Made by a program: the position numbers and the translations under genes
Notes under the pieces: generated by a model
What the model saw: the letters and a program-made list of their open reading frames with translations, nothing else
Databases searched by the model: none
What the model was told of the DNA's origin: nothing
Virus record (IMG/VR): IMGVR_UViG_3300023179_000009
Location: 372,001 to 436,000 of that record
Length of the DNA stretch: 64,000 bases
Reading direction: 5' to 3' (one strand)
Shown here: piece by piece, positions 1 to 64,000 of the stretch
Layout: the number at the start of each line of letters is the position of its first letter
How positions within the stretch are numbered: the stretch's first letter is position 1

Positions 1-96
1 AAACAAAAAAGGAAAAGCTACCAAAAGATCTAAAAGATCTAAATGAGAATGGGAACAAGGGCAAATTCCCAAAAAGTGCAATAGATTTAAAAACAT

Positions 97-693
97 TTAT
101 GCCGCCGGATTTTGTATTTTTTCTTGGGAAAAAGTTTCTTTTAGATGGGATTCAATTTCTTTTAACCCTATCTTTTTAGATGCGTTTATTATCTCCAATC
201 GCATCTTATCTGATTGGTGTAAATTTTGCCAAACATCTCGTCTAATGGCCCAATTTTCAGAAACTACATCCTCTGAATAAGAGAAATCTTCTGTTTCTTT
301 GGGGATTGTGTATTTTTCCAAAAATAAACTGAGTGGGACTGCGTAAATCTTGTTTTTGTAAATAAAAACATCGATACCAGCGTCTACACAAGCGTAAGAA
401 TTTTTGTTTTGATTGGCACTGGATTTAATTAACTCTTCAATCATAAATTGTATTTGAATTTCTTTTTTGTTTTCTTTCAAAAAAGTTGTCAAATCTAATT
501 TTTTATTATTAATTCTTTCTTTTTGGTAGATTTTTATAGTCTCCATCGTTATGCTCTCATGAGATTGAGATTGCATAATACGATTTGCTATTGTGATTGC
601 TTGTTCGAAACAAAAAGATTTAAACGATGGCAAGAAAATTTTTTCAAAAGTGTCACAATTCATCCGGCAAGCTTTTGATAAGTAATTCATCAC
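97..693 (-). CDS. hypothetical phage protein
   Basis: 198-aa ORF with an AAGGGAG RBS at ~697-703 and a sigma70-like promoter upstream; no motif recognised. Confidence 0.7.
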   Translation of the reverse strand: MMNYLSKACRMNCDTFEKIFLPSFKSFCFEQAITIANRIMQSQSHESITMETIKIYQKERINNKKLDLTTFLKENKKEIQIQFMIEELIKSSANQNKNSYACVDAGIDVFIYKNKIYAVPLSLFLEKYTIPKETEDFSYSEDVVSENWAIRRDVWQNLHQSDKMRLEIINASKKIGLKEIESHLKETFSQEKIQNPAA

Positions 694-729
694 AGACTCC
701 CTTCTGGTGTTTAAAAAACTAACTAAAAA

Positions 730-757
730 ATTCTACAAAAAATTTTTTGCTTGTCTA
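730..757 (-). promoter_or_regulatory. putative sigma70-type early promoter
   Basis: minus strand TAGACA-16 nt-TAGAAT with an A-tract/T-tract spacer, upstream of 97..693. Confidence 0.45.
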
Positions 758-760
758 GTA

Positions 761-913
761 AAAAATCTTTGATCTCAGGTCGCTCGGCTAACAAATGCAC
801 CCCGGAATCCTCGGGACCGATTTGCACCATCTAAATAGTGGGTTAGGGAGTAAGCCTAATGCTTTTGTTCACGTTTTAGTGACGCACCGCCCTCAATGAA
901 TCAAAGAATTTTT
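761..913. ncRNA. candidate structured non-coding RNA or cis-element
   Basis: GC-rich intergenic island. The ends pair (TCTTTGAT near 766 with ATCAAAGA near 900) and enclose hairpins CAAAT..CCCG/CGGG..ATTTG, TTAGG/CCTAA and TCAC/GTGA. Confidence 0.45.
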
Positions 914-1232
914 AAACAATTTGTACTTGGTTGCCGTTTATCTTTACTTTTTTAATCTCTACTTCATCGCCATTTTTGTTTTTCATTTGGCTTTTGGATA
1001 TTTCATCCAAGAGCCAAATGTTTTTTTCTTCATTTTTTTCAAAAACTATTAAATAATCTTCAAATATTGCGGCATAAGAATTGCAGTAAGCAAGTTGTCT
1101 TCCTTTTTTGTGTTCTAAATCTACAAGATTTTGAAATCTGTTTTCTCCAATCAAGTAATCTGGTCCGTTTTTTTCAAAAAAAGAATCTATTTGATTGGCA
1201 ATCAAACCCACTGCTTCTTTTTTATCGTTCAT
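912..1232 (-). CDS. hypothetical protein
   Basis: 106-aa ORF with ATGA overlap to the upstream gene. Confidence 0.65.
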   Translation of the reverse strand: MNDKKEAVGLIANQIDSFFEKNGPDYLIGENRFQNLVDLEHKKGRQLAYCNSYAAIFEDYLIVFEKNEEKNIWLLDEISKSQMKNKNGDEVEIKKVKINGNQVQIV

Positions 1233-1441
1233 CTTTGCTTCGCCAAACTTTTAAAAATTTTATGCCAAAAATTTTCATCTTGAGCATTTCTTTGATTGCT
1301 CAGAAATAAATTCGATTTCTTCGAAGGAACGATTCCTAGCCCACGACATTTTGCACACTTTATGTTGGCACCGGATACGCTACTCCGATGCCAACCACAA
1401 CCCCTACAATTTTTGCAAACTCTGTCTTCGAAATCGTTCAT
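1229..1441 (-). CDS. small DnaJ-type zinc-finger protein
   Basis: two CxxCxGxG motifs (CKNCRGCG, CAKCRGLG); ATGA-coupled to HU. Confidence 0.65.
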   Translation of the reverse strand: MNDFEDRVCKNCRGCGWHRSSVSGANIKCAKCRGLGIVPSKKSNLFLSNQRNAQDENFWHKIFKSLAKQR

Positions 1442-1755
1442 AAAACGACTGCTGAGTCTTTTAGTTGCTTCACTGGTTTAATTTTTAATCGGACAGAGGC
1501 TGGTTTTGCCTTAACTGTGATTTCTTGCTTTGTTAAAGGAGAAATCATTTTTCTTTCTGGTCTTGCTGGTTTAATTACCTTGGTGATTTTGCAAACGCCC
1601 GGAACAGTGACTGTTCCGTTTGAATTTACTTGCTCTACAACCAAATTTTGCAAAGCCTCTAGAGCTAATTTTGATTGTTGTAGAGTAAGACCAGCAAGAT
1701 CTGCAACTTTTTGTCTTATTTGACTGGCTGTCATGTTTTTGTTTTTTTGCGTCAT
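1438..1755 (-). CDS. hup: HU/IHF-family DNA-binding protein
   Basis: HU signature: N-terminal helices, VTVPGVCKI, arm RKMISPLTKQEITVKAK, KIKPVKQLKD. The start was placed at MTQKNK behind a GGAG RBS rather than at the ORF-track start 1803. Confidence 0.85.
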   Translation of the reverse strand: MTQKNKNMTASQIRQKVADLAGLTLQQSKLALEALQNLVVEQVNSNGTVTVPGVCKITKVIKPARPERKMISPLTKQEITVKAKPASVRLKIKPVKQLKDSAVVL

Positions 1756-1805
1756 TTTTAAATTCTCCAAAAATTTTGGTTTCAAAAATTGAAACTTGTT
1801 CAACC

Positions 1806-1834
1806 ATCTTACAACATTAAGAAATAAAAGTCCA
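1806..1834 (-). promoter_or_regulatory. putative sigma70-type promoter of the HU operon
   Basis: minus strand TGGACT-17 nt-TAAGAT. Confidence 0.5.
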
Positions 1835-1869
1835 TAGTGTTTTTAAGAATTTTTTGACGAACAAGCATC

Positions 1870-1898
1870 TAGACGAAAAAAATTTTTTTTGTTAAGAT
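1870..1898 (+). promoter_or_regulatory. putative sigma70-type promoter, divergent from the HU promoter
   Basis: TAGACG-17 nt-TAAGAT with an extended -10 TGn and an A7T8 spacer. Confidence 0.5.
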
Positions 1899-1928
1899 TA
1901 AATAACAACTCTTAATTTAAGGAAAAAA

Positions 1929-2201
1929 ATGAAAAGAAAAGTTTGGGTTATAGAAGAAATCGAAGTTGATGGCCAAATCAACCACAGGCAAACAGAGATA
2001 TCTTATGATCTCAAAGAAGACGAATCTTGGTCTTGGAACACCCCCGACAGTTTAAATGATGATCAAAAAAATGAATGGAACAGAGTTTTAAATTTACTCA
2101 AAAATGTTAATGGGGAAGATTTGAGACACGTTGTGTGTGCGGCTGGGTTGATGACTCATTGTTATAGTGAAAATAAAACATCCGATTATTCTAATGATTA
2201 A
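1929..2201 (+). CDS. hypothetical protein
   Basis: 90-aa ORF with an AAGGA RBS. Confidence 0.65.
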   Translation: MKRKVWVIEEIEVDGQINHRQTEISYDLKEDESWSWNTPDSLNDDQKNEWNRVLNLLKNVNGEDLRHVVCAAGLMTHCYSENKTSDYSND

Positions 2202-2207
2202 ATAAAA

Positions 2208-3266
2208 ATGATAAAAAGAGTTTTACTAACTGGTCACGGAGGATTTGTTGGCCATCATTGTCTAGAATATTTTCTTGAAAAAACTGATTGGGAGATTGTT
2301 TGTATTGATAGTTTTCGACACAAAGGAACCTGTCGAAGGGTTGTAGAGATATCGAACGACAATCCTAGAGTAAAAACTTACAAACATGATCTTTCAGTTC
2401 CTATAGATGCTCAATTAGAAAATTTAATTTTAGAGCGTAAAGCAATTTCCTATGGGGTAGAACACAAGCCAATCCATATTATTATAAACATGGCTTCTGA
2501 GAGTGCGGTTGAACGATCCACCCAAGATCCTGTCGCTTGTTTAAAAAATAATTATGATATTGCTATTAATATGCTTGAGTTTGCAAGAAAATGTAGTCAC
2601 TTAGAACAATTTATTCAAATTAGCACTGATGAGGTTTACGGCGAGGTTGCTCCAAACAAATCACACAAAGAGTGGGATCCGATCTTGCCATCAAATCCCT
2701 ATGCCTCTTCAAAAGCAGCACAAGAGTCTTTGGCAATCGGATATTGGAGAACTTATAATTTACCAATTGTGATTACCAACATTATGAATATTATTGGGGA
2801 AAGACAAGATCAAGAAAAGTTTTTGCCAAAAATAATTCGTAAAATTCTTTTACAAGAAGAAATGCCAATTTATGCAGATTCGGAGAGCGATATAGGTTCT
2901 AGAGTTTATTTATATGCGAAAAACGTAGCTGATGCTTTGATTTTTTTATCAAACAAAAAACCAGCCACGTATCAAAGTCTTTTAACAGAGAGGCAAAGTT
3001 ATGATATAAGACCTGATCGTTATAACATATGCGGTGATGTTGAAATAAATAATTTGGATATGGCAAAACTTGTTGCAAAGATTATGAAAAAAGAATTAAA
3101 ATACAAACTAATAAAAAGCGAGTCCGCTCGTCCAGGATATGATAGAAGATACATGTTGGACGGTTCTAAAATTAAACAATTAGGATGGATTGCTCCTTTT
3201 GGTTTTGAAGAATCTTTAGAAAAAATAATAAATTGGACTTTAAAAAATATTCATTGGGGAGTTTGA
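2208..3266 (+). CDS. rmlB: dTDP-glucose 4,6-dehydratase (extended SDR)
   Basis: TGHGGFVG NAD-binding motif, ASESAV, ISTDEVYG, YASSK catalytic motif, RPGYDRRY. Confidence 0.88.
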   Translation: MIKRVLLTGHGGFVGHHCLEYFLEKTDWEIVCIDSFRHKGTCRRVVEISNDNPRVKTYKHDLSVPIDAQLENLILERKAISYGVEHKPIHIIINMASESAVERSTQDPVACLKNNYDIAINMLEFARKCSHLEQFIQISTDEVYGEVAPNKSHKEWDPILPSNPYASSKAAQESLAIGYWRTYNLPIVITNIMNIIGERQDQEKFLPKIIRKILLQEEMPIYADSESDIGSRVYLYAKNVADALIFLSNKKPATYQSLLTERQSYDIRPDRYNICGDVEINNLDMAKLVAKIMKKELKYKLIKSESARPGYDRRYMLDGSKIKQLGWIAPFGFEESLEKIINWTLKNIHWGV

Positions 3267-4031
3267 GTGGATGTCTTTTTATACATTAGAAGGACCGAGG
3301 ACTGGTGTAACGTAACTTCAGATTTTTTAAAGAGTAACTTTTTTAAAGATTTTGGTAAAGGATATAATTGGAAAGAAGATATATTTGATAGAATACTTTG
3401 GTGGGATGAGTTATTTAATTTATCTTATACTGGCTACAGGTGTGGTGTAAAAGAAATTGCAAAATCTCAACATTATTTAAAGACTATTTCTTGGAAAAAT
3501 TTTTATAATTTAAGTAATGACGATATAGTTATTCCCGTTGATGATGATGATTGGTTTCACCCTAATTTAGCAAATCTTATATTGGATAAGTATGCGGATT
3601 GCGACGTAGGTTTTTGGGATCCTTTAGTTTTTTGTTCAACTTTTACATTTAAATTAAATGATTGGAATGTAAAAAAGAAAAAATATTTTGCTTCTAATGG
3701 CTATTTTATAAAGTCTTCTTTATTGTATGAAAAAGGATATGACTTTTTTTTAAGTTTGTTACTTAATCATTGCGGGGCTTTAGAAACTTCTTTAAAAAAT
3801 AATTTGAAAATCAAAGAAATAAAAAATAAGTATTTATCGATTTATAATTCTCACCCCGGTTCTTTAACATCCCTGAATAGTATAAATAAAAAAATAGAGC
3901 TTTTACATTATTTTCCAAAAAACAATATTATAAGTTATAGAAAAGATCAACTATGGTGCAAACACAGTGTTGAAAAACTTATTGATCTTATAAAAAGTTT
4001 GGAACTAAAAAGTCCTTTGAAATTATTATGA
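3267..4031 (+). CDS. putative GT-A-type glycosyltransferase (paralog 1)
   Basis: IVIPVDDDDWFHP DxD-like motif; directly downstream of rmlB; paralogous to the next ORF. Confidence 0.55.
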   Translation: MDVFLYIRRTEDWCNVTSDFLKSNFFKDFGKGYNWKEDIFDRILWWDELFNLSYTGYRCGVKEIAKSQHYLKTISWKNFYNLSNDDIVIPVDDDDWFHPNLANLILDKYADCDVGFWDPLVFCSTFTFKLNDWNVKKKKYFASNGYFIKSSLLYEKGYDFFLSLLLNHCGALETSLKNNLKIKEIKNKYLSIYNSHPGSLTSLNSINKKIELLHYFPKNNIISYRKDQLWCKHSVEKLIDLIKSLELKSPLKLL

Positions 4032-4828
4032 AAGTTTATTTTTATTTAAGACGAACCGAGGATTGGGCAAACGCAACAAATGAAGATCTTTTGAGATCTA
4101 ATGGTTTTTGCGAAAATTGGATAAAGTTAAATCTACAAGAATCTTTGGCTTATTCCTCGCAGTCAGAAATTTGGAAAATGCCTCCGTTTTGGTGGAATAA
4201 AATCTGCTCTATTTCTTGGCAAGAATATCGACACAGGGTGAAGACGGTGGCCACAAGTTTTTGGAATACGGAACAGGTCACCGGAGATAATTTTCTTGAT
4301 CTTGATGATGAAGATATAGTGATTCCCGTTGATGATGATGATTGGTTTCATCCCGACTTGGTAAATTTTTTAGCAAAACACGGTTCGGATTATGATTATG
4401 GTTGTTGGGATGTAGTTGTAAACAATACGGCTTTTAATTTTAATTTTGAATTATGGACTAAATACCACAAGAACATTTGTTCTAATGGATATTTTTTTAA
4501 AGCAAATGTTTTAAAAAAGATAGATTACAAAAAAGCAATGAATATTTTGCACAACCATAGCAAAACTTTAGAGATAGCCAAGTATATGGGTTTAAAAATT
4601 ATGGATAGAAGAGATCAAGTTTTTGCTTTGTATAACTGGCATCCGGGATCAATTAGCGCTATGTTTCAAATAAAGTCTATTCGTGATTTTAAAATGTTGT
4701 TTCCGAAAGGAAAAATGAAAACAATTCCTAATTATTGTACATGGATAAAAGATGGTGTAGAAAAAATTGAAGCAATAATTAAGGATATAACCTTTAATAA
4801 AATACCATGCGAGATCACAGTTTTTTAG
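4028..4828 (+). CDS. putative GT-A-type glycosyltransferase (paralog 2)
   Basis: shares Y[IL]RRTEDW, IVIPVDDDDWFHP, SNGYF and HPGS blocks with 3267..4031. Confidence 0.55.
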   Translation: MKVYFYLRRTEDWANATNEDLLRSNGFCENWIKLNLQESLAYSSQSEIWKMPPFWWNKICSISWQEYRHRVKTVATSFWNTEQVTGDNFLDLDDEDIVIPVDDDDWFHPDLVNFLAKHGSDYDYGCWDVVVNNTAFNFNFELWTKYHKNICSNGYFFKANVLKKIDYKKAMNILHNHSKTLEIAKYMGLKIMDRRDQVFALYNWHPGSISAMFQIKSIRDFKMLFPKGKMKTIPNYCTWIKDGVEKIEAIIKDITFNKIPCEITVF

Positions 4829-4835
4829 GAGTAGT

Positions 4836-5918
4836 ATGAAAAATAAAATTTTGATATTTTTTTCTTTTGTTTTATTATCTCTTCAATTATTTTTATATTT
4901 TGTTGAGATCAAGAACCCCGCTCCAAAGCCAGATGTAAAACCAATTCCTCAAGAACAAAAGTCTCTTCCTCAAATAGAAACAAACATTTCTAACCCATTC
5001 CCAGGATACCTGGATTATGACAAAATAGTTTTATTGTTAAAAGAATGGAATTCACAATCCGAAGACATCACAGAGTTTGGGGTTTATGGAAAAAGCACTA
5101 AAAATCAAGATTTAGTATATTTGAGATTGAGAAATAAAAGAATCAGTCAATCAGCGCAGTTGCCGGTGCTTGTTACAGCATGTATTCACGGAAATGAACC
5201 ATTATCAACTGCAACTATGATGTGGTATTTTGGAAATATTTTAAAAAATTATAAAAATAATTATGAAAAATTATTAGAAACAAGAGATATTTATTTTGTT
5301 CCTGTGGTGTCTCCTGATAGTTATCCTCATAGCCGATATGTCGATGGGGTTGATCCCAATAGAAATTTCCCCGGATTAAACAACTCTGATAAGCAATCTG
5401 TTAAGCCAATTGCCTCCATTCAAGACTTGTTTTTAAAAATTAAACCAAGAGCAGTACTGTCAGGGCATACTTGGGGTAGGGTTTTTTTAATACCTTACGG
5501 CGATCAAATGCAAAAATGTCCTGATCATGATCAATTTATGGGTATAGTATCGGAGATGGGTAGGTTGTCAAACTATAGATACATAAGAGCTTGTGATTTG
5601 TATATGGCAAGTGGGCGATTAAACAATCCCCCCATAAGAACTTATGGAGAACCTAAAGGAGAATACAAAACTTTAATGCCAATTTATGGAACAGAGGTGG
5701 ATTGGTACTATCGCAATGATTCTTTTGCTGTCGTGATGGAATTTGGCACACATCAAAGAAAACCAACCTTAGAAGAAATAAAATTTGAATACAATAGAAC
5801 TAATGATGCTTTTTTGTATTTTTTAGAAAAAGCACCCACAACTAAACTTGATCCTAGTCGTCTACCAGTTCAAGCCTTGAAACCAAAAAATATCGATGAA
5901 ACATTTAGAGACGAATAA
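4836..5918 (+). CDS. M14 zinc carboxypeptidase with N-terminal membrane anchor or signal
   Basis: IHGNE (HxxE), DPNRNFP, SGHTWG third ligand, VMEFG catalytic Glu; basic then hydrophobic N-terminus. Confidence 0.88.
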   Translation: MKNKILIFFSFVLLSLQLFLYFVEIKNPAPKPDVKPIPQEQKSLPQIETNISNPFPGYLDYDKIVLLLKEWNSQSEDITEFGVYGKSTKNQDLVYLRLRNKRISQSAQLPVLVTACIHGNEPLSTATMMWYFGNILKNYKNNYEKLLETRDIYFVPVVSPDSYPHSRYVDGVDPNRNFPGLNNSDKQSVKPIASIQDLFLKIKPRAVLSGHTWGRVFLIPYGDQMQKCPDHDQFMGIVSEMGRLSNYRYIRACDLYMASGRLNNPPIRTYGEPKGEYKTLMPIYGTEVDWYYRNDSFAVVMEFGTHQRKPTLEEIKFEYNRTNDAFLYFLEKAPTTKLDPSRLPVQALKPKNIDETFRDE

Positions 5919-6769
5919 TGCAATTTTCTTTTAAAAAACCTTTTTTAAAAGTTATAATAACAGATTTGAAAGAAAGTGGTTTGTATTTTCAAAAAAGAAT
6001 TGATTTTCTTTTAAGTGTTTTAAAAGAAAAATATTTTATAAAAATACAGCATTCGAGCGAATATCAAGGCGTTCATTTGGCCCAATGTATTGTTTTTGAA
6101 CACGAAAGCAAGCGTTTTAAAGCAATAGATCTAAGTGACCCAGATGATGGAGATTATGCTGGTTTTTTTGAAATTATCAAAAATGAAAATTGTCAATTTG
6201 TTTTAAAGTCTCAATATAATCCAGATTTAAATATTCCAAAATTAAAACCTTTTTTTTATTTTGAAAAAAGCGATCCCGAGTTATTCAGTAGTAGATTATC
6301 TTTTTTAAGATCTATAAAAAAAAATAATAATCAACTTTATTGGCGTGGATCGTTGCGTGAAAACCGTAAGAATATAATATTCTCCATTAAAGATTTATTA
6401 AACACTAGTTTTCAAAAATCAATACATTCAAAACTTTATTTCGAAGAACTTGCCTCGCACAAAATCGCTCTATCTTTACCGGGAGGCGGCAATAGTTGCC
6501 ACAGGGAATTTGAGTGTTTTGGAATAGGAACGGTTGTGTTGAGTCCAAAATTTAAAAACATTTATCACATACCATTAATTCCCGATTATCATTATTTAAG
6601 TGTGGAAGGTGATGAAGAAAAAGATATAATAAAAAATATAAAATACCGATTTGAAAATTTAAAAGATGACGAAATTAATTTTATCAGAAAGAACGCTATG
6701 GAGTACTACGACAATTATATTGAATACAAAAAAAACGTTTATTGGATGAGGCACTGTCTGGAGTTGTAA
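5918..6769 (+). CDS. putative glycosyltransferase (GT-B, GT90/exostosin-like C-terminus)
   Basis: LYWRGS...R, YFEELASHKIALSLPGGG..CHREFECFGIG, LIPDYHY, IRKNAMEYY. Confidence 0.65.
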   Translation: MQFSFKKPFLKVIITDLKESGLYFQKRIDFLLSVLKEKYFIKIQHSSEYQGVHLAQCIVFEHESKRFKAIDLSDPDDGDYAGFFEIIKNENCQFVLKSQYNPDLNIPKLKPFFYFEKSDPELFSSRLSFLRSIKKNNNQLYWRGSLRENRKNIIFSIKDLLNTSFQKSIHSKLYFEELASHKIALSLPGGGNSCHREFECFGIGTVVLSPKFKNIYHIPLIPDYHYLSVEGDEEKDIIKNIKYRFENLKDDEINFIRKNAMEYYDNYIEYKKNVYWMRHCLEL

Positions 6770-6771
6770 AT

Positions 6772-8262
6772 TTACTTTTTTGACATAAAGCGAATTTGAT
6801 TTTGAAATGAATCAAGTTCTAATTGCTTTTTTCTTTCATCTGCTAGTGTTGAATCGACGTTATTTGTAAATGGATCATAAATGTCTAAGAAATCATCGGA
6901 AACTTCACTTTCTCCATCTTTATAAACAAATATTTTTATTCTTGGTTGTCTTGTGTAATTTAAAAAAGCATCCACCAGATCTGGCTCTACTTTACCTATT
7001 TTTACGACAAAATCTTTTAGTTTTCTTGGAGGTAATCCGGCTGTCACGAATCCGTTTGTTAAACTTGACAACTCATCTGCCTCAATTGAGCCACTTAAGC
7101 CCAAAGACTTAATCAAAAAGACTATCTTGTTAAGGTCTTTTTGATCTATTTCTAAATCCATCAATGATTTTGGATCGTTCATTCTCAAAAGATAAGCCAA
7201 AGCCATTTGCTTGTCGCCTAACTCGGATATTTCTTTGGGAAAATTTGCATCGAGTATTTTGTTCGGAAAAACATGGTTTAAAATTCCCAAGTCATTACAT
7301 GTGGAAAGATATTTTCTTGAGTCAACTTCTTCTTTGTCCATTCCTTTTTTAAATTCATCCATCATGTATTTTCTATCCAACCCTCTCAATTTTTCACTTA
7401 ATTTTTTAACTTTTTGTTTCTCTTCATCAGAGACCTTGGAGGCATCGCCATACAAAGTTAGCATCCTAGCGTATCTCAGTATCCTTGAAGGATCTTCTTC
7501 TAATTTTTTCTCTATGTCTCCAATAGAATTTATTTTTCCGGCTGCTAAGTGATGCATGCCGCCAAAAAAATCATACAAATCTTTATTGGGTCCATTGTCA
7601 TTATTCAAAAGAACATACATTCCGTTTATTGTAAAATCTCTCCCTGCTGCATCATCTTTTTGAGTGCCCAACTCAGGGTCTTTGTCGATGAGACCCTTGG
7701 GGGTTTTTGTGAAAACTTCTAAGGTGTATTCATCGTCATTTACTTTAATACCAAAGACAAAAGGACGACCATTCTTATTCTCCCTCTGTACCCAAAAGTA
7801 TTGGTTGTTTCCCTTTTTAATATTTGGGCTATCTTTTAAAGTTTTTAAATCTCCCAATTTATTAAAAAAACTAAAACCATTTTGTTTAAGTAGGTGGTAA
7901 ACCTCGTCAGGCGAAGCACTTGTTGCTAACTCTACATTTCTAGGTTTTTTATTAAGTAGATGATCACGCACAGATCCGCCGGTTAAAAATAATTTTTTAC
8001 TAGTTATCTTAACAGGTTTTTCTCCACCTGTGTTTTCGTCTCTAGACCAACCCCAATTTGCACCTTGCTTAAAAGCTCTAACGATGGGTGCTAAATTTTT
8101 GTTTTTACCATAGTTCTCTGACTTTGGATCGTCCGATATTACAAAAGGAGAAAATTCATTTCCATCTCCTAAAGAAACCTTTGACCCAACGGGTTTTGAA
8201 GACTCTATATTTTCTTGTTGTGATTCTTTTAAAATTTTAAATTCAACAAAAGATTTTTTCAT
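6772..8262 (-). CDS. CCA-adding/poly(A) polymerase class II nucleotidyltransferase homologue with altered catalytic site
   Basis: LTGGSVRD, DAAGRDFTINGM, DFFGG and EEDPSRILR motifs are present; the usual DxD position reads N-V-E. Confidence 0.85.
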   Translation of the reverse strand: MKKSFVEFKILKESQQENIESSKPVGSKVSLGDGNEFSPFVISDDPKSENYGKNKNLAPIVRAFKQGANWGWSRDENTGGEKPVKITSKKLFLTGGSVRDHLLNKKPRNVELATSASPDEVYHLLKQNGFSFFNKLGDLKTLKDSPNIKKGNNQYFWVQRENKNGRPFVFGIKVNDDEYTLEVFTKTPKGLIDKDPELGTQKDDAAGRDFTINGMYVLLNNDNGPNKDLYDFFGGMHHLAAGKINSIGDIEKKLEEDPSRILRYARMLTLYGDASKVSDEEKQKVKKLSEKLRGLDRKYMMDEFKKGMDKEEVDSRKYLSTCNDLGILNHVFPNKILDANFPKEISELGDKQMALAYLLRMNDPKSLMDLEIDQKDLNKIVFLIKSLGLSGSIEADELSSLTNGFVTAGLPPRKLKDFVVKIGKVEPDLVDAFLNYTRQPRIKIFVYKDGESEVSDDFLDIYDPFTNNVDSTLADERKKQLELDSFQNQIRFMSKK

Positions 8263-8310
8263 TATTATGACCTATTTTTTACTAGATTATTTAGTGTATT
8301 TTTAGAATAT

Positions 8311-8691
8311 TTACAGCGGGGGTGCAAGATTTAATTTTGTCAATACATAAGCCGCCAAAATAACCCAAACTATTTGAATTAAAAAATTTGCAATATTTTT
8401 CCAATTTTCATTATGGACTCCTTGGTTCGCTTCGACTTTAGAAATTTGAGACTCTAATTCTTTTATTTTTTTTTCTAATAGATCATTTTGTTGAATGAAT
8501 GTTTCTAAATTATATATTTTATTAAAAATCTCAACAATCTTATGATTATGGTAATCTATTTTTTCTTCTAGCTTTTTTTGTTTATCATTGATTATTTTTT
8601 CACGTTCATCTATTCTGTTGGTTAAGTCAAAAAGTTTTTGAACACTTTCGCTTAATTGCGATATTAATTGGAAACTTGTATCTTCTGCCAT
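8311..8691 (-). CDS. coiled-coil protein with C-terminal transmembrane helix (holin/XhlA-like architecture)
   Basis: heptad-rich body followed by IANFLIQIVWVILAAYVL. Confidence 0.55.
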   Translation of the reverse strand: MAEDTSFQLISQLSESVQKLFDLTNRIDEREKIINDKQKKLEEKIDYHNHKIVEIFNKIYNLETFIQQNDLLEKKIKELESQISKVEANQGVHNENWKNIANFLIQIVWVILAAYVLTKLNLAPPL

Positions 8692-8731
8692 TTGGTTCTC
8701 ATAATAAAAAAACTACTATATATATATTAAT

Positions 8732-9244
8732 ATGAATTCCAAAGAAACCATAATAATAGACGAAAATTCATTAAACAAAAACTTGCCATTAGAAGAAGAT
8801 TTTGACATGGATGTTGAAATGATTTTGCCAACCATGAATGTTAGCAAAGAATTGACATCCGGCCCTGAGGATAAGGAGTGCATTGTTAAAGATGAAAATC
8901 TTCTTGGTTTGTATGACGAAATTTTAACAAATTGTAGAGATGATAGAAGCAAAGTAGATGAAATATTATCTACTTTTTTAGAAATGGTTATTAATGATGG
9001 AGATGCAAGTTCGGCAAGCAAAGAAGCTATAGTTAATTTAATGAAAATAAAATCAGACACAGCAGATAAGATGTCGAAAGTTGCCGATCTGATGACACGG
9101 TTAAAATTAAAAGATAAAGATACATTTCCTAGATATCTTGCAGCACAGCAAAATAATAAAGTTGTTATAGAAGGAAGCAAAAGAGATTTGCTAAAATCCA
9201 TAAATAAAATTGCTAATAAAAAAGGTAAAAGTAATGAGTCATAA
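8732..9244 (+). CDS. hypothetical protein at the start of the late/structural operon
   Basis: 170-aa helical ORF; AT-rich ACTATATATA box just upstream. Confidence 0.7.
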   Translation: MNSKETIIIDENSLNKNLPLEEDFDMDVEMILPTMNVSKELTSGPEDKECIVKDENLLGLYDEILTNCRDDRSKVDEILSTFLEMVINDGDASSASKEAIVNLMKIKSDTADKMSKVADLMTRLKLKDKDTFPRYLAAQQNNKVVIEGSKRDLLKSINKIANKKGKSNES

Positions 9245-10532
9245 ATTTAATAAATTAATCTGGTTGGCAGAGCAGAATCCCGGCGATTTTGGCGCAGCAG
9301 CAGATCCAACAGCCGGTGGAGTTCCTATGACTCAACCTGGAACTCCTGGTGATCCCATGGGGCAAAATCTCACCCCTGCAAACGCACCAAACGCTATGAG
9401 TGTTGATCAGCAACCGGGAGAAGAACAAGACCTGTCAAACGATCCTGATTATCCAGATATGCCCGAGGACCAGGAGCAGGATGAGTTTGAGGTGTGGAAA
9501 ATTAAATTTATTAAAGAATCCATCAAAGGGGATGCTAATTCTTTAATACAAAAAATACTCAGCGTTAGAAATCGTGAATTAGAGCCGGTTCAAAGAAAGT
9601 TTGTAGAAGACAATTTAGATATATGTTTTTTAAGACAAAATTCAAACGTATTGCAGGCATCTAACCAAATTAGAAAAAAAATAAAACAAGATTTTGATCG
9701 AACTAATCCGGCGACGACGTTGGTAAGACACATAACCGACACACTAGACGAAAGCCCTTTATTAAACGAAGTCTATGTTAAATTATTGGGGTTGGGCGGT
9801 GCCAAAGGTGACCAACACCGAAAATTTGTTGGATCGCTAACTGGCTCAGTTCAAGTCGGAAGCGGTGGACAAAACGAGGATCTTGTTTTTGAAGAACAAG
9901 ATTATTCAATAAGAGTAAGCACAAGATTTAATGCTCGTTGGGGCGATGTCAATCTTGGGAGATGGTATTTAAGAAAAGACGACCCTGAACGTCATTTGAA
10001 AAATGCCGAAATAGACAGGTTGGAGGGTGGTAGCCCCGAAGAAAAAGATGTTCTAAGAAGAAGAGTGGTGATAGAATCAATCGCTGAGTTTTATAAGGAG
10101 AGGGCTTTTATCATAAATGTTGTTGCCCAAGACGGCACAGTTTATCATCTTGGTTGGGATTTGGGAACTTCTTTAAAGTCTGCTTTTCTTGATGGAAAAC
10201 TCGTAGTTAGGACAAAAAGCAATGATGCTGAAGAATGTTTTATAGATGAAGAAGGATCTGTGATTAATGTTCCTAATATGAATATTTATTATGTAAAGGA
10301 GTCTGCCGAATTAAATTCAGATGGTTCCGCTGAAATAGAGGAGATAGAGTTTATATCTCATCGTGACGGGGTGCTGTACTTAACAGCACAACTGGATTTA
10401 ATAAAAGAAGCCTCCACAACGCTTCAAGGAATTTTATTTAGAGAAACTTTGTGGCAAGGAAACCCTACAGATATTCTTAAAATTATGCGTTGCGTTCCAA
10501 GTTCTCCAGAGATGCTTTTAAGACAATGCTAG
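9234..10532 (+). CDS. hypothetical, probably virion or morphogenesis protein
   Basis: long ORF; ATG at 9234 behind AAGGT; P/G/Q/D-rich N-terminal linker. Confidence 0.7.
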   Translation: MSHKFNKLIWLAEQNPGDFGAAADPTAGGVPMTQPGTPGDPMGQNLTPANAPNAMSVDQQPGEEQDLSNDPDYPDMPEDQEQDEFEVWKIKFIKESIKGDANSLIQKILSVRNRELEPVQRKFVEDNLDICFLRQNSNVLQASNQIRKKIKQDFDRTNPATTLVRHITDTLDESPLLNEVYVKLLGLGGAKGDQHRKFVGSLTGSVQVGSGGQNEDLVFEEQDYSIRVSTRFNARWGDVNLGRWYLRKDDPERHLKNAEIDRLEGGSPEEKDVLRRRVVIESIAEFYKERAFIINVVAQDGTVYHLGWDLGTSLKSAFLDGKLVVRTKSNDAEECFIDEEGSVINVPNMNIYYVKESAELNSDGSAEIEEIEFISHRDGVLYLTAQLDLIKEASTTLQGILFRETLWQGNPTDILKIMRCVPSSPEMLLRQC

Positions 10533-10541
10533 AAGGTAAAC

Positions 10542-10727
10542 ATGACTCACATAGAAATACAAGAAGAAAAAAAATCTTTAAAACTTCATTATGAAGCAAT
10601 TAAAAAATATTTGGGAGAATTATTGTTAGAACACAATGCAAAAGAGGACAATCCTGAGGATTTTGCATATTTTTCGAGAAAATTTGAAGAAACACGTAAT
10701 TTGTTGAGGAAACACGGTGGTAAATAA
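10542..10727 (+). CDS. hypothetical protein
   Basis: 61 aa with an AAGGT RBS; fills the operon gap. Confidence 0.55.
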   Translation: MTHIEIQEEKKSLKLHYEAIKKYLGELLLEHNAKEDNPEDFAYFSRKFEETRNLLRKHGGK

Positions 10728-11217
10728 ATCTTTTGGATCTTTTGTTGATAAGAAAAAAAGAGAGTCAATTCGTCAATTGGAATTGATGAAAAAAATTCTT
10801 GAACAAAATAATTTTAAAGTAAAAGACTTTTTAAATGAACAAGACTCAGATCCTTACATTTTTTGTTATAATCCTTTAAAAAACAGCAGTTTTGAGGGCA
10901 TTAGAGTTTATAAAATAGGCAATGAATTGGCCTTTAGAATTCAAAAAGAATCACAAACCCACCCGTATGGATCGGCATACCCTTTGCCAGTGGAGTCTAT
11001 GTTCAATGACTTTTTGACAGACAGTGATGGTGATGAGAATGAAGTTTCAAAACAATTAATTGAAGCTATTGGCAAGGAAATAAACAATTTTTTTGAAAAG
11101 AGTTCAAAAGCTGAAGAATCTTCTAGAAAACTTTCATATAACAAAGATAGTGTCGGCAGTGTTTTAGTTAGATCGACAGGTACTGATTATGCCTCTTTAA
11201 TATACAATAAAAATTAA
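10717..11217 (+). CDS. hypothetical protein
   Basis: 166-aa ORF within the operon. Confidence 0.7.
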   Translation: MVNKSFGSFVDKKKRESIRQLELMKKILEQNNFKVKDFLNEQDSDPYIFCYNPLKNSSFEGIRVYKIGNELAFRIQKESQTHPYGSAYPLPVESMFNDFLTDSDGDENEVSKQLIEAIGKEINNFFEKSSKAEESSRKLSYNKDSVGSVLVRSTGTDYASLIYNKN

Positions 11218-11218
11218 A

Positions 11219-11719
11219 ATGGTCGGATTATTCAATGATTTTTCTAATATTAAAAATTTAGTTAATAATCAAAATCAATCGGTTGGTGTTTTTTCAAAAG
11301 GATCTTTAGTTTCCTTTGAATATCCTAGAAGTTATGCGGTTATTCCCAACGCTATACACGACCCAAGGCCGATGTTAATAGTGACCGATGTTTGGTCGCC
11401 AAACTATATAAGAGGAGTCAATTTACATTATTTAACCTTCCCTTATATTAAAAAAATATTAGAAACATGGGCTGGAAATCAAACTTTTAGTTACTCAAAT
11501 ATAAAGCAAGATAAATACGTTTCTTTGGCTTTTAGAATGTATGCCTTTCAGGGAATTATTAGACCAAAAAGACTAGATAGTGAGTGGTTAAAAGCAGTAT
11601 TGCAAAGCGTTAGAACATTTGATGCTGGAGAAGTTGAGAAAATCAGATCAAGCATAGAAAACCAAATTCAGCAGAGATTTCAAAAGAAAGCAAGCGAACT
11701 TTCTCAAAATCTTGAATAG
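11219..11719 (+). CDS. T4 gp2-like DNA end protector protein
   Basis: FEY...HDPRPMLIV...GVNLHYL motif typical of the gp2 family. Confidence 0.65.
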   Translation: MVGLFNDFSNIKNLVNNQNQSVGVFSKGSLVSFEYPRSYAVIPNAIHDPRPMLIVTDVWSPNYIRGVNLHYLTFPYIKKILETWAGNQTFSYSNIKQDKYVSLAFRMYAFQGIIRPKRLDSEWLKAVLQSVRTFDAGEVEKIRSSIENQIQQRFQKKASELSQNLE

Positions 11720-11749
11720 TTCATGAAATGAAAAGTGAATGGAGATTAA

Positions 11750-14700
11750 GTGGCGACAGACCTGTATGGTCGGAGTATAGGAGACAACGTATCGGTTAAT
11801 CAAGTTAACCAGCAATTACTTTCACCGACCCAAGAAACAAAAAGACCAGACGCTCAAGAAGTTAATAACGATCCTGATAAAAAGGAATCGGCGTTAGAAA
11901 ATCTGTACGAAGCCATTAATCGTGTTGCTGAAAAAATAGACTCAAATGCATCAAAAGATTTAGAAGAATCAAAAAATTGGTCCAAAAATATAATTGATTT
12001 TCATAAAGATTTTAGAAACACAAGCAGATCCGACGAGTCTGGTCAAAAAACACAAACTGGGTTTTTGGATCTGGCTTCTAAAGCAATTCAAAATTTATGG
12101 GTGGCTTCTCAATCTCAAAATACAATCTGGGTTGGTATAAGCAAATTATCTAACAACGCCGTCCAAGAAATATCAAAATCTTTTAGTATGTCTGATTGTT
12201 GTGAAGCCTTGGGAGAAGCAACAGCCACTGTGCGAGGTTTGGATAATTTAAATTCAGGTGTGTCTGAAGCCTCAAAAACTGTTTTGTCTGAAGCTGGGGG
12301 CGGGGGGAGAGGAACAAATTGGGGAGGGGGTGATGACGACAGCGATGATGGTGGTGACGGTGGCTCAAGAAGAAGAGGCGATTCTTCTGACGCCTCTGAT
12401 TTTGAACTTCCTGATGCTGGGGACATGACTGGTGTGATAGCAAGAATGTCAACCATAACTGGCTTGATAAGTTTGGCGGCTAATAGTTTTGTTGATCTTC
12501 ACAGGAGTGTGATTAAAGCTCTTGATATAGACCCAATTCAAAAAATATTTGACGGCCAAATTCTTGAACATAATAATTTTCGTGAAAGTATTCGTGCTTT
12601 AATTCATGAGCAAGAAGGTTTTGGCGCAAGTAATAGACAGATAGAAAAAACATTTATAAATTTGGAATCATCAATAAACGCTGCCGGTGTTGGATCTGCT
12701 AAATTTAAAACAATGTATCTTAAAAATCTTGAACGTGGGTTAAGCTTGGCCACCGCTGAAGATAACAGGTACGTGGATGCTTTATCTGCACAAAAGAAAG
12801 GATTCACAATAGAACAAAAAGAAAGTGCATTGAGAGAAAGAAAAGTCAATAGATTAAAGAGCATACAAACCACTGCGTTGTCAACGGCTTCGTCGCTTCA
12901 CATGAGTTCAGATGCGATGAATGAACTTTTTATGAATTGGCACATGAATCTTGGTTTATCAGAGCAAAGTTTGGCTGAAATTGGCTCTCATATGAAAAAT
13001 GTTTCCAGATCAACAGGGGTTACTGGAAGTCAGTTGGAGAAAGCGATGATAAGTGCCGATGGTGTGATGAAAAATTTAAAGAAAGCTGGCATGGTGAGTA
13101 CTGATACTGCAAAAAGAGTAACCGAATTTATGGCCGCTGCTCAAAAACATGGGTTTGAAGGTGCGGCTGAATTGATGAATGTTTTAGGTGGAGGAGAAAC
13201 TTTTCATGATTCTAAATATAAACTTTTTTTGGGTAATGCGGCTAGATTTTCAGATAAACCAGAACAAGGTGTCCGAGATCTTGTACTTGGGAACACAATG
13301 AACCGATCTGGGGGTATGGAAAATCTTTTCGGGGGGGCTGAGCGGTTTGTTAGATCCCAGTTGTCTGGATTTGAAACAGCTTTAAATAGCGTTGGATTAA
13401 AATCTTCAACACTAGATGTTACAAATTTAAGTGAAGTTATGAATAAATTGCGAGCCGGTGGCAAACTTGAAGAAGCAGAAGCTTTAAAGAGAAGGTTCAA
13501 AGGTTTGGGAATAGAAATAGGAGAAGTTGAACGTGCTTTAAAAACAATGCAAGAAGAAACTTTGTCCTCATCAAAAAGGATTGACAAATATAGTAAAGAA
13601 TTAGAAAGTATGAAGGCTCAGGGCTTAGAAAAAACAGATGCTTATAAGCAGATTCAGAAAAAATTACTAGAGGCTCAAACAGGCCAGAGTCAGGATGTTT
13701 TTGGCAGAATAAAAAGCGTAATGGACAACAAAGAAGGTAAAACCGGGGGACAATTAGAGAAAGAATTAAAAGATTCACTAATACAAGTTTTGGGCGATGA
13801 AAAAGCAGCAGCAGAGTGGCAATCCAACCTTCCTGCAAAAGCCTCTGAGGCTGTGTCTCAAATGAGAGAAAGAGCAAAAGCTGAGGGTTTAAATTTTGAT
13901 GATATGCTAAAAGAAAAAGGAATCACAGGGGGAGAATCTCAGTTAACAAAAGGTTTACTAGAGGGTGATGCCTTATCTAATCAAGCCATGACTGAAATAA
14001 TGCAACGAATTAGTAAAAAAGAAAAACAAGGCGAGGATCCGATAACGGATATTAAAGGAATTTTAGAAGAAATACACACAACGCTTGCTCAAAAATTAGA
14101 CAATGTGGGCTTTGGATTGTCGGATATGATTGTTAAAATTTTATATGTAGCTGGTTATTTGGGCGGGATACTAATGACTGTGGCGAGTGGGATCTTAGCC
14201 TTAAGAATGCTACAAAATATTCCAGGGCTGCTCTCTGGTATTTCTGGTGTCTTCGGAGGTTTAAACAAGGCTTTAGGCAACCCTCTTGAAAAAATATTTG
14301 GAAAGGGTGGCAAAGGCCCACTTGGTGGATTGCTAGGAGACTGCTTGCCGGTTTGCCCGCCAAGCGGTGGTGGCGGTCAAATGATGCCAAGAAGACCAAC
14401 AGGAGGATCGCCAGTTGTACCGCCATCTCCAACAACGGGACCGATGACCACTGTGAGTCCATCTGGAAGACCAAAAAATACTACGGTTTTACCCGGAGGG
14501 CCTGATTATGGCGGCGGAGGTTGGGCTGGCGCTCAGGGGACACAATATCAATCGCCAACTGTTAGAGATGCGGCCACGGGCCAAGTTACAAGAAGAGACA
14601 TGAGTCGATCAGATCGTCGTGCCAATGCAGAGCGTTATCTAGATGCCAGAAGGGCCGCTGGCCAGTCGGGTCGAGGCTTTGGGCCAAGAGCAGGTAGTGG

Positions 14701-17700
14701 CATTCGAAGAGTTGCTCCGCAAGGAAAGGGCTGGATGGGCCTTGCTGGAAAAATTGCAAACTTCGCTATGGCACACCCAACACTAACTGGAACCGCAATA
14801 GGAGCAACAACAGGAGCAGTGCATGGCTACGCAACGTCTGATGAAAAAGGTTGGGGTGCTGTAGGAGACTCTCTTTTTGAGGGTGCGGTTGGAGGGGGCA
14901 TAGGAGCAGCCGCTGGTTACGGTGCTGGTCGTTTAGGAGGAGCAGGAAAAGGCTTACAGGCTGGTGGCCTACCGGGAATCGCTGACGGAGCAATGGATGT
15001 TGTTGCTTCTGGAGCAAACATGATGGGAATGCCAGGATTTGGATCCGATTGCATGCCTGTTTGGGTTTGTAACTTTGGAGAAATGGGCGGAATGGGAGGA
15101 TTGTTACCGGGAATGGGTGACGGAGGAATGGCACAAACTGCCTTGGACACATTAAATACAGTCGATATGGCTTCCGATGTTGCTGGCATGATGGGTAAAG
15201 GAAAAAATGTTGCTCAAGTTGTTGACAAGGCCGATGATGTTGCCAAGGGTGGAAGTTGGTTAAGTAAAATGTTTGGTGGAGGAAATAAAGCAGCAACCAC
15301 AGTCGCCGGTGGTGCCGATGATGTTGCCAAGGGTGGAAGTTGGTTAAGTAAAATGTTTGGTGGAGGAAATAAAGCAGTAACCGCAGTCGCCGGTGGTGCC
15401 GATGATGTTGCCAAGGGTGGAAGTTGGTTAAGTAAAATGTTTGGTGGAGGAAATAAAGCAGTAACCGCAGTCGCCGGTGGTGCCGATGATGTTGTCAAGG
15501 GTGCGGGGCTATTGTCGAAAATTCCAGGTGCTGGCTTAGCCAAAGGAGTAGGAAGTTTATTGGGAAAAGTCGCTGCTCCCTTGCAACTTTTTACGGGTGC
15601 AATCACAGGTGCCATGGACGCAGAGTCTGCTGGCAGAACAACCGCAGAAGGGGCTGCTTATGGCGCTCTAACAGGTGGCGCTCACAAAGGATCTTTTGCT
15701 AGCGAAGCTTTAGGGATTCAAAAGGGAAGTGTGGCCGACGAGTCTCTGGGAATTGCTGGTGGTGCTGCTTGGGGAGCAACGTTAGGCGCTGGTGTTGGCA
15801 CTATGTTGGCACCCTTCACTGCTGGCATTAGTATTCCTGTTGCTGCGGCTGTGGGTGGTGTGATTGGTGCAGGAGCAGAGTTAGTGAAAGTTTTTACCGC
15901 CGAAGAATCTTCGATGCGAGACGCTGTGACTGGATTTGCTTCCAGCATCGGTTCAACAATCATGGAGTTGCCAGGAACTATTGGTGGTGCATTCCAAACT
16001 GTTGGCTCTTATTTGGGAGAAGGCGCTCACAGCATTTATGCAAGCATCACTGGTTTTGCTTCTAGTTTAGGATCCACTTTTACTTCTGGAATTACAAGTG
16101 TTGCAAATGGAATAGGTGGTTTTGCTTCTAGTTTAGGAAACTCTGTTTCAGAGAGTTTTTCAAGCACTGCTAAAGAGAACTGGGATAGAATGTTACAGGG
16201 TGCTAGTTTTTCTGGCGCTTTGGGACAAGTAACTGGCGGCATCGTCGATGTTGTTAATGGAAACTTAACACAAGGATTAACAAAAGTAGGCTTGTCTGGC
16301 GTGGAGGCTTTTGGAGCATTAGGCCAGACAATTTTAGGTGCCGCATCTTCTTTAAACCCATTTAGTTGGTTTAAAAACAAAGAAAAAACATCAGCCAAAG
16401 AAACAGAATCTTCCCCAGAAAAAAAACTTGCAGAAACAGCAAATAAAGAAACACAAAAAACACAACAAGATGTCATGACCCAATCAGCAGAAAAACTACA
16501 AGAAGCAGCGGTTGGTTTAGACATTGGAAAAACTGAGCAGGATTTCAAGGCAATAAGCGAAGCATCTTCTAAAAAAGATATCGATCTTTCAAATGCTATG
16601 GTTGCTAGTTTTGGCAATGTTGGCGATTCAAAAGAAATTTCAAAAGCTTTATCAACTCAAAACTCAGCGGTTTTTAATTCTATTTTGGCCGAGCAAGAGT
16701 CTTTAATAAAATCTATATCTCAAAAACGTGACGCCAAAAGTTCAGGCGGTGTGACGAGCGACTTAGGTAGCAAGCAGGGCTTTTTTGATTCTAACGCAAA
16801 AGGATTTTTAGCAAATGCTGCTTTAAGATCTAGTGACCCTATAGCCTACAACAGTTTGCAAACAGGCACAACTTTGCAAACGCCCGACGGTGTGAAAGGC
16901 TTGATGTCTGGACAAGAAATACTTGTGAAAGAAATATTTAGTGGATTTGAAAGTTCTTTAAATAATGTTGGAGTTCAATCAGCCACAATAGATGTTGGTA
17001 ATTTAAGTGAAGTTATACAAAAATTACAAAAAGGGGGTCAGGCGGAGCAGCAAGCAGCAACATCTTTACAAAGACAGTTTGAAGCTTTGGGTACTAATGT
17101 TGGAGAGGTGGAAAATAATTTTAAAATTATGAGTCAATCTTCAAAAACACCACAGGATTTATTGGGTGATCTTAGCTTTAAGCTAAACGACATGAACAAA
17201 CAAGGATTGCAAAACACTGATGAGTATAAGTCAATTCAAAAACAAACATTAGATTTGCAATCTGATTTGCAAAATTCTTCTGATGTTGTTCAAAAACAAT
17301 CAACTCCAGTTGAGGCAACGACTTCATTACAAGGAGTTTTTGAAAAGACACAAGCGTCGGAGGCTTTGACCTCCAACATAGACACTGCTATCAAATGGCA
17401 AAAAATTGAGCCAAGCGAACAAACACTAGCAGGAGAATTGTCTGGGGATTCGAAAGATAAAAATAATTTTACCGTTTATGACCAATCTGTTGAGTCGATT
17501 TTGTTTAAAATATTTGATCAATTAAAATCTTTTAATTTAACTAATATTTTTGAAAAAGATTCAAGTTTGGCGATGATGAATCTTGATCATGTATCTGTTG
17601 TTGATTCTCAAAAAAAATCTATAGAAAATAAAAGACAATTTGAGGGTTTAGACACGCCGATTCGCACATTTGAGCAGATGCCTGAATCTCTTAAAGATTT

Positions 17701-19867
17701 AAGTTCTATGGAGTCTAGTCTGCAAAATTCTTCTAATATCATTCAAAAACAATCAGTACCAGTGGAGACAACAACCTCACTGCAAGGTGTTTTTGACAAA
17801 ACACAGGCGTCGGAGGCTTTGACCTCCAATATAGATACCGCCATCAAATGGCAGAAGATTGAGCCAAGTAGTTTGGGATCAGGTTTTGAAAAAAAATGGA
17901 ATACACTTAAAGATAATGAGTTCAATGATCTTGAATCTAAATCACCTATGAAAAGAATGTTTGGTTATGATAGATCTGAAAAACAAAATAAAATGTCTTA
18001 CCAAGGAACCGGGGCAGGTGCTGCTTTGGGTGCTGCTTTGGGTGGTCCCATTGGAATTCCCGCTGGGGCCGCTGCTGGTTTTGTCTATGATACCGTTTCT
18101 AGCAACTTAAACATACAAGATGCCTTAAGCCAAACAATATCGAATATTGGTGAAAACACCAAGGGAGTTTTGAATAGTTTAAGTTTGGGTTTATTCGATA
18201 ATGAAAAAGCAGCCGAAGCACAAGATTCTTCATTAGAATACAGTGTTAAGAATATAGCCCCAAGTTTAATTGCAGGATCACTTGCTGGGGTGACAGGTGG
18301 GATGAGTTCATTCGCACTACCAATGATCAACCAATTAATGCAAGGTCAACCCAACCAATTAATGCAAGGTCAACCCAACCAATTAATGCAAGGTCAACCA
18401 AGTGATATATTACAACAAGTTTTAACTTCTAAACAAATTAATAAACCCGAGGTTTCTAGCAATCAATTAGGTTTATTCGATAATGAAAAAGCAGCCGAAG
18501 CACAAGATTCTTCATTAGAATACAGTGTTAAGAATATAGCCCCAAGTTTAATTGCAGGATCACTTGCTGGGGTGACAGGTGGGATGAGTTCATTCGCACT
18601 ACCAATGATCAACCAATTAATGCAAGGTCAACCAAGTGATATATTACAACAAGTTTTAACTTCTAAACAAATTAATAAACCCGAGGTTTCTAGCAATCAA
18701 TTAGGTTTATTCGATAATGAAAAAGCAGCCGAAGCACAAGATTCTTCATTAGAATACAGTGTTAAGAATATAGCCCCAAGTTTAATTGCAGGATCACTTG
18801 CTGGGGTGACAGGTGGGATGAGTTCATTCGCACTACCAATGATCAACCAATTAATGCAAGGTCAACCCAACCAAAAAAATCTTGAAACAAGTGAATTATT
18901 AAAAGAAAAATTTAAAGAACCGGAAGGCTTTATCGAAGCCAACCCTCAGAGTTTGGGTGTTTTTGATTTTGAAAAAACTGGAGAGGCCGAAGAGGGTTAT
19001 TTCAAACAATTGGGTGCGAGCTATGTGGATCCAAAAGATTTTATGACCACTGCTCCAATACCAATTGTTGGTGACATTATCAATCTCTTGTCAAATGTTG
19101 GTTCTAAAATATTCGGATCAACAAAAGGATCTGTCGGGGTGTCTTCTTTGGGCATGTTTGACCCAAGCCAACCCAGCGAGGCCAATGATAGCGAATCTGA
19201 TTTGATGTTAAAAAAGATACAAGGAAGCCAAAACTTTGATTTAAATAGATACAATTTAAATGCCATAGAAAATAGTATAAAAAATAAATCAAATCTTGAA
19301 AAAAATGTTGTTTTGGAAACAAGTCGTGCTTTAGATTATGATCGTCAAGCCTCGGAGGCTGCTGATTCGGCTAAGATTAATGAATTAGATTATCGATCTG
19401 ATAAAAGGGGAGATATAGAATCTAACCCAATGGACTACACAGATGATATGGGCGATCAGTCTATTAATCCAACTTATATGGATTATCGTGATCAGATGAA
19501 AGGCGAAGTAGGCACCTTGGGAATAAGTCGATATGGCATGGAATCTGCTGTTATGCAATCGAAATACGGGGAACAACCTACAGGCAATTCATCTGTGTTG
19601 CCAAGCATGGATACTATCGCAAACTATTTAACAGGGATGCAATCTACTAAATTAGATATGATGATAAAACATTTGCAGGAAATTAGAGATCGTTTATCAA
19701 CGCAAACAACTTCCTACTCTAATGTAATTGGATCTGCCGCCTCTGGGGGCAAACCGCCAGATGCCACTGGAGTTAAATCTATAGCTCGTGATTTTGTAAG
19801 TGGCTCTTGGGATTTACCGTATGGAGACTATACATCTGGAACAGTAAACACAGAGGGGCGATTTTAG
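11750..19867 (+). CDS. tape measure-like tail protein (2705 aa)
   Basis: very long; helical N-half, G/A-rich hydrophobic segments and internal repeats; sits immediately before the baseplate genes. Confidence 0.75.
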   Translation: MATDLYGRSIGDNVSVNQVNQQLLSPTQETKRPDAQEVNNDPDKKESALENLYEAINRVAEKIDSNASKDLEESKNWSKNIIDFHKDFRNTSRSDESGQKTQTGFLDLASKAIQNLWVASQSQNTIWVGISKLSNNAVQEISKSFSMSDCCEALGEATATVRGLDNLNSGVSEASKTVLSEAGGGGRGTNWGGGDDDSDDGGDGGSRRRGDSSDASDFELPDAGDMTGVIARMSTITGLISLAANSFVDLHRSVIKALDIDPIQKIFDGQILEHNNFRESIRALIHEQEGFGASNRQIEKTFINLESSINAAGVGSAKFKTMYLKNLERGLSLATAEDNRYVDALSAQKKGFTIEQKESALRERKVNRLKSIQTTALSTASSLHMSSDAMNELFMNWHMNLGLSEQSLAEIGSHMKNVSRSTGVTGSQLEKAMISADGVMKNLKKAGMVSTDTAKRVTEFMAAAQKHGFEGAAELMNVLGGGETFHDSKYKLFLGNAARFSDKPEQGVRDLVLGNTMNRSGGMENLFGGAERFVRSQLSGFETALNSVGLKSSTLDVTNLSEVMNKLRAGGKLEEAEALKRRFKGLGIEIGEVERALKTMQEETLSSSKRIDKYSKELESMKAQGLEKTDAYKQIQKKLLEAQTGQSQDVFGRIKSVMDNKEGKTGGQLEKELKDSLIQVLGDEKAAAEWQSNLPAKASEAVSQMRERAKAEGLNFDDMLKEKGITGGESQLTKGLLEGDALSNQAMTEIMQRISKKEKQGEDPITDIKGILEEIHTTLAQKLDNVGFGLSDMIVKILYVAGYLGGILMTVASGILALRMLQNIPGLLSGISGVFGGLNKALGNPLEKIFGKGGKGPLGGLLGDCLPVCPPSGGGGQMMPRRPTGGSPVVPPSPTTGPMTTVSPSGRPKNTTVLPGGPDYGGGGWAGAQGTQYQSPTVRDAATGQVTRRDMSRSDRRANAERYLDARRAAGQSGRGFGPRAGSGIRRVAPQGKGWMGLAGKIANFAMAHPTLTGTAIGATTGAVHGYATSDEKGWGAVGDSLFEGAVGGGIGAAAGYGAGRLGGAGKGLQAGGLPGIADGAMDVVASGANMMGMPGFGSDCMPVWVCNFGEMGGMGGLLPGMGDGGMAQTALDTLNTVDMASDVAGMMGKGKNVAQVVDKADDVAKGGSWLSKMFGGGNKAATTVAGGADDVAKGGSWLSKMFGGGNKAVTAVAGGADDVAKGGSWLSKMFGGGNKAVTAVAGGADDVVKGAGLLSKIPGAGLAKGVGSLLGKVAAPLQLFTGAITGAMDAESAGRTTAEGAAYGALTGGAHKGSFASEALGIQKGSVADESLGIAGGAAWGATLGAGVGTMLAPFTAGISIPVAAAVGGVIGAGAELVKVFTAEESSMRDAVTGFASSIGSTIMELPGTIGGAFQTVGSYLGEGAHSIYASITGFASSLGSTFTSGITSVANGIGGFASSLGNSVSESFSSTAKENWDRMLQGASFSGALGQVTGGIVDVVNGNLTQGLTKVGLSGVEAFGALGQTILGAASSLNPFSWFKNKEKTSAKETESSPEKKLAETANKETQKTQQDVMTQSAEKLQEAAVGLDIGKTEQDFKAISEASSKKDIDLSNAMVASFGNVGDSKEISKALSTQNSAVFNSILAEQESLIKSISQKRDAKSSGGVTSDLGSKQGFFDSNAKGFLANAALRSSDPIAYNSLQTGTTLQTPDGVKGLMSGQEILVKEIFSGFESSLNNVGVQSATIDVGNLSEVIQKLQKGGQAEQQAATSLQRQFEALGTNVGEVENNFKIMSQSSKTPQDLLGDLSFKLNDMNKQGLQNTDEYKSIQKQTLDLQSDLQNSSDVVQKQSTPVEATTSLQGVFEKTQASEALTSNIDTAIKWQKIEPSEQTLAGELSGDSKDKNNFTVYDQSVESILFKIFDQLKSFNLTNIFEKDSSLAMMNLDHVSVVDSQKKSIENKRQFEGLDTPIRTFEQMPESLKDLSSMESSLQNSSNIIQKQSVPVETTTSLQGVFDKTQASEALTSNIDTAIKWQKIEPSSLGSGFEKKWNTLKDNEFNDLESKSPMKRMFGYDRSEKQNKMSYQGTGAGAALGAALGGPIGIPAGAAAGFVYDTVSSNLNIQDALSQTISNIGENTKGVLNSLSLGLFDNEKAAEAQDSSLEYSVKNIAPSLIAGSLAGVTGGMSSFALPMINQLMQGQPNQLMQGQPNQLMQGQPSDILQQVLTSKQINKPEVSSNQLGLFDNEKAAEAQDSSLEYSVKNIAPSLIAGSLAGVTGGMSSFALPMINQLMQGQPSDILQQVLTSKQINKPEVSSNQLGLFDNEKAAEAQDSSLEYSVKNIAPSLIAGSLAGVTGGMSSFALPMINQLMQGQPNQKNLETSELLKEKFKEPEGFIEANPQSLGVFDFEKTGEAEEGYFKQLGASYVDPKDFMTTAPIPIVGDIINLLSNVGSKIFGSTKGSVGVSSLGMFDPSQPSEANDSESDLMLKKIQGSQNFDLNRYNLNAIENSIKNKSNLEKNVVLETSRALDYDRQASEAADSAKINELDYRSDKRGDIESNPMDYTDDMGDQSINPTYMDYRDQMKGEVGTLGISRYGMESAVMQSKYGEQPTGNSSVLPSMDTIANYLTGMQSTKLDMMIKHLQEIRDRLSTQTTSYSNVIGSAASGGKPPDATGVKSIARDFVSGSWDLPYGDYTSGTVNTEGRF
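15230..15502 (+). repeat. 84-bp in-frame tandem repeat, about 3.2 copies
   Basis: units start at 15230, 15314, 15398 and 15482 and encode ADDVAKGGSWLSKMFGGGNKA(A/V)T(T/A)VAGG. Confidence 0.95.
17268..17868 (+). repeat. dispersed ~150-bp in-frame duplication
   Basis: LQNSS..QKQS.PVE.TTSLQGVF.KTQASEALTSNIDTAIKWQKIEPS occurs at ~17268-17415 and ~17720-17868, mostly with synonymous differences. Confidence 0.9.
18188..18872 (+). repeat. 234-bp in-frame tandem repeat (about 2.7 copies) with a nested 24-bp repeat
   Basis: GLFDNEKAAEAQDSS... units start at 18188, 18470 and 18704; the first unit carries two extra NQLMQGQP (24-bp) copies. Confidence 0.95.
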
Positions 19868-19880
19868 ACATAGGTGATCA

Positions 19881-20468
19881 ATGAAATCTACTATTAATGG
19901 ATCTTTAAACAAACTTCCCGATTGTTATATTGTGATACCGGGGGCCGGTCTTGTTAGCGGCAGTAAAGAAGGAATTATACCCATAGATAATTTGCCCGAC
20001 ATAGGGGACACCAAGAATGCTGTTTATAACGGTGAGCCAATACAAGGTAGAAGTTTTCCTTTATATACTTATTCCCATTCAGCGGATAGAACCATAAGTA
20101 TGACGGTTCACTTTTTTGTAGTAAATCCTGGGGATGGAGCAAAAAATTTATTATATTTAAGAATGATTCAAAGTGCGGTCTATCCAAGAAGCGGCAAAGA
20201 TTTAAATGATATTGCTCCTTATCAACCTCCACCTATTTGTAGGCTAAGGTGTGGTGATCTTCTTGATAGCAACGAGTTGTGTGTTATTTTGCAATCATAT
20301 AGTACTAAATTCCCTACAGAAGTGGCTTGGGAGGAAGAAACTTATTGCCCTTTTAGATTTAGCGTTGATTTAAGTTGGATGGTTGTTTACACATCAGAAG
20401 TTTTGCCTTTTCAAGAAGACATTATAAAAATGGCAAAAAATTCAAGAATATTCAATTCGACTAGATAG
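19881..20468 (+). CDS. tail tube initiator / baseplate tube-cap-like protein
   Basis: IQGRSFPLYTYSHSADRTISMTVHF...VYP...PPPICRLRCGD pattern typical of tube-fold proteins that follow the tape measure. Confidence 0.65.
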   Translation: MKSTINGSLNKLPDCYIVIPGAGLVSGSKEGIIPIDNLPDIGDTKNAVYNGEPIQGRSFPLYTYSHSADRTISMTVHFFVVNPGDGAKNLLYLRMIQSAVYPRSGKDLNDIAPYQPPPICRLRCGDLLDSNELCVILQSYSTKFPTEVAWEEETYCPFRFSVDLSWMVVYTSEVLPFQEDIIKMAKNSRIFNSTR

Positions 20469-20479
20469 GATAACTTAAT

Positions 20480-20803
20480 ATGAGTCAAATAGTAGAGTCA
20501 ACTGGCGTGGAGTCAAAACAATTTATGGCTCCAGGTAGTCGCTATCTCAAAAGCACCCCTATTTATTATGGAGAAAAAAAAATAATTACTTTTGATCTCT
20601 ACAACAGGTCTAACTATAATAAAACTGGCAATGAACAGGTTATGTTGATCACAAAAGGTGTTGAATATAGGCCAGATTTGGTTTCTTATGATGTTTATGG
20701 GTTTGTGGATAATTGGTGGATGATACTTGAAGTTAATAATATGAAAGATATATGGGATTTTAAAGCAGGCACCACCATTATTCTGCCCAATAGAATTTAC
20801 TGA
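20480..20803 (+). CDS. baseplate wedge protein, T4 gp53/LysM-like
   Basis: RPDLVSYDVYGFVDNWWMILEVNN...AGTTIILP. Confidence 0.8.
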   Translation: MSQIVESTGVESKQFMAPGSRYLKSTPIYYGEKKIITFDLYNRSNYNKTGNEQVMLITKGVEYRPDLVSYDVYGFVDNWWMILEVNNMKDIWDFKAGTTIILPNRIY

Positions 20804-20810
20804 GGTTGCT

Positions 20811-22421
20811 ATGAGTTTAATTTTGTGCGGAGGTGGCGAAAATTTCACGGCTGGCTTAGTGCCAAGAACCGATTGTATAGAGAAATATAGATCTCCAGGA
20901 TCACCTTATAAGTTTCCAGAGACTGGTTTTTCTTTGGCCCCATGGGTCGCAATTGATTTTGTTGACCAATCTTATCAAGGAGGCGGAGCGGCAATTACAG
21001 TTAGTAACAGGTCTTCTGAGGTTACAAATCCAAAAAATTGCGCTGTTATTAAGAGTTTTACTTTGGGACACACAGACGGTACTGATTGTCGAGTTGTAAT
21101 TCACGATACACAAGGTGGTGTTTTTGAAGAATTTATGAAGCACCTTGTTAAGGACTGGTATTGTTTAAAAGACGCAAACCCAGCAGCTTTGTTGATGAAA
21201 GTGCAATTTGGTTGGGTTAAAAGTAATTGCCAAAATGAGATTCCCGTGTCGAGATCCCCTTGTTATTTTATAATGGTTTCAAATGTCGAAGCAAATTTTG
21301 CCGAGGGCAAAATCATGTTTGAACTAACCGGGCAGGATAGTTGCAATTATATGTTTAACGGCAGTGTTTCTGGGGAAAAAGGAGGGACGGGAGCGTCTTC
21401 GATGTATCTTCTAGACGCTTTACAAGAAACTCTATGTAAAGGAGACCCCCCAAATATCGGCTCTGTTAGCTTCAGAATACCCACAGGGCGTAATAATTAT
21501 GAAATATCGGGTAGAGATGATGTATTTAAAATTGACAATCCACAAGCAGAGTATCCCGATGAAAAAAAACGTGGTCCCGCTGGCAAATGGTTGCCTCAAG
21601 GAAGAAATAAATTAGATGTTGCTTGCGCTTGGGTCACAGAAAGTTTATCTAAGAATGGTAAAGCCTGGGTGCCAAGGTATGACAGTACATCTGAAAAAGG
21701 AGAATTAATTTTTTGGGAAGCATCAAAATCTGATTGCGAAAACCAATCTGATGACTATTGGGACAGATATAACTTGGGGTCTTATATTGTAAACGGCTCA
21801 AAATCAAGTCCTGTTTTAGAGTTTAATCCAAAAATAAAATGGGATTTTGGATTAATTACGGGAAATGGCGGAAATTCCGGTGATGATCGATTAAATTCAA
21901 TGGGAACAGAGGGTGCAAAAAATCCAGGTCTTGAATGCCCTTCTTTATCTGCTGATAAAGTAAAAGGATCTGGAAATTCTACAACCACTAATAAAACAGA
22001 GTCTCAACAAGACCGAGGCGATAATGATAAAAAAGTAGCTGAGACGGACGCAAAACATAAAAAAACTCTTGAAATCAGCCACGGTCCTTTTGATGCCGAT
22101 TTAATTGTTGTAGGAGATCCAACATTTTGCCCTGCATTTCAAGCTGTTGGTGTTATGTCTATATCTATAATATTAATTAATCCTTATCATATAGTCCCAG
22201 CAAATGCTAGTTGTGGCGAATGGTTGTCGCAACCAGTGTGTAATCCAATTCTTAGTAATAAAGCTTGGATAATAAAAGGTGTCGGACACACAATTGAAGC
22301 AGGGAAATACTCTACTAGAATAAGTGTAACGCTCCCCGTACCCGGCCTTAATCACAAAAAATCTAATGATGGGGGAAGATTGGGAGCTTGGACCGATGGC
22401 TGGAAGCCGCCTACTTGTTAA
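20811..22421 (+). CDS. baseplate hub protein (gp27/gpD-like)
   Basis: KVQFGW, ADLIVVGDP, WIIKGVGHTIEAGKYST; lies between the gp53-like and gp5-like genes. Confidence 0.6.
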   Translation: MSLILCGGGENFTAGLVPRTDCIEKYRSPGSPYKFPETGFSLAPWVAIDFVDQSYQGGGAAITVSNRSSEVTNPKNCAVIKSFTLGHTDGTDCRVVIHDTQGGVFEEFMKHLVKDWYCLKDANPAALLMKVQFGWVKSNCQNEIPVSRSPCYFIMVSNVEANFAEGKIMFELTGQDSCNYMFNGSVSGEKGGTGASSMYLLDALQETLCKGDPPNIGSVSFRIPTGRNNYEISGRDDVFKIDNPQAEYPDEKKRGPAGKWLPQGRNKLDVACAWVTESLSKNGKAWVPRYDSTSEKGELIFWEASKSDCENQSDDYWDRYNLGSYIVNGSKSSPVLEFNPKIKWDFGLITGNGGNSGDDRLNSMGTEGAKNPGLECPSLSADKVKGSGNSTTTNKTESQQDRGDNDKKVAETDAKHKKTLEISHGPFDADLIVVGDPTFCPAFQAVGVMSISIILINPYHIVPANASCGEWLSQPVCNPILSNKAWIIKGVGHTIEAGKYSTRISVTLPVPGLNHKKSNDGGRLGAWTDGWKPPTC

Positions 22422-22456
22422 TATTATTTTTACAAACAAAAGAAAGATTTAATACT

Positions 22457-24709
22457 ATGTCTCTAAACCAGAATAGTCCATTCACGCCATCGCAATCCAA
22501 CTCGGCAGATTTTTCTAAATTAATGGATAGCGTTTTTAATAGATTGTTTTCTTTGGAACAAGCCGTAAATGCAATTGGCTATAGCAGCAAAGCCTCAAAA
22601 AAAAGAAGATTTCCCCAACGTAGACAAGCAAACATTGTGCAAAATTTAACCAGGGCCCTTTGTGTCGAGACTGTTGATCCTTGGAAAATTAATCGTGTGA
22701 GATACTTTCATCCTCTGCTTCATGACCCAAAATCAAATTTGTTTTCCCTACCTTTTGCTAAACCAATTTCTGCCATGGGTGGTTTTGATGATTGTGGTTT
22801 AAACTGGGTTCCACCTGCTGGTAGTACTATTATGATTTTGTTTGAATCTGGGAACGTTGACTCTGCATTTTATCTAGGAACAGCTTGGAGTAAAGATCGA
22901 AGGCCCGGTGGACAAGATATAATGGACATTTTTCCTTCTCGTGAATGGCAGCGTGTTTATCAAGGACACAGAAAGGGATATTTGGTTGGACCAGACGACG
23001 AGTCTCAAGTTTACCCTCCCTGGAACACAGAATCTTACAACGGAAGCGACATTTACGATATTAAAAAATTTGTTTTTGACCCCAATGAACAAAAAAGAAC
23101 AACTTATCCAAACATTTATGGATTCAAAACTCCCGAAAAACATATGTTAAAAATGGTTGACGGGAACGCAAAATGTAACAGGAGATGGAAAAGACTGGAG
23201 ATAATGTCGGGTTGTGGAAATTGGATGATCTTCAAGGATGATCACCTTCATTACGGTGGCCAGTGGGCACATCCAAGTTGCCCTCCGGACCCTGGTGGGG
23301 GTAATGTTGATGTCTGTTCTATACACCAAGATAGACTTCCTTATTTTAGTAATTTCCATGGAGAACCTATCGAGAAGGGTGCTGGTTGCGAACCAAATTG
23401 CGAAGGAAAAAGCAAAACTCAATGTTCTAGAATTTTGGGAGGACACACTTCTACTCCATGCGACCCAGAGACAAAATATTGCAAATCTCAAGGTGGTGCG
23501 AATCCTTTTTTTAAACATAAAAATGAATGTCGTCCATATAAGGGACCACAAACTCCACAAAACAACAAATGTGATTTGCCGCAATCAGGCATTCAATTTT
23601 TATCCATATCTGGTCACACTTGGGTAATGGACGACTCTGTGGAGGAACCCAAGGGTAAGCCTGAGTGGGAGCGAAGTATGCAACCTTTTGATTTTGGTTG
23701 TAGCGATTTATTTCAAGGAAGAACATATTGGAAAAGTGCAACTGGTCATTCGATAATGATGAGCGATGTTGAGAAAAAAGGCTTATGCACAGGAGGAAAG
23801 CCAGGAAGGCCAAATATAAATTATATTAAACTTCTCTCTGCTTCGGGAAATAGAATAGAGTTAAACGATCACACAATTCCGGTGTGTAGGGGCGGAGAAG
23901 ATCGTGGAATTCACATGCAAAGCACATCAAACCATGTGATTAAAATGATCGATCATTTAGTTAGTCAATGTTCTCCTTGTAGGCGTGAAGGCGGAAAACC
24001 AATTCCAAATGCAACAAGAGCATATATTCAAATAAGATCAGGGTACGGACTGGAAATGAGATATAATGACGACTTCAGTCAACAAACAACACAAAAACAA
24101 TGGATACAAATTTTGCACCCACAATGTGTTAGTCCTCAGTCCGACAAGGCTTGTAATTCTCTACCGAGTTGTGGATACAGGGGACCGCATATTTTAAGAT
24201 TTCAAGGTCGCCCCAAGGGTCAAGCTGGTTGCATTTATCTCCGGGCTGGAGGTCATTCGGTTCGTCAAACTTATGATTTTGACGTTGTTTTAGTTGGCGA
24301 CAAAGAATGTAATCCTTCCGATAAAATTACTTATGTTTCAAGAAAACATATTAGGGGTTGCGAAGATGTGGACTTTAGATATTCCGGGAAAAGACACGTT
24401 TTTTTTGCGGAGAAAAGAATTTTATTACTTGCTGGACGAGATTGCCCGCCCAAGCCTCCTAAAAAATGCAAAGGTCCATGTGTTTATAGTGTTATAATAG
24501 CACGATGTCCTGTTATATGTCCGTTAACTGGTATCGTTCATTGGACCCAAAAATCAATGAGCGAAAGAGTTTTTGCCTCTGGTTGGCATCCGTGTCCTGC
24601 TTGTTTGCCTTGTAGGATACCTGGATGTGAACACCCAGAGCCAGAGCCACCGAATGTAAAGATAGACACAGGTATAGGTATAATAGAAGTAAATAATAAC
24701 GTTGATTAA
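22457..24709 (+). CDS. central spike protein (gp5/VgrG/GpV OB-fold), Cys-rich
   Basis: DPWKINRVR, WVPPAGSTIMILFESGNVDSAFYLG OB-fold signature, repeated S.SGH...MDD beta-helix units; start set at MSLNQ. Confidence 0.75.
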   Translation: MSLNQNSPFTPSQSNSADFSKLMDSVFNRLFSLEQAVNAIGYSSKASKKRRFPQRRQANIVQNLTRALCVETVDPWKINRVRYFHPLLHDPKSNLFSLPFAKPISAMGGFDDCGLNWVPPAGSTIMILFESGNVDSAFYLGTAWSKDRRPGGQDIMDIFPSREWQRVYQGHRKGYLVGPDDESQVYPPWNTESYNGSDIYDIKKFVFDPNEQKRTTYPNIYGFKTPEKHMLKMVDGNAKCNRRWKRLEIMSGCGNWMIFKDDHLHYGGQWAHPSCPPDPGGGNVDVCSIHQDRLPYFSNFHGEPIEKGAGCEPNCEGKSKTQCSRILGGHTSTPCDPETKYCKSQGGANPFFKHKNECRPYKGPQTPQNNKCDLPQSGIQFLSISGHTWVMDDSVEEPKGKPEWERSMQPFDFGCSDLFQGRTYWKSATGHSIMMSDVEKKGLCTGGKPGRPNINYIKLLSASGNRIELNDHTIPVCRGGEDRGIHMQSTSNHVIKMIDHLVSQCSPCRREGGKPIPNATRAYIQIRSGYGLEMRYNDDFSQQTTQKQWIQILHPQCVSPQSDKACNSLPSCGYRGPHILRFQGRPKGQAGCIYLRAGGHSVRQTYDFDVVLVGDKECNPSDKITYVSRKHIRGCEDVDFRYSGKRHVFFAEKRILLLAGRDCPPKPPKKCKGPCVYSVIIARCPVICPLTGIVHWTQKSMSERVFASGWHPCPACLPCRIPGCEHPEPEPPNVKIDTGIGIIEVNNNVD

Positions 24710-24712
24710 ATT

Positions 24713-25141
24713 ATGACAAATAGTAGTAAATTTTTAGGATTGCAATATCCACTTGTAAAAACGCCAAGAGGCATCATGGCCCAAAAAACTGGTGTTGATC
24801 AAATTAAAGCTGATTTATTGCAACTTTTGTTAACAAATCCCGGAGAAAGAGTTATGTTGCCAACATATGGAACTCCTTTAAGGGAATTGTTTTTTGAACC
24901 AAATGATAAAACTCTAGAATCAAAAGCAAGACAAATAATAGCCGAATCGATCATCACCTGGGAGCCTAGAATAGTTGTATCAGATATACAAGTGACTTCA
25001 AATGCTCCCAAATCTTCGTTAAATCAATATGATTCTTTTGATGAAAAAGATGCTATCTTATATATAAGCATAAAATTTATAGACCCGGAAAATATCCAAT
25101 CTGTTGAAGAATTAGTGTTAGAAAGGCCCGTTGGTGCTTAA
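24713..25141 (+). CDS. baseplate wedge / sheath initiator (gp25/GpW)
   Basis: IKADLLQLLLTNPGERVMLPTYGTPLRELFFEP...WEPRI. Confidence 0.92.
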   Translation: MTNSSKFLGLQYPLVKTPRGIMAQKTGVDQIKADLLQLLLTNPGERVMLPTYGTPLRELFFEPNDKTLESKARQIIAESIITWEPRIVVSDIQVTSNAPKSSLNQYDSFDEKDAILYISIKFIDPENIQSVEELVLERPVGA

Positions 25142-25143
25142 TT

Positions 25144-26700
25144 ATGGCTTATGAAAATTGTCCTTTTGATGTAACCCCTTATGATCAATCTAACTTGGTT
25201 AAAGTTCCCAATCTTGTAAACTTGAATTATACAAATCAAGATTTTTGGTCAATGAAATCCAGACTGGTTTCTTTCATAAAAGAAAAGTTTGCTGATTCTT
25301 TTAATGACTTTGTAGAGTCAGACTTGGCCATTATGCTCATTGAAAATTGGGCTTTTATTGCTGATACCCTGAGTTTTAAGATGGATCAAATAGCGAATGA
25401 AATATTTATAGACACGGTGAGCGAGGTTGATAACGCCTTTCGTTTAAGTTTGTTGGTGGGATTTAAACCTCAGCCGCCGATAGGATCAAGATCCTTATGG
25501 TCTGCAACAATAAATAATGTTCTAGAGACAGACCTGGACATACCAACCCCGTTGCAGATTCCTTTTAACTCAGAACAGGGTCAAAGATATATTGAGCTTT
25601 TTGCAGCAGATGAGAACAACCAACCTATTTTTGGCCAAAACATTTACATACAAGCAGGTTCTTTTTTGACAACAGCCATAGTAGGTGTCGAAGGTCAAAC
25701 TTTTGAGCAAAATGCAAGAGGAACCGGTGAGTCAAATCAATTTATTAGTTTGCCACAAGGCCCAGTTCTTTCAAATTCCATAAAGGTATCGGTGGATGGC
25801 AATGAGTGGACACAGGTCGAGTATTTTTCAGAGTCTCAACCCAAAAAAGAATTTAGAGTTGAGTATAACACAATTTACAACGCTTTTATAATTTTTGGAA
25901 ACAATCGTGCTGGACAAATACCTTCTTTGAACGCAGATATTCGTGTTTCGTATCGAGTGGGAGGTGGTGTAGTTGGAAATATAGTCACTGGGTCGGTTGA
26001 GGTTCAAAAAAATTATATTGTTCCAGGTTTTGATTTTAGAGTTCCTGTGACTTTTAGAAATTACACCAAAGGTGAATTTGGTTATGCTGGTGATGGAATC
26101 GATGATATAAAAAGAAAATTACCACACTGGCTTAGGACACAAAATAGGGTTGTGTCCGGTGACGATATTGAAGCTTTTGCAAATCAGTTTTCAACTGACT
26201 ATAATGGACAGATTGGAAAAGCCAAAGCAGTTTTGAGAAATTATGGGTGTGCCGCAAATGTGATTGATCTTTATATTTTAGCAAGACAAGATCAAGACAA
26301 TCTTGTGATCTCAGATAATGGTTTAAAAGTTGAATTGCTAGAATCTTTAGATAATAAAAAAATGATGACGGACCTTATTTGTATCAAAGATGGATCTATT
26401 ATAGAAGTTGATGTTGCGATTGACATAACTATGGATAAATTTTATAGAAAATTTGAAGAAGAATTTTTAGAAAAAATAAATCGTCGTGTTAATAATTTTT
26501 TTCTTTTAAATAATTGGGATTATGGAAAGACTCTAAACGCTGTTGATCTGATTAAAACCACCTCGGATGTTCCTGAAATAAGACAGGTTGAGGTAAATTT
26601 AAATACTTCAAATGAATCTAACTCAGGTCTTGTTGTTACAACAAAATTTTATGAAATTATAAGACCAGCCAATATAGAAATCAACTTTATTTACGAATAA
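25144..26700 (+). CDS. baseplate wedge protein (gp6/baseplate J-like)
   Basis: YTNQDFWSMK, FNDFVESD, FGNNRAGQIP, YRVGGG..GN, RTQNRVVS.DD. Confidence 0.88.
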   Translation: MAYENCPFDVTPYDQSNLVKVPNLVNLNYTNQDFWSMKSRLVSFIKEKFADSFNDFVESDLAIMLIENWAFIADTLSFKMDQIANEIFIDTVSEVDNAFRLSLLVGFKPQPPIGSRSLWSATINNVLETDLDIPTPLQIPFNSEQGQRYIELFAADENNQPIFGQNIYIQAGSFLTTAIVGVEGQTFEQNARGTGESNQFISLPQGPVLSNSIKVSVDGNEWTQVEYFSESQPKKEFRVEYNTIYNAFIIFGNNRAGQIPSLNADIRVSYRVGGGVVGNIVTGSVEVQKNYIVPGFDFRVPVTFRNYTKGEFGYAGDGIDDIKRKLPHWLRTQNRVVSGDDIEAFANQFSTDYNGQIGKAKAVLRNYGCAANVIDLYILARQDQDNLVISDNGLKVELLESLDNKKMMTDLICIKDGSIIEVDVAIDITMDKFYRKFEEEFLEKINRRVNNFFLLNNWDYGKTLNAVDLIKTTSDVPEIRQVEVNLNTSNESNSGLVVTTKFYEIIRPANIEINFIYE

Positions 26701-26709
26701 CGGACCAAA

Positions 26710-29700
26710 ATGGCACTAAAAAAAATAAATGAAAATCCAAAAATAACCGACGTTATTCTAATTGAGATCGAAACACCTGGAGTTGACGGGTGTTTTACAA
26801 ATAACCCTTATAAAGTGGATAATTTGACAATTTATTATGTTGAACGTGATTTCATGGGAGATAATTTTGGGGAATACTCCTCAGAGGTTGTTGATGATAA
26901 TTTAAAAGTTAAGTTAAAAAAAGCCGAAGAGGAATTTTGCGGGAACCCTAATTTAGATAATCTAAATAAATTAGAAAAAATAAAAACGGAGATCTACTCC
27001 GCCACACAAAGAAATACTTTTTATTACAAAGACCGATCAATTGTAAAGCAAGTTGGTTCGCCATCTTTCCCAGCTTGGTTGTCAACTGACACCGATAATG
27101 CTTATTTGCAATTAAAAGAAAATCAATATGGAAGTTTTTATTACGAATGGGATCCAAAAGGTCACGCAAGAGAAGGCGACTATTTTATTTGTTGGACTTG
27201 GACCCCAATTCCAGATGGAGAAAAGTTATCTGCTCATTTGCATTTTTTTGTTGAAGGTGATGGAGCAGCCGTTTCCGCCACTCCTGCACACGTAACGCCA
27301 AAAGATAAATATGAAACTTTATTGGAACGCTATCTTCCAGAAGTCTACAAATACACTCTTTCAAATAACGATATAACCCCCCAAGTAACAGAAAGACTCA
27401 ATCAGTCTGTTGCTAAAGGTTTTACTTTTTTGGAGGATATGGCAAATCAATTAATAGATTTATTCGATGCCAATGCCCTGCACGAATCTTTATTAAATTA
27501 TCTTTCCAATCTTTTCGCAATCAAACTGAGGTCGAGTGATCCAACTTTGTGGAGAAGACAAATAAAAGAAGCAATCCCTTTATTCAAAAAAAAGGGAACT
27601 TTAGACGGTTTAAAACAAGCTTTTACACAATCCGGGATGGTTTTAAATTCGTATGTTCAATATTGGCAAATTACCTCTCCGTATACATGGATTCAAGTTT
27701 TTAAGGTAAAAGACAGTGTAAGTTTTATTTTAGAAAAAGATAATATCGTATCATTTAATAGTCAAAATTTTAAGTTATGGTTAAAAAGAGAAGGGCAAGA
27801 ATACACGGAAGTTTCCTTTGATAATGTATCGTTTAGTTCTGGAGAAGACGGTTTAATTCGAATGACATGGGTTGGGGATCAGTTGTCCACAAACAGGCTG
27901 GATTTATATGAAAATGATAAAATTAAATTGCAATATCAATATCATCCAATAAATTCTAATAATGAACAAAATATAGAAAATTATATACAAATGCTCCCTT
28001 TGATGGATCAAAGAAACGAAGACGATCAGGATTATCCTCCCAAAAATTGGAACGTTAAACTAATTGCCGAAGACGATCCGATGTTCTCGGTTTTAATTCC
28101 TGTTAGGCATCCATTTGCTGACCCTCTCCAATTCGGTTGGGTCAGAACTGAATTTGCTTACTCTGAAAATGTTTATAACGCAGAAGAGTATAATGGTTCC
28201 ACTAGACCTTCTTTTGATGCTTGTCGTATAGATAAAGAATTTATAGATCCATGCAGGGCTTGTTTAAGTAGTTCGTATAGTTTGGATGTCGGCATTGAAG
28301 AACTCTCCAATGACAGAATTTTAGAAGCACAAGATATACTTCGAGAATATGTTCCTTTTCACGCTCAACTATACTCAATTGGATTTACAGGAGAGGTAAA
28401 TGAATTTGTTCAATCGCCAGTTGAGAAGATAGAAACATTGGTTACATTAGATTATTCTCAATTTATTTTATCCGGGAACTCAAACCCATTTTTTACTAGA
28501 AATTTAGAAAAAGGATCAAGCAATTATTTTATTACAAGAGAAGACCTTACCGATCAAGTCACAGTTTTGTCTGGTAAGATTGGCGTGGCTTATAATGATC
28601 ATATAAAAATAATAATCCCCGATTACAATCTTAAAAGTTTAGGGTTAAATGTCCAAAATCATATTTTGGAAGTATTATCCCCATCCGTTAATGTTGGGAC
28701 ATATACTATTGATGAAATAGAGGGAAACACAGCAAAAGTTACATCTTATGTTAACGAACCCCTAGATAAAACAGCCTTTACTTTTAATTTGTCAAATATT
28801 ATTTACGGAAACACAAACTCTTCAATATTTCAAAGAGATTTAGTAAAATTAAATGATTTAAAGAATGATATAATAAAATATTCAATAAAGACTGTTTGGC
28901 ATAGGGAATTTGATGATTATGAAGGAGAAGTTTATAAAATTTTAATTCCTTCGTATTCAAACGTAGCTTTTGATATAGAACAAATTTTGGACGGAAACAT
29001 TATTATCAAAAATGATAGTTTTGTTTTCTCTAATGCAACAAACGTAAATTATTCTATAATTGATGATTCGGGAGAAGTGATACTCAATAGTAATTTTGGC
29101 AATTTATTTGTAGAAAAAAGAGGTCTAGTAAACTTTAACGATTCTGCAATTTTGAATATAAATGATTTTGTAAAAATTGGCGATTTTTTATATTACAATC
29201 AACAAGAGTTCATCATATCTGAAATATCCGACAACAGTTTTTATATTAAAAATTATTTAAGTGGCGATGCAGTAGGAGTTTCTGTACACAATAGAAGAAG
29301 GTTAATTGTTAACGGAGTTGGTTTTTTTGGCTATAAAGGACTTAATTTAAAAACTCAATTTGATCATGAATCAGAGTTTGAGATGATGAATGGCAAAAAC
29401 AGGCCGATTGACGAAAACGAAATCTTACAAGAAAATTCATTTATTCAAAATTTTATGTTTAAAATTGGAGAAGAATTTTATAAAATTACCTCTATTAATA
29501 AAACAGATGTGGTTTTAAATGGTCGAGAACAAGACTGGACTACTTTGAATTTTGGCGGAGAACCAGTGGATTATTCTATAATTAAGTTTCCTAAAAAACA
29601 AATAAACGTAGGATTTACTGTGTTTAGTGGCCTAGATAGAAGTGGATATGACCCTGTAATTCGTGAAATCGAATCTGAAATAGATCAGAACACGGCTACT

Positions 29701-29814
29701 GTTGCTTTGAGCATGCCAAAAAGTAGCGGTTTTCAAGAAAGTGTTTCAAACGGAGAAAATATTTTGGTTACAATTGAGTCTAAAAACGGCGAAAAAATAG
29801 AAGGTGAATTATGA
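26710..29814 (+). CDS. baseplate/tail protein (gp7/P2 gpI-like domain)
   Basis: LLNYLSNLF...RRQIKEAIPLFKKKGTLDGLK motif; YVPFH; follows gp6. Confidence 0.7.
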   Translation: MALKKINENPKITDVILIEIETPGVDGCFTNNPYKVDNLTIYYVERDFMGDNFGEYSSEVVDDNLKVKLKKAEEEFCGNPNLDNLNKLEKIKTEIYSATQRNTFYYKDRSIVKQVGSPSFPAWLSTDTDNAYLQLKENQYGSFYYEWDPKGHAREGDYFICWTWTPIPDGEKLSAHLHFFVEGDGAAVSATPAHVTPKDKYETLLERYLPEVYKYTLSNNDITPQVTERLNQSVAKGFTFLEDMANQLIDLFDANALHESLLNYLSNLFAIKLRSSDPTLWRRQIKEAIPLFKKKGTLDGLKQAFTQSGMVLNSYVQYWQITSPYTWIQVFKVKDSVSFILEKDNIVSFNSQNFKLWLKREGQEYTEVSFDNVSFSSGEDGLIRMTWVGDQLSTNRLDLYENDKIKLQYQYHPINSNNEQNIENYIQMLPLMDQRNEDDQDYPPKNWNVKLIAEDDPMFSVLIPVRHPFADPLQFGWVRTEFAYSENVYNAEEYNGSTRPSFDACRIDKEFIDPCRACLSSSYSLDVGIEELSNDRILEAQDILREYVPFHAQLYSIGFTGEVNEFVQSPVEKIETLVTLDYSQFILSGNSNPFFTRNLEKGSSNYFITREDLTDQVTVLSGKIGVAYNDHIKIIIPDYNLKSLGLNVQNHILEVLSPSVNVGTYTIDEIEGNTAKVTSYVNEPLDKTAFTFNLSNIIYGNTNSSIFQRDLVKLNDLKNDIIKYSIKTVWHREFDDYEGEVYKILIPSYSNVAFDIEQILDGNIIIKNDSFVFSNATNVNYSIIDDSGEVILNSNFGNLFVEKRGLVNFNDSAILNINDFVKIGDFLYYNQQEFIISEISDNSFYIKNYLSGDAVGVSVHNRRRLIVNGVGFFGYKGLNLKTQFDHESEFEMMNGKNRPIDENEILQENSFIQNFMFKIGEEFYKITSINKTDVVLNGREQDWTTLNFGGEPVDYSIIKFPKKQINVGFTVFSGLDRSGYDPVIREIESEIDQNTATVALSMPKSSGFQESVSNGENILVTIESKNGEKIEGEL

Positions 29815-30284
29815 TTTCTGACAGTATGCAACCAATTGGGGATGTTGAGATTATTTTAGAGTGTCGAAGCGGCACCTCTGAGATTAAAAATTTTAAAAAC
29901 ACCGTTTTACTGGGTGGGAGAAGGGCTTTAGCTAAATGTTTAGCGAATCAAATAGGTGATAAATTTCAATTTAATATAGTTAATATGGTTTTTGGAGATG
30001 GGGGAACAAATAACGGTGTTAAAAAATTTGTAAATGCTGGAAGAGAAGGTTTGTTTGGCATCACAAGATTATCAAAACCAGCGTTATCGAATTTAGATAA
30101 TTCTATACCCGCTCAAGTGATATTCACATCTGTAATAAAATTCGATGAAGTAGTTGGGGTTACTTTAAACGAAATGGCTTTACAAATGGCGAATGGTCAA
30201 TTATATAGTATGGTTACATTCCCTGATTTAAATAAAACAGAGGATATGCAGCTTACATTCAACTGGAGAATTAATTTTGTTTAA
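29811..30284 (+). CDS. baseplate/tail-collar fibre-attachment protein
   Basis: KNTVLLGGRRALA, MVFGDGG, LNEMAL, F..LNKT...TFNWRINF pattern; position in the baseplate operon. Confidence 0.6.
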   Translation: MISDSMQPIGDVEIILECRSGTSEIKNFKNTVLLGGRRALAKCLANQIGDKFQFNIVNMVFGDGGTNNGVKKFVNAGREGLFGITRLSKPALSNLDNSIPAQVIFTSVIKFDEVVGVTLNEMALQMANGQLYSMVTFPDLNKTEDMQLTFNWRINFV

Positions 30285-30307
30285 ACAACAATAAAGAAGG
30301 TTTTGCA

Positions 30308-31090
30308 ATGCCAAGAATCGAACTTATACCCGAAGTTTTATACGGCCCAATGGATCCAATTCATTGGGAAATAGACAATTTGCCACTTAAAGCAATTCTA
30401 AGAAGGCAAAATTTAATCAATCTAGCTTTAGATAACGTCATTGCACAAATTCGTGACGCAATAGGAACACAAGGGAGTTTGTCGAATCGTTTAAATCAAT
30501 CAATAAATCCAGATGGTAGTTTAAAAACTGAATCTATTAATGAAACTCTCCACAGTATTGAAGATCACCAAGACACAGATCTTTATGTAAGGATGACTCG
30601 TGAAGAATCAGAGAAGTTGGCAAATATTGCCGATGAGGCAAAAAACGTTAGTTTTGAAATTTTTACTAACGAATCTTCTTTTGTTGGTTTTTCGGAAGGG
30701 GTTCTAAAAATAAAACCATCAAGCACCCTAATTCCTAGTTTTGAAGCCCCCGATGTAGTGAAATTCAATCTTAACTTCCCAGCATCCTCCGCTCATCAAC
30801 ATTATTATGGTTTAGTGCCTGTCCATGAGGATATTGTAAATCCAAATCACAAGAACTATAGAGTTGTTAGTGCGAATACTAATTTTATTGAGGGTTCGTT
30901 GCGTGTTTACATAAATGGAGTTAGAATTTTTGAAGATGATGAGGTCTATGTGCCGGGAGCGATGTTAGAAGACGCATGGACGTTACTATCGTTTACTTCA
31001 AATTCATCCGATGGTTCATTCGAACTGTCTTCTGCTATAACCGAAGATGATATTATAAGAATTGATTTTGATATATCTTTGGTTGAATAA
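30308..31090 (+). CDS. putative virion structural protein
   Basis: DNLPL..ILRR N-terminus; SLRVYINGVR...DDIIRIDF beta-domain seen in phage tail proteins. Confidence 0.55.
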   Translation: MPRIELIPEVLYGPMDPIHWEIDNLPLKAILRRQNLINLALDNVIAQIRDAIGTQGSLSNRLNQSINPDGSLKTESINETLHSIEDHQDTDLYVRMTREESEKLANIADEAKNVSFEIFTNESSFVGFSEGVLKIKPSSTLIPSFEAPDVVKFNLNFPASSAHQHYYGLVPVHEDIVNPNHKNYRVVSANTNFIEGSLRVYINGVRIFEDDEVYVPGAMLEDAWTLLSFTSNSSDGSFELSSAITEDDIIRIDFDISLVE

Positions 31091-31114
31091 TTTTGAAAAT
31101 ATAGAAAGACCATA

Positions 31115-31648
31115 ATGGAAGTATGTTTCTTGATTCTGAATCCTGATGGGAATTACATCGGTTTAAAGAATACAATTGGATCAATTAAATTAAGAAGTTT
31201 TAATAGAGATTATATTTGTGCTGTTGGCCAAAACACGGGTTCTAAAGAATTAAAAGAAATGAAGGAATTGTGTCCAACATTTAAAGGCAAAAATACAATA
31301 ACAAGTTTAATAAATACTGGTTTTAAAAAAATTAAAAAAGGATGGGTTTGTATTGTTTTTAGCGGAAGTAGAATTCCGGCTGGCATAGAAAAAAAATGGA
31401 GTCTTTTTTGTAAGAATGAAAACGATGTCTTGTATCCAATAGTTGAAAAAAAGTATAATTTTGTAGAAGGCTCTTTTAATGGGGTTTTAATCAACACCGA
31501 TTTTTTTAATAAATGCGGAGACTTTCCTGATCATGTTATGCAAAAACAAGGTTTAAATGATTTTGAGTTTGCAAAACTTTTGTGGTCTTTTGATGCCTTG
31601 AAAAATGGCGCTTGTTTTAAAGGAATTATTGGTATGAAGGTGATATAA
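31115..31648 (+). CDS. GT2-like fold protein, possibly degenerate
   Basis: SLINTGF...GWVCIVFSG, NGVLINTDFFNKCGDF pattern of GT-A enzymes, but no DxD. Confidence 0.4.
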   Translation: MEVCFLILNPDGNYIGLKNTIGSIKLRSFNRDYICAVGQNTGSKELKEMKELCPTFKGKNTITSLINTGFKKIKKGWVCIVFSGSRIPAGIEKKWSLFCKNENDVLYPIVEKKYNFVEGSFNGVLINTDFFNKCGDFPDHVMQKQGLNDFEFAKLLWSFDALKNGACFKGIIGMKVI

Positions 31649-31650
31649 AG

Positions 31651-32154
31651 ATGTTAGAACATAGCGGCTGGACAATAACATTAAGAAAAGAAAATGAGGA
31701 AGATACACTACTTCAGTCACCTGTTAGATCTTTTTCTTTGACTCGTGAAAACGATGATTATTCTCAAATCGCAAGCAATATAGAGGTTACGATTGATAAT
31801 TGTAACCTCTTGTTAAACGAAGGCACCTCTATGTTGGGTCAAAAATTTGACATAACCATGATTTGTGAGCCTTATGAAGGGTCTAAAAAAAATATTTTAG
31901 ACGCAACTCTTATTAGTTTGACTCACAAATTGGAAGGAACAAACATGCATGTTGTCGCAAATTGGAGTTATCTTGAAGATGAGTCTTTCCCACAAACTGT
32001 TAATGTTGATACAAGACAGATTTGGGAAGTAGCTGATTATTATACGTCTATTTCAAACTATAATATTGGTATTCAAGCGGTGTACAATGAGGGATTTATT
32101 AATTTAAACTTAGACCGGGATCAAAAAGTGAATTGGAGTCTGTTAGGGTTTTGA
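31651..32154 (+). CDS. hypothetical protein
   Basis: 167-aa ORF at the end of the operon. Confidence 0.6.
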   Translation: MLEHSGWTITLRKENEEDTLLQSPVRSFSLTRENDDYSQIASNIEVTIDNCNLLLNEGTSMLGQKFDITMICEPYEGSKKNILDATLISLTHKLEGTNMHVVANWSYLEDESFPQTVNVDTRQIWEVADYYTSISNYNIGIQAVYNEGFINLNLDRDQKVNWSLLGF

Positions 32155-32744
32155 AGTCTAATATGTTCAAGGTATTTTCTAATCAAAACCCATTTATTTG
32201 ACATTTTAACTTCACCAGAGTCTATTTTTAACAACTCTTCAACAACTTCTTCCAGGCTTCCAAAAACATTGCAGCGAGTTTGTTTTTGAGAGTCTTCTAA
32301 ATCCACAACATCATAAAGCCATCTAGGTAATTTTGATAAACCCCCATCGCACACAAAAAAACAAGGCTTGTGTTGCTGCTCTGCAAGAAAAACTTCGTTA
32401 TAAGTTCCGCACAAATGAATGTTGGGGTCTATAACAACCACAAGAAAGTCGGAAAGGTCCACAAATCTTAGGTCAAATCTTCTATATTTTGAAACATAAT
32501 CTCTTAGTTCTAAATATTTCCCTTCTTTTTGAAGTTTAACTTGATATTCCTTGTCTTCTCCTAATTTTATATCTTCGCCACCGGGTTTATTTGTTGGATC
32601 TATAAAATCAATATTTAAACCTTTATCCCAAATCATTTTCATAAATTGCCTACGCCAAGAAACCCCACTATCAGCAGCGTATTCCATTGCTCCCGAAAGG
32701 TAACAACAAGCCTGATCGAGTTTTCCCCTAGAAAGTTCATTCAT
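32121..32744 (-). CDS. nucleoside 2-deoxyribosyltransferase-like protein
   Basis: YLSGAM, WR, IDPT, DLRFVDLSD, GTYNEV motifs. Confidence 0.75.
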   Translation of the reverse strand: MNELSRGKLDQACCYLSGAMEYAADSGVSWRRQFMKMIWDKGLNIDFIDPTNKPGGEDIKLGEDKEYQVKLQKEGKYLELRDYVSKYRRFDLRFVDLSDFLVVVIDPNIHLCGTYNEVFLAEQQHKPCFFVCDGGLSKLPRWLYDVVDLEDSQKQTRCNVFGSLEEVVEELLKIDSGEVKMSNKWVLIRKYLEHIRLQNPNRLQFTF

Positions 32745-32802
32745 TTTTCAAAAACTCCTTTACTAATTTAAAGTTGTAACAATCTCTCAAATCGGAGGAT
32801 AA

Positions 32803-33513
32803 ATGTCAATAGAATTATTAGAAAAAACAAATGATTTGTTGGAAAAAGTAAAAATACCGGACAGACACACGTATTTTCAGATAGAAAAATTTATAATTGG
32901 CAAAGAGCCAACGGCACAATCTCAATTATGGGCCATTCTAAAAGAGTTGCAGTCAAGGAAAGAAACCGTCGAACAATTTCACAAAGATCTTAAGGACGCC
33001 GAGGACAACCTGGAATTATTTGATATTAAAATAGAAAGATTAAATAGGTTGATAAAAAACGAATCTTCTTCTTCAAATGTGGAGGAATCAGGGCTAAATA
33101 TTAAAGAATACGAAATAAATATAAGAAAGTTATTAAGAGAAAAAGAAAGTTTAATAAAATCTGCACAAAAACTAAACAAAAAATTAAAAGGTGTTTTGGA
33201 GGAAATGAATTGTTTATTAATTGGATATGAAAAAATTACATCAAAATATGAAGAATTAAAGGATTTAGATGACGAACAATCGCAAAAAGAAATGTGGAAT
33301 GAAAAATTGTTAGAAGAATTTAATTTAAGGTTAATACTTCAAAGACCCCTAGACCCAGATTTTGTTAGAACAGTATTGTCTCTTCACGACGAATCTACTG
33401 CAAAAAAACAAGTCGTAACTTTAATTGAAAATATTCAAAAAAAAATGATTGCTGATAGGAGTCCAAACCAACAACCTCAAGTTGAAAGCAAGCCAAAGAT
33501 CATGGCTAATTAA
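32803..33513 (+). CDS. coiled-coil hypothetical protein
   Basis: GGAGG RBS; RHTYFQIEKFIIG then long heptad repeats. Confidence 0.7.
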   Translation: MSIELLEKTNDLLEKVKIPDRHTYFQIEKFIIGKEPTAQSQLWAILKELQSRKETVEQFHKDLKDAEDNLELFDIKIERLNRLIKNESSSSNVEESGLNIKEYEINIRKLLREKESLIKSAQKLNKKLKGVLEEMNCLLIGYEKITSKYEELKDLDDEQSQKEMWNEKLLEEFNLRLILQRPLDPDFVRTVLSLHDESTAKKQVVTLIENIQKKMIADRSPNQQPQVESKPKIMAN

Positions 33514-33517
33514 AATT

Positions 33518-34540
33518 ATGGCAAAAATATCAAGTTTAGATGCGGGTTACACCACAGGGATGCTGTCTGTTTTTCCTGAGGCTTTAGATGATTTTGAATC
33601 ACTATACAGGGCCACAAATAATACCAAGATTGCTTTAAAGCAAACTTTGAATTTTAACTCTCCAAGAATTATAGTAGAGGACACAAGTGCTTTTCCTCCA
33701 AATGGAATAGTTAGAGTAGGTCCGGATGTTGGGACTTATGGCGAATATGAAATGATTTTTTATGAATACAAAACGCCTTATACTTTCGAAAAATTAAGTC
33801 GAGGCTTTGCTGGTTCAAGACAAAGAAAATGGTCCACTCAAGGAAATTATGTCACCAACTCTGTCGTGGCCGAACACCACAATGCTATAAAAGACGCTTT
33901 AATTAATATGCAAGTTAATTGTGGTTTGAAAGAATTTCCAGAGCCTGAATCTTTGAATGGAATTTTGAAATATCAAGAAACTAGATTTCTTGCTCCCAAG
34001 CCTTTGTTTCGTGCGTTTCCCATTAAAGGCCCGCCTCCCTTGAAAGTAAGATTTCAAAATTTCTCCACTGGTTGGATCGCACGATATCTTTGGGATTTTG
34101 GCGACGGATCTAATTCGTTAGAGAAAAGCCCTGTTCACGTTTACTTGAACGAGGGTATTTATAATGTAAAACTAAATGTAATAACTTCTAGTGGCGCTCA
34201 AGGCGTTGCTTCAAAAATAGGATACATAGAAGTCAATGCAGACGAGTCCATCCCGTATTTTTATGTTGATTCTATCGATAATCCTTACTCTCAAAAATAC
34301 GCAACAGAGAGGGGTCTGCAACCAAAAGAATTTATTTTTGTGGATCAGTCAGACGGGGATATAGTTCAAAGGAATTGGATTTTTGGAGATGGAACAAATT
34401 TTGCCCAGCAAGACCCGAACATACACGAAGTAAAGCACATTTATGCAAATCCTGGAGAATATGTAGTCACACAGTTAATTCAGTTTGCTAACGGTAGGAT
34501 TAAGCGTGTTGAACTACCGGAAACTTTGATAGTTTTATAA
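33518..34540 (+). CDS. PKD-domain virion/fibre protein 1
   Basis: two PKD domains (YLWDFGDG..SPVHVY...GIYNVKL; WIFGDG..HIYANPGEY); N-terminal AEHHN module. Confidence 0.8.
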   Translation: MAKISSLDAGYTTGMLSVFPEALDDFESLYRATNNTKIALKQTLNFNSPRIIVEDTSAFPPNGIVRVGPDVGTYGEYEMIFYEYKTPYTFEKLSRGFAGSRQRKWSTQGNYVTNSVVAEHHNAIKDALINMQVNCGLKEFPEPESLNGILKYQETRFLAPKPLFRAFPIKGPPPLKVRFQNFSTGWIARYLWDFGDGSNSLEKSPVHVYLNEGIYNVKLNVITSSGAQGVASKIGYIEVNADESIPYFYVDSIDNPYSQKYATERGLQPKEFIFVDQSDGDIVQRNWIFGDGTNFAQQDPNIHEVKHIYANPGEYVVTQLIQFANGRIKRVELPETLIVL

Positions 34541-34552
34541 GAAAAGAGATTT

Positions 34553-36841
34553 ATGATTCCTTATAGTTCCCTATATCCAAATGAATTTGATTCAGACAGT
34601 AATTTATTTTTAGTTCATGATTCTTTAAGAGGAATTCTTATAAACGATTACAACCCAGGGGATAAATCAATACAAGTTGATATGATTCCAGATGTTGCCA
34701 ATAGCATTCCCCCGACAGGTTTGATCACCCTTACAGAACAATGCTCTGACGTTGATGAACGTGCTGTTTCTTTTTTTTACAACACATGGGATTTTGACAC
34801 ACAAACATTCTCAGATTTAGAAATACTACCAACATTTGTTGATGTGCTTAAGCCTAAAAAAATCACAAACGTAACAGTGAACGTTATGGCTATGCATCAC
34901 AATCATTTAAAAAACGCCTTAATAGAAATTCAAAAATTTTGTGGAGTAAAAGGCACCGAGGATTTGGAACCCTTTGGTCCAACTTTAGAAGGAAGAATAA
35001 ATTTTTTAAGAAGATTGGTGCTGCAACCCAAAGCTTGGTTCACATCAAACATAAGAACCGGAAACGTTCCGCTAGAAGTCGAATTTAAAAATATGAGTTT
35101 TAGGCTGGGAACAGATGGTACCGCTGATGAGGTGAAAATTACTTGGGATTTTGGCGACCAAACGACTTCAATAATATCGGACATTTCACTTATAAGTGCG
35201 GACAGCGTTACCCCAAATAGCAACGTCAATGTTATAGTTCGTGATACAGATGGCGGCGTTATTAAAAAAACTTATTACCAGCCGGGATTGTACGATGTCA
35301 AACTAACTGTGGAGAATAATTTTGGAAAAGATGTTTGTGTTTTTGAAGATTTTATCAATGCACGTGTTAAGGCACCAGATGTTGCTGTTTTAAGATTTGT
35401 TGAGGATTCTTCTACTCAAACATCTGAGGCTGGCGTTCCTCCGAATGGACCTTTTGAAACTTTTCCAAAGATAAGATCTCCTGTTAATACTTTGATCAAT
35501 ATTGAGATAGAAAATGGAGAAAACTTTTTAGGAAATCCTGGTTTTAGTTATGGTGGCGAAAAACTAAATGAATCCGGCGCAGCCATTGATCCTATAGTTT
35601 CTTGGAGTTGGCAATTAGGAGATGACTTAACTCATCCAAATTCCCCTGTTACTAAAGCCTCTTATAGTGTTGGCGGCATATATGATTGTAAATTACGTGT
35701 TGATACCAAATTTGGGGCATACAGAATATCAAATTATGAAAACGTAATAGATGTTGTAGAAAATACAAATTTGTGGCTTTGGACCGTCCAGGACAACTTA
35801 GCTCGTGCTTATGAATATGGATTAATAAGTGAAACTTATAAATTAACGAGCAATCCAACTCTAAGTGTTTTAAGAAATCATTCGTTTTTAGATCAACACG
35901 AAGAGAATATTAGACACAAAATGAAATTCGAATTTCTTAGAAATAATGGATTTGCTCCAAGAGGCACAACGAGATCGGGTCAAAAAGGAACCTGCCTGCT
36001 GTATTGGGCAGGGGGAAGAAATTTGTCTCAACCTTCCAGCGTTGAGGAAATTAAGGTCACAGAGTTTGAGGGATTTACTGGAATTTACATATCTCGAAAT
36101 TCGATAATGAGATCTTGGAATTGGGCAAACTTAAACTCTGCCAATAAGTCTTATTTCATTTTTGGGACAAATCCTAATAATCTACCTCAATCCTCCCCGA
36201 CAAATGAAACTAAAGTTGAATTTGATTTATTAAATTTAACTTCTGCCAATTCGACAATAGAGCCTTCGATGTATTTAAATGGCGCTCAAGAACTCGGGCA
36301 AAACGTATCAATCTATGATTCTTTGGGAGAATCTGTTTATGGCGACTATAGCGTTTATAAAACGACTTGGAAAGACAATACTGGTTACATAGCAAGAAAT
36401 GATGGTGTGGGGCCTTTCTTTAGAATAAAAAGTTTCTATAGAACAGAGGGTAGCCTAGGAGAGCCGGTTAGTTTCTTGAGAAAACTTCAAGATATACAAG
36501 GCCCAACAAAAACAGAGGGGCAATTAACAAATTTAAGTTCAGGCGTTTATTTTCTAAATAACTCTGGCTCAGTGTCTAAGTTTGATCCAAACACAAGTGC
36601 CTGGACAAGCGGTGGGCCTGGAGTCAATTCGTTATTGTATAGAAATTTACAAGACACATCAGTCGTCGGTTTTGATCAGGACGCAAACTCTTTGTTGCTT
36701 GCATCAGATAGCGATAAGCGTGCTTATTTAAGTTTTGATTACAGTCCGAATGCATTTATAAAATTTAGCGAAATAGATCTTACTTTCTCTAGTTTGGGCA
36801 GCAGACCGAGTGGGGAGCAGTGGATCATGGGAGTGTTTTAA
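34553..36841 (+). CDS. PKD-domain virion/fibre protein 2
   Basis: GNVPLEVEF, TWDFGD, YYQPGLYDVKLTV, WSWQLGD; N-terminal AMHHN module; beta-rich C-terminus. Confidence 0.8.
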   Translation: MIPYSSLYPNEFDSDSNLFLVHDSLRGILINDYNPGDKSIQVDMIPDVANSIPPTGLITLTEQCSDVDERAVSFFYNTWDFDTQTFSDLEILPTFVDVLKPKKITNVTVNVMAMHHNHLKNALIEIQKFCGVKGTEDLEPFGPTLEGRINFLRRLVLQPKAWFTSNIRTGNVPLEVEFKNMSFRLGTDGTADEVKITWDFGDQTTSIISDISLISADSVTPNSNVNVIVRDTDGGVIKKTYYQPGLYDVKLTVENNFGKDVCVFEDFINARVKAPDVAVLRFVEDSSTQTSEAGVPPNGPFETFPKIRSPVNTLINIEIENGENFLGNPGFSYGGEKLNESGAAIDPIVSWSWQLGDDLTHPNSPVTKASYSVGGIYDCKLRVDTKFGAYRISNYENVIDVVENTNLWLWTVQDNLARAYEYGLISETYKLTSNPTLSVLRNHSFLDQHEENIRHKMKFEFLRNNGFAPRGTTRSGQKGTCLLYWAGGRNLSQPSSVEEIKVTEFEGFTGIYISRNSIMRSWNWANLNSANKSYFIFGTNPNNLPQSSPTNETKVEFDLLNLTSANSTIEPSMYLNGAQELGQNVSIYDSLGESVYGDYSVYKTTWKDNTGYIARNDGVGPFFRIKSFYRTEGSLGEPVSFLRKLQDIQGPTKTEGQLTNLSSGVYFLNNSGSVSKFDPNTSAWTSGGPGVNSLLYRNLQDTSVVGFDQDANSLLLASDSDKRAYLSFDYSPNAFIKFSEIDLTFSSLGSRPSGEQWIMGVF

Positions 36842-38694
36842 TGGCTTTTCCTCCAGTACCTGTTTATCCGAAGGCAATAGACAGCGACTATACGTTGTAC
36901 CTTGTTTTTGACACAACCGAAACCAGACTGTCTGTGGATAATGTTGCTTGGTCTCAAGAAATTGAAATAGTTCCTGTAGAGCCAGAGAAACCAGAGATAT
37001 GGGCAGACAATGGCTTTGCCAACATAGATGGGGAGTTGCTTTATTATGACTCAGTTGAGCGAAACTCTTATGGAAAAATTAATAAATTAAAAAATTGTGA
37101 ACGCAATTTAGGTGGAGAAAAAACAAAATTTAATAAAAAAGGAATTTGGATTAGAAGTTATGTTGTTGCCGAGCATCATAATCAATTAGTTTCTTGTGTT
37201 TTAAAAACACAAAATTTTATAGGTTACAATTTTGACCCTCGAAGAGAAACCCTTGATTGGAGAATTAGAAATTTACAAGCCTTAGAGGTAATATTCGATG
37301 ACTTTAACTGTCCTGATATAAATTTTACTTGGAATATCATAGAAAACAACCCAGTGACAGGTATTTTGGCTGAGTATTTGATAGAAATATCTCCGCCGGG
37401 AACAGTAGGTGATTTTAGATTAGATTTTGGCGATGGGAATTTTACAACTACAGAATTGTCGGGGCAACACAGATATCCGGTGAACGCAAGAGTAGATCCT
37501 GTTATACGTGTTTCCAACGAAAAGTGTCAAATTATACAAACACCAATTGAGAGAGACAATCCAGCAGAGCCGCCACCGGATGACACTCCCACTTTTGAAG
37601 TTGAAATACCAGAATTTCCAGATATTCCAGATTTTACATTTGTTCCTTGTGATGTTCCAGAGGCCGACATCAATGTTCCGCCTCTTGTTGTTCCGTGTAT
37701 ATCTATCGAGGGACAAGTTGGGCCTTTACCCTCTGTGATTATAACTGAGGGCTTGAATGTTCCGAGTATAATCACGGCGACAGGATTAACAGGTGTGCCT
37801 AGCACAATTACTGTGACAGGAGTAACAATCCCCAGTGTTATAGTTGTGGATACTCCTCCTATTCCGCCCACAATTATAATTGAACCTCCTATTCCTCCAA
37901 CAATTGTTATAGTTCCTCCGCAATCTAATATCGCTATTGATGTTGACTTCACTGAGATGCCAAGACTAGCAGTTGATTGGGGAACGCCTCCAGAGATGGA
38001 AGTCGCCATGACTTTTGCTCGTGAAGTAAAAATACCTGAAAGGTTTGCGGCAGATGAGAAGTTAATGGCAGATTTTGGTGAAGAATTTGCTGATTTGTTT
38101 GAAACCAAACAGACAATGAAAATCGAATATGAACCTGTTGGCATACCATCAGAGATACGAGTTATTTTACCAGAGGACACTAGTTTAAAACTTGATACAA
38201 GTGATTTAGACAATAAAAAAATTCAAATAGATGCAACCTCAGTTGATTTGCCCGAAAGTATTCAAATTCATGGCCCCGATAGTCCTATACCCGATTCCAT
38301 AGTTTTCGATGCTTCTGACTTCGTTCAAGCTATAGAAAGACTGCAATCATCGCCTCCAATAAAGTTGGACGCATCAGGCATACCGAAATCAATTAAGATT
38401 GATTTGGAAAAAGAAATTCCAAAAACAATAGTGGTCGAAATGCCAAACCCAATACCTGAAAAGATTGTTGTTGAAAGCCAAATACCTGATAGAATTATAT
38501 TAGAAGGTCCAGAGGGCATACCCTTAATCTTGCCAGATGAATTTGTTTTACCAGTCAAATTTCCAGACAAGATGCCTGAAGTCGAACTGGTCTGGAAGGG
38601 TAGTCCGATTGAAGTTAAGGTTACTTTGGATGAAGTTTTAGATAAAGAAGCGGATGGAAGAAACTGTGTTATGATAGTTCCTTGCAAGAAGTAA
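36841..38694 (+). CDS. PKD-like virion/fibre protein 3 with Pro/Ile/Val-rich repeats
   Basis: AEHHN module, LDFGDG, many [ILV]P-x-x-I repeats; TAATG-coupled to the previous gene. Confidence 0.75.
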   Translation: MAFPPVPVYPKAIDSDYTLYLVFDTTETRLSVDNVAWSQEIEIVPVEPEKPEIWADNGFANIDGELLYYDSVERNSYGKINKLKNCERNLGGEKTKFNKKGIWIRSYVVAEHHNQLVSCVLKTQNFIGYNFDPRRETLDWRIRNLQALEVIFDDFNCPDINFTWNIIENNPVTGILAEYLIEISPPGTVGDFRLDFGDGNFTTTELSGQHRYPVNARVDPVIRVSNEKCQIIQTPIERDNPAEPPPDDTPTFEVEIPEFPDIPDFTFVPCDVPEADINVPPLVVPCISIEGQVGPLPSVIITEGLNVPSIITATGLTGVPSTITVTGVTIPSVIVVDTPPIPPTIIIEPPIPPTIVIVPPQSNIAIDVDFTEMPRLAVDWGTPPEMEVAMTFAREVKIPERFAADEKLMADFGEEFADLFETKQTMKIEYEPVGIPSEIRVILPEDTSLKLDTSDLDNKKIQIDATSVDLPESIQIHGPDSPIPDSIVFDASDFVQAIERLQSSPPIKLDASGIPKSIKIDLEKEIPKTIVVEMPNPIPEKIVVESQIPDRIILEGPEGIPLILPDEFVLPVKFPDKMPEVELVWKGSPIEVKVTLDEVLDKEADGRNCVMIVPCKK

Positions 38695-38698
38695 AATT

Positions 38699-39556
38699 AT
38701 GTATATTAAAAAACACGATAGTGGAAATGAGTATATCTACGCCGGGGATGTTTGGGTTAGAAATTTTACCAAAAAAAAAGTATCCCCATTACAGATAACT
38801 AGTTTGTTTTCTCAAAGTGACTTTAGAAGTGTAATAGAGAACCAACAATTAAATTTAAATTTTCCCAAAATATCCGATGAAGTGTTGCAATTTGATAAAG
38901 TGGTAATAGTGTCTGATGGTTTTAAATTTGAAGAAAAACAATCTATTTTATCCAATTTACCAAAAGATGTTTGTATTCTTGCAACAAATGGAGCATTGAA
39001 TAAGTGGAAACTATTCAAAAAAGATATTGATGATGATAAAAAAAGATCAATAAACGCTTATGTTGTAAACAATCCTTTCAAAGAATGTTTTAATTATCTA
39101 CCTCCTCAAAATTCAAAATATTACCCTGTGTGTGTTGCCTCTTTAAGAACAAATCATGAGTTTTTAAAAAAATATTTAGGTGACGTTTATACTTATTGTC
39201 CAACTTCCGAAGCTGGATTTGGAATCCATGCTGCTGAGCAGTATTTTATAGATGATTATAGAAATCCAATATGTGCTTGTATAAACTTAGCTTACCAGTT
39301 CGGTGTTAAAAAATTAATGTTGTTTTGTTGTGATGACTCTTTTGAAAAATCAAGAGAACAAGCGATCCAGTTGCCGAATAAACTTTGGACTTATTCTTCG
39401 CTTTTAAGATCTCAAGATATAATTGATGCAAATTTATATTGGTTAAAAAATCAAGAAAATGAAGAAATTCAAATCGTAGACCACTCTAGCGGTGCAGATT
39501 ATAAGTATGCAACATATATACATGAAAAGGATATAACATCCTTTTTCAATGACTAA
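38699..39556 (+). CDS. DUF115/MptE/Maf-like Rossmann-fold protein
   Basis: VVIVSDG, ILATNGAL, ACINLAYQFGVKKLMLFCCD pattern. Confidence 0.5.
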   Translation: MYIKKHDSGNEYIYAGDVWVRNFTKKKVSPLQITSLFSQSDFRSVIENQQLNLNFPKISDEVLQFDKVVIVSDGFKFEEKQSILSNLPKDVCILATNGALNKWKLFKKDIDDDKKRSINAYVVNNPFKECFNYLPPQNSKYYPVCVASLRTNHEFLKKYLGDVYTYCPTSEAGFGIHAAEQYFIDDYRNPICACINLAYQFGVKKLMLFCCDDSFEKSREQAIQLPNKLWTYSSLLRSQDIIDANLYWLKNQENEEIQIVDHSSGADYKYATYIHEKDITSFFND

Positions 39557-39570
39557 TCGGAGGGATTCTG

Positions 39571-39891
39571 ATGAAAAATAAACCAATATCTTTAAACGAG
39601 TTCAAGACTTGGTTTGAAAACCAAAAAGATTTAAAAAATATTTTTAGTTTAAATCGAGACAAAATTAAAGATAACGAAAATGAAAAATTTGTTGGGTATC
39701 ATTGCGAAAGTAAAGTAAGCGAGAAAAAATTAAAAGAAAAAATAAAAACCGACGAAGACGTAGAGGGTTTAATTCGTGAGTTTTTAGAGAGTGGTGGAGT
39801 TATTACCGCTGTAGATGAAAAAAGATTTTCCATAGAAACGGACAGCGGTAGTTTTACCCTTCCTATATTTTGTGTAAAAGTTAAAAAGTAA
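39571..39891 (+). CDS. hypothetical protein
   Basis: GGAGG RBS; 106 aa. Confidence 0.7.
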   Translation: MKNKPISLNEFKTWFENQKDLKNIFSLNRDKIKDNENEKFVGYHCESKVSEKKLKEKIKTDEDVEGLIREFLESGGVITAVDEKRFSIETDSGSFTLPIFCVKVKK

Positions 39892-39928
39892 AAAAATAAA
39901 ATTACTCTTAAAAAATAACAAGCCTAGT

Positions 39929-40300
39929 TTAGAAACTGGGCTTGTTTTGTTTTTTGATCATGGTTCTTAAAGTTTTAAAAGATTTTTTAAAACTTGTATT
40001 AAAATTGTTGTGTTCAAAAGACTCAACCAAAGGATTAAAAACAGCGGGGAGATCTGTGTATCCTCTTCCTCTTAGTCTTGTTTTTAACTCATCAAAATTG
40101 TTGCAAGTTTCAATCCATAAATCATAAAGTATTTTGTTTTCTTGAATAATTTGATTTATTTTTTTTTCCGCAAAAACAGGGAGATTTAAGTCTTTAATAT
40201 CGCTAATTTTTGAAGTAACAATTGACTCACTCAAAATTGTTGTTATGACCTTTATTCCCCTTTTGTTCCTGTTTGCCAAATATAAATAAAGCTTCTTCAT
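39929..40300 (-). CDS. hypothetical protein
   Basis: 123-aa ORF filling the gap. Confidence 0.6.
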   Translation of the reverse strand: MKKLYLYLANRNKRGIKVITTILSESIVTSKISDIKDLNLPVFAEKKINQIIQENKILYDLWIETCNNFDELKTRLRGRGYTDLPAVFNPLVESFEHNNFNTSFKKSFKTLRTMIKKQNKPSF

Positions 40301-40421
40301 TCATTAAACCTTTAAATAAAATTTCTAAAAAAATTTTTGCATGTTCATCTTTTCCCCATAGATCAAAAAAATCTACGAGTTCTCTATTAACATAGTCAAT
40401 TTTTTCTTTATCTTTACTCAT
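40227..40421 (-). CDS. hypothetical small protein
   Basis: 64-aa ORF overlapping the next minus-strand gene. Confidence 0.35.
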   Translation of the reverse strand: MSKDKEKIDYVNRELVDFFDLWGKDEHAKIFLEILFKGLMNEEALFIFGKQEQKGNKGHNNNFE

Positions 40422-40432
40422 TTTTTATAGTT

Positions 40433-41035
40433 ATGATTGGTTTAACTGAATATTCTGCGTTGAAGAACGATATTTGTTTGATTTATAATGGTTGGTGTGA
40501 CGAGTATCTTTTACAATTAGATATTTTAAAGCCATTTATTGAAAAACAAAAAAATATCTCAATATTTATATCATGCCGAAATGATAAAAAAATATTATTT
40601 CCCGACAAGGATTATTTTGTGCCATCATCCGATTTAGGCAATTATAAATTTGGTTTTACTTATGAAATTACTTTTGATGGACAAAATCACCCAATTGACA
40701 ATTTCTTAAAACTATTATCAATTGATAAAATAGAAAACAAAAAAATTGAAAAAGATTCAATTACAAATCTTTGTGTTTTATTAACAAAAGGAAACTATCC
40801 AACAAAAAACTTAAATAGTGACCAAATTAATTTTTTAAATAAAATAGCCAAACAAAAAGGATATGATGTCGTTGTCGATCAAAGTATTTTCAATGCTGGG
40901 TTGGTTATGGGTGTAGAAAGTTTTGATTTATTCAAGGCTGCTAGTCTTGGAATTGAGACTTGCTTATTCGATACAGGGCTGGGTTTGAATCTCTTTAAAA
41001 AAATGTTTCCTTATTTTGAAACAATTAGTTTATAA
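40433..41035 (+). CDS. GT9-like fold protein, possibly degenerate
   Basis: YPTKNL..DQI and AGLVMGVESFDLFKAASLGIET resemble the GT9 C-terminal motif but lack its D..H. Confidence 0.4.
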   Translation: MIGLTEYSALKNDICLIYNGWCDEYLLQLDILKPFIEKQKNISIFISCRNDKKILFPDKDYFVPSSDLGNYKFGFTYEITFDGQNHPIDNFLKLLSIDKIENKKIEKDSITNLCVLLTKGNYPTKNLNSDQINFLNKIAKQKGYDVVVDQSIFNAGLVMGVESFDLFKAASLGIETCLFDTGLGLNLFKKMFPYFETISL

Positions 41036-41067
41036 AATAATATATATTATATCACAAAAGAGGCACC

Positions 41068-41634
41068 ATGTCTGTATTTAAGGTAAAATTAAACAACGGA
41101 ACTCAAGGAAAATTAGATGTAAATCCCGATACAGGGACAGCTTTTGGCGTTTCCAAACAAAGACAAATTTATGTGGCTGGCCCCAATAGAAAAATAAGGA
41201 TATTGAGCGATGGCGATGTCTTCACCGATTGCAACTATTGGAAAAGATTCACAAAAGAGTTCATGGGCGAAGAAAATGCTTTTATAGAGATAGTCAGCGA
41301 TGACGGCTCTGTTTATAGCGAAAATTCAGCGGAAAACACCTACTCGGTTGGGAACACTTTAAGCGTAACAACGTCTTTTTCTGCAACTGCTATTGATTTT
41401 ATGGATCTTTATGGTTCTCCAGCAAGGTTCTTAATGGTTCAAAATATAGATAATTCAACACCCGTAACCGGCGAATTAAATGGAAATTCTGGAGTTACAT
41501 TTATTGTCGGCCCTGGCGAGACAATGATGTTCAATCAGGGTGACGTTGTTATTACTAAATTAAGATTAAAAAGTGACTCAGGAAATCCTAGTGTTACATA
41601 TATCGCATCGGTCAGGAGTGACTGCAAAACTTGA
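41068..41634 (+). CDS. hypothetical protein, possibly virion-associated
   Basis: GAGG RBS; beta-rich 188 aa. Confidence 0.7.
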   Translation: MSVFKVKLNNGTQGKLDVNPDTGTAFGVSKQRQIYVAGPNRKIRILSDGDVFTDCNYWKRFTKEFMGEENAFIEIVSDDGSVYSENSAENTYSVGNTLSVTTSFSATAIDFMDLYGSPARFLMVQNIDNSTPVTGELNGNSGVTFIVGPGETMMFNQGDVVITKLRLKSDSGNPSVTYIASVRSDCKT

Positions 41635-41649
41635 TTTAGAAAGTTTTCA

Positions 41650-42627
41650 ATGGGGATTGTAAAAAAAAATATTAAAAATTTAAGACCAGAGAAGTTTAAG
41701 AAGAAATCTAATTTATTAAATTATTTAGAAAATAGAAATAAAATATTAATAATAAGAAGTGTTGGTGGATTGGGCGACATACTCATGCATCGAATGATGT
41801 TTGAAGATTTTAAAAATTTATCTCAAGATTTAGAAGTTCATTTTTGTTGCCCCAGTTATTATCACGACGCAATAAAAGATCACCCTTTTATTGATAAAAT
41901 TTTGGATTGTCAACAAGTTAACAAAAATGATTATGTAATTCATTATAACACATCAACTGTTTGCGGCAGAACAGAGATGGATAATTTGCCTAATAAATCG
42001 CCTCATAGAAGTGATATTTGGGCAAATTATTGTGGGGTTGAGTTAAAAAATCATGACATGCATATAAACTTGAGCGATTGGGAAAAAAACATTGCTTATG
42101 ATTTGCTAAAGTCAATCAATAAAAAATCAATCAAAAGCGTTGCAATATGCCCAATCTCAGCCATGGTGAACAAAAATTTATTGCCAAATCAAGTTTGTTT
42201 TTTAGTAGATTTCTTGAAAAAACAAAATTTGTTTCCTTTTTGTTTGCATCATAAAATTATAGATTATTGTGAAAAAAATAGAATTCCATCGATAATAGAA
42301 CCAAGAATTAGAATTTGGATGGCTATTTTGCAACAAGTTGATTATGTCATAAGTGTAGACACTGCTGCTTTTCATTGTGCTGGAGGGTTAAAAAAGCCCC
42401 TAACGGGGATTTTTAGTTTCATAGACGGAAAAGTATATGGAAAATATTTTGATTTTGTTCTGCTTCAAAAACACAAAGAAGATGACACAAATTGGACTTG
42501 CGGCCCTTGTTATGATTGGTGCAAGTGCCCAAAAACTTCTCTTAGTCCAAAGCCCTGCATAACAGATATTTCTGAAGAAATGTTAACTGGAGCAGTAAAT
42601 AGGATGCTAGAAAAATGGCCGTTATAA
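41650..42627 (+). CDS. GT9 family (heptosyltransferase-like) glycosyltransferase
   Basis: KILIIRSVGGLGDILM, HPFID, VISVDTAAFHCAGGLKKP, C-terminal CGPC...C...PC. Confidence 0.82.
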   Translation: MGIVKKNIKNLRPEKFKKKSNLLNYLENRNKILIIRSVGGLGDILMHRMMFEDFKNLSQDLEVHFCCPSYYHDAIKDHPFIDKILDCQQVNKNDYVIHYNTSTVCGRTEMDNLPNKSPHRSDIWANYCGVELKNHDMHINLSDWEKNIAYDLLKSINKKSIKSVAICPISAMVNKNLLPNQVCFLVDFLKKQNLFPFCLHHKIIDYCEKNRIPSIIEPRIRIWMAILQQVDYVISVDTAAFHCAGGLKKPLTGIFSFIDGKVYGKYFDFVLLQKHKEDDTNWTCGPCYDWCKCPKTSLSPKPCITDISEEMLTGAVNRMLEKWPL

Positions 42628-42649
42628 ACTATATTAAATAAGGGTTGTT

Positions 42650-42862
42650 ATGCCTCAACTCATAAAACCGAGCACAAAAGTAAAAATTATTCCTAAAGAT
42701 GGAGAGATTGAGATTACTCTTAATATAAACATAAATCTTGATGGAAAAGTTTCTGCTATTGCGGACAATGCTGATGTTTTGGTTGATGAAGAAGAAAAAG
42801 TTCCTCATATTATTCCGGATTTTTCTTCGGGTTTAAAATTAAATTTTGGGAAAAATGCATGA
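42650..42862 (+). CDS. small hypothetical protein
   Basis: 70 aa; preceded by an ACTATATTA box. Confidence 0.6.
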   Translation: MPQLIKPSTKVKIIPKDGEIEITLNININLDGKVSAIADNADVLVDEEEKVPHIIPDFSSGLKLNFGKNA

Positions 42863-43626
42863 TTGGAATTTACGCAATAAAAAATAAATTTAATAACAAA
42901 CTTTATATCGGACAGAGCGTGTCGATTAAATGTAGATGGATGAATCACAGATCAGATTTGGCCACGGGTAGGCATCCAAATAAACATTTGCTAAAATCTT
43001 ATAAGAAATATGGAGAAGATTGTTTTGAATTTTTGATTTTAGAAAATTGTTTAAAAAGAGATTTGGGGAAAAAAGAAGAAGAGTGGATAAAAAAATTTCC
43101 TAAAAAACAACTATACAATATAAACTATAACATTGTAGATTTAAATGGAGAAAAAAATCCTTTTTTTGGTAAAAAGCACAAAAAAGAATCCAAAAAGAAA
43201 ATGTCAATTTGGAAAAAACAAAATTATATAGGTGCTAAAAATCCTAATTTTGGCAAAAAATGGACAAAAGAACAAAAAACCAAAAATGTTTTAAAAAATT
43301 CAAACACCAAATTAAAAAAAACTGATGTTCTGGAAATTAAAAAATTATTAATAGATGGCAAATTAGAAGATAAAGAAATTGCTAAAAAATTTAAAATTGG
43401 AAGATCCGTGGTAACAAGAATTTCTAACGGAACAAGGTGGTCCCATGTAACAGGGGGAAGAGTAATAAAAAAAGAAAGGAGAGGTTTAAGGAACATAGGT
43501 GTTAAGAGGTCAGAGAAAACAAAACAAAAAATCAGAAATTCTATTTTGGGCATCAAAAGATCTGAAGAAACAAAACGCAAAATAAGTTTATCTAAACAAA
43601 AAAAGAAGGAGAAAAAATGTCAATAG
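42859..43626 (+). mobile_element. free-standing GIY-YIG homing endonuclease with NUMOD3 repeats
   Basis: GIYAIKN..YIGQS..RW..H, NPFFGKKH and RSEETKRKIS repeats; overlaps both neighbours. Confidence 0.92.
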
Positions 43627-44630
43627 GAGCGGATGTCGGGACTTACAATCTGGTTTGCTGTAAAAGAAATGACAATGGGGATTTTGTTTACAAACGTGAA
43701 GTGAATGCTTTTTTGTCAATGCCTCTTGATAATGATTTTGTTTTTAACATGATGAAGCAGGCTGGCGTTCCACTTATTCACAGGGAAGACGCAAACATAG
43801 CATACGCTCTTGGCGAAGCAGCCGTTAATATGGCCTACACAATGACTCAATTAGAATTAAAAAGACCAATGAAAGATGGTTGTGTTAATCCGAAAGAACA
43901 AGATGCTTTTCAAATTATGAATATTATGATCCACAATCTTTTGGATGAAATAAAGCACGATAAGGAAGTGCTAGTTTACTGTGTTCCCGCAAATGCTATA
44001 AACGAACAAACTGATGCTGATTATCATCAAAAGATTGTTGAAGCAATATTTAAAGCATACAAGTCAGAGAAAGGTTTTACCGTAGATGCGAGACCAATAA
44101 ATGAAGCAATGGCTCTTGTTTATGCCGAACTAAAGGACAAGATGTTCACTGGAATTGGGGTTTCATGCGGAGCAGGCTTAGTTAATGTTGCATTCAGTCT
44201 TTTTGGTGCTCCTGTTTTCAGTTTTGCTCTCGCCAATTCGGGGGATTGGATAGACAAACAAGCCGCTTTGGCAACAGGCGAGACGATAGCCTTTATTAAT
44301 AAAACAAAAACAAAAATAGACTTAGACAAAGAACCCGCCAATTTAGTGGAACGTGCAATAATCACTCAATATCAATTAATGATTGAAAAAACAGTGGGTG
44401 GTATCAAAAAAGGTCTGGAAAATAATAAAGAAAAAAATGCAAAGTTAGATGCACCTGTTGATTTTGTTCTTGCTGGGGGAACGTCTTCTCCTCCAGGTTT
44501 TGCGAAAATGTTTGAAAAACTTTTAAGACAAACAAAACTTCCGATAGAAATAGGCCGTGTTATTCATCCAAGCGACCCATTATTTAGTGTTGCTCGTGGT
44601 TGCTTGGTGGCCGCTGAAAATATAAAGTAA
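43617..44630 (+). CDS. actin-like ATPase (volactin-like / MreB superfamily)
   Basis: phosphate-1 IGADVGT, RPMKDG, INEAMA, phosphate-2 GVSCGAG, adenosine LAGGTS, connect-2 PLFSVARG. Confidence 0.88.
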   Translation: MSIGADVGTYNLVCCKRNDNGDFVYKREVNAFLSMPLDNDFVFNMMKQAGVPLIHREDANIAYALGEAAVNMAYTMTQLELKRPMKDGCVNPKEQDAFQIMNIMIHNLLDEIKHDKEVLVYCVPANAINEQTDADYHQKIVEAIFKAYKSEKGFTVDARPINEAMALVYAELKDKMFTGIGVSCGAGLVNVAFSLFGAPVFSFALANSGDWIDKQAALATGETIAFINKTKTKIDLDKEPANLVERAIITQYQLMIEKTVGGIKKGLENNKEKNAKLDAPVDFVLAGGTSSPPGFAKMFEKLLRQTKLPIEIGRVIHPSDPLFSVARGCLVAAENIK

Positions 44631-44637
44631 AGGTAAA

Positions 44638-45129
44638 ATGACTGTTCTAAAATTTGTAAATGATTTAGGTGTCGCCGCTTATGTGTTAATGCACGGCTAC
44701 ACTGTTGTTGGCAAAAAAGCAAAATCTATTTATTTTGAGTGTGAAAATATTGAATCATCTAAAGAATTTGATAAATTAGTTTTGGAATATCAACCACCAA
44801 ATGATTTTTACACATTTGACTCTTGTCTCATGTTTTTGAAAAAAATCAACGAAAGTGTTCCAGAGGTTATCGATGATAGAATACATAAGACTGTCGGTGA
44901 TCTTGGTGTGGCGGCTTATTTGTTGATGCATGAATATAGACCTAAAAGTATGGGCTTAAAGGTTATCGGCAAAAAAGGAAAATATGTATATTTCGAACAC
45001 CCCGAGGGTCGTGGCGACGACTTTGAAAGATTGAGCTACCAATATCTGCCTAGTCAATTCCAAGTTTATGATTCTAATTTGATGGCTTTGAAAAAAATTG
45101 GCGAACATATGCCGAAGAATAGACCTTAA
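44638..45129 (+). CDS. protein with two tandem DUF5659-like domains
   Basis: internal duplication of DLGVAAY[VL]LMH...GKK....FE...F..L...Y.P..F..[FY]DS.LM.LKKI. Confidence 0.7.
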   Translation: MTVLKFVNDLGVAAYVLMHGYTVVGKKAKSIYFECENIESSKEFDKLVLEYQPPNDFYTFDSCLMFLKKINESVPEVIDDRIHKTVGDLGVAAYLLMHEYRPKSMGLKVIGKKGKYVYFEHPEGRGDDFERLSYQYLPSQFQVYDSNLMALKKIGEHMPKNRP

Positions 45130-45178
45130 GAAAAGTTTTCTTTCGATATATATATTTAGAAATATCGAAAAGGTGACC

Positions 45179-48100
45179 ATGAAAAGTTTTATAGAGTATA
45201 GAAAAAACAAATTGCTTAAAGGCAATAAATTAAATATTCAAGAATCTATTATTGAATGCTTTGATCTTTTAAAATTAGATCTATTAAAATCTATAAAATT
45301 ACCGGATATCCTCTCTGAGAACACTAGAGTCAAAGCAATCACTGAATCTGCTTATGAAGTTTGTAAAAAAGAAGATTATCAAGACAATAAACAAATAATA
45401 GAATTAATAATTTCCGAATTTAAAAATAATTTTTGGTCACAATTGATATCGGAGGCGACTGCAACCGCTGAAAAAGAACCTAAGGTTACTGTTGATGATT
45501 TAAAAAAACAAATGTCGGATGAAATAGACTCGATGGTTGGCGAATTAAAACAATTAGTTTCTCGCTCATTATCTGCCTCAAGAACAACAACCGGAAATGA
45601 CGTTGAGGATGCAACAACAAGTTCAACCGAACCCGGTGAAGAAAATTCACCAACACCCAAACTTACCGCAAATCAAGCAAAATACATAAGTGATTTGTAT
45701 CAAAAATTAGGAAGAAACCCTCCGTCTGATCTTGATAAACTAAATCCTTTACAAGCCAGTAGGCTTATAGATCAATTAAAAAAACAAATAGGAGCGAGAA
45801 CAGGATCGCCTGCTCCATCTTCGTCTCAATTCAACGCCAATCAAACGACTAGCGGGGATGCTGGTGGTGAAGATTTTTCATTAGACGAACCTACTTCTTC
45901 GCCAGCCAGTTCTTCTCCACTTCCTAGTCAACAGGTTATGAATGGAAGATATGTTTTGCCAAATGATTGGAAAAGCAAATACGGAACAAGATATGGCACT
46001 GAGAGACCGACATATCCTGACGGGTTTAAACCAGCACCATATGGACACATGAGACCGAGCGATGGTTGGCTAGGTGGTTTGAAAAGAACAATTTGGGATC
46101 CTGCTACCGGCTGGCTAAAAAATAAAACCAGGAACTTTAGAAGACGCTGGCACAGAGATGAGTTTAGAGAACATTTTATTAATTTAGAAAATATATTCTT
46201 GGAAAATGCTGTGGAGATCATGAGTGATATTGACACATGGACCACAAGATTGAAAGATATTGTTTTAAATAAATACTTTGATCAAATTAAAAACTTTTTA
46301 AGTGGAGATGTTCAATCTTTGCCAAAAACCAAAGATTCCGTCGCCGGGAAAACTGGCGATGTTAGTCCAAGACAACAATCGCCCGCTGTTGATGCTGGAT
46401 CTGGTAAAGTTGATGACGACGATGTTGAATACGAAGACGATAATAAGGCCGAAGGCCCCACAGGTGATGTTCAACCCAAGAAATCAAATGATGCTTCCGT
46501 CGATTCCAATATTCAAAAAACTGATTTTACAAAGAAGGAAAGCATATCTGAAGGTGCAAATTTATTGAAGCTGACTTATAGGGACGATAAATTTTACACT
46601 TCTAATTCTAATGAAGAATTAGAGGGAAGTGTTTTGAGAAATTTTTTAATCAGGCAACTTTTAAAGATTTTTCAAAAAGATCAAAAATTACAAGATGAAG
46701 TTTGGAAATCAAAAGATCTAAAAGAAAGAGATGAAGCCGAAGCAAGGTTGGATAAAATTATTGCTAGCTCAATCAAAAGACCCACGGATTTTGAACTACA
46801 AATAATAAATGAATGGCTTGGTAAATTTGAATCTATTGCATTAACCGGCTATAGCAATAAAAAAACAAATTTTCCTTTAATTTTGGCATATTTCAAATGG
46901 CATAAAAAAGAAAAGTATGGGTTAGATATTAAAACCAATAAAAGAGAACCTAGAAAAACCGAGGGCGATGACTCTGGTGAGGTTGCAGCAAAAAAACAAG
47001 ATTTAACACCTGAGCAAAAAAAAGATTTGGAAGAATTCAATAGATTTAAAAAAGAATTCCCTAAAGCTTATAAAAAGTTAATTGATAGTTTCGAAGGCGG
47101 AACCGAAGAGGAGCGGATTAAAGATACCGAAGTTTGGGTTTTAGAGGCGGGCTTAGGAGAAGAATCTGAATTAAAACAAATTATTGAATTTCTAAAAAAA
47201 CAATCAGGTGAAGAGTCACAAGAATCAGGTGAAGAGTCACAAGAATCAGGTGAAGAGTCACAAGAATCAGGTGAAGAGTCACAAGAATTAAAAAAAAAAT
47301 CCCTAACTGATGAGGAATTTATTTTTAGTTTGCAAAAAAAATGGTTTGAGAACAATAAGTCAACATTAGATTTAAGAGATGTTTTAACAAACAAATTCAT
47401 TGACAGCGGGAAAGGGCCGCTAACATTAGATGATCTCAAAAATATAGTTAGTGATTTTGATTTGGAAGACAAAGATCAAATTGAAGAAGCTAGGCAAAAA
47501 GTTATGGATGCTGTTAGAAAGCACCCTATAACTTTGGAAAGAAAAAAAGTAAATAGAGATCAATTAAAAAAAACTAAAGACTCAGATGTAGTTGACCCCG
47601 AAACTACGACAATAAAAATAAATTCAAACAAAGAAGAAGAGAACCAGATTAAAGATGAACTGGACGAGAATGAAGTTTATCAAAGAATTTATGAAAAATA
47701 TCAAAATTATCTAATTAGCAAAGGCTCAAAAGGAGATGATTTAAGAAATGGCCTAGATTTGTTTGACGAAAAAATTATACAAGATATTTTATTGAAAGGC
47801 AAAGATAAAATTGAAGACATTCTATCTACGCAAGAAAGTCTTTTAGACAATTTGATTGAAAAAATCAAAAAAGATCCCGTACCCGAAAATTCGGATGTGC
47901 CCGAGGAGTTAGAGTCTTCTTTTGAAAAATTAGAAAGAGACACGCAGTACAAAGATTTGACAAAGCAATATGTTGATTCGTTGAGAGGTCAAGGAAAAGA
48001 TGAAGAAACTATAAAAAAAGAATTGCATAAAAAAACATTAAAACATGCAAAAGAAATGTTTGATCAAGAAAAAACAATAAAACAAATTGTTCAAGATTAT

Positions 48101-48772
48101 GAAAAAGAATTGGGCATAATCCCCGAAGAAAGTCCAGATAAAACTAAATCTTCGCAAAAGTCAGATTCTCAAGAAGAAATCAATAGGATCGCAAGAGATT
48201 CAGGGGAAATTACTCGAACATCTTCGGGAGATAATGAGGGAACAACTAAATTAGGTGAAGAAAAAAATATAGAAAAAACTATAAAAGACATAACAAAACA
48301 TGTTAAGTTGCAGGGCGGCAGTTTGTCTCTAAGAGATGGGAAACTTTTAATTAAAAACAGAGATAAATTAGATAAAAAAACTCAAAATTTAATTAAAAAA
48401 CACAGGGAAGAAATAATAGATTTTTTAACCCCAAAAGAAACAAGATCTCAGAAGACATCGCCAGAAGAAGCAATTGAAAAAAAAGTTAAGCCCGATGATA
48501 AAAAACTTGAAGAAATCCCTGAGAGATTAAAAAATATAGATGGATACGATTCATTGAGACAAGAAATAATAAAAATAATTGAGGGCAGCAATAATCAAGT
48601 GATGCGTAATATTTTAATGAGAAAAGAGTCAGAGTGGCTGGATTCAGATTTGGATGACAATCAAATAATAAAAAATTTAAGAGAATTAAAAAATCGTTTT
48701 GAGTCTCAAACAAGAAAAACTGAGGGTTTTTTGGGGATATTAAAAAGATTTAAAGAGTTAGTTAATTCATAA
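45179..48772 (+). CDS. large K/E-rich hypothetical protein, putative internal head protein
   Basis: ~1197 aa from MKSFIEY with an AAGGTG RBS; low complexity and helical. Confidence 0.75.
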   Translation: MKSFIEYRKNKLLKGNKLNIQESIIECFDLLKLDLLKSIKLPDILSENTRVKAITESAYEVCKKEDYQDNKQIIELIISEFKNNFWSQLISEATATAEKEPKVTVDDLKKQMSDEIDSMVGELKQLVSRSLSASRTTTGNDVEDATTSSTEPGEENSPTPKLTANQAKYISDLYQKLGRNPPSDLDKLNPLQASRLIDQLKKQIGARTGSPAPSSSQFNANQTTSGDAGGEDFSLDEPTSSPASSSPLPSQQVMNGRYVLPNDWKSKYGTRYGTERPTYPDGFKPAPYGHMRPSDGWLGGLKRTIWDPATGWLKNKTRNFRRRWHRDEFREHFINLENIFLENAVEIMSDIDTWTTRLKDIVLNKYFDQIKNFLSGDVQSLPKTKDSVAGKTGDVSPRQQSPAVDAGSGKVDDDDVEYEDDNKAEGPTGDVQPKKSNDASVDSNIQKTDFTKKESISEGANLLKLTYRDDKFYTSNSNEELEGSVLRNFLIRQLLKIFQKDQKLQDEVWKSKDLKERDEAEARLDKIIASSIKRPTDFELQIINEWLGKFESIALTGYSNKKTNFPLILAYFKWHKKEKYGLDIKTNKREPRKTEGDDSGEVAAKKQDLTPEQKKDLEEFNRFKKEFPKAYKKLIDSFEGGTEEERIKDTEVWVLEAGLGEESELKQIIEFLKKQSGEESQESGEESQESGEESQESGEESQELKKKSLTDEEFIFSLQKKWFENNKSTLDLRDVLTNKFIDSGKGPLTLDDLKNIVSDFDLEDKDQIEEARQKVMDAVRKHPITLERKKVNRDQLKKTKDSDVVDPETTTIKINSNKEEENQIKDELDENEVYQRIYEKYQNYLISKGSKGDDLRNGLDLFDEKIIQDILLKGKDKIEDILSTQESLLDNLIEKIKKDPVPENSDVPEELESSFEKLERDTQYKDLTKQYVDSLRGQGKDEETIKKELHKKTLKHAKEMFDQEKTIKQIVQDYEKELGIIPEESPDKTKSSQKSDSQEEINRIARDSGEITRTSSGDNEGTTKLGEEKNIEKTIKDITKHVKLQGGSLSLRDGKLLIKNRDKLDKKTQNLIKKHREEIIDFLTPKETRSQKTSPEEAIEKKVKPDDKKLEEIPERLKNIDGYDSLRQEIIKIIEGSNNQVMRNILMRKESEWLDSDLDDNQIIKNLRELKNRFESQTRKTEGFLGILKRFKELVNS
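47202..47288 (+). repeat. 21-bp tandem repeat, 4 copies (SGEESQE)
   Basis: AATCAGGTGAAGAGTCACAAG repeated four times in frame. Confidence 0.95.
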
Positions 48773-49255
48773 TTATTTTTTAAATATCTGATCCTGTGCT
48801 TCGAATGTTCTTCTAGATTGTTCAGCTAAACTTTCTAAACTTGCTATATCAACAAAAGAAGCATCTCCTTGCTGATCCTGCTCTGCTTCTTTTTTTTCAA
48901 TAATAGGAAGAGTTTCTTGTTGGGGTTTGTTTTTTACTTTTGCTTTTATATCGCTTTCTAACTTCTCTCCAGTTCTTTCTTCATATTCTTTTATCATTAA
49001 AGCGTGTTCGGGATTGCTTGAATCTAATTCAACTTCTTCATGAATTGAAATTATATGTTGCGTTGTGAAAAAACTCACAAGGTCATCGTTGTATGGGTGT
49101 GTTCCCCAAATTCCATCAGAATTTATAGTTTGAACTCTAATGACGAAGTGTTCACGAGAAATAGTTTCATCAAAACTTCTATTCATAGATGTGGTCACAA
49201 CACTACACACTTTTCCAACAAAATATTGAAGTTCTTTGATTGTGTTTGAAGTCAT
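48773..49255 (-). CDS. hypothetical protein
   Basis: 160-aa ORF convergent with the preceding gene. Confidence 0.7.
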   Translation of the reverse strand: MTSNTIKELQYFVGKVCSVVTTSMNRSFDETISREHFVIRVQTINSDGIWGTHPYNDDLVSFFTTQHIISIHEEVELDSSNPEHALMIKEYEERTGEKLESDIKAKVKNKPQQETLPIIEKKEAEQDQQGDASFVDIASLESLAEQSRRTFEAQDQIFKK

Positions 49256-49287
49256 AATTTTTTAAATAATAATGGTAAATAAATTAT

Positions 49288-49611
49288 ATGCCATCAAAAA
49301 GCAAAAGTCAACAAAGATTGTTTGGAATAATTCATTCTTGTCAAAAGAATGAAAAGAAAAAGATATGCTCAGAGCCTAGTATTAAAAAAATTATACAAAA
49401 TATTAGTAAAAAAGACGCAAAAGATTTTGCCAGCACAAAACATGAAGATTTGCCCGAGAGGTTGGAGAGTTTTAAAAATTGGCTTGAAAGCCAAAAAGGA
49501 GAAAAAATGGAAGAAAACAAATGTATGTGCGATTGCCCACCTTGCAAAAGTGGCGATTGCTCAAGCTGCACCTGCAAAAATTGTAAATGTGAAAACTGCA
49601 CTTGCAACTAA
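49288..49611 (+). CDS. DUF3008-like protein with C-terminal metallothionein-like segment
   Basis: MPSKSKSQQRLFG...KDFASTKHEDLPER N-domain; the last 34 aa contain 11 Cys. Confidence 0.7.
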   Translation: MPSKSKSQQRLFGIIHSCQKNEKKKICSEPSIKKIIQNISKKDAKDFASTKHEDLPERLESFKNWLESQKGEKMEENKCMCDCPPCKSGDCSSCTCKNCKCENCTCN

Positions 49612-50669
49612 ATTTTATTTGCCAAAAGTATAGGGCGAGTGTCTTTTGTAAACAATTTAATGTATTTGTTTACGTAAGATACTAGTGTTTCTAAATTTTT
49701 ATTTACTAAAAGACCATTCCAATCTTTGTAGATTTTAGGTGGTCTAACGAAGTATATTTCTTTAAATCCTTTTGAAAGCAAATTTTCGCCAATATTAAGC
49801 ATTGCCTCCAAGCCAGCCTCATCTGAGTCGAATGCTAAAACCGGCACAAAGTCTTTAATTAAATCTATTTGTGTTTCTGATAAGAATTTACCGCCACAAG
49901 CACAAGCATTTAATCCTGCTTGTTTAATTGTGAGTGCATCAAACTCTCCCTCCATTATAAACAATTTTTCTCCTAAACAATTCCAATTAGTCATAAATAA
50001 AACATTTTTTTGATCCACTACAGAGGTGGGGCATTTCATATATCGAAGTGTATTCCTCCGATCTGTTATGGATCTTGCGTTGTAATAAATTAAATTACTA
50101 GATTTATCATAATATGGAATAACTATTCTATTTTTGTATTCGCCCGAAACACAAACATATAAACCTTCACAATTTATTTTTCTGGCAGTTAGGTATTGTT
50201 CGGCTTTTTTCTTCATAAAATGATGAGGGTATTCCGCCGAGATCAAATAGGAATGGGGCGGCAACTGGAGATCGACTTTTTTTTCTTTGTCTTCGTGTCT
50301 GACAATATTGTTGCTTTGATTAAAGAAATCATGAACTTTTTCTTCGAGATCACGAAGAGAAGAACCCTCAGATATTCTGTATTCGGCTTCTTCCCAGTCA
50401 ACTTTATCTAGTTCTGAAACCAAGCCAACCAAGGATCCCATTTGGTCCGTCAACCAACATCTATATGATCCGAATTCAGGATGTTTAGACTTTCCCCCGC
50501 TTGGATTCATCCATAAGTGAAATTTGTTGTCTGTTTTGCCGAGTTTATCCTCTGACCAAGGAGAATTAGTACATATTTCTGTTCCGTGTGCTGTGTTTCT
50601 AAGTTTTATGTTATGCTCTCCAAACTTTTGTTTAGACCATTCATAAAACAAATCAAAATCAACTGACAT
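49608..50669 (-). CDS. DNA primase (zinc-binding domain + TOPRIM)
   Basis: YLTARKI, NRIVIPYYD, YNARSI, MEGEFDALT, AFDSDEAG, KDWN. Confidence 0.88.
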   Translation of the reverse strand: MSVDFDLFYEWSKQKFGEHNIKLRNTAHGTEICTNSPWSEDKLGKTDNKFHLWMNPSGGKSKHPEFGSYRCWLTDQMGSLVGLVSELDKVDWEEAEYRISEGSSLRDLEEKVHDFFNQSNNIVRHEDKEKKVDLQLPPHSYLISAEYPHHFMKKKAEQYLTARKINCEGLYVCVSGEYKNRIVIPYYDKSSNLIYYNARSITDRRNTLRYMKCPTSVVDQKNVLFMTNWNCLGEKLFIMEGEFDALTIKQAGLNACACGGKFLSETQIDLIKDFVPVLAFDSDEAGLEAMLNIGENLLSKGFKEIYFVRPPKIYKDWNGLLVNKNLETLVSYVNKYIKLFTKDTRPILLANKI

Positions 50670-50685
50670 TTTGTTTTCCTCGCTG

Positions 50686-50714
50686 TTGATTTATATCAGA
50701 ATTTTTAGGATAAT
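50686..50714 (+). promoter_or_regulatory. putative sigma70-type promoter
   Basis: TTGATT-17 nt-GATAAT upstream of the nuclease gene. Confidence 0.4.
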
Positions 50715-50734
50715 TCAACTTTGAGGAAATTTTT

Positions 50735-51571
50735 ATGGATATAAATCACCTGTCAGTTAGTAGAAAAAAGACATTCGATCAGTGTTCGCAGTTATACAAA
50801 TTCAAATATCATCTCAAAACACCTTCGCCGCAACCAGAGCCTTTTTACTTTGTGTATGGAAATTTGGTTCACAAAATAGCGGAGTTGTATGTTGCCGAAA
50901 AGGGGTCTAAAGCAATAGACAAAATAGCCTTAGATGTGCTGCATGGAAAAATCGAATTAAAAGAGGGCAAAAAATGTCCCAAATTGCCAAAAGAATATCA
51001 AAATAAAATAGGCAAAGACATAAAGGCAATTAAAAATTTAACAAAAAAAATAGGATTTGATGGTTATGTTGAATATGATTTTACTTACGATTTGGACCCG
51101 CCAAACAAAAAAAATGTTATAGGTTTTATAGACCGATTGATAATAAAGGAAGATTCAAAACAAAAAAAAGCTTTTATAATTGATTATAAGACAACCAAAA
51201 AAGGAAAACATCGACTTAACAACGAAACTGTTTTATATGACTTACAACTTAGATGTTACTGTAGAGTGGTTCAAAAAATATTTGACATACCAGCGTCGAA
51301 TATAAAGGCGGCACTTTTTTATTTAGATGGAGAAAATTTGATCGCTGCCCAATACAACCAAGACTCACTAGATAGGGTTGAAAAAGAATTAAAAAATGGA
51401 TATGTGACTATTGAAGAAACAAAATCAGAAACAGTTCGTGGTAGTGTTGGGTGGCACTGCAAAAACTGTGAGTATTCGAGCATTTGTCAATTTTATAAAT
51501 CCCAAAATCAATCAAATGAATCTTGGAATGGGGATTTGTTGGAATTGGGACACGATAATTCTTGGAATTAA
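50735..51571 (+). CDS. PD-(D/E)XK exonuclease (Cas4/RecB/AddB-like) with 4-Cys Fe-S staple
   Basis: LSVS...FDQC, GNLVH, GFIDRL, IIDYKT, QLRCY, CKNCEYSSIC. Confidence 0.88.
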   Translation: MDINHLSVSRKKTFDQCSQLYKFKYHLKTPSPQPEPFYFVYGNLVHKIAELYVAEKGSKAIDKIALDVLHGKIELKEGKKCPKLPKEYQNKIGKDIKAIKNLTKKIGFDGYVEYDFTYDLDPPNKKNVIGFIDRLIIKEDSKQKKAFIIDYKTTKKGKHRLNNETVLYDLQLRCYCRVVQKIFDIPASNIKAALFYLDGENLIAAQYNQDSLDRVEKELKNGYVTIEETKSETVRGSVGWHCKNCEYSSICQFYKSQNQSNESWNGDLLELGHDNSWN

Positions 51572-52461
51572 TTTTTGGGTAAAGGAATATAGTCTTCTGG
51601 GTAAATGCCCTGCGGATTATTTCTATCTATAATAGGTAATTTTCTTGCCCAACTAGATCCAATTTCGTTTAGCCACCCAAATCCTTGTTGTTCGTTGATT
51701 TCTCTTAACACTTTTAATGGTGTAAACAAACCATTCCCGTTTCCTTGTATGTCAGTTGTCCCCCAGCATATTCCAACAAAAAAATCTTCTGACATTAAAC
51801 CGCCACCGGATCTTCCTGGTCTTGGGCTATTCTCTGTTGTTACTATATCTGGCCCTCTTTCGCCTAGATAACGAACATCGTAGTGGGCAACTTCTCTACC
51901 ACCATCGCAACCAAGAGAATGCAATCTCACGTTTGTGTTAAAGTTAAAATCTGGTGGGGATATTGGAAAGTAGTTTGGAACCCAATCTGGTTTAAATTTT
52001 ACTAAACTACAATCTCTGCCTCTATCATTAAAATAAAAAAGAACTTCGGCTTTGTATGATTTTGGTTTATCTAATTTAGTTTCATTGTGATACCAAGTTA
52101 TTACGTCGCAATTTAATTTTTTTTTGGCACCATCTTCGGCATTCATGTTCCCAGACCACAGGTGACCGCAAGATTGAACATAAGCATAATTTTCCTTTGT
52201 GTCATAAAAAATTATAGTTCCAGAGCCGGATGCGTTTTTGACCGATATTTTTATACTTACACATAACCATTTTTTAAATTTTTCATCTCTTTGATCTATC
52301 GGAACTCCGCCAATTGCCAAATGTGCATATGGGTCATCCCCAACAATTGGCATTGGCTCCACTGGCTTGGTTATTTTATTTTTTTCTAAATATTTAGTGA
52401 AAAATAGAAAAACCAAAGAGCTAAAAATTAAAAATAAAAAAAATAAAATTTTTTTAGTCAT
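51568..52461 (-). CDS. trypsin-like (S1) serine protease with N-terminal membrane anchor
   Basis: GSGTII, SCGH (His), RDCSL (Asp), PGRSGGGL (Ser); hydrophobic N-terminus. Confidence 0.85.
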   Translation of the reverse strand: MTKKILFFLFLIFSSLVFLFFTKYLEKNKITKPVEPMPIVGDDPYAHLAIGGVPIDQRDEKFKKWLCVSIKISVKNASGSGTIIFYDTKENYAYVQSCGHLWSGNMNAEDGAKKKLNCDVITWYHNETKLDKPKSYKAEVLFYFNDRGRDCSLVKFKPDWVPNYFPISPPDFNFNTNVRLHSLGCDGGREVAHYDVRYLGERGPDIVTTENSPRPGRSGGGLMSEDFFVGICWGTTDIQGNGNGLFTPLKVLREINEQQGFGWLNEIGSSWARKLPIIDRNNPQGIYPEDYIPLPKN

Positions 52462-52484
52462 TCGTTCCTTTACTATATTAATTT

Positions 52485-52907
52485 ATGCTTAAACTAACAA
52501 TTAATCACAATATTTATGTTTCGAGAGAACAATCTTATCTCCTTCATCAAGGAAAAGAAGTAACAACAATAGGTGCTAGTGTCCCTGTGTGGTTTTATAA
52601 TAAAGTTTCTTCTGAGCCTGCGATAGAAGTTTTTTGTAAATATTATATAAAAAACCCTAAAAAAGAAGTGCCCATAAAAATTTTAGAGGATGGTTACGAA
52701 ATAAACTTGCCTTTTCAAGAAAAGTCTATTGATGGTAAAGAAATTTCTTCAAAAAGTCTTCTGGATATATGCGACGGAGGATCTGAGTTTTTGAATTACA
52801 GAGAACTAAACAAAGTTTTAGTAAAAGATAAAACTTTGAGTATTATGCATTATATAACAATAAATAGACTAGAAAAAATAGAAGAAACTTTTAATCAAGG
52901 TTTTTAA
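52485..52907 (+). CDS. hypothetical protein
   Basis: 140 aa; ACTATATTA box 4 nt upstream. Confidence 0.65.
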   Translation: MLKLTINHNIYVSREQSYLLHQGKEVTTIGASVPVWFYNKVSSEPAIEVFCKYYIKNPKKEVPIKILEDGYEINLPFQEKSIDGKEISSKSLLDICDGGSEFLNYRELNKVLVKDKTLSIMHYITINRLEKIEETFNQGF

Positions 52908-52932
52908 CTAATTTCTTTTAAGGCTTAGCATT

Positions 52933-53454
52933 TCATGGGCAATCACGTATTTGCATGCCAATTCTCAAAGTAACCGAATCGCCCACATTAAGCGATATCA
53001 CATCAGACAATACAGCAGTTGATATGAGCCTGTAGGTGTTTTGAACCTCTGCCGCTAAAAATAAATTGGATACCGGTCCCCAAGATCCTGCCGTGGATCT
53101 AAAGGCAACTATTGGGCTTGTTGCAACATAATGATCTTGAATAAAATTAATTGCAAAATCTCCCGAAGAGGATAATTCTGCTCTTTGATAACCTCCACCA
53201 AAAGGCTCTCCTATTAAATCATTCATCACATCATCTACATTGACTTGCTGTCTTCTGTCTAGTCCCAAATAATAGAAATTTGGAATAATAGTACTGTTTT
53301 TTCCACCCACAAAAGCCGCCTGTAAGAGAAATTGCTCTCCTTCTTGGTGTAAAATGTTTTTAATATTTTTTTCTTCCCAAAGAATATTTCCAAGATAATC
53401 CCTGTGTTGGATTTCTTGTATCTTCATTATTCCAGGCCAATTTTTGTTTTTCAT
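52933..53454 (-). CDS. putative tail/baseplate structural protein, distant paralog of 29811..30284
   Basis: KNILHQEGEQFLL, YLGL, GGYQR, WGPVSNLFL, LNVGDSVTL pattern. Confidence 0.55.
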   Translation of the reverse strand: MKNKNWPGIMKIQEIQHRDYLGNILWEEKNIKNILHQEGEQFLLQAAFVGGKNSTIIPNFYYLGLDRRQQVNVDDVMNDLIGEPFGGGYQRAELSSSGDFAINFIQDHYVATSPIVAFRSTAGSWGPVSNLFLAAEVQNTYRLISTAVLSDVISLNVGDSVTLRIGMQIRDCP

Positions 53455-53504
53455 AAATTTTTATTATCCTTTTCTAGATATTATAGCAAATTTAAAAAAA
53501 TACT

Positions 53505-53705
53505 ATGAAATTTAAAAATTGGATCCAAAAAGAAAATCTTGCTGGTCCCGGTGGAGGGCCAAGTTTTTCTCCCGAAGATCAAGAGGCTTTAAACCTAAAC
53601 ATTTCAACAAGAGGGGCCGGAGCTTTTCCTAATTTTTCTCAAAAAATAAAGTTTATGTCGAAAAATAAAAACGAAAAGATACGACAAAAAAAGTTAATTT
53701 TTTAA
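53505..53705 (+). CDS. small hypothetical protein
   Basis: 66 aa starting MKFKNWIQKE. Confidence 0.55.
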   Translation: MKFKNWIQKENLAGPGGGPSFSPEDQEALNLNISTRGAGAFPNFSQKIKFMSKNKNEKIRQKKLIF

Positions 53706-53709
53706 ATTT

Positions 53710-54216
<507 letters not shown>

Positions 54217-54246
54217 TTTCTACTCCGGGTTAAAGGGACAAATGTT

Positions 54247-54275
54247 ATATTAGAAAAAATTTTAAAATTTTGCAA
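54247..54275 (-). promoter_or_regulatory. putative sigma70-type early promoter of the acidic protein gene
   Basis: minus strand TTGCAA-17 nt-TAATAT with an A/T-tract spacer. Confidence 0.45.
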
Positions 54276-54364
54276 ATTTTTTCTAACTTAAAATTCAAAG
54301 TCTCAAAGTTGTAATCAATTTGAGAAAAAATATTTTATATAAATAAACTTATATGTCCATAGTC

Positions 54365-54679
54365 TTAAAAATAAATTTTATGTCTTAAAAAACAATCTTT
54401 TTTAAGATTGTTTTTGTTGATGGGACATATCTTTTTCTCAACAACTTGCACTTGTTTTCCAAATTGATCTTGTTTAAAAGTAACTATTGTTTGCAATTTA
54501 CCATATTTTTTTTGCCACAAATCTAAAGGAGAATCACCTAAGGCCAAAGATGGACTATTGCAGTTTGATTTTTGCTGGCAACAGCCGCAACCGCTATTGT
54601 TCTCGGGCTTTTTTCTTCTTTGATATTCTAGGGAAGATTTGCCGGGACTATAGTCAAAACAAGACATTTTTAACCTCAA
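54365..54679 (-). CDS. small basic Cys-containing hypothetical protein
   Basis: 104 aa, CGCCQQKSNC; coupled to the protease gene. Confidence 0.55.
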   Translation of the reverse strand: MRLKMSCFDYSPGKSSLEYQRRKKPENNSGCGCCQQKSNCNSPSLALGDSPLDLWQKKYGKLQTIVTFKQDQFGKQVQVVEKKICPINKNNLKKDCFLRHKIYF

Positions 54680-56121
54680 GAAATAAATTTTCTTTGTAAT
54701 TTTCCATTTACAATTTCAAAGGGAGCGTTTGCATTTTGGGAAACTTGATTTGTTTCTTTTAAATAGTTTAAAGCATCCATTGCACCCACTATGTCCTCTT
54801 CTTCGGTTGTTGATAGGGAGTCGTAAATATTATTGTTTAGATCATAAAGATAAATTTTTTCGTTTGGAATTTCTACTTCAACATCGTAAAGAAAATTTTG
54901 TTCGGATTGTGAGGAAATTATATAATCTTTTAATTTTATACTCAGGAGATTCGATTTTTTAACAAAAAATTCGTTATTTTCACATTTTGGAGCCGAAAGC
55001 ATTTTCACTTGTGTTGTTAATAAATTTCTTTTCTTAAAAATTTCTTGTATTTTATCTTGATATTTTCCATCCCCCAAGATCATGTCAGCCCACAGTATTG
55101 TTTTTGCTACTGATTGGTAAAATTTAGAGTTTAAAGGAGCGTGTTGCATTGCTTTTAAAACATATTTTAAAGAAATGTCTCTTGATTGTTTTAAAGACTC
55201 CAAACAATCTAAGGAATTTCTTTTGTCTTCGTATATCAAAACTATTAAATCATAAAAAGCACCCAAAAAGATACGACCAAAACTGTGGCACTCAGCCGCA
55301 ATATTATCATCTGTGTTCTCTGCTGGTAAAGAATTTGGATTAACATACTTAAAGTCATTTATTGCAGATCTTAAACAATCTTTATTTCTTCCGGAGTTGG
55401 GCTTCGACAACTTATAAACCGCTTGTCCAAATTGTTCGGCCAAATTTGATATTATGTTTGGCTTTTTCATGTCGCCATTCGTTTGATTAATCGCATATTC
55501 TAATATTTCTTGATGACTCATTATGTTTACAATCGCTATAAAATCAGCGAATGCTTCGTGCATTGACATTATTTCTAAAGACATGGCACTCCAAGTCTCT
55601 GGTCTATAGGCGTCAAGTATTGCGTGTCCTAATTCATGTGCCACAATATCGCTTGAATCGCAAGCAAATAAGGATCCGCCTATTTGTGGATTATTAATAT
55701 AAAAAAATCTCAAGGATTTACGGTCATAGTAAGCATTTAAGTCAACGCCAGCTCTTGGAAAAACTTGTAAAGAAGAAGCCCCAGGCCAGTTTGGTATTTT
55801 TTTATTTGTTTGAGAATTTACAACGTTTAGAGTATTTGAAATTGTAATATAGCAATTTGCTGCTTGTCCTTCCGCCGATATTCTATTATACCCGCCACCT
55901 TTGTATCCTATAATGTTAAAAAATGGAGCATTAGTTTGTTGAGGAGGTATAATTTTTTTTGTTAAAAGTGGAGTAGATGGGTCACTAATCAGGTAGTCTA
56001 CTGGTTTACTATTCGAAACATTTTCTTTTTTAATTATTTTTGTCTCAACCCTGCTTCTTAATATAGAAGAAAAATGTTTTTTAAGGTTAAAATAATTAAT
56101 AAATTTTTCAAATAAATACAT
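54676..56121 (-). CDS. M4/M36 (thermolysin/fungalysin-like) zinc metalloprotease
   Basis: NAYYD, DIVAHELGH, HEAFAD (third ligand), ECHSFG. Confidence 0.88.
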   Translation of the reverse strand: MYLFEKFINYFNLKKHFSSILRSRVETKIIKKENVSNSKPVDYLISDPSTPLLTKKIIPPQQTNAPFFNIIGYKGGGYNRISAEGQAANCYITISNTLNVVNSQTNKKIPNWPGASSLQVFPRAGVDLNAYYDRKSLRFFYINNPQIGGSLFACDSSDIVAHELGHAILDAYRPETWSAMSLEIMSMHEAFADFIAIVNIMSHQEILEYAINQTNGDMKKPNIISNLAEQFGQAVYKLSKPNSGRNKDCLRSAINDFKYVNPNSLPAENTDDNIAAECHSFGRIFLGAFYDLIVLIYEDKRNSLDCLESLKQSRDISLKYVLKAMQHAPLNSKFYQSVAKTILWADMILGDGKYQDKIQEIFKKRNLLTTQVKMLSAPKCENNEFFVKKSNLLSIKLKDYIISSQSEQNFLYDVEVEIPNEKIYLYDLNNNIYDSLSTTEEEDIVGAMDALNYLKETNQVSQNANAPFEIVNGKLQRKFIS

Positions 56122-56166
56122 AATCTAATTCTCCTTTTTTATATTTATAATTACTAATATCCAGTT

Positions 56167-56739
56167 ATGGCGAATCATAAAGAAAACATAATACGTGAAA
56201 AAAGAACGCTTGAAGCAACAAAAAAAAATTTTATGGGGCCATCGGGTAAATTTGGAGTTATCTTGCAAGTTTTTGGAACCCCTGTCGTGAGACAAGGCTC
56301 TGGCTTGTATGAATCAAATTTACTGGAAGATTGCAATAAAATAGATAATGACCATAGCTATGAGTCAACAGCAAGCGGACAGGCTGGGCCATTGATTGAC
56401 AAAGGCGAAATTGGAAATTTAGATTTTGATTTTATTCAAAATGAGGGAGTCTTATTTGATGGATTAAGTAAAGGCGTGCATTTAGAAATTATTTATTGGC
56501 AATCTAGCAATCAATTAAAAGTCTCTTATAAAGGTCGTCTAGTTTATCTAGAAATAGCTGGCGAACTGGAGGGATACGTTCCTTTTGATGAATGGGAAAA
56601 TATAATTAACCGTTTATTTGAAATTTCTAAAAATAAATTAAAAGATAAAAATCTAATTAAAGAAAAAGAACAAAAAGAAACTATAAATAAAAATAAACTT
56701 AAATTTCTGGAAAATATTAAAAATAGATGGGGTATCTAA
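56167..56739 (+). CDS. hypothetical protein
   Basis: 190-aa ORF. Confidence 0.7.
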   Translation: MANHKENIIREKRTLEATKKNFMGPSGKFGVILQVFGTPVVRQGSGLYESNLLEDCNKIDNDHSYESTASGQAGPLIDKGEIGNLDFDFIQNEGVLFDGLSKGVHLEIIYWQSSNQLKVSYKGRLVYLEIAGELEGYVPFDEWENIINRLFEISKNKLKDKNLIKEKEQKETINKNKLKFLENIKNRWGI

Positions 56740-56790
56740 ATATTTAAAATTAAAATCATAAATAAGTTAAACCAAAAGGTAAGGTGAAAA

Positions 56791-57216
56791 ATGTCCGACA
56801 ACAATTCAGAGGATGTAAAAATTGAAGAATTTCAACTAGAGGATGGAAGGCGTGCTGAGAAGCATGTTGTTATAGATGAAAAGGGCGTTGAAGTTGAAGA
56901 GGTTTTTGCAGAGCAAAAACCTGTTCTGAAAATTGAAAAAAGAATTATTCGTGAATCAAAAAATATAGTAGTCAAAGAAATTCATCAAACTTTAAAGGAT
57001 GGAAACGTTGTTGATGAAAATGTTTTTGAAATTAGTCCAGAAGCTTTCAGTTTGACTAAAAAAGAAAAAGTCACAAAAAGTGTTGTAAAGGCTGTTGATT
57101 TAATTGAAGAAAAAGTTGAAAACAAGAATAAAACCAATAATATTGTAAATATTGTATTAGTATCATTGATAGTTTTACAAATTGTATTTTTATTGGGCTA
57201 TTTGCTTTGGAACTAA
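56791..57216 (+). CDS. hypothetical protein with C-terminal transmembrane helix
   Basis: AAGGTG RBS; IVNIVLVSLIVLQIVFLLGYLLW. Confidence 0.7.
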   Translation: MSDNNSEDVKIEEFQLEDGRRAEKHVVIDEKGVEVEEVFAEQKPVLKIEKRIIRESKNIVVKEIHQTLKDGNVVDENVFEISPEAFSLTKKEKVTKSVVKAVDLIEEKVENKNKTNNIVNIVLVSLIVLQIVFLLGYLLWN

Positions 57217-57222
57217 AAACAA

Positions 57223-57254
57223 AAAAAGCAAGCCTTTTTAGGGGCTTGCTTTTT
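57223..57254. terminator. bidirectional intrinsic terminator
   Basis: AAAAAGCAAGCC-ttttta gg-GGCTTGCTTTTT hairpin between convergent genes. Confidence 0.8.
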
Positions 57255-57277
57255 GTTTTCAACAACGAACAAGTTGT

Positions 57278-57604
57278 TCAGTCAACAAACATGGCTGCGA
57301 TTGGGAATCTTTCCAAAGTAGTTGAAGTAACATTCTTTCTCTTGGCTTTTGCAGCAACCTTAAGCCTGCTGTAATCGTTCCATCTTGCAATTCTGTCTTT
57401 TCGATAACTCTTGATCTTTTTCCCAACTTCAGAAATTGTTCTTGACACATTTCCTTCTCTTAGCTCGTAACCCCTGATTTGTTCCTTTGTTTCTTCAACA
57501 ACTAAAACAGTTCTTCTTACAGGGTGACTGTGGTTGCCTTGGTAATAAAACTTTGCAACTGGCAGTCTCGAAACCGGCTCGTAAACTTTATTAACAGTCT
57601 TCAT
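57278..57604 (-). CDS. stand-alone WYL-like domain protein
   Basis: KFYY...RRTV....IRGY...R....KSYRKDRI resembles the WYL F.Y/R.V/R.FR.DRI pattern; AAGGG RBS. Confidence 0.5.
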   Translation of the reverse strand: MKTVNKVYEPVSRLPVAKFYYQGNHSHPVRRTVLVVEETKEQIRGYELREGNVSRTISEVGKKIKSYRKDRIARWNDYSRLKVAAKAKRKNVTSTTLERFPIAAMFVD

Positions 57605-57656
57605 TGAAATCCCTTTTGTTAGTGTTAATGTCCACACGCTTTTGGCGATAAATCAT

Positions 57657-57685
57657 TTTATATTAAAAAATAAATTATTTGTCAA
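57657..57685 (-). promoter_or_regulatory. putative sigma70-type promoter
   Basis: minus strand TTGACA-17 nt-TATAAA(AT). Confidence 0.5.
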
Positions 57686-58134
57686 ACGCATTTTTCTTTA
57701 AGATATGGAAGTATGAATTGGTTAAGTTCCAATGCTGTTTTTTGGCTATCCTGCAATTGATCTTCGTAGAATAAGTGAACGTAAGATTCGTGAGCGTTAC
57801 CCGAATCAGTTGACGTTTCTCGTAATCTCACAGCATACAAGTTTGATACTTCTTGCTCCATTTCTTGAGCATATTTTAAAATTTCAAAAGGACAGGTCAG
57901 GTCTATGGGGAACGGGTTTGCTTCTTGTTGTGGGATGCCGCCTAATTGCACTATAAGACGAGCAAATTCCTCCACGTGCTTGTGTTCTTCAAATGATTCT
58001 TTAATCAAAAACTCAGAGAGTTCCTCTCTGTGGAGACCTTGGATCATTGTGCCTGCTTGCAGGTAAAAAAGCATATGCTTTCTTTCATTTTTTAAATCAT
58101 TTTGAAGCATCAAGATTAAATCGTCATTTTTCAT
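57682..58134 (-). CDS. ferritin/bacterioferritin-like protein
   Basis: LKNE....FY, ESFEEHKH, IVQLGGIP, EMEQEV..LY four-helix bundle pattern. Confidence 0.8.
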   Translation of the reverse strand: MKNDDLILMLQNDLKNERKHMLFYLQAGTMIQGLHREELSEFLIKESFEEHKHVEEFARLIVQLGGIPQQEANPFPIDLTCPFEILKYAQEMEQEVSNLYAVRLRETSTDSGNAHESYVHLFYEDQLQDSQKTALELNQFILPYLKEKCV

Positions 58135-59267
58135 TTTTGTTCCTTGTGATAATGATGATTGAATGGCATCTCTGGGTTGCCGTGATCATGATTGTAATCC
58201 ATTTGTTTAAATTTAGCAAAATTAAATTCGGGGGCAGATTTTGAATTGATAATATTTAAGCCCAACTCAAAAGCATATTTTGTAATTTGTTCTAACCCCT
58301 CATAATTAATTTTATCTGGTGTGTCGTCGGGGGTGTGATAATTAGAGTGAAGACCTGTGTGTAAAAAAGCTATTGGTATTTTTTTGTTGTAAAAAGAAGC
58401 ATGATCTGATCCCCCCGAGGTTCTTCCTGTAATTTTTTTTGCAAATTTGTATTTTTGATTTAAATCATTAATTATTCTACTGACATCGAAGGAACTATCA
58501 CCTTCTGAAAATCCAGCAAAATAATGCCCTTTATCCAAATAACCAACCATGTCTAAATTGATCATAAAAACATGTTTTTTTATATCGGGTTTTTCTTCTG
58601 GGAATAAAGGATTTTCACAATAGTGACGACTGCCAATCAGACCCATCTCTTCTGCTGAGTAGGCTTGAAAAACAACCGTTCTTTTAAGATCTTCTTTTAT
58701 TAAAGAAAACGCTTTTGCCAATTCTATCAAAGCCACTGTTCCAGATGCGTTATCGTCGGCACCTGGATGAACTTCTCTTCTATTTGGGGTTCTACTCATT
58801 GATGGCCCATAACCTATATGGTCCATGTGAGCGCCGATCACTACAATTTCATCCTTAACATTTTTGTCATTTCCTTTTATTATTGCATAAATGTTTTGGG
58901 TAAAGTCATCGCCCGATTCATTTTTTGGTCCGAAATTTGTTTTTCTTATAGAAAATTTTTGATAAAAAGTTTTTAATCCAAAACTTTCAAATTTCTTTTT
59001 TATGAACTCTGCGGCCATTATATTGCCTTTTTTGCCGCTCATTCTTCCTTCTAGTTCATTACTAGATAAATAATCTAAGTCTTGTTTAAGATTTTTTGAT
59101 GAAATTCCAGATATCGCTTGTTCAATTGTGTTTTTTGGTGTGTTATCTATTTTTTCAACTTTTGGTTCATTTGGTTTTATTGGTTTTTCTTTTTTATATT
59201 CAATCAATAGTATTGATACAAAGATGATTGTTGTTACGCAAAATAATATTGGTATTAATTTTTTCAT
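58131..59267 (-). CDS. M28 family aminopeptidase with N-terminal membrane anchor
   Basis: GAHMDH, GADDNASG, AEEMGLIGS, NLDMVG, SDHASF, YHTPDD. Confidence 0.92.
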   Translation of the reverse strand: MKKLIPILFCVTTIIFVSILLIEYKKEKPIKPNEPKVEKIDNTPKNTIEQAISGISSKNLKQDLDYLSSNELEGRMSGKKGNIMAAEFIKKKFESFGLKTFYQKFSIRKTNFGPKNESGDDFTQNIYAIIKGNDKNVKDEIVVIGAHMDHIGYGPSMSRTPNRREVHPGADDNASGTVALIELAKAFSLIKEDLKRTVVFQAYSAEEMGLIGSRHYCENPLFPEEKPDIKKHVFMINLDMVGYLDKGHYFAGFSEGDSSFDVSRIINDLNQKYKFAKKITGRTSGGSDHASFYNKKIPIAFLHTGLHSNYHTPDDTPDKINYEGLEQITKYAFELGLNIINSKSAPEFNFAKFKQMDYNHDHGNPEMPFNHHYHKEQK

Positions 59268-59316
59268 TGTTTGCCTCTAACTAAATTATAGTGTTAAACT
59301 TTTAAATAGAAATTTT

Positions 59317-61143
59317 ATGGGTATAGCTGGGGAAAATATAGATCCCAACTGGAAGATCAAATATAAATCTCTAAAAGAATTTTATAAAAGTGAATATGAT
59401 TCAAAATATTTTACTTTTAACAAATATGAGTTAGAAATTGATCCGTTGGAAAGTTTTGAAGAAGTTGAAGCATATGACTTCAATAAACAAAAAAAAGAAT
59501 TGATGAAGTGTGCTTTGTCATTTTCTTATTTTTGTCACAAATACGTAAAAATTGCACATCCCAAACGAGGATTATTGCCATTTGTTTTGTACAACTACCA
59601 AAGAAGGTGTGTGCAAGAATATGAAAATCATCGATTCAATATATTATCAAAATTCAGACAGGGGGGACTTACAACCGTTACAGTTTTATGGTGCATGTGG
59701 CGATGTATGTTCAAATTAGATGAAACAATAATGGTTTTATCAAAATCTGATCGTGAGGCTATTGCAGCAGGTGAGATAGTTAAACGTGGACTCATAGAGT
59801 TGCCATCTTGGATGAGACCAGATATGGATAAGAATAATGACCATCAAAAATTATTCAATGAAACAGGTTGTAAATTATTTTTCTACACACCAGAGGCTGC
59901 TCGTGGTCGCTCTATTACATATCTTGTTTTGGACGAAGCAGCGTTTATTCCTCAGATGGAGAAACACTGGAAAGCCATGTTTCCCACCATAAGCACTGGT
60001 GGACATTGTATCACAATATCCACGGTTAACGGCGTGGGAAATTGGTATTATGATATTTTTCAAGGAGCAAAGAAAAAAGAAAATGATTTTCATGTAATCG
60101 AATTAGATTATTGGGAACACCCCGAATACAACGACGCCAACTGGGTCAAGGCAACACGAGCGCAACTCGGAGAAAAAGGATGGCTTCAAGAAGTTATGCG
60201 TGACTTTCTTGGTGCTGGAGATTCGTACATCCCGACAGATGTGATTGTGGATTTAGATTTGGTTACCCAGCAAATAGAGCCGATAAGAATGTTGTTTCCT
60301 CAATGGAACAATTTGGAAGAAGCTCGTGAACAGCGAATTACCGATATGGACTCTTGGACCAGGGGGGCCTTTCATATTTGGCGTGAGCCAATTGAAGGAA
60401 GAGACTACATAATGGGGATAGATTGCTCGGCCGGTTTAGGAGAAGACAATGACAACTCTGTTATACAAGTTATAGACGCCGTTACTTGCGAGCAAGTTGC
60501 TGAATTTTATTCCAACTTATGCCCACCTTATAACTTTGCTCAAGTTGTTGCAATGGTGGGGAGACTTTATAACAACGCTCAAATTGTTGTTGAAGACAAT
60601 GGCGGATATGGAACGAGTGTTTTGGAAAAATTACAACATGAATTTTTTTATGAAAATCTTTTTGAATCTTCTCAGGGAACTAACAAAAACCCAAAACCAG
60701 GAATTAAAACAACACATAGTAACCGACCTAAGTTTTTAGAAATGATTCAAACACGATTAGTTAACAAAAGCATGGCGATTAGATCGAGAAGGCTCGTTAA
60801 AGAGCTAAAGGGATTTATTTGGAACACAGCAACGAAACGTGCAGAGGCAACCAAGGGCTTTCACGACGATGCCATTATGGCCTTGTGCTTGGCTCTATAC
60901 GCAAAAGAGTCAAAAAATAGGGGCGTTCCCATGGGGTCTGCTGAGACCGGTGAATCCTATACAGAAACTTATAAAGCTGAAATTTATGAAGAAATAAAAA
61001 AAGAACTATCCAAAGACAGCCCGGATGATTGGATGGAATCTGGGGACGACTATCTTATGGGCAAAATAAACGATTCTGATGCTTCTTTGTATTATAAGTC
61101 CAAACGACCACAAGATGATTTACTTAAAGAATTCGGATGGTAG
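59317..61143 (+). CDS. terL: terminase large subunit (T4 gp17-like)
   Basis: PFVLYNYQ, KFRQGGLTT, LVLDEAAF, ISTVNG, GIDCSAG, VVEDN, GFHDDAIMA. Confidence 0.95.
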   Translation: MGIAGENIDPNWKIKYKSLKEFYKSEYDSKYFTFNKYELEIDPLESFEEVEAYDFNKQKKELMKCALSFSYFCHKYVKIAHPKRGLLPFVLYNYQRRCVQEYENHRFNILSKFRQGGLTTVTVLWCMWRCMFKLDETIMVLSKSDREAIAAGEIVKRGLIELPSWMRPDMDKNNDHQKLFNETGCKLFFYTPEAARGRSITYLVLDEAAFIPQMEKHWKAMFPTISTGGHCITISTVNGVGNWYYDIFQGAKKKENDFHVIELDYWEHPEYNDANWVKATRAQLGEKGWLQEVMRDFLGAGDSYIPTDVIVDLDLVTQQIEPIRMLFPQWNNLEEAREQRITDMDSWTRGAFHIWREPIEGRDYIMGIDCSAGLGEDNDNSVIQVIDAVTCEQVAEFYSNLCPPYNFAQVVAMVGRLYNNAQIVVEDNGGYGTSVLEKLQHEFFYENLFESSQGTNKNPKPGIKTTHSNRPKFLEMIQTRLVNKSMAIRSRRLVKELKGFIWNTATKRAEATKGFHDDAIMALCLALYAKESKNRGVPMGSAETGESYTETYKAEIYEEIKKELSKDSPDDWMESGDDYLMGKINDSDASLYYKSKRPQDDLLKEFGW

Positions 61144-61145
61144 CA

Positions 61146-61484
61146 ATGATTAAAAACAATATTGAAAAAACTAACAATCTTTTGAAACAAATTTTACAAT
61201 TATTGCCAAAAGATAAAAAAGATTTTAATGAAACTAGACTCCATGTAAAGAATGCTATTAAAAGTCTTGATAAGGTAAATCAAAAAATTTTTAAAAAAAA
61301 TAATCAAGCAGAGTCGTGGTGGGCAAATGTTTGTGATGGGGTTTTCAAAAATCAACTGTCTGATAATGCTGATTCTAATTTACAAAAATTAAAAATAATA
61401 GACTCGCTGATCCAGGACCAAAACAAAATTTTGGATAATTCTAAAAAACAAAATATTACAAAAAAAGAATTGCTAAGCGAATAA
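61146..61484 (+). CDS. hypothetical protein
   Basis: ORF directly after terL. Confidence 0.55.
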   Translation: MIKNNIEKTNNLLKQILQLLPKDKKDFNETRLHVKNAIKSLDKVNQKIFKKNNQAESWWANVCDGVFKNQLSDNADSNLQKLKIIDSLIQDQNKILDNSKKQNITKKELLSE

Positions 61485-61520
61485 TATATAAAATCGTATT
61501 ATTTTTTTGGAGTTTATTCT

Positions 61521-62348
61521 ATGGCACTAACATTTTCAGAGTATAAAAAGACAAGAGATCAAAGTAATTTTGATCACAAATTTAACAAACTTTGTGAAGG
61601 CATAGTTTTAAGTAATTTGAGTTTTGAACAATATTGGGAAAATTATGCCATACCAACGCTTTTAGAATCCACTTTTGTTTCGGACGAAGAACAACTGTTG
61701 AATGAATTTTTTGGTTTATTTGGAGGAAAAAAACAAAATAATAACACCAACTCACCAAATTTTGATTTTTTAAATGAGCCAAAACAAACTCCAAAACCTT
61801 ACGGCTCAGGTGTGTCGTCGGTAAATGCCCCAGGCACAGGCGTGTCTTCAACAAATGACCCTGATTTGATACAAAATTATCAAGCGATGCAAAAAGATGC
61901 TCAAGAAAGAAAAAAAGCAGAGCGTTTGGGTCAATTTCAAAAAAACATAGACGCACAAATAGAAACTGTAAAGCAGAGATTCTCAACTGCGATGAAAGAC
62001 TTTTTAAAGGCTATGACAAATGATGCGAAACAAAGCAATGATCCCCACATGTGGAAAATAGCACAAAATTTTTATAAAAAGATACTTTCTGTAGCGCAAC
62101 CTGTTGTGGATGAGTTTAAAATGCAAGCCAGGTACGGCAAGGCTTCGTACAAAGATAATTTTAATAGGCTGACTGATCGCCATCAACAAAAAGTTGGAGA
62201 TTTTTATGGCAATCTAGGCAAGTCTGTCGCTGGTAATACCGTTCCTTCGAATGTCGGTGGAAGTCAATCGCCATCGCCCGCTTCGAATATTGTTATCCCT
62301 GGGCAGCAACCCCAAAAACAACCTCAAAAAATTTGGACGCCCGGTTAA
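61521..62348 (+). CDS. hypothetical protein, putative internal head protein
   Basis: GGAG RBS; MALTFSEYKK start and several LxE sites. Confidence 0.65.
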   Translation: MALTFSEYKKTRDQSNFDHKFNKLCEGIVLSNLSFEQYWENYAIPTLLESTFVSDEEQLLNEFFGLFGGKKQNNNTNSPNFDFLNEPKQTPKPYGSGVSSVNAPGTGVSSTNDPDLIQNYQAMQKDAQERKKAERLGQFQKNIDAQIETVKQRFSTAMKDFLKAMTNDAKQSNDPHMWKIAQNFYKKILSVAQPVVDEFKMQARYGKASYKDNFNRLTDRHQQKVGDFYGNLGKSVAGNTVPSNVGGSQSPSPASNIVIPGQQPQKQPQKIWTPG

Positions 62349-62386
62349 AGAAGTTAAATTTAACACTTTGATTCATTAATATTTCC

Positions 62387-62908
62387 ATGTTAAATGGGAA
62401 ATACGAATACTCATCGGTCCACATAGAAGTTCCTTGTGATTTATCAAAAAAAATCATCAACTGGGGGATAAAAAATATTCAAGATAAAGACCTTCATTAT
62501 TCTAAAAAAAAAGAAGTTAATTTTGGAAGAGAAGATGAAATTCACGTGACAATTTTATATGGGATACACTCTGACTGCCATAAAAAAACAACAAATATAA
62601 TAAAAGATTACGGACAGGTTGACTGTTGTTTGGGAGAAATTCAAATATTTAAAGACCCCGAAGGTTACGATGTGGTTGTTATAGATGTTTTAAGTGAAGA
62701 TTTATTTAAATTAAATGAGTTGATTGTTAAAAACATTAAACACACCAACAAATATAAAACATACAAACCACACGTTACAATAGCCTATGTTAAAAAAAAT
62801 AGAAATTGGGACAAACTAAACAAAGATTTTTTTAAAGATATTAAATTTACTTCAAATCACGCAGTTTTTTCATCTAAAAATGGATTGAAATATGGATTTT
62901 TCCTCTAA
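62387..62908 (+). CDS. 2H phosphoesterase (T4 gp57B/Acb1-like)
   Basis: two HxT motifs: EDEIHVTILYG and YKPHVTIAY. Confidence 0.8.
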   Translation: MLNGKYEYSSVHIEVPCDLSKKIINWGIKNIQDKDLHYSKKKEVNFGREDEIHVTILYGIHSDCHKKTTNIIKDYGQVDCCLGEIQIFKDPEGYDVVVIDVLSEDLFKLNELIVKNIKHTNKYKTYKPHVTIAYVKKNRNWDKLNKDFFKDIKFTSNHAVFSSKNGLKYGFFL

Positions 62909-63304
62909 GGGTGGATTCCACAAAGAAAATGGAGATCTTTTTTTGTATTGTTTCAATCCTTGCACTCTATAGGACCAGTAGTCCTCGGCTTGTTTTTGGC
63001 TATAATTATATTTATTTTTTAATTCTTCTTCGCAATCTTTAAAATCACATGACCAAAATATAATTTTATAATAGTCACATAAATGTTTCATTGTAAAATC
63101 TTTATTATGAAAAATAACGTCCACCCAAATGCTCACAGAACTGTTGCGTCTGTGAATTTGAGATGTGAGCAATGAAACATCTGTTGGGTGTTTGTAGCTA
63201 TTGCCGGTTTGAAAGACTTGAATATAAGAATTTTTTTCTAATAATTTAGATAATTTTTCCCAACCAGAGCCTAGGTGCGTCATTATAAACAATGTGTTGT
63301 ACAT
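62870..63304 (-). CDS. hypothetical protein, weakly sulfotransferase-like N-terminus
   Basis: FIMTHLGSGWEKLSKLLEKNSYI resembles the ...RSGTTLL..LL..HP.I pattern. Confidence 0.4.
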   Translation of the reverse strand: MYNTLFIMTHLGSGWEKLSKLLEKNSYIQVFQTGNSYKHPTDVSLLTSQIHRRNSSVSIWVDVIFHNKDFTMKHLCDYYKIIFWSCDFKDCEEELKNKYNYSQKQAEDYWSYRVQGLKQYKKRSPFSLWNPPLEEKSIFQSIFR

Positions 63305-63387
63305 ACTCTAATACAATAATAGAAATTTAAATTTAAATTAATAACTACTTGAGTCAATTAATTTTTTGACAAGAACGGAGAGATCTA

Positions 63388-64000
63388 ATGTGGTGGGATT
63401 TTTTTAAAGTATTCACATATGCCTTTACTGAAGATCCTTTGTCTGAAAAGAACAAAAATGTGCTTACAGGTGCAGGTGTTTCTCAGCTTGATGCAATACC
63501 TGATTTGAGATCGGGAAATGAAGGATCGATAGGCGGTGGGACATCGATTAGACTAAGAGACACAAATGATTTCGTTGACCTCTCCACTGTAACAAATAGG
63601 ATTCATCGATACAAAGAGTACGAAAGACTCAGGAATATGCCAGAAATTGAGATGGCTATGACTGTGTTTGCAGATGAGACCTGTCTCTCCGGAGATACAA
63701 GAGTTTCTACTCCACAAGGCATGAGAACATTGAAAGATTTGGCAGAAAACGAGAAAGAGAGATTCCTTGTTTATTGTTATGATTTTAAAAAACAAGACTA
63801 CACATTAAGTTGGGCACACAGTGCCAGAAAAACAAAAACAGCCAAAACTATAAAAATCATATTTGATAATGGGGATCATGTCGTATGCACACCAGACCAC
63901 AGAATTCTAAATGCTGAGGCCGAATGGGTTTTGGCCGGAAGTTTAAAAACAGGCGATGAGTTGATGCCATTTTATAGAATTGAAGCAAATCCCGATTTGT
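63388..64000 (+). CDS. portal protein (T4 gp20-like), 5' part, intein-interrupted; runs off the window
   Basis: translated by hand: MWWDFFKVF...NRIHRYKEYERLRNMPEIEMAMTVFADET; GGAG RBS; frame open to the end of the window. Confidence 0.8.
   Translation, partial: MWWDFFKVFTYAFTEDPLSEKNKNVLTGAGVSQLDAIPDLRSGNEGSIGGGTSIRLRDTNDFVDLSTVTNRIHRYKEYERLRNMPEIEMAMTVFADETCLSGDTRVSTPQGMRTLKDLAENEKERFLVYCYDFKKQDYTLSWAHSARKTKTAKTIKIIFDNGDHVVCTPDHRILNAEAEWVLAGSLKTGDELMPFYRIEANPDL
63682..64000 (+). mobile_element. intein (N-terminal splicing region) in the portal gene
   Basis: block A CLSGDTRV, block B VVCTPDHRIL, W..AGSLKTGDEL. Confidence 0.88.

Follow-up and report, generated by a model that had tools for sequence, protein, structure and literature searches.

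The DNA analyzed here is a stretch of 64,000 nucleotides (hereafter the window), positions 372,001 to 436,000 of the 458,813-bp virus record IMGVR_UViG_3300023179_000009. The record has 34.9% GC, carries 12 tRNA genes, and its DNA is found in lake and freshwater metagenomes of several studies. Near the start of the window all genes run on the minus strand. In the direction of transcription they are an HU-like protein, a 70-aa CXXC zinc-finger protein, a 106-aa protein here called X, and, after a gap of 218 nt, a 197-aa protein without Pfam or PHROG match. The gap holds a GC-rich stretch, which the initial annotation described as a closed, multi-hairpin non-coding element of about 150 nt downstream of the HU operon. 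Table 1 lists the features of this locus and other features mentioned in the text. The genome and its lineage are designated G000, and contigs of relatives are designated by L and a number.

Table 1. Features of the RNA element and its surroundings (window positions unless marked as record positions; bases in RNA letters are read 5' to 3' on the minus strand)
Position	Strand	Feature	Observation
760-914	-	Whole RNA element, 155 nt as modelled	Starts at the stop codon of gene X and ends in a run of six T; covariance model score 191.9 bits
897-913	-	P1, 5' arm of the closing helix	Overlaps the TAA stop of gene X; 16 pairs, 7 with compensatory changes, 100% of cells paired
761-777	-	P1, 3' arm	Inner UGAGA invariant; one A bulged
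759-773 with 900-914		Terminal inverted repeat	15-nt arms, 93% complementary
890-896	-	Internal loop, 5' side, UUGAGGG	Invariant in all 7 distinct sequences; tandem G.A/A.G pairing with the 3' side is inferred from sequence
778-784	-	Internal loop, 3' side, AGCGACC	Invariant
886-889 with 785-788	-	P2, CGGU with GCCG	Three pairs invariant; the fourth (U.G) lost in L034/L035; no covariation
870-881	-	P3 hairpin, CAC / loop / GUG	One pair covaries (CG to AU in L034/L035); loop length and sequence vary
859-869	-	P4, 5' strand of the long-range helix	10 pairs with the 3' strand, 4 with compensatory changes
790-800	-	P4, 3' strand	
844-858	-	P5 hairpin, UAGG / 7-nt loop / CCUA	UA to CG compensatory change in L007/L030; loop 4 nt in L027
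825-843	-	P6 5' strand (841-843, ACC) and variable hairpin P6b (825-840)	Outer P6 pair changes AU / GU / UA; P6b always closed by CAC/GUG
816-824	-	Bulge (C/A)AAAUC (819-824) and P6 3' strand (816-818)	Bulge conserved
801-815	-	P7 hairpin, CCCG-AGGAUUC-CGGG	Invariant in every homologue
730-757	-	Sigma-70-like promoter of the next gene (predicted), TAGACA, 16 nt, TAGAAT	10 of 12 consensus matches; starts 3 nt after the T-run; kept in close relatives (TACAAT in L007/L008)
738-770	-	Possible alternative hairpin of the T-run and P1 3' arm with an A-run in the promoter spacer	14-nt arms, 86%, 5 nt apart
694-911		Gap between the 197-aa gene and gene X	218 nt
97-690	-	197-aa protein	No family
912-1232	-	Gene X, 106 aa	Always directly upstream of the RNA
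984-1020	+	Hairpin followed by seven T, inside gene X	16 pairs; resembles a terminator for antisense transcription
1229-1441	-	70-aa CXXC zinc-finger protein	Anti-TRAP/DnaJ_CXXCXGXG below cut-off (Pfam)
1438-1803	-	HU-like protein	Bac_DNA_binding 2.9e-12 (Pfam)
1232-1304		Junction of gene X and the zinc-finger gene	71 nt replaced by 74 other letters in a related strain
6772-8262	-	496-aa protein	Matches phage tRNA nucleotidyltransferase (CCA-adding enzyme) families (phrog_2244, 1.1e-27)
53455-53693	+	67-aa ORF, glycine/proline-rich middle	Second most GC-rich gap of the window; fold z 0.0
Record 122834-123168		tmRNA gene	RF00023, 82.7 bits; tag frame ending ...YAMAA
Record ~160100-160830		547-aa frame with TROVE (Ro60/Rsr) matches	
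Record 161547-161634		88-nt tRNA-like gene	ARAGORN "tRNA-Thr"; Rfam tRNA 43.7 bits
Record 348962-358876		About 10 kb reaching 72% GC	

The observation made in the initial annotation was confirmed. The ends of the stretch are complementary, and its GC content reaches 0.46-0.51 (0.51 in 100 nt) against a genome mean of 0.35, the highest of any ORF-free stretch of at least 100 nt in the window. The runner-up turned out to hold a 67-aa ORF and is not an RNA candidate. The hairpins that had been proposed, CCCG/CGGG (P7), TTAGG/CCTAA (P5), CCA..TGG (P6b) and TCAC/GTGA (P3), are all kept in the homologues described below. One detail is wrong: the outer CAAAT/ATTTG pairing around the CCCG hairpin is broken in three lineages (L007, L009 and L034/L035), and it is replaced by the long-range helix P4, which covaries. 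Note that on the window's own sequence the fold is no better than that of shuffled sequences (z -1.3 on the plus strand and -0.6 on the minus strand). Folding no better than shuffled controls had been named beforehand as a ground for refutation, and taken alone this result would have wrongly refuted the finding.

To find relatives, direct DNA searches were carried out first, but neither a distant-mode search of the INPHARED phages nor four exact or gapped patterns in IMG/VR found any homologue. Protein-guided scans of IMG/VR with the two flanking proteins, HU and a 90-aa neighbour also found nothing, and that collection seems to leave out the kin of this phage. A scan of a genome collection gave two chance 19-mer hits in GC-rich Chloroflexota. 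A word search of a protein database, however, found X and the 197-aa protein at 90-94% identity on other contigs, which carry the same intergenic element at 96% identity in three sequence variants. An exact 20-mer scan of metagenome contigs then found a diverged copy on a 63-kb contig of 36% GC (L009), beside three chance hits in GC-rich contigs (L010-L012). A profile of X run against 1.84 billion representatives gave 27 relatives, and their contigs were scored with a covariance model of the element (R1). This yielded two more lineages, L027 at 142.6 bits and L034-L036 at about 110 bits, and a further copy of the G000 type, L030, at 188.5 bits; L019/L020 score 145.7 bits. In all there are 7 distinct sequences of 148-210 nt in four lineages of related freshwater huge phages. 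In the 459-kb genome itself the model finds no second copy.

Read on the minus strand, the element is closed by P1, which has 16 pairs here and about 22-24 in L027 and L034. A 7 x 7 internal loop, which can form tandem G.A pairs, and P2 follow. A three-way junction then carries P3, and P4 ends in a four-way junction with no unpaired bases, formed by P4, P5, P6 and P7. P6 continues, after the conserved bulge, into P6b, which is 14-16 nt here, in L002/L007 and in L027, but about 65-70 nt in the L009 and L034 lineages, so that a hairpin of variable length sits at a fixed site. On the 7 distinct sequences, 98.4% of 315 pair cells are standard pairs, and 14 of 45 pairs (30 cells) carry changes on both sides, values reached by 0 of 500 shuffles. 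Sliding the partners by 1-3 columns drops the pairing to 28-52%. P1, P3, P4, P5 and P6 each have at least one compensatory pair, while P2 and P7 are supported by conservation alone; for P7, without variation there is no covariation evidence for or against it. It should be noticed that the sequences come from related phages, so the shuffle test overstates their independence, and that the model-based alignment leans towards the model. However, a count based on a MAFFT alignment of four sequences and an RNAalifold prediction had given the same helices beforehand. What is more, homologues fold better than shuffled sequences, with z of -5.5 (L027), -5.3 (L034) and -2.2, the first two adopting this architecture on their own.

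Which strand is the RNA on, and is it under selection? The structure holds 25 G.U cells and one A.C cell, and if it is read as plus-strand RNA the pairing falls from 98.4% to 90.8%. The genes on both sides are on the minus strand, and no plus-strand promoter-like site lies upstream. These results fix the minus strand. Between lineages the RNA is 80-92% identical, whereas the neighbouring gene X is 45-65% identical in DNA and 28-41% in protein (X homology, 31%, E 1e-10). Within the RNA, the terminal helix is the most variable part, and the internal loop, the junction and P7 are the least variable. This is the pattern of a folded RNA with a functional core, not that of transposon ends. In a related strain from another freshwater sample, which differs at the junction of X and the zinc-finger gene (Table 1), the neighbouring coding DNA is 8-13% diverged, while its contig across 331-956, the RNA included, differs at only 2 of 626 places; the relatedness is mosaic.

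The genomic context is richer than a position downstream of the HU operon. The element always starts at, or 8 nt after, the stop codon of X. In L009/L019-L024, L027 and L034-L036 the next called gene is smpB (PF01668), a ribosome-rescue gene: in L027 it follows at 0 nt and the extended P1 includes its AUG, in L034 it follows at 17 nt, and in the L009 type at 114 nt. Both X and smpB also occur without the RNA in other relatives. In two of them, L028 and a JGI contig, X and smpB abut with no RNA; L028 has only 6 nt between the genes, and its alignment with L027 shows a clean presence/absence without duplicated flanks, so the RNA is a clean extra unit. The present phage has no SmpB by tblastn or by a six-frame Pfam search, although it has a tmRNA, which ARAGORN missed and which would need the host's SmpB. 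The gene order HU ... X - smpB - small membrane protein - about 121-aa protein - about 200-aa protein is conserved in L006 and L028, where homologues of the 197-aa gene lie a few genes beyond smpB. The G000 lineage therefore appears to have lost smpB and two neighbours while keeping the RNA. Within that lineage a U-A pair of P5 has become C-G, which argues that the RNA is still under selection without a phage smpB.

Does the element belong to any described kind of RNA? Against Rfam 15, the window gives 0 matches at the gathering cut-off; at E up to 10 only chance-level hits (E 1.1-8) appear in 650-1000, none covering more than part of the element, and none falls on the element in four homologues or in nine related loci. 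ARAGORN finds no tRNA or tmRNA in the window, and RF00023 finds the true tmRNA of the phage but nothing here. There is no sequence similarity to that tmRNA (score 17 against a shuffle mean of 16.9), and the P7 loop has a 7-nt complementarity to it that is not significant (p about 0.015 for one of seven segments tried). Although it is adjacent to smpB in three lineages and has a peripheral hairpin of variable length, as tmRNA, the usual RNA neighbour of smpB, has, it lacks an acceptor stem, CCA end, T-arm, tag reading frame and pseudoknots; the stem of P7 has 4 bp and its loop is not a T-loop. Bacterial and phage Y RNAs of the YrlA type share a closing stem made by the two ends, a branched tRNA-like module and a size of about 100-200 nt, and the phage does encode a TROVE/Ro-like protein. 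But no Y RNA or YrlA family of Rfam matches, no T-loop or D-loop sequence is present, and the TROVE gene lies 212 kb away beside its own tRNA-like gene, with which it may form a phage Ro plus Y-RNA-like pair. It is not a retron RNA, since no reverse transcriptase is adjacent; RVT_3 hits in relatives are on 176-206-aa proteins about 1 kb away. As with intrinsic terminators, the helix in this phage and in the L009 lineage is followed at once by 5-8 T, at the end of an operon and in front of the next predicted promoter. However, the "loop" is 120-190 nt of conserved structure, too long for a simple terminator scan to call P1, the stem is AU-rich, and L027 and L034 have no T-run. RNase III-processed intercistronic stems, such as the early R sites of phage T7 and the processing stems of pre-rRNA, are also long helices formed by sequences flanking a functional unit, whose cleavage separates messages and can free a start codon, but they are simple irregular hairpins or enclose ribosomal RNA, while here the helix encloses a conserved multi-helix core. 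Searches of the literature found no paper describing the motif, leaving aside the catalogue of 8,495 phage candidate RNAs predicted from IMG/VR (PMC10690425). The candidates of that catalogue, which were found in the same way (intergenic, conserved, covarying and without assigned function), average 67 nt and reach at most 151 nt; the present sequences are 148-210 nt. We regard the element as a new family of structured non-coding RNA embedded in a phage operon, unusual in its size and complexity and in its link to the ribosome-rescue locus.

What might this RNA do? The best explanation is that it is transcribed as the 3' extension of the HU / zinc-finger / X operon, with no separate promoter evident, and that P1 sets the folded core apart from the mRNA. 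In this phage P1 plus the T-run most likely ends the transcript, leaving a 3' end protected by a compact fold, and a new promoter-like site follows at once; the same termination is probable in the L009 type. The T-run is absent from L027 and L034, so termination cannot be the common function of the family. In relatives that carry smpB downstream, P1 is 18 to about 24 bp and reaches, or in L027 covers, the smpB start codon. A perfect helix of more than 20 bp over the start codon would block translation unless it is cut, and there P1 is most likely a target for a double-strand RNase such as host RNase III, whose cleavage would release the core and free the smpB start, as in several RNase III-activated messages. 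The phage has no RNase III gene, so a host enzyme would be needed. The near-invariant core, with the tandem-GA internal loop, the four-way junction, the AAAUC bulge and the P7 loop, most likely acts as a specific protein-binding surface, the candidates being X, SmpB and HU, in that order. X is the constant neighbour. Its structure model (pLDDT 88) is an N-terminal helix followed by a small beta-barrel, with best matches to Hfq, Sm and Lsm proteins, but these are weak (Foldseek E 0.06-0.3; VIA Z at most 4.3) and give a lead rather than a finding. None of 22 members of the X family has a Pfam family, and Atlas feature hits (PH-like, scores at most 0.86) are below the level that means anything. 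No listed holder of the phage DNA is an RNA run, and two metatranscriptome runs of a study that holds it gave no contig on the stretch, which is no evidence either way. Thus the analysis itself establishes the family, its fold, its strand and its genomic linkage, while transcription, processing, termination, the protein partner and the function are inferred. We are nearly certain that this is a conserved structured minus-strand RNA, but the mechanism as a whole is about as likely as not. The proposal in the initial annotation of an undescribed phage small RNA or processing element, probably on the minus-strand transcript, is supported in its lack of any Rfam, tRNA or tmRNA match, in its selected structure and in its strand, while the production of a discrete RNA and its role remain inference.

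Other explanations are less likely. One is that the element is a cis-acting leader of smpB, whose cloverleaf-like core would mimic the tRNA-like domain of tmRNA, so that SmpB of phage or host would bind it and, with P1 covering the start codon, repress its own translation, as ribosomal-protein and threonyl-tRNA-synthetase operators do. The position directly upstream of smpB in three lineages, the smpB AUG inside P1 of L027, the four-way junction with 4-bp arms and 7-nt loops, and the tmRNA of the phage favour it. But the G000 lineage keeps the RNA, with a compensatory change, in the absence of smpB, no acceptor-like end is present, the comparisons with tmRNA and tRNA described above were negative, and a P1 of 16-24 bp is too stable to act as a switch on its own. 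This reading is unlikely. A self-cleaving ribozyme of a new class, cutting the transcript between X and the next gene, is more doubtful still. The element does have near-invariant internal loops and junctions inside covarying helices, and it is compact and sits between genes in phage genomes, as many hammerhead, twister, hatchet and pistol ribozymes do; its 3' core contains CUGAGA, which recalls the hammerhead CUGANGA box. However, no ribozyme family of Rfam 15 (hammerhead, twister, twister-sister, hatchet, pistol, HDV-like or hairpin) gave a hit at E up to 10 on four homologues, CUGAGA is paired in P1 and lacks the G8 A9 register, no GAAA box sits in the required place, and there is no evidence of cleavage. 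A riboswitch or other ligand-sensing element controlling read-through into the downstream gene would agree with a conserved core closed by P1 and followed by a T-run (G000, L009) or a start codon (L027), but it is improbable, as P1 is far longer than riboswitch P1 helices, the downstream genes differ (smpB, or an unrelated 197-aa gene behind its own predicted promoter), no metabolic gene link exists, and Rfam gives no hit. The least likely is a mobile DNA element (a miniature inverted-repeat element or an orphan transposon end) or another DNA-level site: despite the terminal inverted repeats, the patchy presence among relatives and a core much more alike than the flanking genes, which lateral spread could also produce, there is one copy in 459 kb, always at the same genomic site, without visible target-site duplication at the L027/L028 junction, its terminal arms are the least conserved part and covary whereas transposase-bound ends are usually conserved, its internal long-range helices covary, and the 25:1 excess of G.U over A.C points to a single-stranded RNA of one polarity.

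Huge phages carry parts of the translation apparatus, namely tRNAs, tmRNA, SmpB and release factors (PMC7162821), but their non-coding RNAs beyond tRNA and tmRNA are almost unexplored. The element described here is a large, intricately folded RNA under much stronger constraint than its protein neighbours, fixed in relatives at the junction in front of smpB and kept even where smpB is lost. A more speculative scenario, unlikely on present evidence but not excluded, is that it forms the core of a new phage ribonucleoprotein acting on translation or ribosome rescue: a tRNA-shaped four-way-junction RNA, excised from the X-smpB transcript, that would work with SmpB or with the small beta-barrel protein X and could be a decoy or adaptor for the host rescue machinery; alternatively, it would be the new class of self-cleaving ribozyme considered above. 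If it is a trans-acting RNA or ribonucleoprotein, it adds a new component to phage control of host translation; if it is a processing or ribozyme element, it shows how these phages punctuate long operons. Either way, the covariance model now allows the family to be traced, and the constructs involved are small. The 496-aa protein resembling tRNA nucleotidyltransferases fits the tRNA and tmRNA set of the phage. The pairing of the T-run and the P1 3' arm with the promoter spacer, for which the L009 type has a similar GCUUUUU/AAAAAGC option, may be an alternative hairpin or just AT-rich chance. Elsewhere in the 35% GC record, the block of about 10 kb with up to 72% GC could be an acquired block, a mis-assembly or host DNA.

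What the first reader, a model, noticed from the sequence alone, without database searches (positions are those of the whole stretch)
4836..59267. Four mechanistically different proteases, three on a shared membrane-anchor plus Lys/Pro stalk
Seen: M14 carboxypeptidase (4836..5918), S1 trypsin-like (51568..52461), M4/M36 (54676..56121) and M28 aminopeptidase (58131..59267) all keep their catalytic motifs. Three begin with a basic MK/MTKK start, a ~20-aa hydrophobic helix and a K/P linker (KNPAPKPDVKP, KITKPVEP, KPIKPNEP). No lysozyme, amidase or transglycosylase was recognised in the window, including in the spike. Inference: the phage exports a complete endo-, amino- and carboxy-peptidase set to the host envelope. 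This could serve protease-based lysis or remodelling of a protein-rich wall or S-layer, receptor destruction for superinfection exclusion, or peptide scavenging. It is a strong candidate for an undescribed system.
Basis: partly seen in the sequence, partly recalled or inferred. Interest (0 to 1): 0.75.

Follow-up and report, generated by a model that had tools for sequence, protein, structure and literature searches.

The report
Megaphage membrane-tethered periplasmic protease trio
A 459-kb freshwater megaphage and its uncultivated relatives carry three conserved protein-cutting enzymes, each predicted to sit on a proline-rich stalk outside the host's inner membrane, plus a fourth thermolysin-like enzyme that is not exported; their target is unknown, and no ordinary cell-wall-degrading lysis enzyme was found in the genome.

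Summary
All four genes encode peptidases whose catalytic residues are invariant across 20-39 aligned homologues:
- an M14A-type carboxypeptidase;
- an M28 aminopeptidase;
- a chymotrypsin-fold serine protease closest to DegS/HtrA but without a PDZ domain;
- an M4/M36 thermolysin-like zincin.

The first three share a basic start, a strongly hydrophobic N-terminal helix and a Pro/Lys-rich linker. This architecture is kept across the whole clade and is special to these three proteins in the genome. The zincin has no anchor.

The window lies in a 458,813-bp lake-water phage with T4-type morphogenesis genes. The genes are not sporadic: hundreds of homologues at 45-70% identity sit on phage contigs of up to 693 kb. 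The serine protease, zincin and M28 lie in a conserved block beside the large terminase. All four records that are at least 90% complete hold the trio. M28 and M14 are nevertheless missing together in some sublineages.

Sixteen peptidoglycan-hydrolase Pfam families gave no credible hit in the genome.

My best reading (confidence 0.35) is a periplasmic proteolytic cascade that reduces envelope proteins or peptides to amino acids. Protease-assisted lysis remains open. The function is inferred and untested.

The parts
4836..5918 (+). M14A-type zinc carboxypeptidase, 360 aa. Residues 1-24 are a basic start plus hydrophobic helix (4836-4907). Residues about 25-55 are the Pro/Lys-rich stalk. The catalytic domain spans about residues 60-340.
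   Evidence: Pfam PF00246, E 2e-22. Invariant H118, E121, R176, H211, E302, with the anchor and a variable Pro-rich linker in all 39 aligned homologues. The family profile is nearest carboxypeptidase T/A/B in the PDB.
51568..52461 (-). DegS/HtrA-like (PA clan, S1) serine endoprotease without a PDZ domain, 297 aa. The N-terminal anchor is residues 1-22 (52396-52461), followed by a short K/P linker and then the protease domain at about residues 58-263.
51571..51660 (-). Conserved C-terminal tail of the serine protease (residues about 268-297, consensus IPIIDRNNPQGxYPxDYIPLP), set after a low-confidence linker. It behaves as a portable module.
   Evidence: Nearly invariant in 35 homologues. pLDDT is below 50 at residues 271-276. 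The same tail ends a different anchored 310-aa protein in related records. In this genome only the protease carries it.
54676..56121 (-). M4/M36 (thermolysin/fungalysin-fold) zinc endopeptidase, 481 aa, with no N-terminal hydrophobic segment. It is not predicted to be exported.
   Evidence: Pfam M36, 28.2 bits against a cut-off of 23.3. Invariant HExxH plus E189/D193. AF2 pLDDT 90.7. Foldseek top hits are M36 and M4 structures. None of 117 homologues has an N-terminal helix.
56167..56739 (+). Unknown 190-aa protein (g190), the conserved divergent neighbour of the zincin.
   Evidence: Adjacent and on the opposite strand in 41 of 41 loci that hold both, usually 30-70 bp apart. No Pfam or PHROG hit. 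The complex prediction gave no answer.
58131..59267 (-). M28 di-zinc aminopeptidase, 378 aa. The anchor is residues 1-23 (59199-59267), followed by a K/P/E stalk and then the catalytic domain at about residues 125-333.
   Evidence: Pfam PF04389, E 5e-43. PDB aminopeptidases match at E 2e-20. Invariant metal and catalytic residues. The anchor and Pro-rich linker are present in 22 of 22 homologues.
57682..58134 (-). Ferritin-like 150-aa protein. It overlaps the 3' end of the M28 gene by 4 bp, is co-oriented with it, and has no signal.
   Evidence: Pfam Ferritin, E 2e-11. Adjacent and co-oriented with M28 in 29 of 29 loci holding both. It stays next to terminase where M28 is absent.
52485..53454 (.). 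Two unknown conserved genes next to the serine protease: g140 on the + strand (52485-52907) and g173 on the - strand (52933-53454).
   Evidence: Found in 71 and 69 of 75 related loci in the same order. No family hit.
59317..61143 (+). T4-type large terminase. It serves as the context marker of the conserved core block.
   Evidence: Pfam Terminase_6N and Terminase_6C. Present in 55 of 75 loci.

Best explanation
Three of the four enzymes form a conserved set of type-II (N-in, C-out) proteins tethered to the inner membrane. Each catalytic domain is held in the periplasm or envelope space on a proline-rich stalk. The PDZ-less DegS/HtrA-like serine endoprotease would cut envelope or periplasmic proteins, or imported oligopeptides, into fragments. 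The M28 aminopeptidase and the M14A carboxypeptidase would trim those fragments from both ends to free amino acids at the membrane surface, where the host's transporters could take them up. The likely benefit is recycling of envelope proteins and peptides, and envelope proteostasis, during the long and costly replication of a 459-kb phage.

The thermolysin-like zincin is a separate, non-exported enzyme, either cytoplasmic or virion-associated. It is paired with the unknown gene g190.

Shown: the enzyme families, intact active sites, the shared anchor-plus-stalk architecture, and conservation. Inferred: topology, substrates and purpose.
For: - Architecture is shared by the three enzymes, kept across the clade and special to them in this genome. 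A short, positively charged N-flank precedes a helix with a hydropathy score of 2.4-2.9.
- The endoprotease fold is nearest DegS, itself an inner-membrane-anchored periplasmic protease, and DegP/DegQ.
- The M14 profile is nearest the peptide carboxypeptidases T/A/B.
- M28 is nearest secreted bacterial leucyl aminopeptidases.
- M14 and M28 are present or absent together in 6 of 7 records that are at least 60% complete. This fits two exopeptidases working as a pair.
- All four records at least 90% complete hold all three enzymes.
- The three are the only recognisable hydrolases among the genome's predicted exported proteins.
- The S1-like, zincin and M28 genes lie on the strand of the primase, opposite the baseplate and terminase genes. 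By analogy with T4 this hints at non-late expression; the inference is weak.
- A separate S77 prohead protease covers head maturation.
- Related marine megaphages have been reported to carry peptidase genes listed as auxiliary metabolic genes (PMC9723777).
Against: - There is no experimental or transcript evidence. RNA-library contigs held only about 200-nt pieces of relatives.
- The host is unknown. The only host evidence is indirect: lipobox-like signal sequences, by my reading of N-termini listed, suggest a bacterium.
- Topology was not run through a dedicated predictor.
- The phage encodes no transporter or any protein with four or more predicted membrane-spanning segments.
- The proteins are old, highly conserved phage genes rather than recent host acquisitions. 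Median identity is 49% for the S1-like protease and 60% for M28, against 51% for terminase. The S1-like family is essentially virus-only. This is not typical of auxiliary metabolic genes.
- The conserved C-terminal docking-like tail of the endoprotease suggests a specific partner or target rather than bulk digestion.
- The lack of any detectable muralytic enzyme leaves a lysis role open.
Confidence: 0.35

Rival explanations
1. Protease-assisted lysis or egress. The tethered proteases attack protein components of the envelope (outer-membrane-to-wall tethers, wall-bound proteins, an S-layer, or peptide stems). They would replace or complement a muralytic endolysin.
For: - Sixteen peptidoglycan-hydrolase Pfam families gave no credible hit in this genome, which CheckV rates 91% complete.
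- Twelve of them were also absent from the complete 572-kb relative G001.
- No muralytic gene lies near the small two-helix holin-like proteins.
- The stalks could let the domains reach the wall.
- The endoprotease has a terminal docking-like tail, so with its N-terminal anchor it could bridge the periplasm as spanins do.
- There is precedent for a phage-derived secreted metalloprotease that sensitises cells to lysins (PMC8235301).
Against: - None of the three families is known to cut glycan strands.
- The M14 is M14A-like. No peptidoglycan-specific M14 appears among the structures matched.
- M28 needs a free alpha-amino terminus, which stem peptides lack (established knowledge).
- M14 and M28 are missing from sublineages.
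- Uncleaved, strongly hydrophobic anchors are exported continuously with no holin-type timing.
- More than 70% of ORFs are unannotated, so a divergent muralytic enzyme may be hidden.
- For three of the families the control genomes did not respond either.
Confidence: 0.2
2. Superinfection exclusion or counter-defence. The tethered proteases would destroy periplasmic parts of receptors, incoming phage proteins, or membrane-bound host defence sensors.
For: The location matches that of the T4 early exclusion proteins Imm and Sp, which act at the inner membrane and periplasm (established knowledge). The genes lie on the non-late strand. The conserved tail could target a specific partner.
Against: Exclusion genes are usually fast-evolving and patchy, whereas the S1-like protease is among the better-conserved genes. 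Two exopeptidases are not needed to inactivate a receptor. No target is known.
Confidence: 0.12
3. DegS-like signalling. The PDZ-less anchored protease would constitutively cleave a host membrane regulator, for example an anti-sigma factor, to reprogramme envelope-stress transcription. The exopeptidases would be unrelated accessories.
Against: DegP, DegQ and HtrA score almost the same. This reading does not explain the shared architecture or the co-distribution of M14 and M28. No regulator target has been identified.
Confidence: 0.1
4. Virion maturation or virion-borne enzymes. The proteases would process phage structural proteins, or travel in the particle.
For: - Well-conserved peptidases of jumbo phages usually track virion modules (PMC7824862).
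- The S1-like protease, zincin and M28 sit beside terminase.
- The anchor-less zincin also lies next to terminase in a distant 595-kb phage that lacks the other three.
- For the zincin alone this reading is plausible, at roughly 0.3.
Against: A canonical gp21-type S77 prohead protease is present. Membrane anchors, Pro-rich stalks and secreted-type M14A and M28 domains do not fit cytoplasmic capsid processing. The neighbourhood is simply the conserved core of the genome, so synteny there is not specific.
Confidence: 0.05

Closest known systems
DegS / HtrA-family (S1C) periplasmic serine proteases
   Different: There is no PDZ domain. Instead it carries a conserved, family-specific 30-residue C-terminal tail that is shared with another anchored protein. 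Identity to solved structures is only 14-17%. The family is virus-only.
Carboxypeptidase T / A / B (M14A)
   Same: HxxE...H zinc site, the Asn-Arg substrate-carboxylate site and the catalytic Glu are all invariant. These are the best PDB sequence matches.
   Different: A membrane anchor and Pro-rich stalk replace a signal peptide and propeptide. It is encoded by a phage.
Secreted bacterial M28 leucyl aminopeptidases (Aeromonas/Vibrio AAP, Bacillus YwaD, Legionella LapA)
   Same: The co-catalytic di-zinc ligand set is invariant. Sequence matches to solved aminopeptidases reach E 2e-20. NCBIfam LapA matches at E 6e-24 but far below its cut-off.
   Different: It has an uncleaved anchor and stalk, and no PA domain or propeptide. 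It is encoded by a phage and is gained or lost as an insertion or deletion between the terminase and ferritin-like genes.
Thermolysin (M4) and fungalysin (M36)
   Same: HExxH plus a downstream Glu/Asp motif, and a two-lobed fold.
   Different: There is no signal peptide and no recognisable FTP/PepSY propeptide. It has an extra C-terminal alpha/beta domain. Only one BFVD viral structure resembles it.
Phage-derived secreted metzincin/TIMP-like pair of Listeria (PMC8235301)
   Same: A protease of phage origin that acts on the envelope and affects sensitivity to lysis.
   Different: Different protease families, a Gram-positive prophage remnant, and no membrane tether. That study tested function; nothing has been tested here.
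SAR endolysins and spanins (canonical lysis proteins anchored in the inner membrane)
   Same: An N-terminal membrane segment with the functional domain in the periplasm.
   Different: There is no muralytic domain. The helices are strongly hydrophobic (score 2.4-2.9) rather than Gly/Ala-rich and releasable. No outer-membrane lipoprotein partner has been identified.
TonB-type Pro-rich periplasmic spacers and type-II anchored brush-border peptidases (analogies from general knowledge)
   Same: An N-terminal anchor followed by a rigid Lys/Glu-Pro spacer that holds a domain away from the membrane. Endo-, amino- and carboxypeptidases displayed together on a membrane beside transporters.
   Different: There is no homology. 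The analogy is mechanistic only and was not tested.

Membership tests
Peptidase M14 (subfamily A-like) | HxxE...H zinc ligands, the Asn-Arg carboxylate-binding site, a catalytic Glu, and a Pfam score above the gathering cut-off | tested here: met
   80.5 bits against 21.6. H118, E121, R176, H211 and E302 are invariant in 39 sequences.
Peptidoglycan-specific M14 (MpaA/Csd4/endopeptidase I type) | Closer similarity to gamma-D-Glu-mDAP peptidases than to peptide carboxypeptidases | tested here: not met
   The profile search of the PDB returns 53 sequences at E up to 0.001, all named carboxypeptidase T/A/B/N/M/D/O-type or unnamed M14. None is a murein peptidase. Activity was not assayed.
Peptidase M28 | Co-catalytic di-zinc site (His, Asp, Glu, Asp, His) with a catalytic Glu, and a Pfam score above the cut-off | tested here: met
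   147.4 bits against 21.3. H147, D149, D172, E206, E207, D239 and H311 are invariant.
PA clan / S1 serine protease | Double beta-barrel chymotrypsin fold with a His-Asp-Ser triad in that order | tested here: met
   Triad invariant. Fold matches. The window protein itself is below the Trypsin_2 cut-off (17.4 against 27.6 bits), but 29 of 35 homologues hit at E up to 0.001.
HtrA/DegS family (S1C) | Protease domain followed by at least one PDZ domain | tested here: not met
   There is no PDZ hit in Pfam. Only about 35 residues follow the protease domain, and they form a non-PDZ tail. It works like an HtrA/DegS-type protease but is not a member.
Peptidase M4/M36 (thermolysin-like gluzincins) | HExxH plus a third-ligand Glu in an ExxxD motif, and the thermolysin fold | tested here: met
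   M36 scores 28.2 bits against 23.3. H162, E163, H166, E189 and D193 are invariant. Foldseek matches M36 and M4 at E 1e-5. Among 39 homologues, 11 hit M4 and 7 hit M36, so the subfamily is undecided.
Phage endolysin / virion-associated lysin | A peptidoglycan-cleaving domain (glycosidase, transglycosylase, amidase, or an M15/M23/CHAP/NlpC endopeptidase) | tested here: not met
   Sixteen Pfam families were searched six-frame over the genome with no credible hit. The weak hits proved spurious.
SAR (signal-anchor-release) lysis proteins | A weakly hydrophobic, Gly/Ala/Ser-rich N-terminal helix able to leave the membrane | tested here: not met
   The helices are rich in Phe, Leu and Ile, with mean hydropathy 2.4-2.9 over 19 residues. 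The releasability criterion comes from general knowledge.
Sec-dependent type-II signal anchor (export of the catalytic domain) | A positively charged short N-region, an uninterrupted hydrophobic helix, no signal-peptidase site, and an experimentally periplasmic domain | tested here: inconclusive
   The charge and hydrophobicity pattern fits. No small residues at -1/-3 are visible in the three window proteins. No SignalP/DeepTMHMM run and no experiment were available.
Auxiliary metabolic gene (host-derived) | Close cellular homologues indicating acquisition from hosts, with patchy distribution | tested here: inconclusive
   M14 and M28 are patchy. However, the nearest sequences are all phage-like metagenomic contigs. 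The S1-like family has only 5 hits among 185,579 species genomes.

The most novel reading that the evidence does not exclude
A whole clade of freshwater and marine megaphages has no muralytic endolysin. It leaves its host by means of inner-membrane-tethered proteases. The DegS-like enzyme, anchored at its N-terminus and docked by its conserved C-terminal tail to a wall or outer-membrane partner, would cut the protein links that hold the envelope together. This would be a protease-based lysis system not described for tailed phages.
Probability: 0.15. Interest if true: 0.9.

Novelty: new variant of a known kind. Interest (0 to 1): 0.6.

Why it matters
Phage-encoded peptidases are usually either capsid-maturation enzymes or sporadic auxiliary genes. 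This case is different. A matched endo-, amino- and carboxypeptidase trio is built on one shared membrane-anchor-plus-stalk design. It is conserved across a large, globally distributed clade of uncultivated megaphages, and the endoprotease family is virus-specific and carries a portable C-terminal docking-like tail.

If the trio feeds the phage by digesting the host's envelope proteins or imported peptides, it is a new kind of resource take-over, located in the periplasm. If it drives lysis, it would be a new exit route that does not depend on a muralytic enzyme. It would also explain why no endolysin can be found in these genomes.

Either way the work gives concrete, expressible targets (four soluble catalytic domains) for a phage group that has no cultured member.

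Tried and rejected
1. Nucleotide and protein searches of 50,697 GenBank phage records. There was no close relative. Only LR756511.1 (595 kb) shares the terminase (48% identity) and the zincin (34%), and it lacks the other three enzymes.
2. A T4-type late promoter, TATAAATA. One copy lies 20 nt upstream of the zincin start, but the motif is not enriched in the window: 9 found against 6 expected. No timing class could be assigned.
3. Weak Amidase_2 hits in two relatives. One lies in a radical-SAM-like ORF with a CxxxCxxC motif, the other in a small unrelated ORF. The weak NlpC/P60 hit falls inside the M28 region, is interrupted by a stop codon, and is below the cut-off. All were rejected.
4. Other exported proteins of the genome (10 scanned) and the neighbours of four small two-helix holin-like proteins (10 scanned). 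No muralytic or other hydrolase was found, only DUF2459, DUF5672, a NodB-type polysaccharide deacetylase and an AAA ATPase.
5. A lipoprotein with a second membrane helix at genome 136322-136825 was considered as a unimolecular spanin. It has no family hit and no lysis neighbours, so it was left open.
6. Complex prediction of the zincin with its divergent neighbour g190 scored 0.01. The tool's verdict was 'no answer', so it is evidence neither way.
7. Expression. Two metatranscriptome runs hold 160-200-nt contigs at 92-96% identity over the protease, g190 and the tail-anchored gene. These come from relatives and may be DNA carry-over, so the result is inconclusive.
8. Host inference. The five genome-collection hits lie in MAGs labelled Bacteriovoracaceae, Chloracidobacterium, archaeon, Neisseriaceae and Anaerolineales. 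One of these contigs is 546 kb, so they are most likely mis-binned phage contigs and give no host signal. Papers on related megaphages predict Bacteroidota hosts (PMC12619734), but this was not tested here.
9. Conservation of the M14 neighbourhood. It is not conserved, so the sugar-modifying genes next to M14 in this window are not part of the feature.
10. PHROGs and NCBIfam added nothing beyond Pfam for the four proteins.
11. Not used: the exhaustive representative-protein search and the metagenome contig scan.

Full report
**What the window is**

The 64-kb window is bases 372,001-436,000 of a single 458,813-bp contig with 35% G+C. IMG/VR classes it as a linear virus record, and CheckV rates it 91% complete. 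It uses the standard genetic code, with all three stop codons in use.

It carries the following recognisable genes:
- a T4-type large terminase at 59317-61143;
- gp25- and gp6-like baseplate wedge genes at 24713-26700;
- a Toprim primase and a PD-(D/E)XK nuclease;
- a canonical gp21-type S77 prohead protease, just beyond the window at genome 440573-441007.

The same DNA occurs in lake-water and freshwater metagenomes from several independent studies dated 2011 to 2025. No GenBank phage is close. Only LR756511.1, a 595-kb uncultured phage, shares the terminase at 48% identity. This is therefore an uncultivated freshwater megaphage with T4-like morphogenesis genes.

**Checking the observation: the enzymes**

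All four ORFs exist as described.

- **M14 (4836-5918).** It scores far above the Pfam cut-off. In an alignment of 39 homologues the zinc ligands H118/E121/H211, the carboxylate-binding N175-R176 and the catalytic E302 are invariant.
- **M28 (58131-59267).** It also scores far above the cut-off. The di-zinc set H147, D149, D172, E206-E207, D239 and H311 is invariant. Solved bacterial aminopeptidases match at E 2e-20.
- **Zincin (54676-56121).** It passes the M36 cut-off with 28.2 bits against 23.3. HExxH plus E189/D193 are invariant. It gives a confident model (pLDDT 90.7) whose best solved matches are fungalysins and thermolysin-family enzymes.

**Checking the observation: the shared N-terminus**

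M14, the serine protease and M28 each start with a short basic stretch. A 19-residue segment with mean hydropathy 2.4-2.9 follows, and then a Lys/Pro-rich stretch. This is not peculiar to this genome. The hydrophobic helix is present in 108 of 119 M14 homologues, 103 of 118 serine-protease homologues, 22 of 22 M28 homologues and 0 of 117 zincin homologues. The linker that follows holds 10-20% proline.

In this genome the proteome average is 3.6% proline. The three proteases rank 2nd to 4th for proline, and first to third for Pro plus Lys, among all 26 proteins with an N-terminal hydrophobic helix.

The N-flank is short and carries a net charge of +1 to +2. I see no small-residue cleavage site after the helix. 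The simplest reading is an uncleaved Sec-type signal anchor with the catalytic domain outside the cytoplasmic membrane. This is an inference, because no dedicated predictor was available.

**Are the genes sporadic?**

They are not. Searches of 5.8 billion proteins returned 733 relatives of the serine protease, 362 of the zincin and 456 of M14. The best 120 of each are 41-96% identical (mostly 45-70%) and lie on contigs of up to 693 kb. Many contig lengths recur in all three lists, for example 121781, 148274, 693098, 107792 and 86688.

In IMG/VR, 75 loci carry the serine protease. Comparing all window genes against them shows a conserved core block, in this order:

terminase, M28, ferritin-like, g119, a tail-anchored 141-aa protein, g190, zincin, ..., g173, g140, serine protease, PD-(D/E)XK nuclease, primase, ..., actin-like gene.

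Modules are inverted between sublineages. Median identities are 49% for the serine protease, 60% for M28 and 36% for the zincin, against 51% for terminase.

All four records that are at least 90% complete (G000, G001, G010, G011) hold M14, M28 and the serine protease; G011 has two copies of the protease. The serine-protease family is practically virus-only. There are five hits among 185,579 species genomes, all on MAG contigs of scattered taxonomy, one of them 546 kb long. The nearest ESM-Atlas clusters are viral.

**Limits of the 'system' idea**

The genes are not one cassette.
- M14 lies 46 kb from the others, and its neighbours are not conserved among 37 M14 loci.
- M28 behaves as an insertion or deletion. 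Where the terminase/ferritin junction is visible, M28 sits between the two genes in 24 loci and is absent in 15. When present it is always adjacent to and co-oriented with the ferritin-like gene (29 of 29).
- M14 and M28 are both missing from G002 (79% complete), G003, G005 and G009. Among records at least 60% complete, the two are concordant in 6 of 7. The numbers are small and the records are not phylogenetically independent.
- The zincin has a different signature. It has no anchor, it is always the divergent neighbour of the unknown gene g190 (41 of 41 loci), and it is the only one of the four present in the distant phage LR756511.1, again near terminase.

I therefore treat the feature as a trio of exported enzymes plus a separate non-exported zincin.

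**A new detail: the C-terminal tail**

The serine protease ends in a nearly invariant tail of about 30 residues (consensus IPIIDRNNPQGxYPxDYIPLP), set after a low-confidence linker. A profile search of related records found this tail alone at the end of other proteins.

One of these is a 310-aa protein that also has an N-terminal hydrophobic helix. Its middle domain carries His- and Cys-containing motifs and matches no Pfam family or PDB sequence. Its partial homologue in another record ends in the same tail. In this genome only the protease carries the tail.

The tail is thus a portable module on anchored envelope enzymes. It is a candidate docking peptide for a common partner.

**Is there a conventional lysis system?**

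I searched the whole genome in six frames with 16 Pfam families:
- Phage_lysozyme, SLT, Amidase_2, Amidase_3;
- Peptidase_M23, Peptidase_M15_4, Peptidase_M15_3, VanY;
- GH19, GH25, GH108, Glucosaminidase, Muramidase, Lysozyme_like;
- NlpC/P60 and CHAP.

None gave a credible hit. Twelve of them were also negative in the complete 572-kb relative G001, and several were negative in up to nine further records. The few weak hits were spurious.

There are three caveats. For GH19, GH108 and Muramidase the control genomes did not respond either. The genome is 91% complete. Most ORFs have no annotation.

Ten other predicted exported proteins, and the neighbours of four small two-helix proteins, contain no muralytic domain. 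The phage encodes no protein with four or more predicted membrane-spanning segments, and hence no transporter.

**What the enzymes most resemble**

- The M14 family profile is nearest carboxypeptidase T, followed by the A/B enzymes. No peptidoglycan-specific M14 appears among the structures matched.
- M28 resembles secreted leucyl aminopeptidases.
- The endoprotease resembles the periplasmic quality-control and stress proteases DegS, DegP and DegQ, but it lacks their PDZ domain.

These are general protein and peptide-degrading enzymes.

**Mechanism I commit to (confidence 0.35)**

The trio forms an inner-membrane-tethered, periplasm-facing proteolytic cascade. The DegS/HtrA-like enzyme fragments envelope proteins or imported oligopeptides. 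M28 and M14 then trim the fragments from both ends to amino acids at the membrane surface. This would serve recycling and proteostasis during production of a very large phage.

The enzyme identities, the architecture and the conservation are shown. The topology, the substrates and the benefit are inferred.

Points against this reading:
- The genes are old and highly conserved, which is unlike typical auxiliary genes.
- The tail suggests a specific partner.
- There are no expression data. Only about 200-nt pieces of relatives were found in RNA libraries.

**Rival explanations**

- **Protease-assisted lysis (0.2).** The failure to find any muralytic enzyme keeps this alive. The enzymes' substrate types, the dispensability of M14 and M28, and the non-releasable anchors weigh against it.
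- **Superinfection exclusion or counter-defence (0.12).**
- **DegS-like cleavage of a host regulator (0.1).**
- **Virion maturation (0.05 for the trio).** This is unlikely given the separate S77 protease. For the zincin alone it is plausible. The comparative study PMC7824862 notes that well-conserved jumbo-phage peptidases usually track virion modules.

**What is known**

I found no description of this trio. A paper on marine megaphages merely lists 'peptidase' among auxiliary genes (PMC9723777). A paper on a new aquatic jumbo-phage lineage lists a 'putative peptidase' core gene and predicts Bacteroidota hosts (PMC12619734). The closest functional precedent for an envelope-acting protease of phage origin is the Listeria metzincin/TIMP-like pair (PMC8235301).

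**Verdict**

The feature is a new variant of a known kind, namely phage-encoded peptidases. It has an unusual shared export architecture and clade-wide conservation, and its biological role is unresolved. Interest 0.6.

Noticed in passing
Genome coordinates about 265,400-358,800 (outside the window, which starts at 372,001): The motif (T/A)GATACCAACTAG occurs about 95 times, always on the + strand. It sits in nearly every intergenic gap of a 94-kb array of small + strand genes and begins with the upstream gene's stop codon. It is often followed by a perfect GC-rich hairpin. It looks like a repeated regulatory or RNA-processing element of an early-gene-like block.
   Followed up: partly
window 51571-51660 (-); L146:522-1454 (+); L147:1285-1797 (-): The 30-residue C-terminal tail of the serine protease also ends a different N-terminally anchored protein in related megaphages. 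That protein has His- and Cys-containing motifs (my guess: a clan-CD-like cysteine peptidase) and no Pfam or PDB match.
   Followed up: partly
window 43617-44630 (+): An actin-fold gene with weak MreB/MamK matches is the best-conserved gene of the region. Its median identity is 68% across 47 loci, higher than terminase.
   Followed up: partly
window 53710-54216 (-): A 168-aa protein made almost entirely of Asp/Glu runs, with interspersed Trp/Tyr. It could be a DNA mimic or a counter-ion protein. It lies between the zincin and g173.
   Followed up: no
window 11750-19867 (+): A giant 2705-aa ORF coincides with a jump in G+C to 0.446 and a GC skew of 0.26, against about 0.33 G+C elsewhere. It lies upstream of the baseplate genes and was not annotated here.
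   Followed up: no
window 2208-6769 (+): In this genome M14 is embedded among sugar-modifying genes. These are a GDP-mannose-4,6-dehydratase/epimerase-like gene (2208-3266), two paralogous unknown proteins sharing a VIPVDDDDWFHP motif (3267-4031 and 4028-4828), and another unknown gene (5918-6769). The neighbourhood is not conserved in relatives.
   Followed up: partly
window 8311-8691 (-) and 56791-57216 (+): Two small tail-anchored proteins, each with a soluble or coiled-coil N-terminal part and a single C-terminal membrane helix. The first has a weak, sub-threshold XhlA match; XhlA is a lysis-associated protein of the Bacillus PBSX element. The second has a weak EssA match. They are possible holin- or spanin-like candidates.
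   Followed up: no
Genome 440573-441007 (+), 4.6 kb past the window end: A canonical T4 gp21-type prohead protease (Pfam S77, E 9e-26). It is a fifth protease family in the neighbourhood and is also present in the complete relative G001.
   Followed up: yes
Genome 136322-136825 (-): A 167-aa protein with a lipobox (LSGC), a coiled-coil region, a second membrane helix and a 55-residue tail. It sits alone on the minus strand among plus-strand genes. Its topology resembles a unimolecular spanin, and it has no family hit.
   Followed up: partly
Genome 170006-170593 (+): A NodB-type polysaccharide deacetylase (Pfam E 3e-22) without a signal peptide. It is the only wall-polysaccharide-related enzyme noticed, and it is not a lytic enzyme.
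   Followed up: no
window 6772-8262 (-): A 496-aa protein with a poly(A) polymerase / CCA-adding head domain (Pfam E 3e-16).
   Followed up: no

What the first reader, a model, noticed from the sequence alone, without database searches (positions are those of the whole stretch)
6772..8262. CCA-adding-enzyme homologue with catalytic DxD changed to NxE and a capsid-targeting-like N-terminus
Seen: motif A reads GGSVRDHLLNKKPR-N-V-E-LATSA (codons at 7930-7938), RRD reads GRD, and the templating EDxxR (EDPSR) is retained. The ORF is intact and starts MKKSFVEFKILKES. Established: class II nucleotidyltransferases need both DxD carboxylates for metal binding. Inference: this is a pseudo-enzyme or altered-chemistry enzyme, possibly packaged and injected, that may bind or shield tRNA ends or decoy tRNA-targeting defences.
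Basis: partly seen in the sequence, partly recalled or inferred. Interest (0 to 1): 0.72.

Follow-up and report, generated by a model that had tools for sequence, protein, structure and literature searches.

The report
Catalytically degenerate CCA-enzyme paralogue, huge phage
A huge freshwater T4-like phage carries, beside a normal tRNA CCA-adding enzyme, a second full-length copy that has lost two of its three metal-binding carboxylates; the loss is conserved in more than 100 related phage proteins, so the copy probably works by binding rather than catalysis.

Summary
Window 6772-8262(-) is an intact 496-aa class II nucleotidyltransferase (Pfam PolyA_pol; AF2 model Z 19-23 to CCA enzymes over head, neck, body and tail). 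Motif A reads N109-V-E111 (7930-7938), RRD reads GRD, and EDPSR is kept.

It is not an error or a private mutation. Contigs from four studies agree. Of 121 orthologues (48-96% identity), 105 have N and 113 have E, with synonymous codon variation. dN/dS against a 96% orthologue is 0.04.

The protein belongs to a phage-specific subfamily with a roughly 90-aa N-terminal extension. That subfamily lost DxD about nine times on my tree, while 65/65 canonical representatives keep it. A 35% syntenic orthologue (LR756511) keeps DxD/RRD and is that phage's only copy. This genome has a second, canonical HD-fused copy and 12 tRNAs, none with an encoded CCA.

The N-terminus resembles the T4 capsid-targeting sequence. 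The genome encodes T4-type prohead protease and capsid protein, and the motif is enriched at ORF starts. Packaging and the shield/decoy role remain inference.

Verdict: a new, conserved pseudo-enzyme (or rewired) variant of a known family.

The parts
6772..8262 (-). Whole gene: 496-aa class II nucleotidyltransferase paralogue (P0001), stop codon included
8224..8262 (-). Residues 1-13, MKKSFVEFKILKE. T4 capsid-targeting-sequence-like N-terminus: aromatics at 5 and 8, and L11-x-E13, a possible prohead-protease site
   Evidence: Family conservation is F5 111/121, [YF]8 120/121, L11 108/121 and E13 116/121. T4 IPII/III start MKTYQEFIAE. Motif enrichment at ORF starts.
8182..8223 (-). Residues 14-27: poorly conserved linker, predicted disordered
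   Evidence: pLDDT below 50 for residues 13-21. Mean top-residue frequency 0.43.
7993..8181 (-). Residues 28-90: family-specific N-terminal extension (LGDGN, SDDPKSE.YGKNKNLAPIVRAFK.GANWGWS, KPVKI). With motif A it is the most conserved part of the protein
   Evidence: 32 of 63 columns are at least 95% conserved. It folds confidently only in the full-length model and poorly on its own.
7915..7980 (-). Motif A: GGSVRDHLLNKKPRNVELATSA
7930..7938 (-). N109-V110-E111 in place of the catalytic DxD
7705..7731 (-). Strand EYTLEVFTK. T180 (7723-7725) sits where canonical enzymes have the third catalytic Glu. E182 (7717-7719) is an extra acidic residue typical of this clade
7624..7653 (-). Motif B: DAAGRDFTIN. 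The first Arg of RRD is replaced by Gly; R208, D209 and N213 are invariant in the family
7546..7572 (-). Motif C: DFFGGMHHL. Canonical is D..GG..DL; here D238 is His
7465..7497 (-). Motif D: EDPSRILRYAR, the nucleotide-templating EDxxR, retained
6775..7272 (-). Body and tail domains, present in full but net acidic
   Evidence: VIA alignments reach residue ~488. Net charge -4/-2 against +3/0 in canonical enzymes.
9210..10532 (+). Conserved, divergently transcribed neighbour of unknown function (about 432-440 aa). It is syntenic with the CCA-like gene in LR756511 and in Logan contigs
11219..11719 (+). gp2-like DNA end protector: start of the adjacent virion/ejection gene block
   Evidence: phrog_429, E 1e-7
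22388..24709 (+). gp5-like baseplate hub (Phage_base_V)

Best explanation
The gene encodes a full-length paralogue of the class II tRNA CCA-adding enzyme that has given up normal two-metal nucleotidyl transfer. Only one of the three canonical carboxylates survives, as Glu (N109, E111, T180), and the first Arg of RRD is lost. The fold, the triphosphate-binding GGxVRD, the R-D of motif B and the base-templating EDxxR are kept. A roughly 90-aa N-terminal extension is extremely conserved.

The most likely mode of action is non-catalytic. The remodelled head pocket, together with the extension, binds a nucleotide or an RNA 3' end without extending it. Real CCA addition for the phage's 12 CCA-less tRNAs is left to the second, canonical HD-fused enzyme of the same genome, or to the host enzyme.

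The N-terminal 13 residues look like a T4-type capsid-targeting propeptide. The protein is therefore probably loaded into the prohead, trimmed by the T4-type prohead protease, and delivered with the DNA.

Shown here:
- family membership and fold;
- loss of the catalytic residues;
- clade-wide conservation and purifying selection;
- recurrent loss of DxD in this subfamily;
- presence of a canonical paralogue;
- presence of a T4-type head-maturation system.

Inferred only: lack of activity, the ligand, packaging, and the biological role.
For: **Family and fold**
- Pfam and PHROG hits.
- AF2 model pLDDT 86.4.
- Foldseek E 1e-10 to 1e-12 and VIA Z 19-23 to human, Bacillus and Thermotoga CCA enzymes and E. 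coli PAP, over residues 25-488.

**Catalytic residues**
- Alignments to 3AQK and human TRNT1.
- All 65 canonical representatives have D.D, RRD and EDxxR.
- In this clade the third-carboxylate position is acidic in only 71 of 121 members.

**Selection**
- N105/121 and E113/121.
- Asn is coded by AAT and AAC, Glu by GAG and GAA, among orthologues.
- dN/dS 0.040 against a 96%-identical orthologue with dS 0.46.
- The motif A region and the N-extension are the most conserved segments, 0.87 and 0.85.

**Evolution**
- The N-extension clade has support 0.997.
- 18 of its 76 leaves keep DD.
- Fitch parsimony needs at least 9 state changes, and there are 10 maximal all-degenerate clades with varied replacements (NE, NN, ND, DH, EH, KH, GE, KE and others).
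- The D-x-E members nested inside the NE clade mostly lack the third carboxylate too.

**Division of labour**
- The own genome has two PolyA_pol genes. One is canonical and HD-fused.
- LR756511 has only one, and it keeps DxD/RRD.
- None of the 12 phage tRNAs encodes CCA.

**Packaging**
- T4 IP N-termini and the CTS rules.
- Peptidase_S77, E 9e-26, and gp23, E 9e-87, in the genome.
- The motif occurs at 21 of 628 ORF starts against about 3.5 expected.
- The gene lies beside the gp2-like to gp5-like virion block, as ipI does in T4.
Against: - No biochemical data exist. Asn and Glu can still ligate Mg2+, and the Pol-beta superfamily pattern allows [DE]h[DE]h.
- Many clade members carry acidic residues at 111, 180 and 182, so a rewired metal site is not excluded.
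- Position 109 is restricted to N/D/H rather than free to vary. That suggests a specific chemical role.
- Body and tail are net acidic, which is unlike canonical tRNA-binding surfaces.
- The CTS-like spacing differs from T4 by two residues.
- CTS-like starts also occur on proteins with no obvious reason to be packaged, such as an FMN reductase.
- No T4-type late-promoter signal was found.
- Co-occurrence with a canonical copy could be checked in only one near-complete genome. The related IMG/VR contigs are fragments.
Confidence: 0.5

Rival explanations
1. It is still an active nucleotidyltransferase with a rewired metal site or altered chemistry. N109, E111 and E182 (plus E/D180 in many relatives) would bind one or two metals, and the enzyme would add nucleotides, or do a related reaction, on a different substrate or with different kinetics.
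For: - The active-site region is the most conserved part of the protein.
- Position 109 is limited to N/D/H and position 111 to E/Q/D, all possible metal ligands.
- A clade-specific acidic residue appears at 182 in 103 of 121 members.
- GGxVRD, the R-D of motif B and EDxxR are retained.
- The superfamily pattern tolerates Glu at these positions.
Against: - 65/65 canonical class II representatives keep D.D.
- The third carboxylate is only 59% acidic in the clade, and it is Thr in this protein.
- Members with A or S at 182 exist within the NE clade.
- Sister lineages replace the same residues with K, G, S, T and H, and go on to lose EDxxR. That is the pattern of catalytic decay, not of re-tuning.
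Confidence: 0.22
2. It is a cytoplasmic, non-packaged accessory subunit or regulator. For example, it could be a pseudo-enzyme partner that presents tRNA to the canonical HD-CCA enzyme, as in enzyme/pseudo-enzyme pairs such as ADAT2/ADAT3. The N-terminal motif would then be unrelated to capsid targeting.
For: - A canonical paralogue exists in the same genome.
- Orthologues of both genes occur in related phage contigs at similar divergence.
- CTS-like starts also occur on metabolic-looking proteins.
Against: - The subfamily, with its N-terminus and extension, also exists as the sole, catalytically intact copy in LR756511. The extension and N-terminus therefore predate any partnership.
- The genome has the T4 head-maturation machinery.
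- No computational support for a heterodimer was obtained, though that test gave no verdict either way.
Confidence: 0.18
3. It is an artefact or a decaying gene: a sequencing or assembly error, a private mutation, or a pseudogene on its way out.
For: None found.
Against: - The sequence is identical in contigs from four independent studies.
- NxE is conserved across 121 orthologues down to 48% identity, with synonymous codon turnover.
- dN/dS is 0.04.
- The ORF is intact and the fold is predicted with confidence.
Confidence: 0.01

Closest known systems
Class II CCA-adding enzymes (Geobacillus stearothermophilus 1MIV, human TRNT1 4X4W/8CBM, Thermotoga maritima 3H37/5HC9)
   Same: - Head, neck, body and tail architecture (VIA Z 18-23 over about 350 aligned residues).
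- Pfam PF01743.
- Motif A GGxVRD, the R-D and N of motif B, the D..GG of motif C, and EDxxR of motif D.
   Different: - DxD is NxE, the third catalytic Glu is Thr, and RRD is GRD.
- The motif C Asp is His.
- A roughly 90-aa N-terminal extension with a CTS-like start is added.
- Body and tail are net acidic.
- The subfamily is phage-specific.
E. coli poly(A) polymerase I (3AQK/3AQL)
   Same: Best sequence match in the PDB (E 1e-13 alone, 2.5e-20 with the profile). The motif A context is almost identical (GGxVRDxLLxKKPx-x-x-x).
   Different: PAP keeps D-F-D and RRD and is catalytically active. It has no N-terminal extension of this kind.
The syntenic orthologue in uncultured huge phage LR756511 (508 aa), and other DxD-bearing members of the N-extension subfamily
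   Same: - Same N-terminal motif (MRTTFLEFMGLKEA).
- Same extension, length and neighbouring gene.
- 35% identity.
   Different: It keeps KDYDL and ARRDF, and it is that phage's only PolyA_pol gene. It is presumably an active enzyme and represents the ancestral state.
T4 internal proteins IPI/IPII/IPIII (capsid-targeting sequence, cleaved by gp21, injected; IPI* blocks a host restriction enzyme)
   Same: - N-terminal M-K-x-aromatic-x-E-aromatic ... [LI]-x-E motif.
- The genome has a T4-type protease, scaffold and capsid protein.
- The gene lies near the gp2-to-gp5 block, as ipI does.
   Different: - It is a 496-aa enzyme-fold protein, near neutral, not a small basic protein.
- The spacing of the LxE differs by two residues.
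- Packaging is untested.
Inactive nucleotidyltransferase-fold domains that act by binding (N-terminal pseudo-catalytic domain of TUT4/TUT7; OAS3 domains I/II) - recalled from general knowledge, not tested here
   Same: Pol-beta-fold modules that lost their catalytic carboxylates but are kept for RNA or partner binding.
   Different: They belong to different NTase families, are eukaryotic, and are domains within larger active proteins.

Membership tests
Class II tRNA nucleotidyltransferase / poly(A) polymerase family (PF01743) | Head-domain profile match above the curated cut-off | tested here: met
   60.4 bits against a cut-off of 23, residues 91-244
Class II tRNA nucleotidyltransferase / poly(A) polymerase family (PF01743) | Head-neck-body-tail fold | tested here: met
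   AF2 pLDDT 86.4. VIA Z 19-23 over residues 25-488 to 4X4W, 1OU5, 3AQL, 1MIV and 5HC9.
Class II tRNA nucleotidyltransferase / poly(A) polymerase family (PF01743) | Motif A GGxVRD (triphosphate binding) | tested here: met
   GGSVRD. G95, G96 and R99 are invariant in 121 orthologues.
Catalytically competent CCA-adding enzyme / PAP | DxD metal-binding carboxylates in motif A | tested here: not met
   N109-V-E111. 65/65 canonical representatives have D.D.
Catalytically competent CCA-adding enzyme / PAP | Third catalytic carboxylate, the E of [FY]E[IV][AT]T[FL]R | tested here: not met
   T180 aligns with that Glu. E182 lies two residues downstream.
Catalytically competent CCA-adding enzyme / PAP | Motif B RRD | tested here: not met
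   G207-R-D. The first Arg is G88/S31 in the family.
Catalytically competent CCA-adding enzyme / PAP | Motif D EDxxR nucleotide template | tested here: met
   E256-D-P-S-R260; R263 and R266 are conserved.
Catalytically competent CCA-adding enzyme / PAP | Adds C, C, A (or poly(A)) to an RNA 3' end | not testable with these tools
   Needs an enzyme assay.
T4-type capsid-targeted internal proteins | N-terminal 10-19-residue propeptide with aromatic residues three apart and an [LI]xE cleavage site | tested here: inconclusive
   MKKSFVEFKILKE has F5, F8 and L11-K-E13. T4 has Y4, F7 and I8-A-E10. The pattern is conserved in orthologues, but the spacing is two residues longer.
T4-type capsid-targeted internal proteins | Genome encodes a gp21-type prohead protease and a gp23-type capsid | tested here: met
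   PF03420, E 9e-26; PF07068, E 9e-87
T4-type capsid-targeted internal proteins | Protein present in virions with a processed N-terminus | not testable with these tools
   No cultured relative. Only uncultured records matched in the phage collection.

The most novel reading that the evidence does not exclude
Huge T4-like phages package a catalytically dead CCA-adding-enzyme homologue into the capsid through a T4-type targeting peptide and inject it with the DNA. There it clamps or caps tRNA 3' ends, or mimics their binding partner, in the first minutes of infection. This would neutralise host defences that attack or modify the CCA end, before any phage gene is expressed. The repeated, independent loss of catalysis in this subfamily would then reflect selection for a tight, non-turnover binder.
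Probability: 0.15. Interest if true: 0.85.

Novelty: new variant of a known kind. Interest (0 to 1): 0.62.

Why it matters
- Phage 'tRNA nucleotidyltransferase' genes are routinely annotated as CCA-adding enzymes and counted as translation-boosting or tRNA-repair functions (for example).
- Here a large, well-conserved subfamily from huge phages turns out to lack the catalytic carboxylates, and to have lost them repeatedly.
- These annotations are therefore probably wrong for more than 100 protein clusters.
- A full-size tRNA-enzyme scaffold has apparently been re-used for something else.
- If the capsid-targeting reading holds, it would be the first tRNA-enzyme-derived internal or ejected protein.
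- It would also be a simple, testable case of pseudo-enzyme evolution: an active ancestor, intermediates (DD_SRD, then DE_GRD, then NE_GRD) and an active paralogue all available in sequence.

Tried and rejected
- **Sequencing error or private mutation.** Rejected.
- **Single-protein scan of IMG/VR.** Found nothing. The alignment-based scan found 8 fragments.
- **Co-occurrence of the degenerate and canonical copies in other genomes.**
  - All IMG/VR relatives are fragments, each with one PolyA_pol gene, so there is no conclusion.
  - Only the own genome (two copies) and LR756511 (one, DxD) are informative.
- **Heterodimer of the protein with the CCA part of the canonical paralogue (complex prediction).** No verdict, score 0.00. 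It is not evidence either way.
- **N-terminal extension folded alone.** Low confidence (pLDDT 65), so no fold search was made on it. It seems to be part of the head rather than a separate domain.
- **Atlas feature search on residues 22-92.** Gave only unnamed clusters.
- **T4 late-promoter motif TATAAATA.** Not enriched: 9 found against 6 expected, and none upstream of the gene.
- **Pfam on other ORFs with CTS-like starts.** Mostly no hits. Those found were HD+PolyA_pol, DUF5662 and FMN_red, so the set neither proves nor disproves a packaging signal.
- **Literature searches.** No description was found of a catalytically inactive or virion-borne phage CCA-enzyme homologue.
- **Model coordinates.** They were not available to scripts, so distances between N109, E111, T180 and E182 could not be measured.
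Full report
**1. The observation**

The ORF at 6772-8262 on the minus strand is intact, 496 aa, and begins MKKSFVEFKILKES. It matches the Pfam poly(A) polymerase/CCA head domain (PF01743, E 2.9e-16, 60.4 bits against a cut-off of 23) and PHROG 2244, 'tRNA nucleotidyltransferase'.

phmmer against the PDB aligns LTGGSVRDHLLNKKPR-N-V-E-LATSASPDEV with E. coli PAP [29 protein letters not shown]. It also aligns DAAGRDFTIN with DAQRRDFTIN, and EEDPSRILRYAR with REDPVRMLRAVR.

N109 is 7936-7938 (AAT) and E111 is 7930-7932 (GAG).
- One thing was missed. The third catalytic carboxylate of the family is the Glu of [FY]-E-[IV]-[AT]-T-[FL]-R.
  - It is present in essentially all canonical representatives and in human TRNT1 (FEITTLR).
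  - It aligns with T180 of this protein.
  - An unusual Glu follows two residues later, at 182.
- So only one of the three canonical carboxylates survives, and that one as Glu.

**2. Not an error, and not private**

- The sequence comes from a 458,813-bp IMG/VR virus record of 35% GC.
- The gene is found nearly word for word in lake and freshwater metagenomes from several studies.
- Logan contigs of four runs, at depths of 79x, 24x, 5x and 5x, show no difference at 7930-7938.
- A search of 5.8 billion proteins returned 215 relatives. The best 120 are full-length (about 500 aa) at 48-96% identity, on contigs up to 693 kb.
- In their alignment:
  - position 109 is N in 105, D in 10 and H in 3;
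  - position 111 is E in 113, Q in 7 and D in 1;
  - the first Arg of RRD is G in 88 and S in 31.
- Among orthologues with DNA in hand, Asn is coded by both AAT and AAC, and Glu by both GAG and GAA.
- Against a 96%-identical orthologue (L005), dN is 0.019, dS is 0.46 and dN/dS is 0.040.
- The protein is therefore under strong purifying selection, and the N-x-E state is itself maintained.

**3. Fold**

- An AF2 model built on 68 orthologues is confident: mean pLDDT 86.4, pTM 0.79.
- It matches class II CCA-adding enzymes and PAP from about residue 25 to 488. Foldseek gives E down to 6.5e-12 and VIA gives Z 19-23. The matches include tRNA complexes (8CBM, 5HC9).
- Head, neck, body and tail are all present.
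- Residues 13-21 are disordered.
- The N-terminal extension (28-90) is confident in the full model but not on its own (pLDDT 65). It probably packs on the head domain rather than forming a separate domain.

**4. Where the protein sits in the family**

An exhaustive HMMER search over 1.84 billion representatives gave 8266 hits. I aligned 141 full-length sequences and built a tree.

- All 65 sequences without the N-terminal extension have GG..R.D / D.D / RRD / D..GG..D / EDxxR.
- The sequences with the extension form one clade (support 0.997, 76 leaves).
- Only 18 of those leaves keep D.D.
- The rest carry NE, DE, HE, NQ, DQ, NN, ND, NH, NT, DH, EH, KH, KE, KN, KD, GE, GD, SD, TD or DN. Most also lack the first Arg of RRD, and several also lack EDxxR.
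- With an all-DD outgroup, parsimony needs at least nine changes. There are ten maximal clades with no DD member.
  - Several of these have DD sisters: P0127/P0126, P0140/P0141, and P0146-P0149 beside P0144-P0165.
  - FastTree topology at this depth is imperfect, so the exact number is soft. Multiple independent losses are clear.
- On the path to the window's clade the tips read DD_RRD (P0127), DD_SRD (P0123), DE_GRD (P0110), then NE_GRD.
- Inside the NE clade the third-carboxylate position is acidic in only 71 of 121 members.
- The occasional D-x-E members mostly lack the third carboxylate as well. They do not rebuild a catalytic triad.

**5. What is conserved instead**

- Within the NE clade, the most conserved segments are the motif A region (mean top-residue frequency 0.87) and the N-terminal extension (0.85; 32 of 63 columns are at least 95% conserved).
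- The neck (0.67), body (0.70) and tail (0.58) are less conserved.
- The former active-site region is therefore not decaying. It is being kept for something.
- The body and tail hold the tRNA acceptor and T arms in canonical enzymes. Their net charges are:
  - -4 and -2 in this clade;
  - +3 and 0 in canonical representatives;
  - +1 and +1 in DxD-bearing members of the extension clade.
- Family median pI is 6.8, against 8.5 for canonical representatives.
- This is the main reason I do not simply assert canonical tRNA binding.

**6. Genomic setting**

- The genome holds a second PolyA_pol gene (G000:C1:209332-211494, 720 aa).
  - It has an N-terminal HD domain and canonical DIDL, KRRD and EDxxR motifs.
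  - Its orthologues (50-60% identity) occur in other IMG/VR phage fragments.
- The genome has 12 tRNA genes, and none encodes a 3' CCA. A working CCA-adding activity is therefore needed and is available.
- The nearest record in the phage collection is LR756511 (595 kb, uncultured).
  - It has a syntenic 508-aa orthologue at 35% identity, with the same kind of N-terminus and extension.
  - That orthologue has KDYDL and ARRDF, and it is that genome's only PolyA_pol gene.
  - This is what one expects if the degenerate copy is affordable only when another source of activity exists. It rests on two genomes, though, because the other relatives are fragments.
- In the window the gene lies between sugar-modification and peptidase genes and a virion block:
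  - upstream, an epimerase at 2208-3266 and an M14 carboxypeptidase at 4836-5918;
  - a conserved, divergent 440-aa gene at 9210-10532;
  - a gp2-like DNA end protector at 11219-11719;
  - a 2705-aa giant protein at 11750-19867;
  - a gp5-like hub at 22388-24709.
- The local order is kept in L005, L006 and LR756511.

**7. The N-terminus**

- T4 IPII and IPIII begin MKTYQEFIAE, and IPI begins MKTFKEFTST (read from NC_000866).
- In T4 the first ten residues suffice for capsid targeting. Residues 4 and 7 matter for targeting, and residues 8 and 10 for cleavage by gp21 (PMC9026906).
- The internal proteins are otherwise diverse anti-defence proteins (PMC3012670).
- The window's protein has F5, F8 and L11-K-E13.
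  - In the family these are F 111/121, Y/F 120/121, L 108/121 and E 116/121.
  - A variable, disordered linker follows.
- The genome encodes a T4-type prohead protease (PF03420, E 9e-26), a scaffold-like protein and a gp23-type capsid protein (PF07068, E 9e-87).
- A loose version of the motif occurs at 21 of 628 ORF starts, against about 3.5 expected from internal positions.
  - These include near-perfect T4-like starts such as MKTFNEWIKIKE, MKTFQEWLNEN and MKSFNEWLVES. The last of these is the canonical HD-CCA paralogue.
It is not proof:
  - the spacing to LxE is two residues longer than in T4;
  - some carriers look metabolic;
  - no virion data exist.

**8. Interpretation**

The best reading is a conserved pseudo-enzyme, or at least an enzyme that has abandoned the standard two-metal mechanism. 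It derives from a phage-specific, N-terminally extended CCA-enzyme lineage. It keeps a nucleotide/3'-end pocket and is probably delivered through the capsid.

- I put about 0.5 on the core of this: non-catalytic for CCA addition, acting by binding.
- The main rival is a rewired but active site, at about 0.2. In its favour:
  - positions 109 and 111 are restricted to potential metal ligands;
  - an acidic residue appears at 182;
  - the superfamily pattern allows Glu.
- Against that rival:
  - the third carboxylate is variable;
  - sister lineages show obvious decay.
- A cytoplasmic partner or regulator role is possible, at about 0.18. The single complex prediction gave no verdict.
- Error or pseudogene is excluded.

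**9. Novelty**

- Huge-phage CCA-adding enzymes are known and are annotated as such (PMC7162821, PMC7824862).
- In the literature available to me I found no description of a catalytically degenerate, N-terminally extended subfamily, or of a capsid-targeted one.
- I class it as a new variant of a known kind.

Noticed in passing
Whole genome G000. In the window: 6772-8262(-) and 53505-53705(+).: 21 of 628 ORFs start with a T4-CTS-like motif, M[KR]xFx[EQ][WF][LI]xE, against about 3.5 expected. Most are small proteins of unknown function. They may be a large set of internal or ejected proteins.
   Followed up: partly
G000:C1:209332-211494 (outside the window; locus L018): A second, canonical CCA-adding enzyme, fused to an N-terminal HD domain (720 aa), with a near-perfect T4-like start, MKSFNEWLVES. 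It is a candidate tRNA 3'-end repair enzyme.
   Followed up: partly
G000:C1, 12 sites between 161547 and 343846 (outside the window): 12 tRNA genes, none with an encoded 3' CCA.
   Followed up: yes
window 11750-19867(+): A giant 2705-aa ORF next to the gp2-like gene. It contains a stretch of about 50% GC at 14-16 kb in a 35% GC genome. It also has tandem repeats: 84 bp x3.3 at 15230-15503 and 234 bp x2.1 at 18376-18867.
   Followed up: no
window 6772-24709, compared with T4 NC_000866 73591-79686: The gene order is a CTS-bearing gene, then a gp2-like end protector, then a gp5-like hub. This echoes T4 ipI-57B-57A-1-3-2-4-53-5.
   Followed up: no
window 4836-5918(+) and 2208-3266(+): An M14 zinc carboxypeptidase with a hydrophobic, signal-like N-terminus, and an NAD-dependent sugar epimerase/dehydratase. 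Both lie just upstream and are syntenic in relatives.
   Followed up: no
window 8311-8691(-): A 126-aa coiled-coil protein with a C-terminal hydrophobic helix and a weak PHROG hit to 'hemolysin' (XhlA-like). It lies directly upstream of the CCA-like gene, on the same strand, and is conserved in relatives.
   Followed up: no
L006 16269-16799 and 9547-10155; L001 5241-5903: A related phage contig encodes SmpB. A HAD_SAK_1-type phosphatase follows the CCA-like gene in L006 and in LR756511, but not in this window.
   Followed up: no
NE-clade alignment, residues 331-496 of P0001 (window 6775-7272): The body and tail domains are net acidic (-4/-2), whereas canonical enzymes are net basic or neutral. 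No explanation was found.
   Followed up: partly
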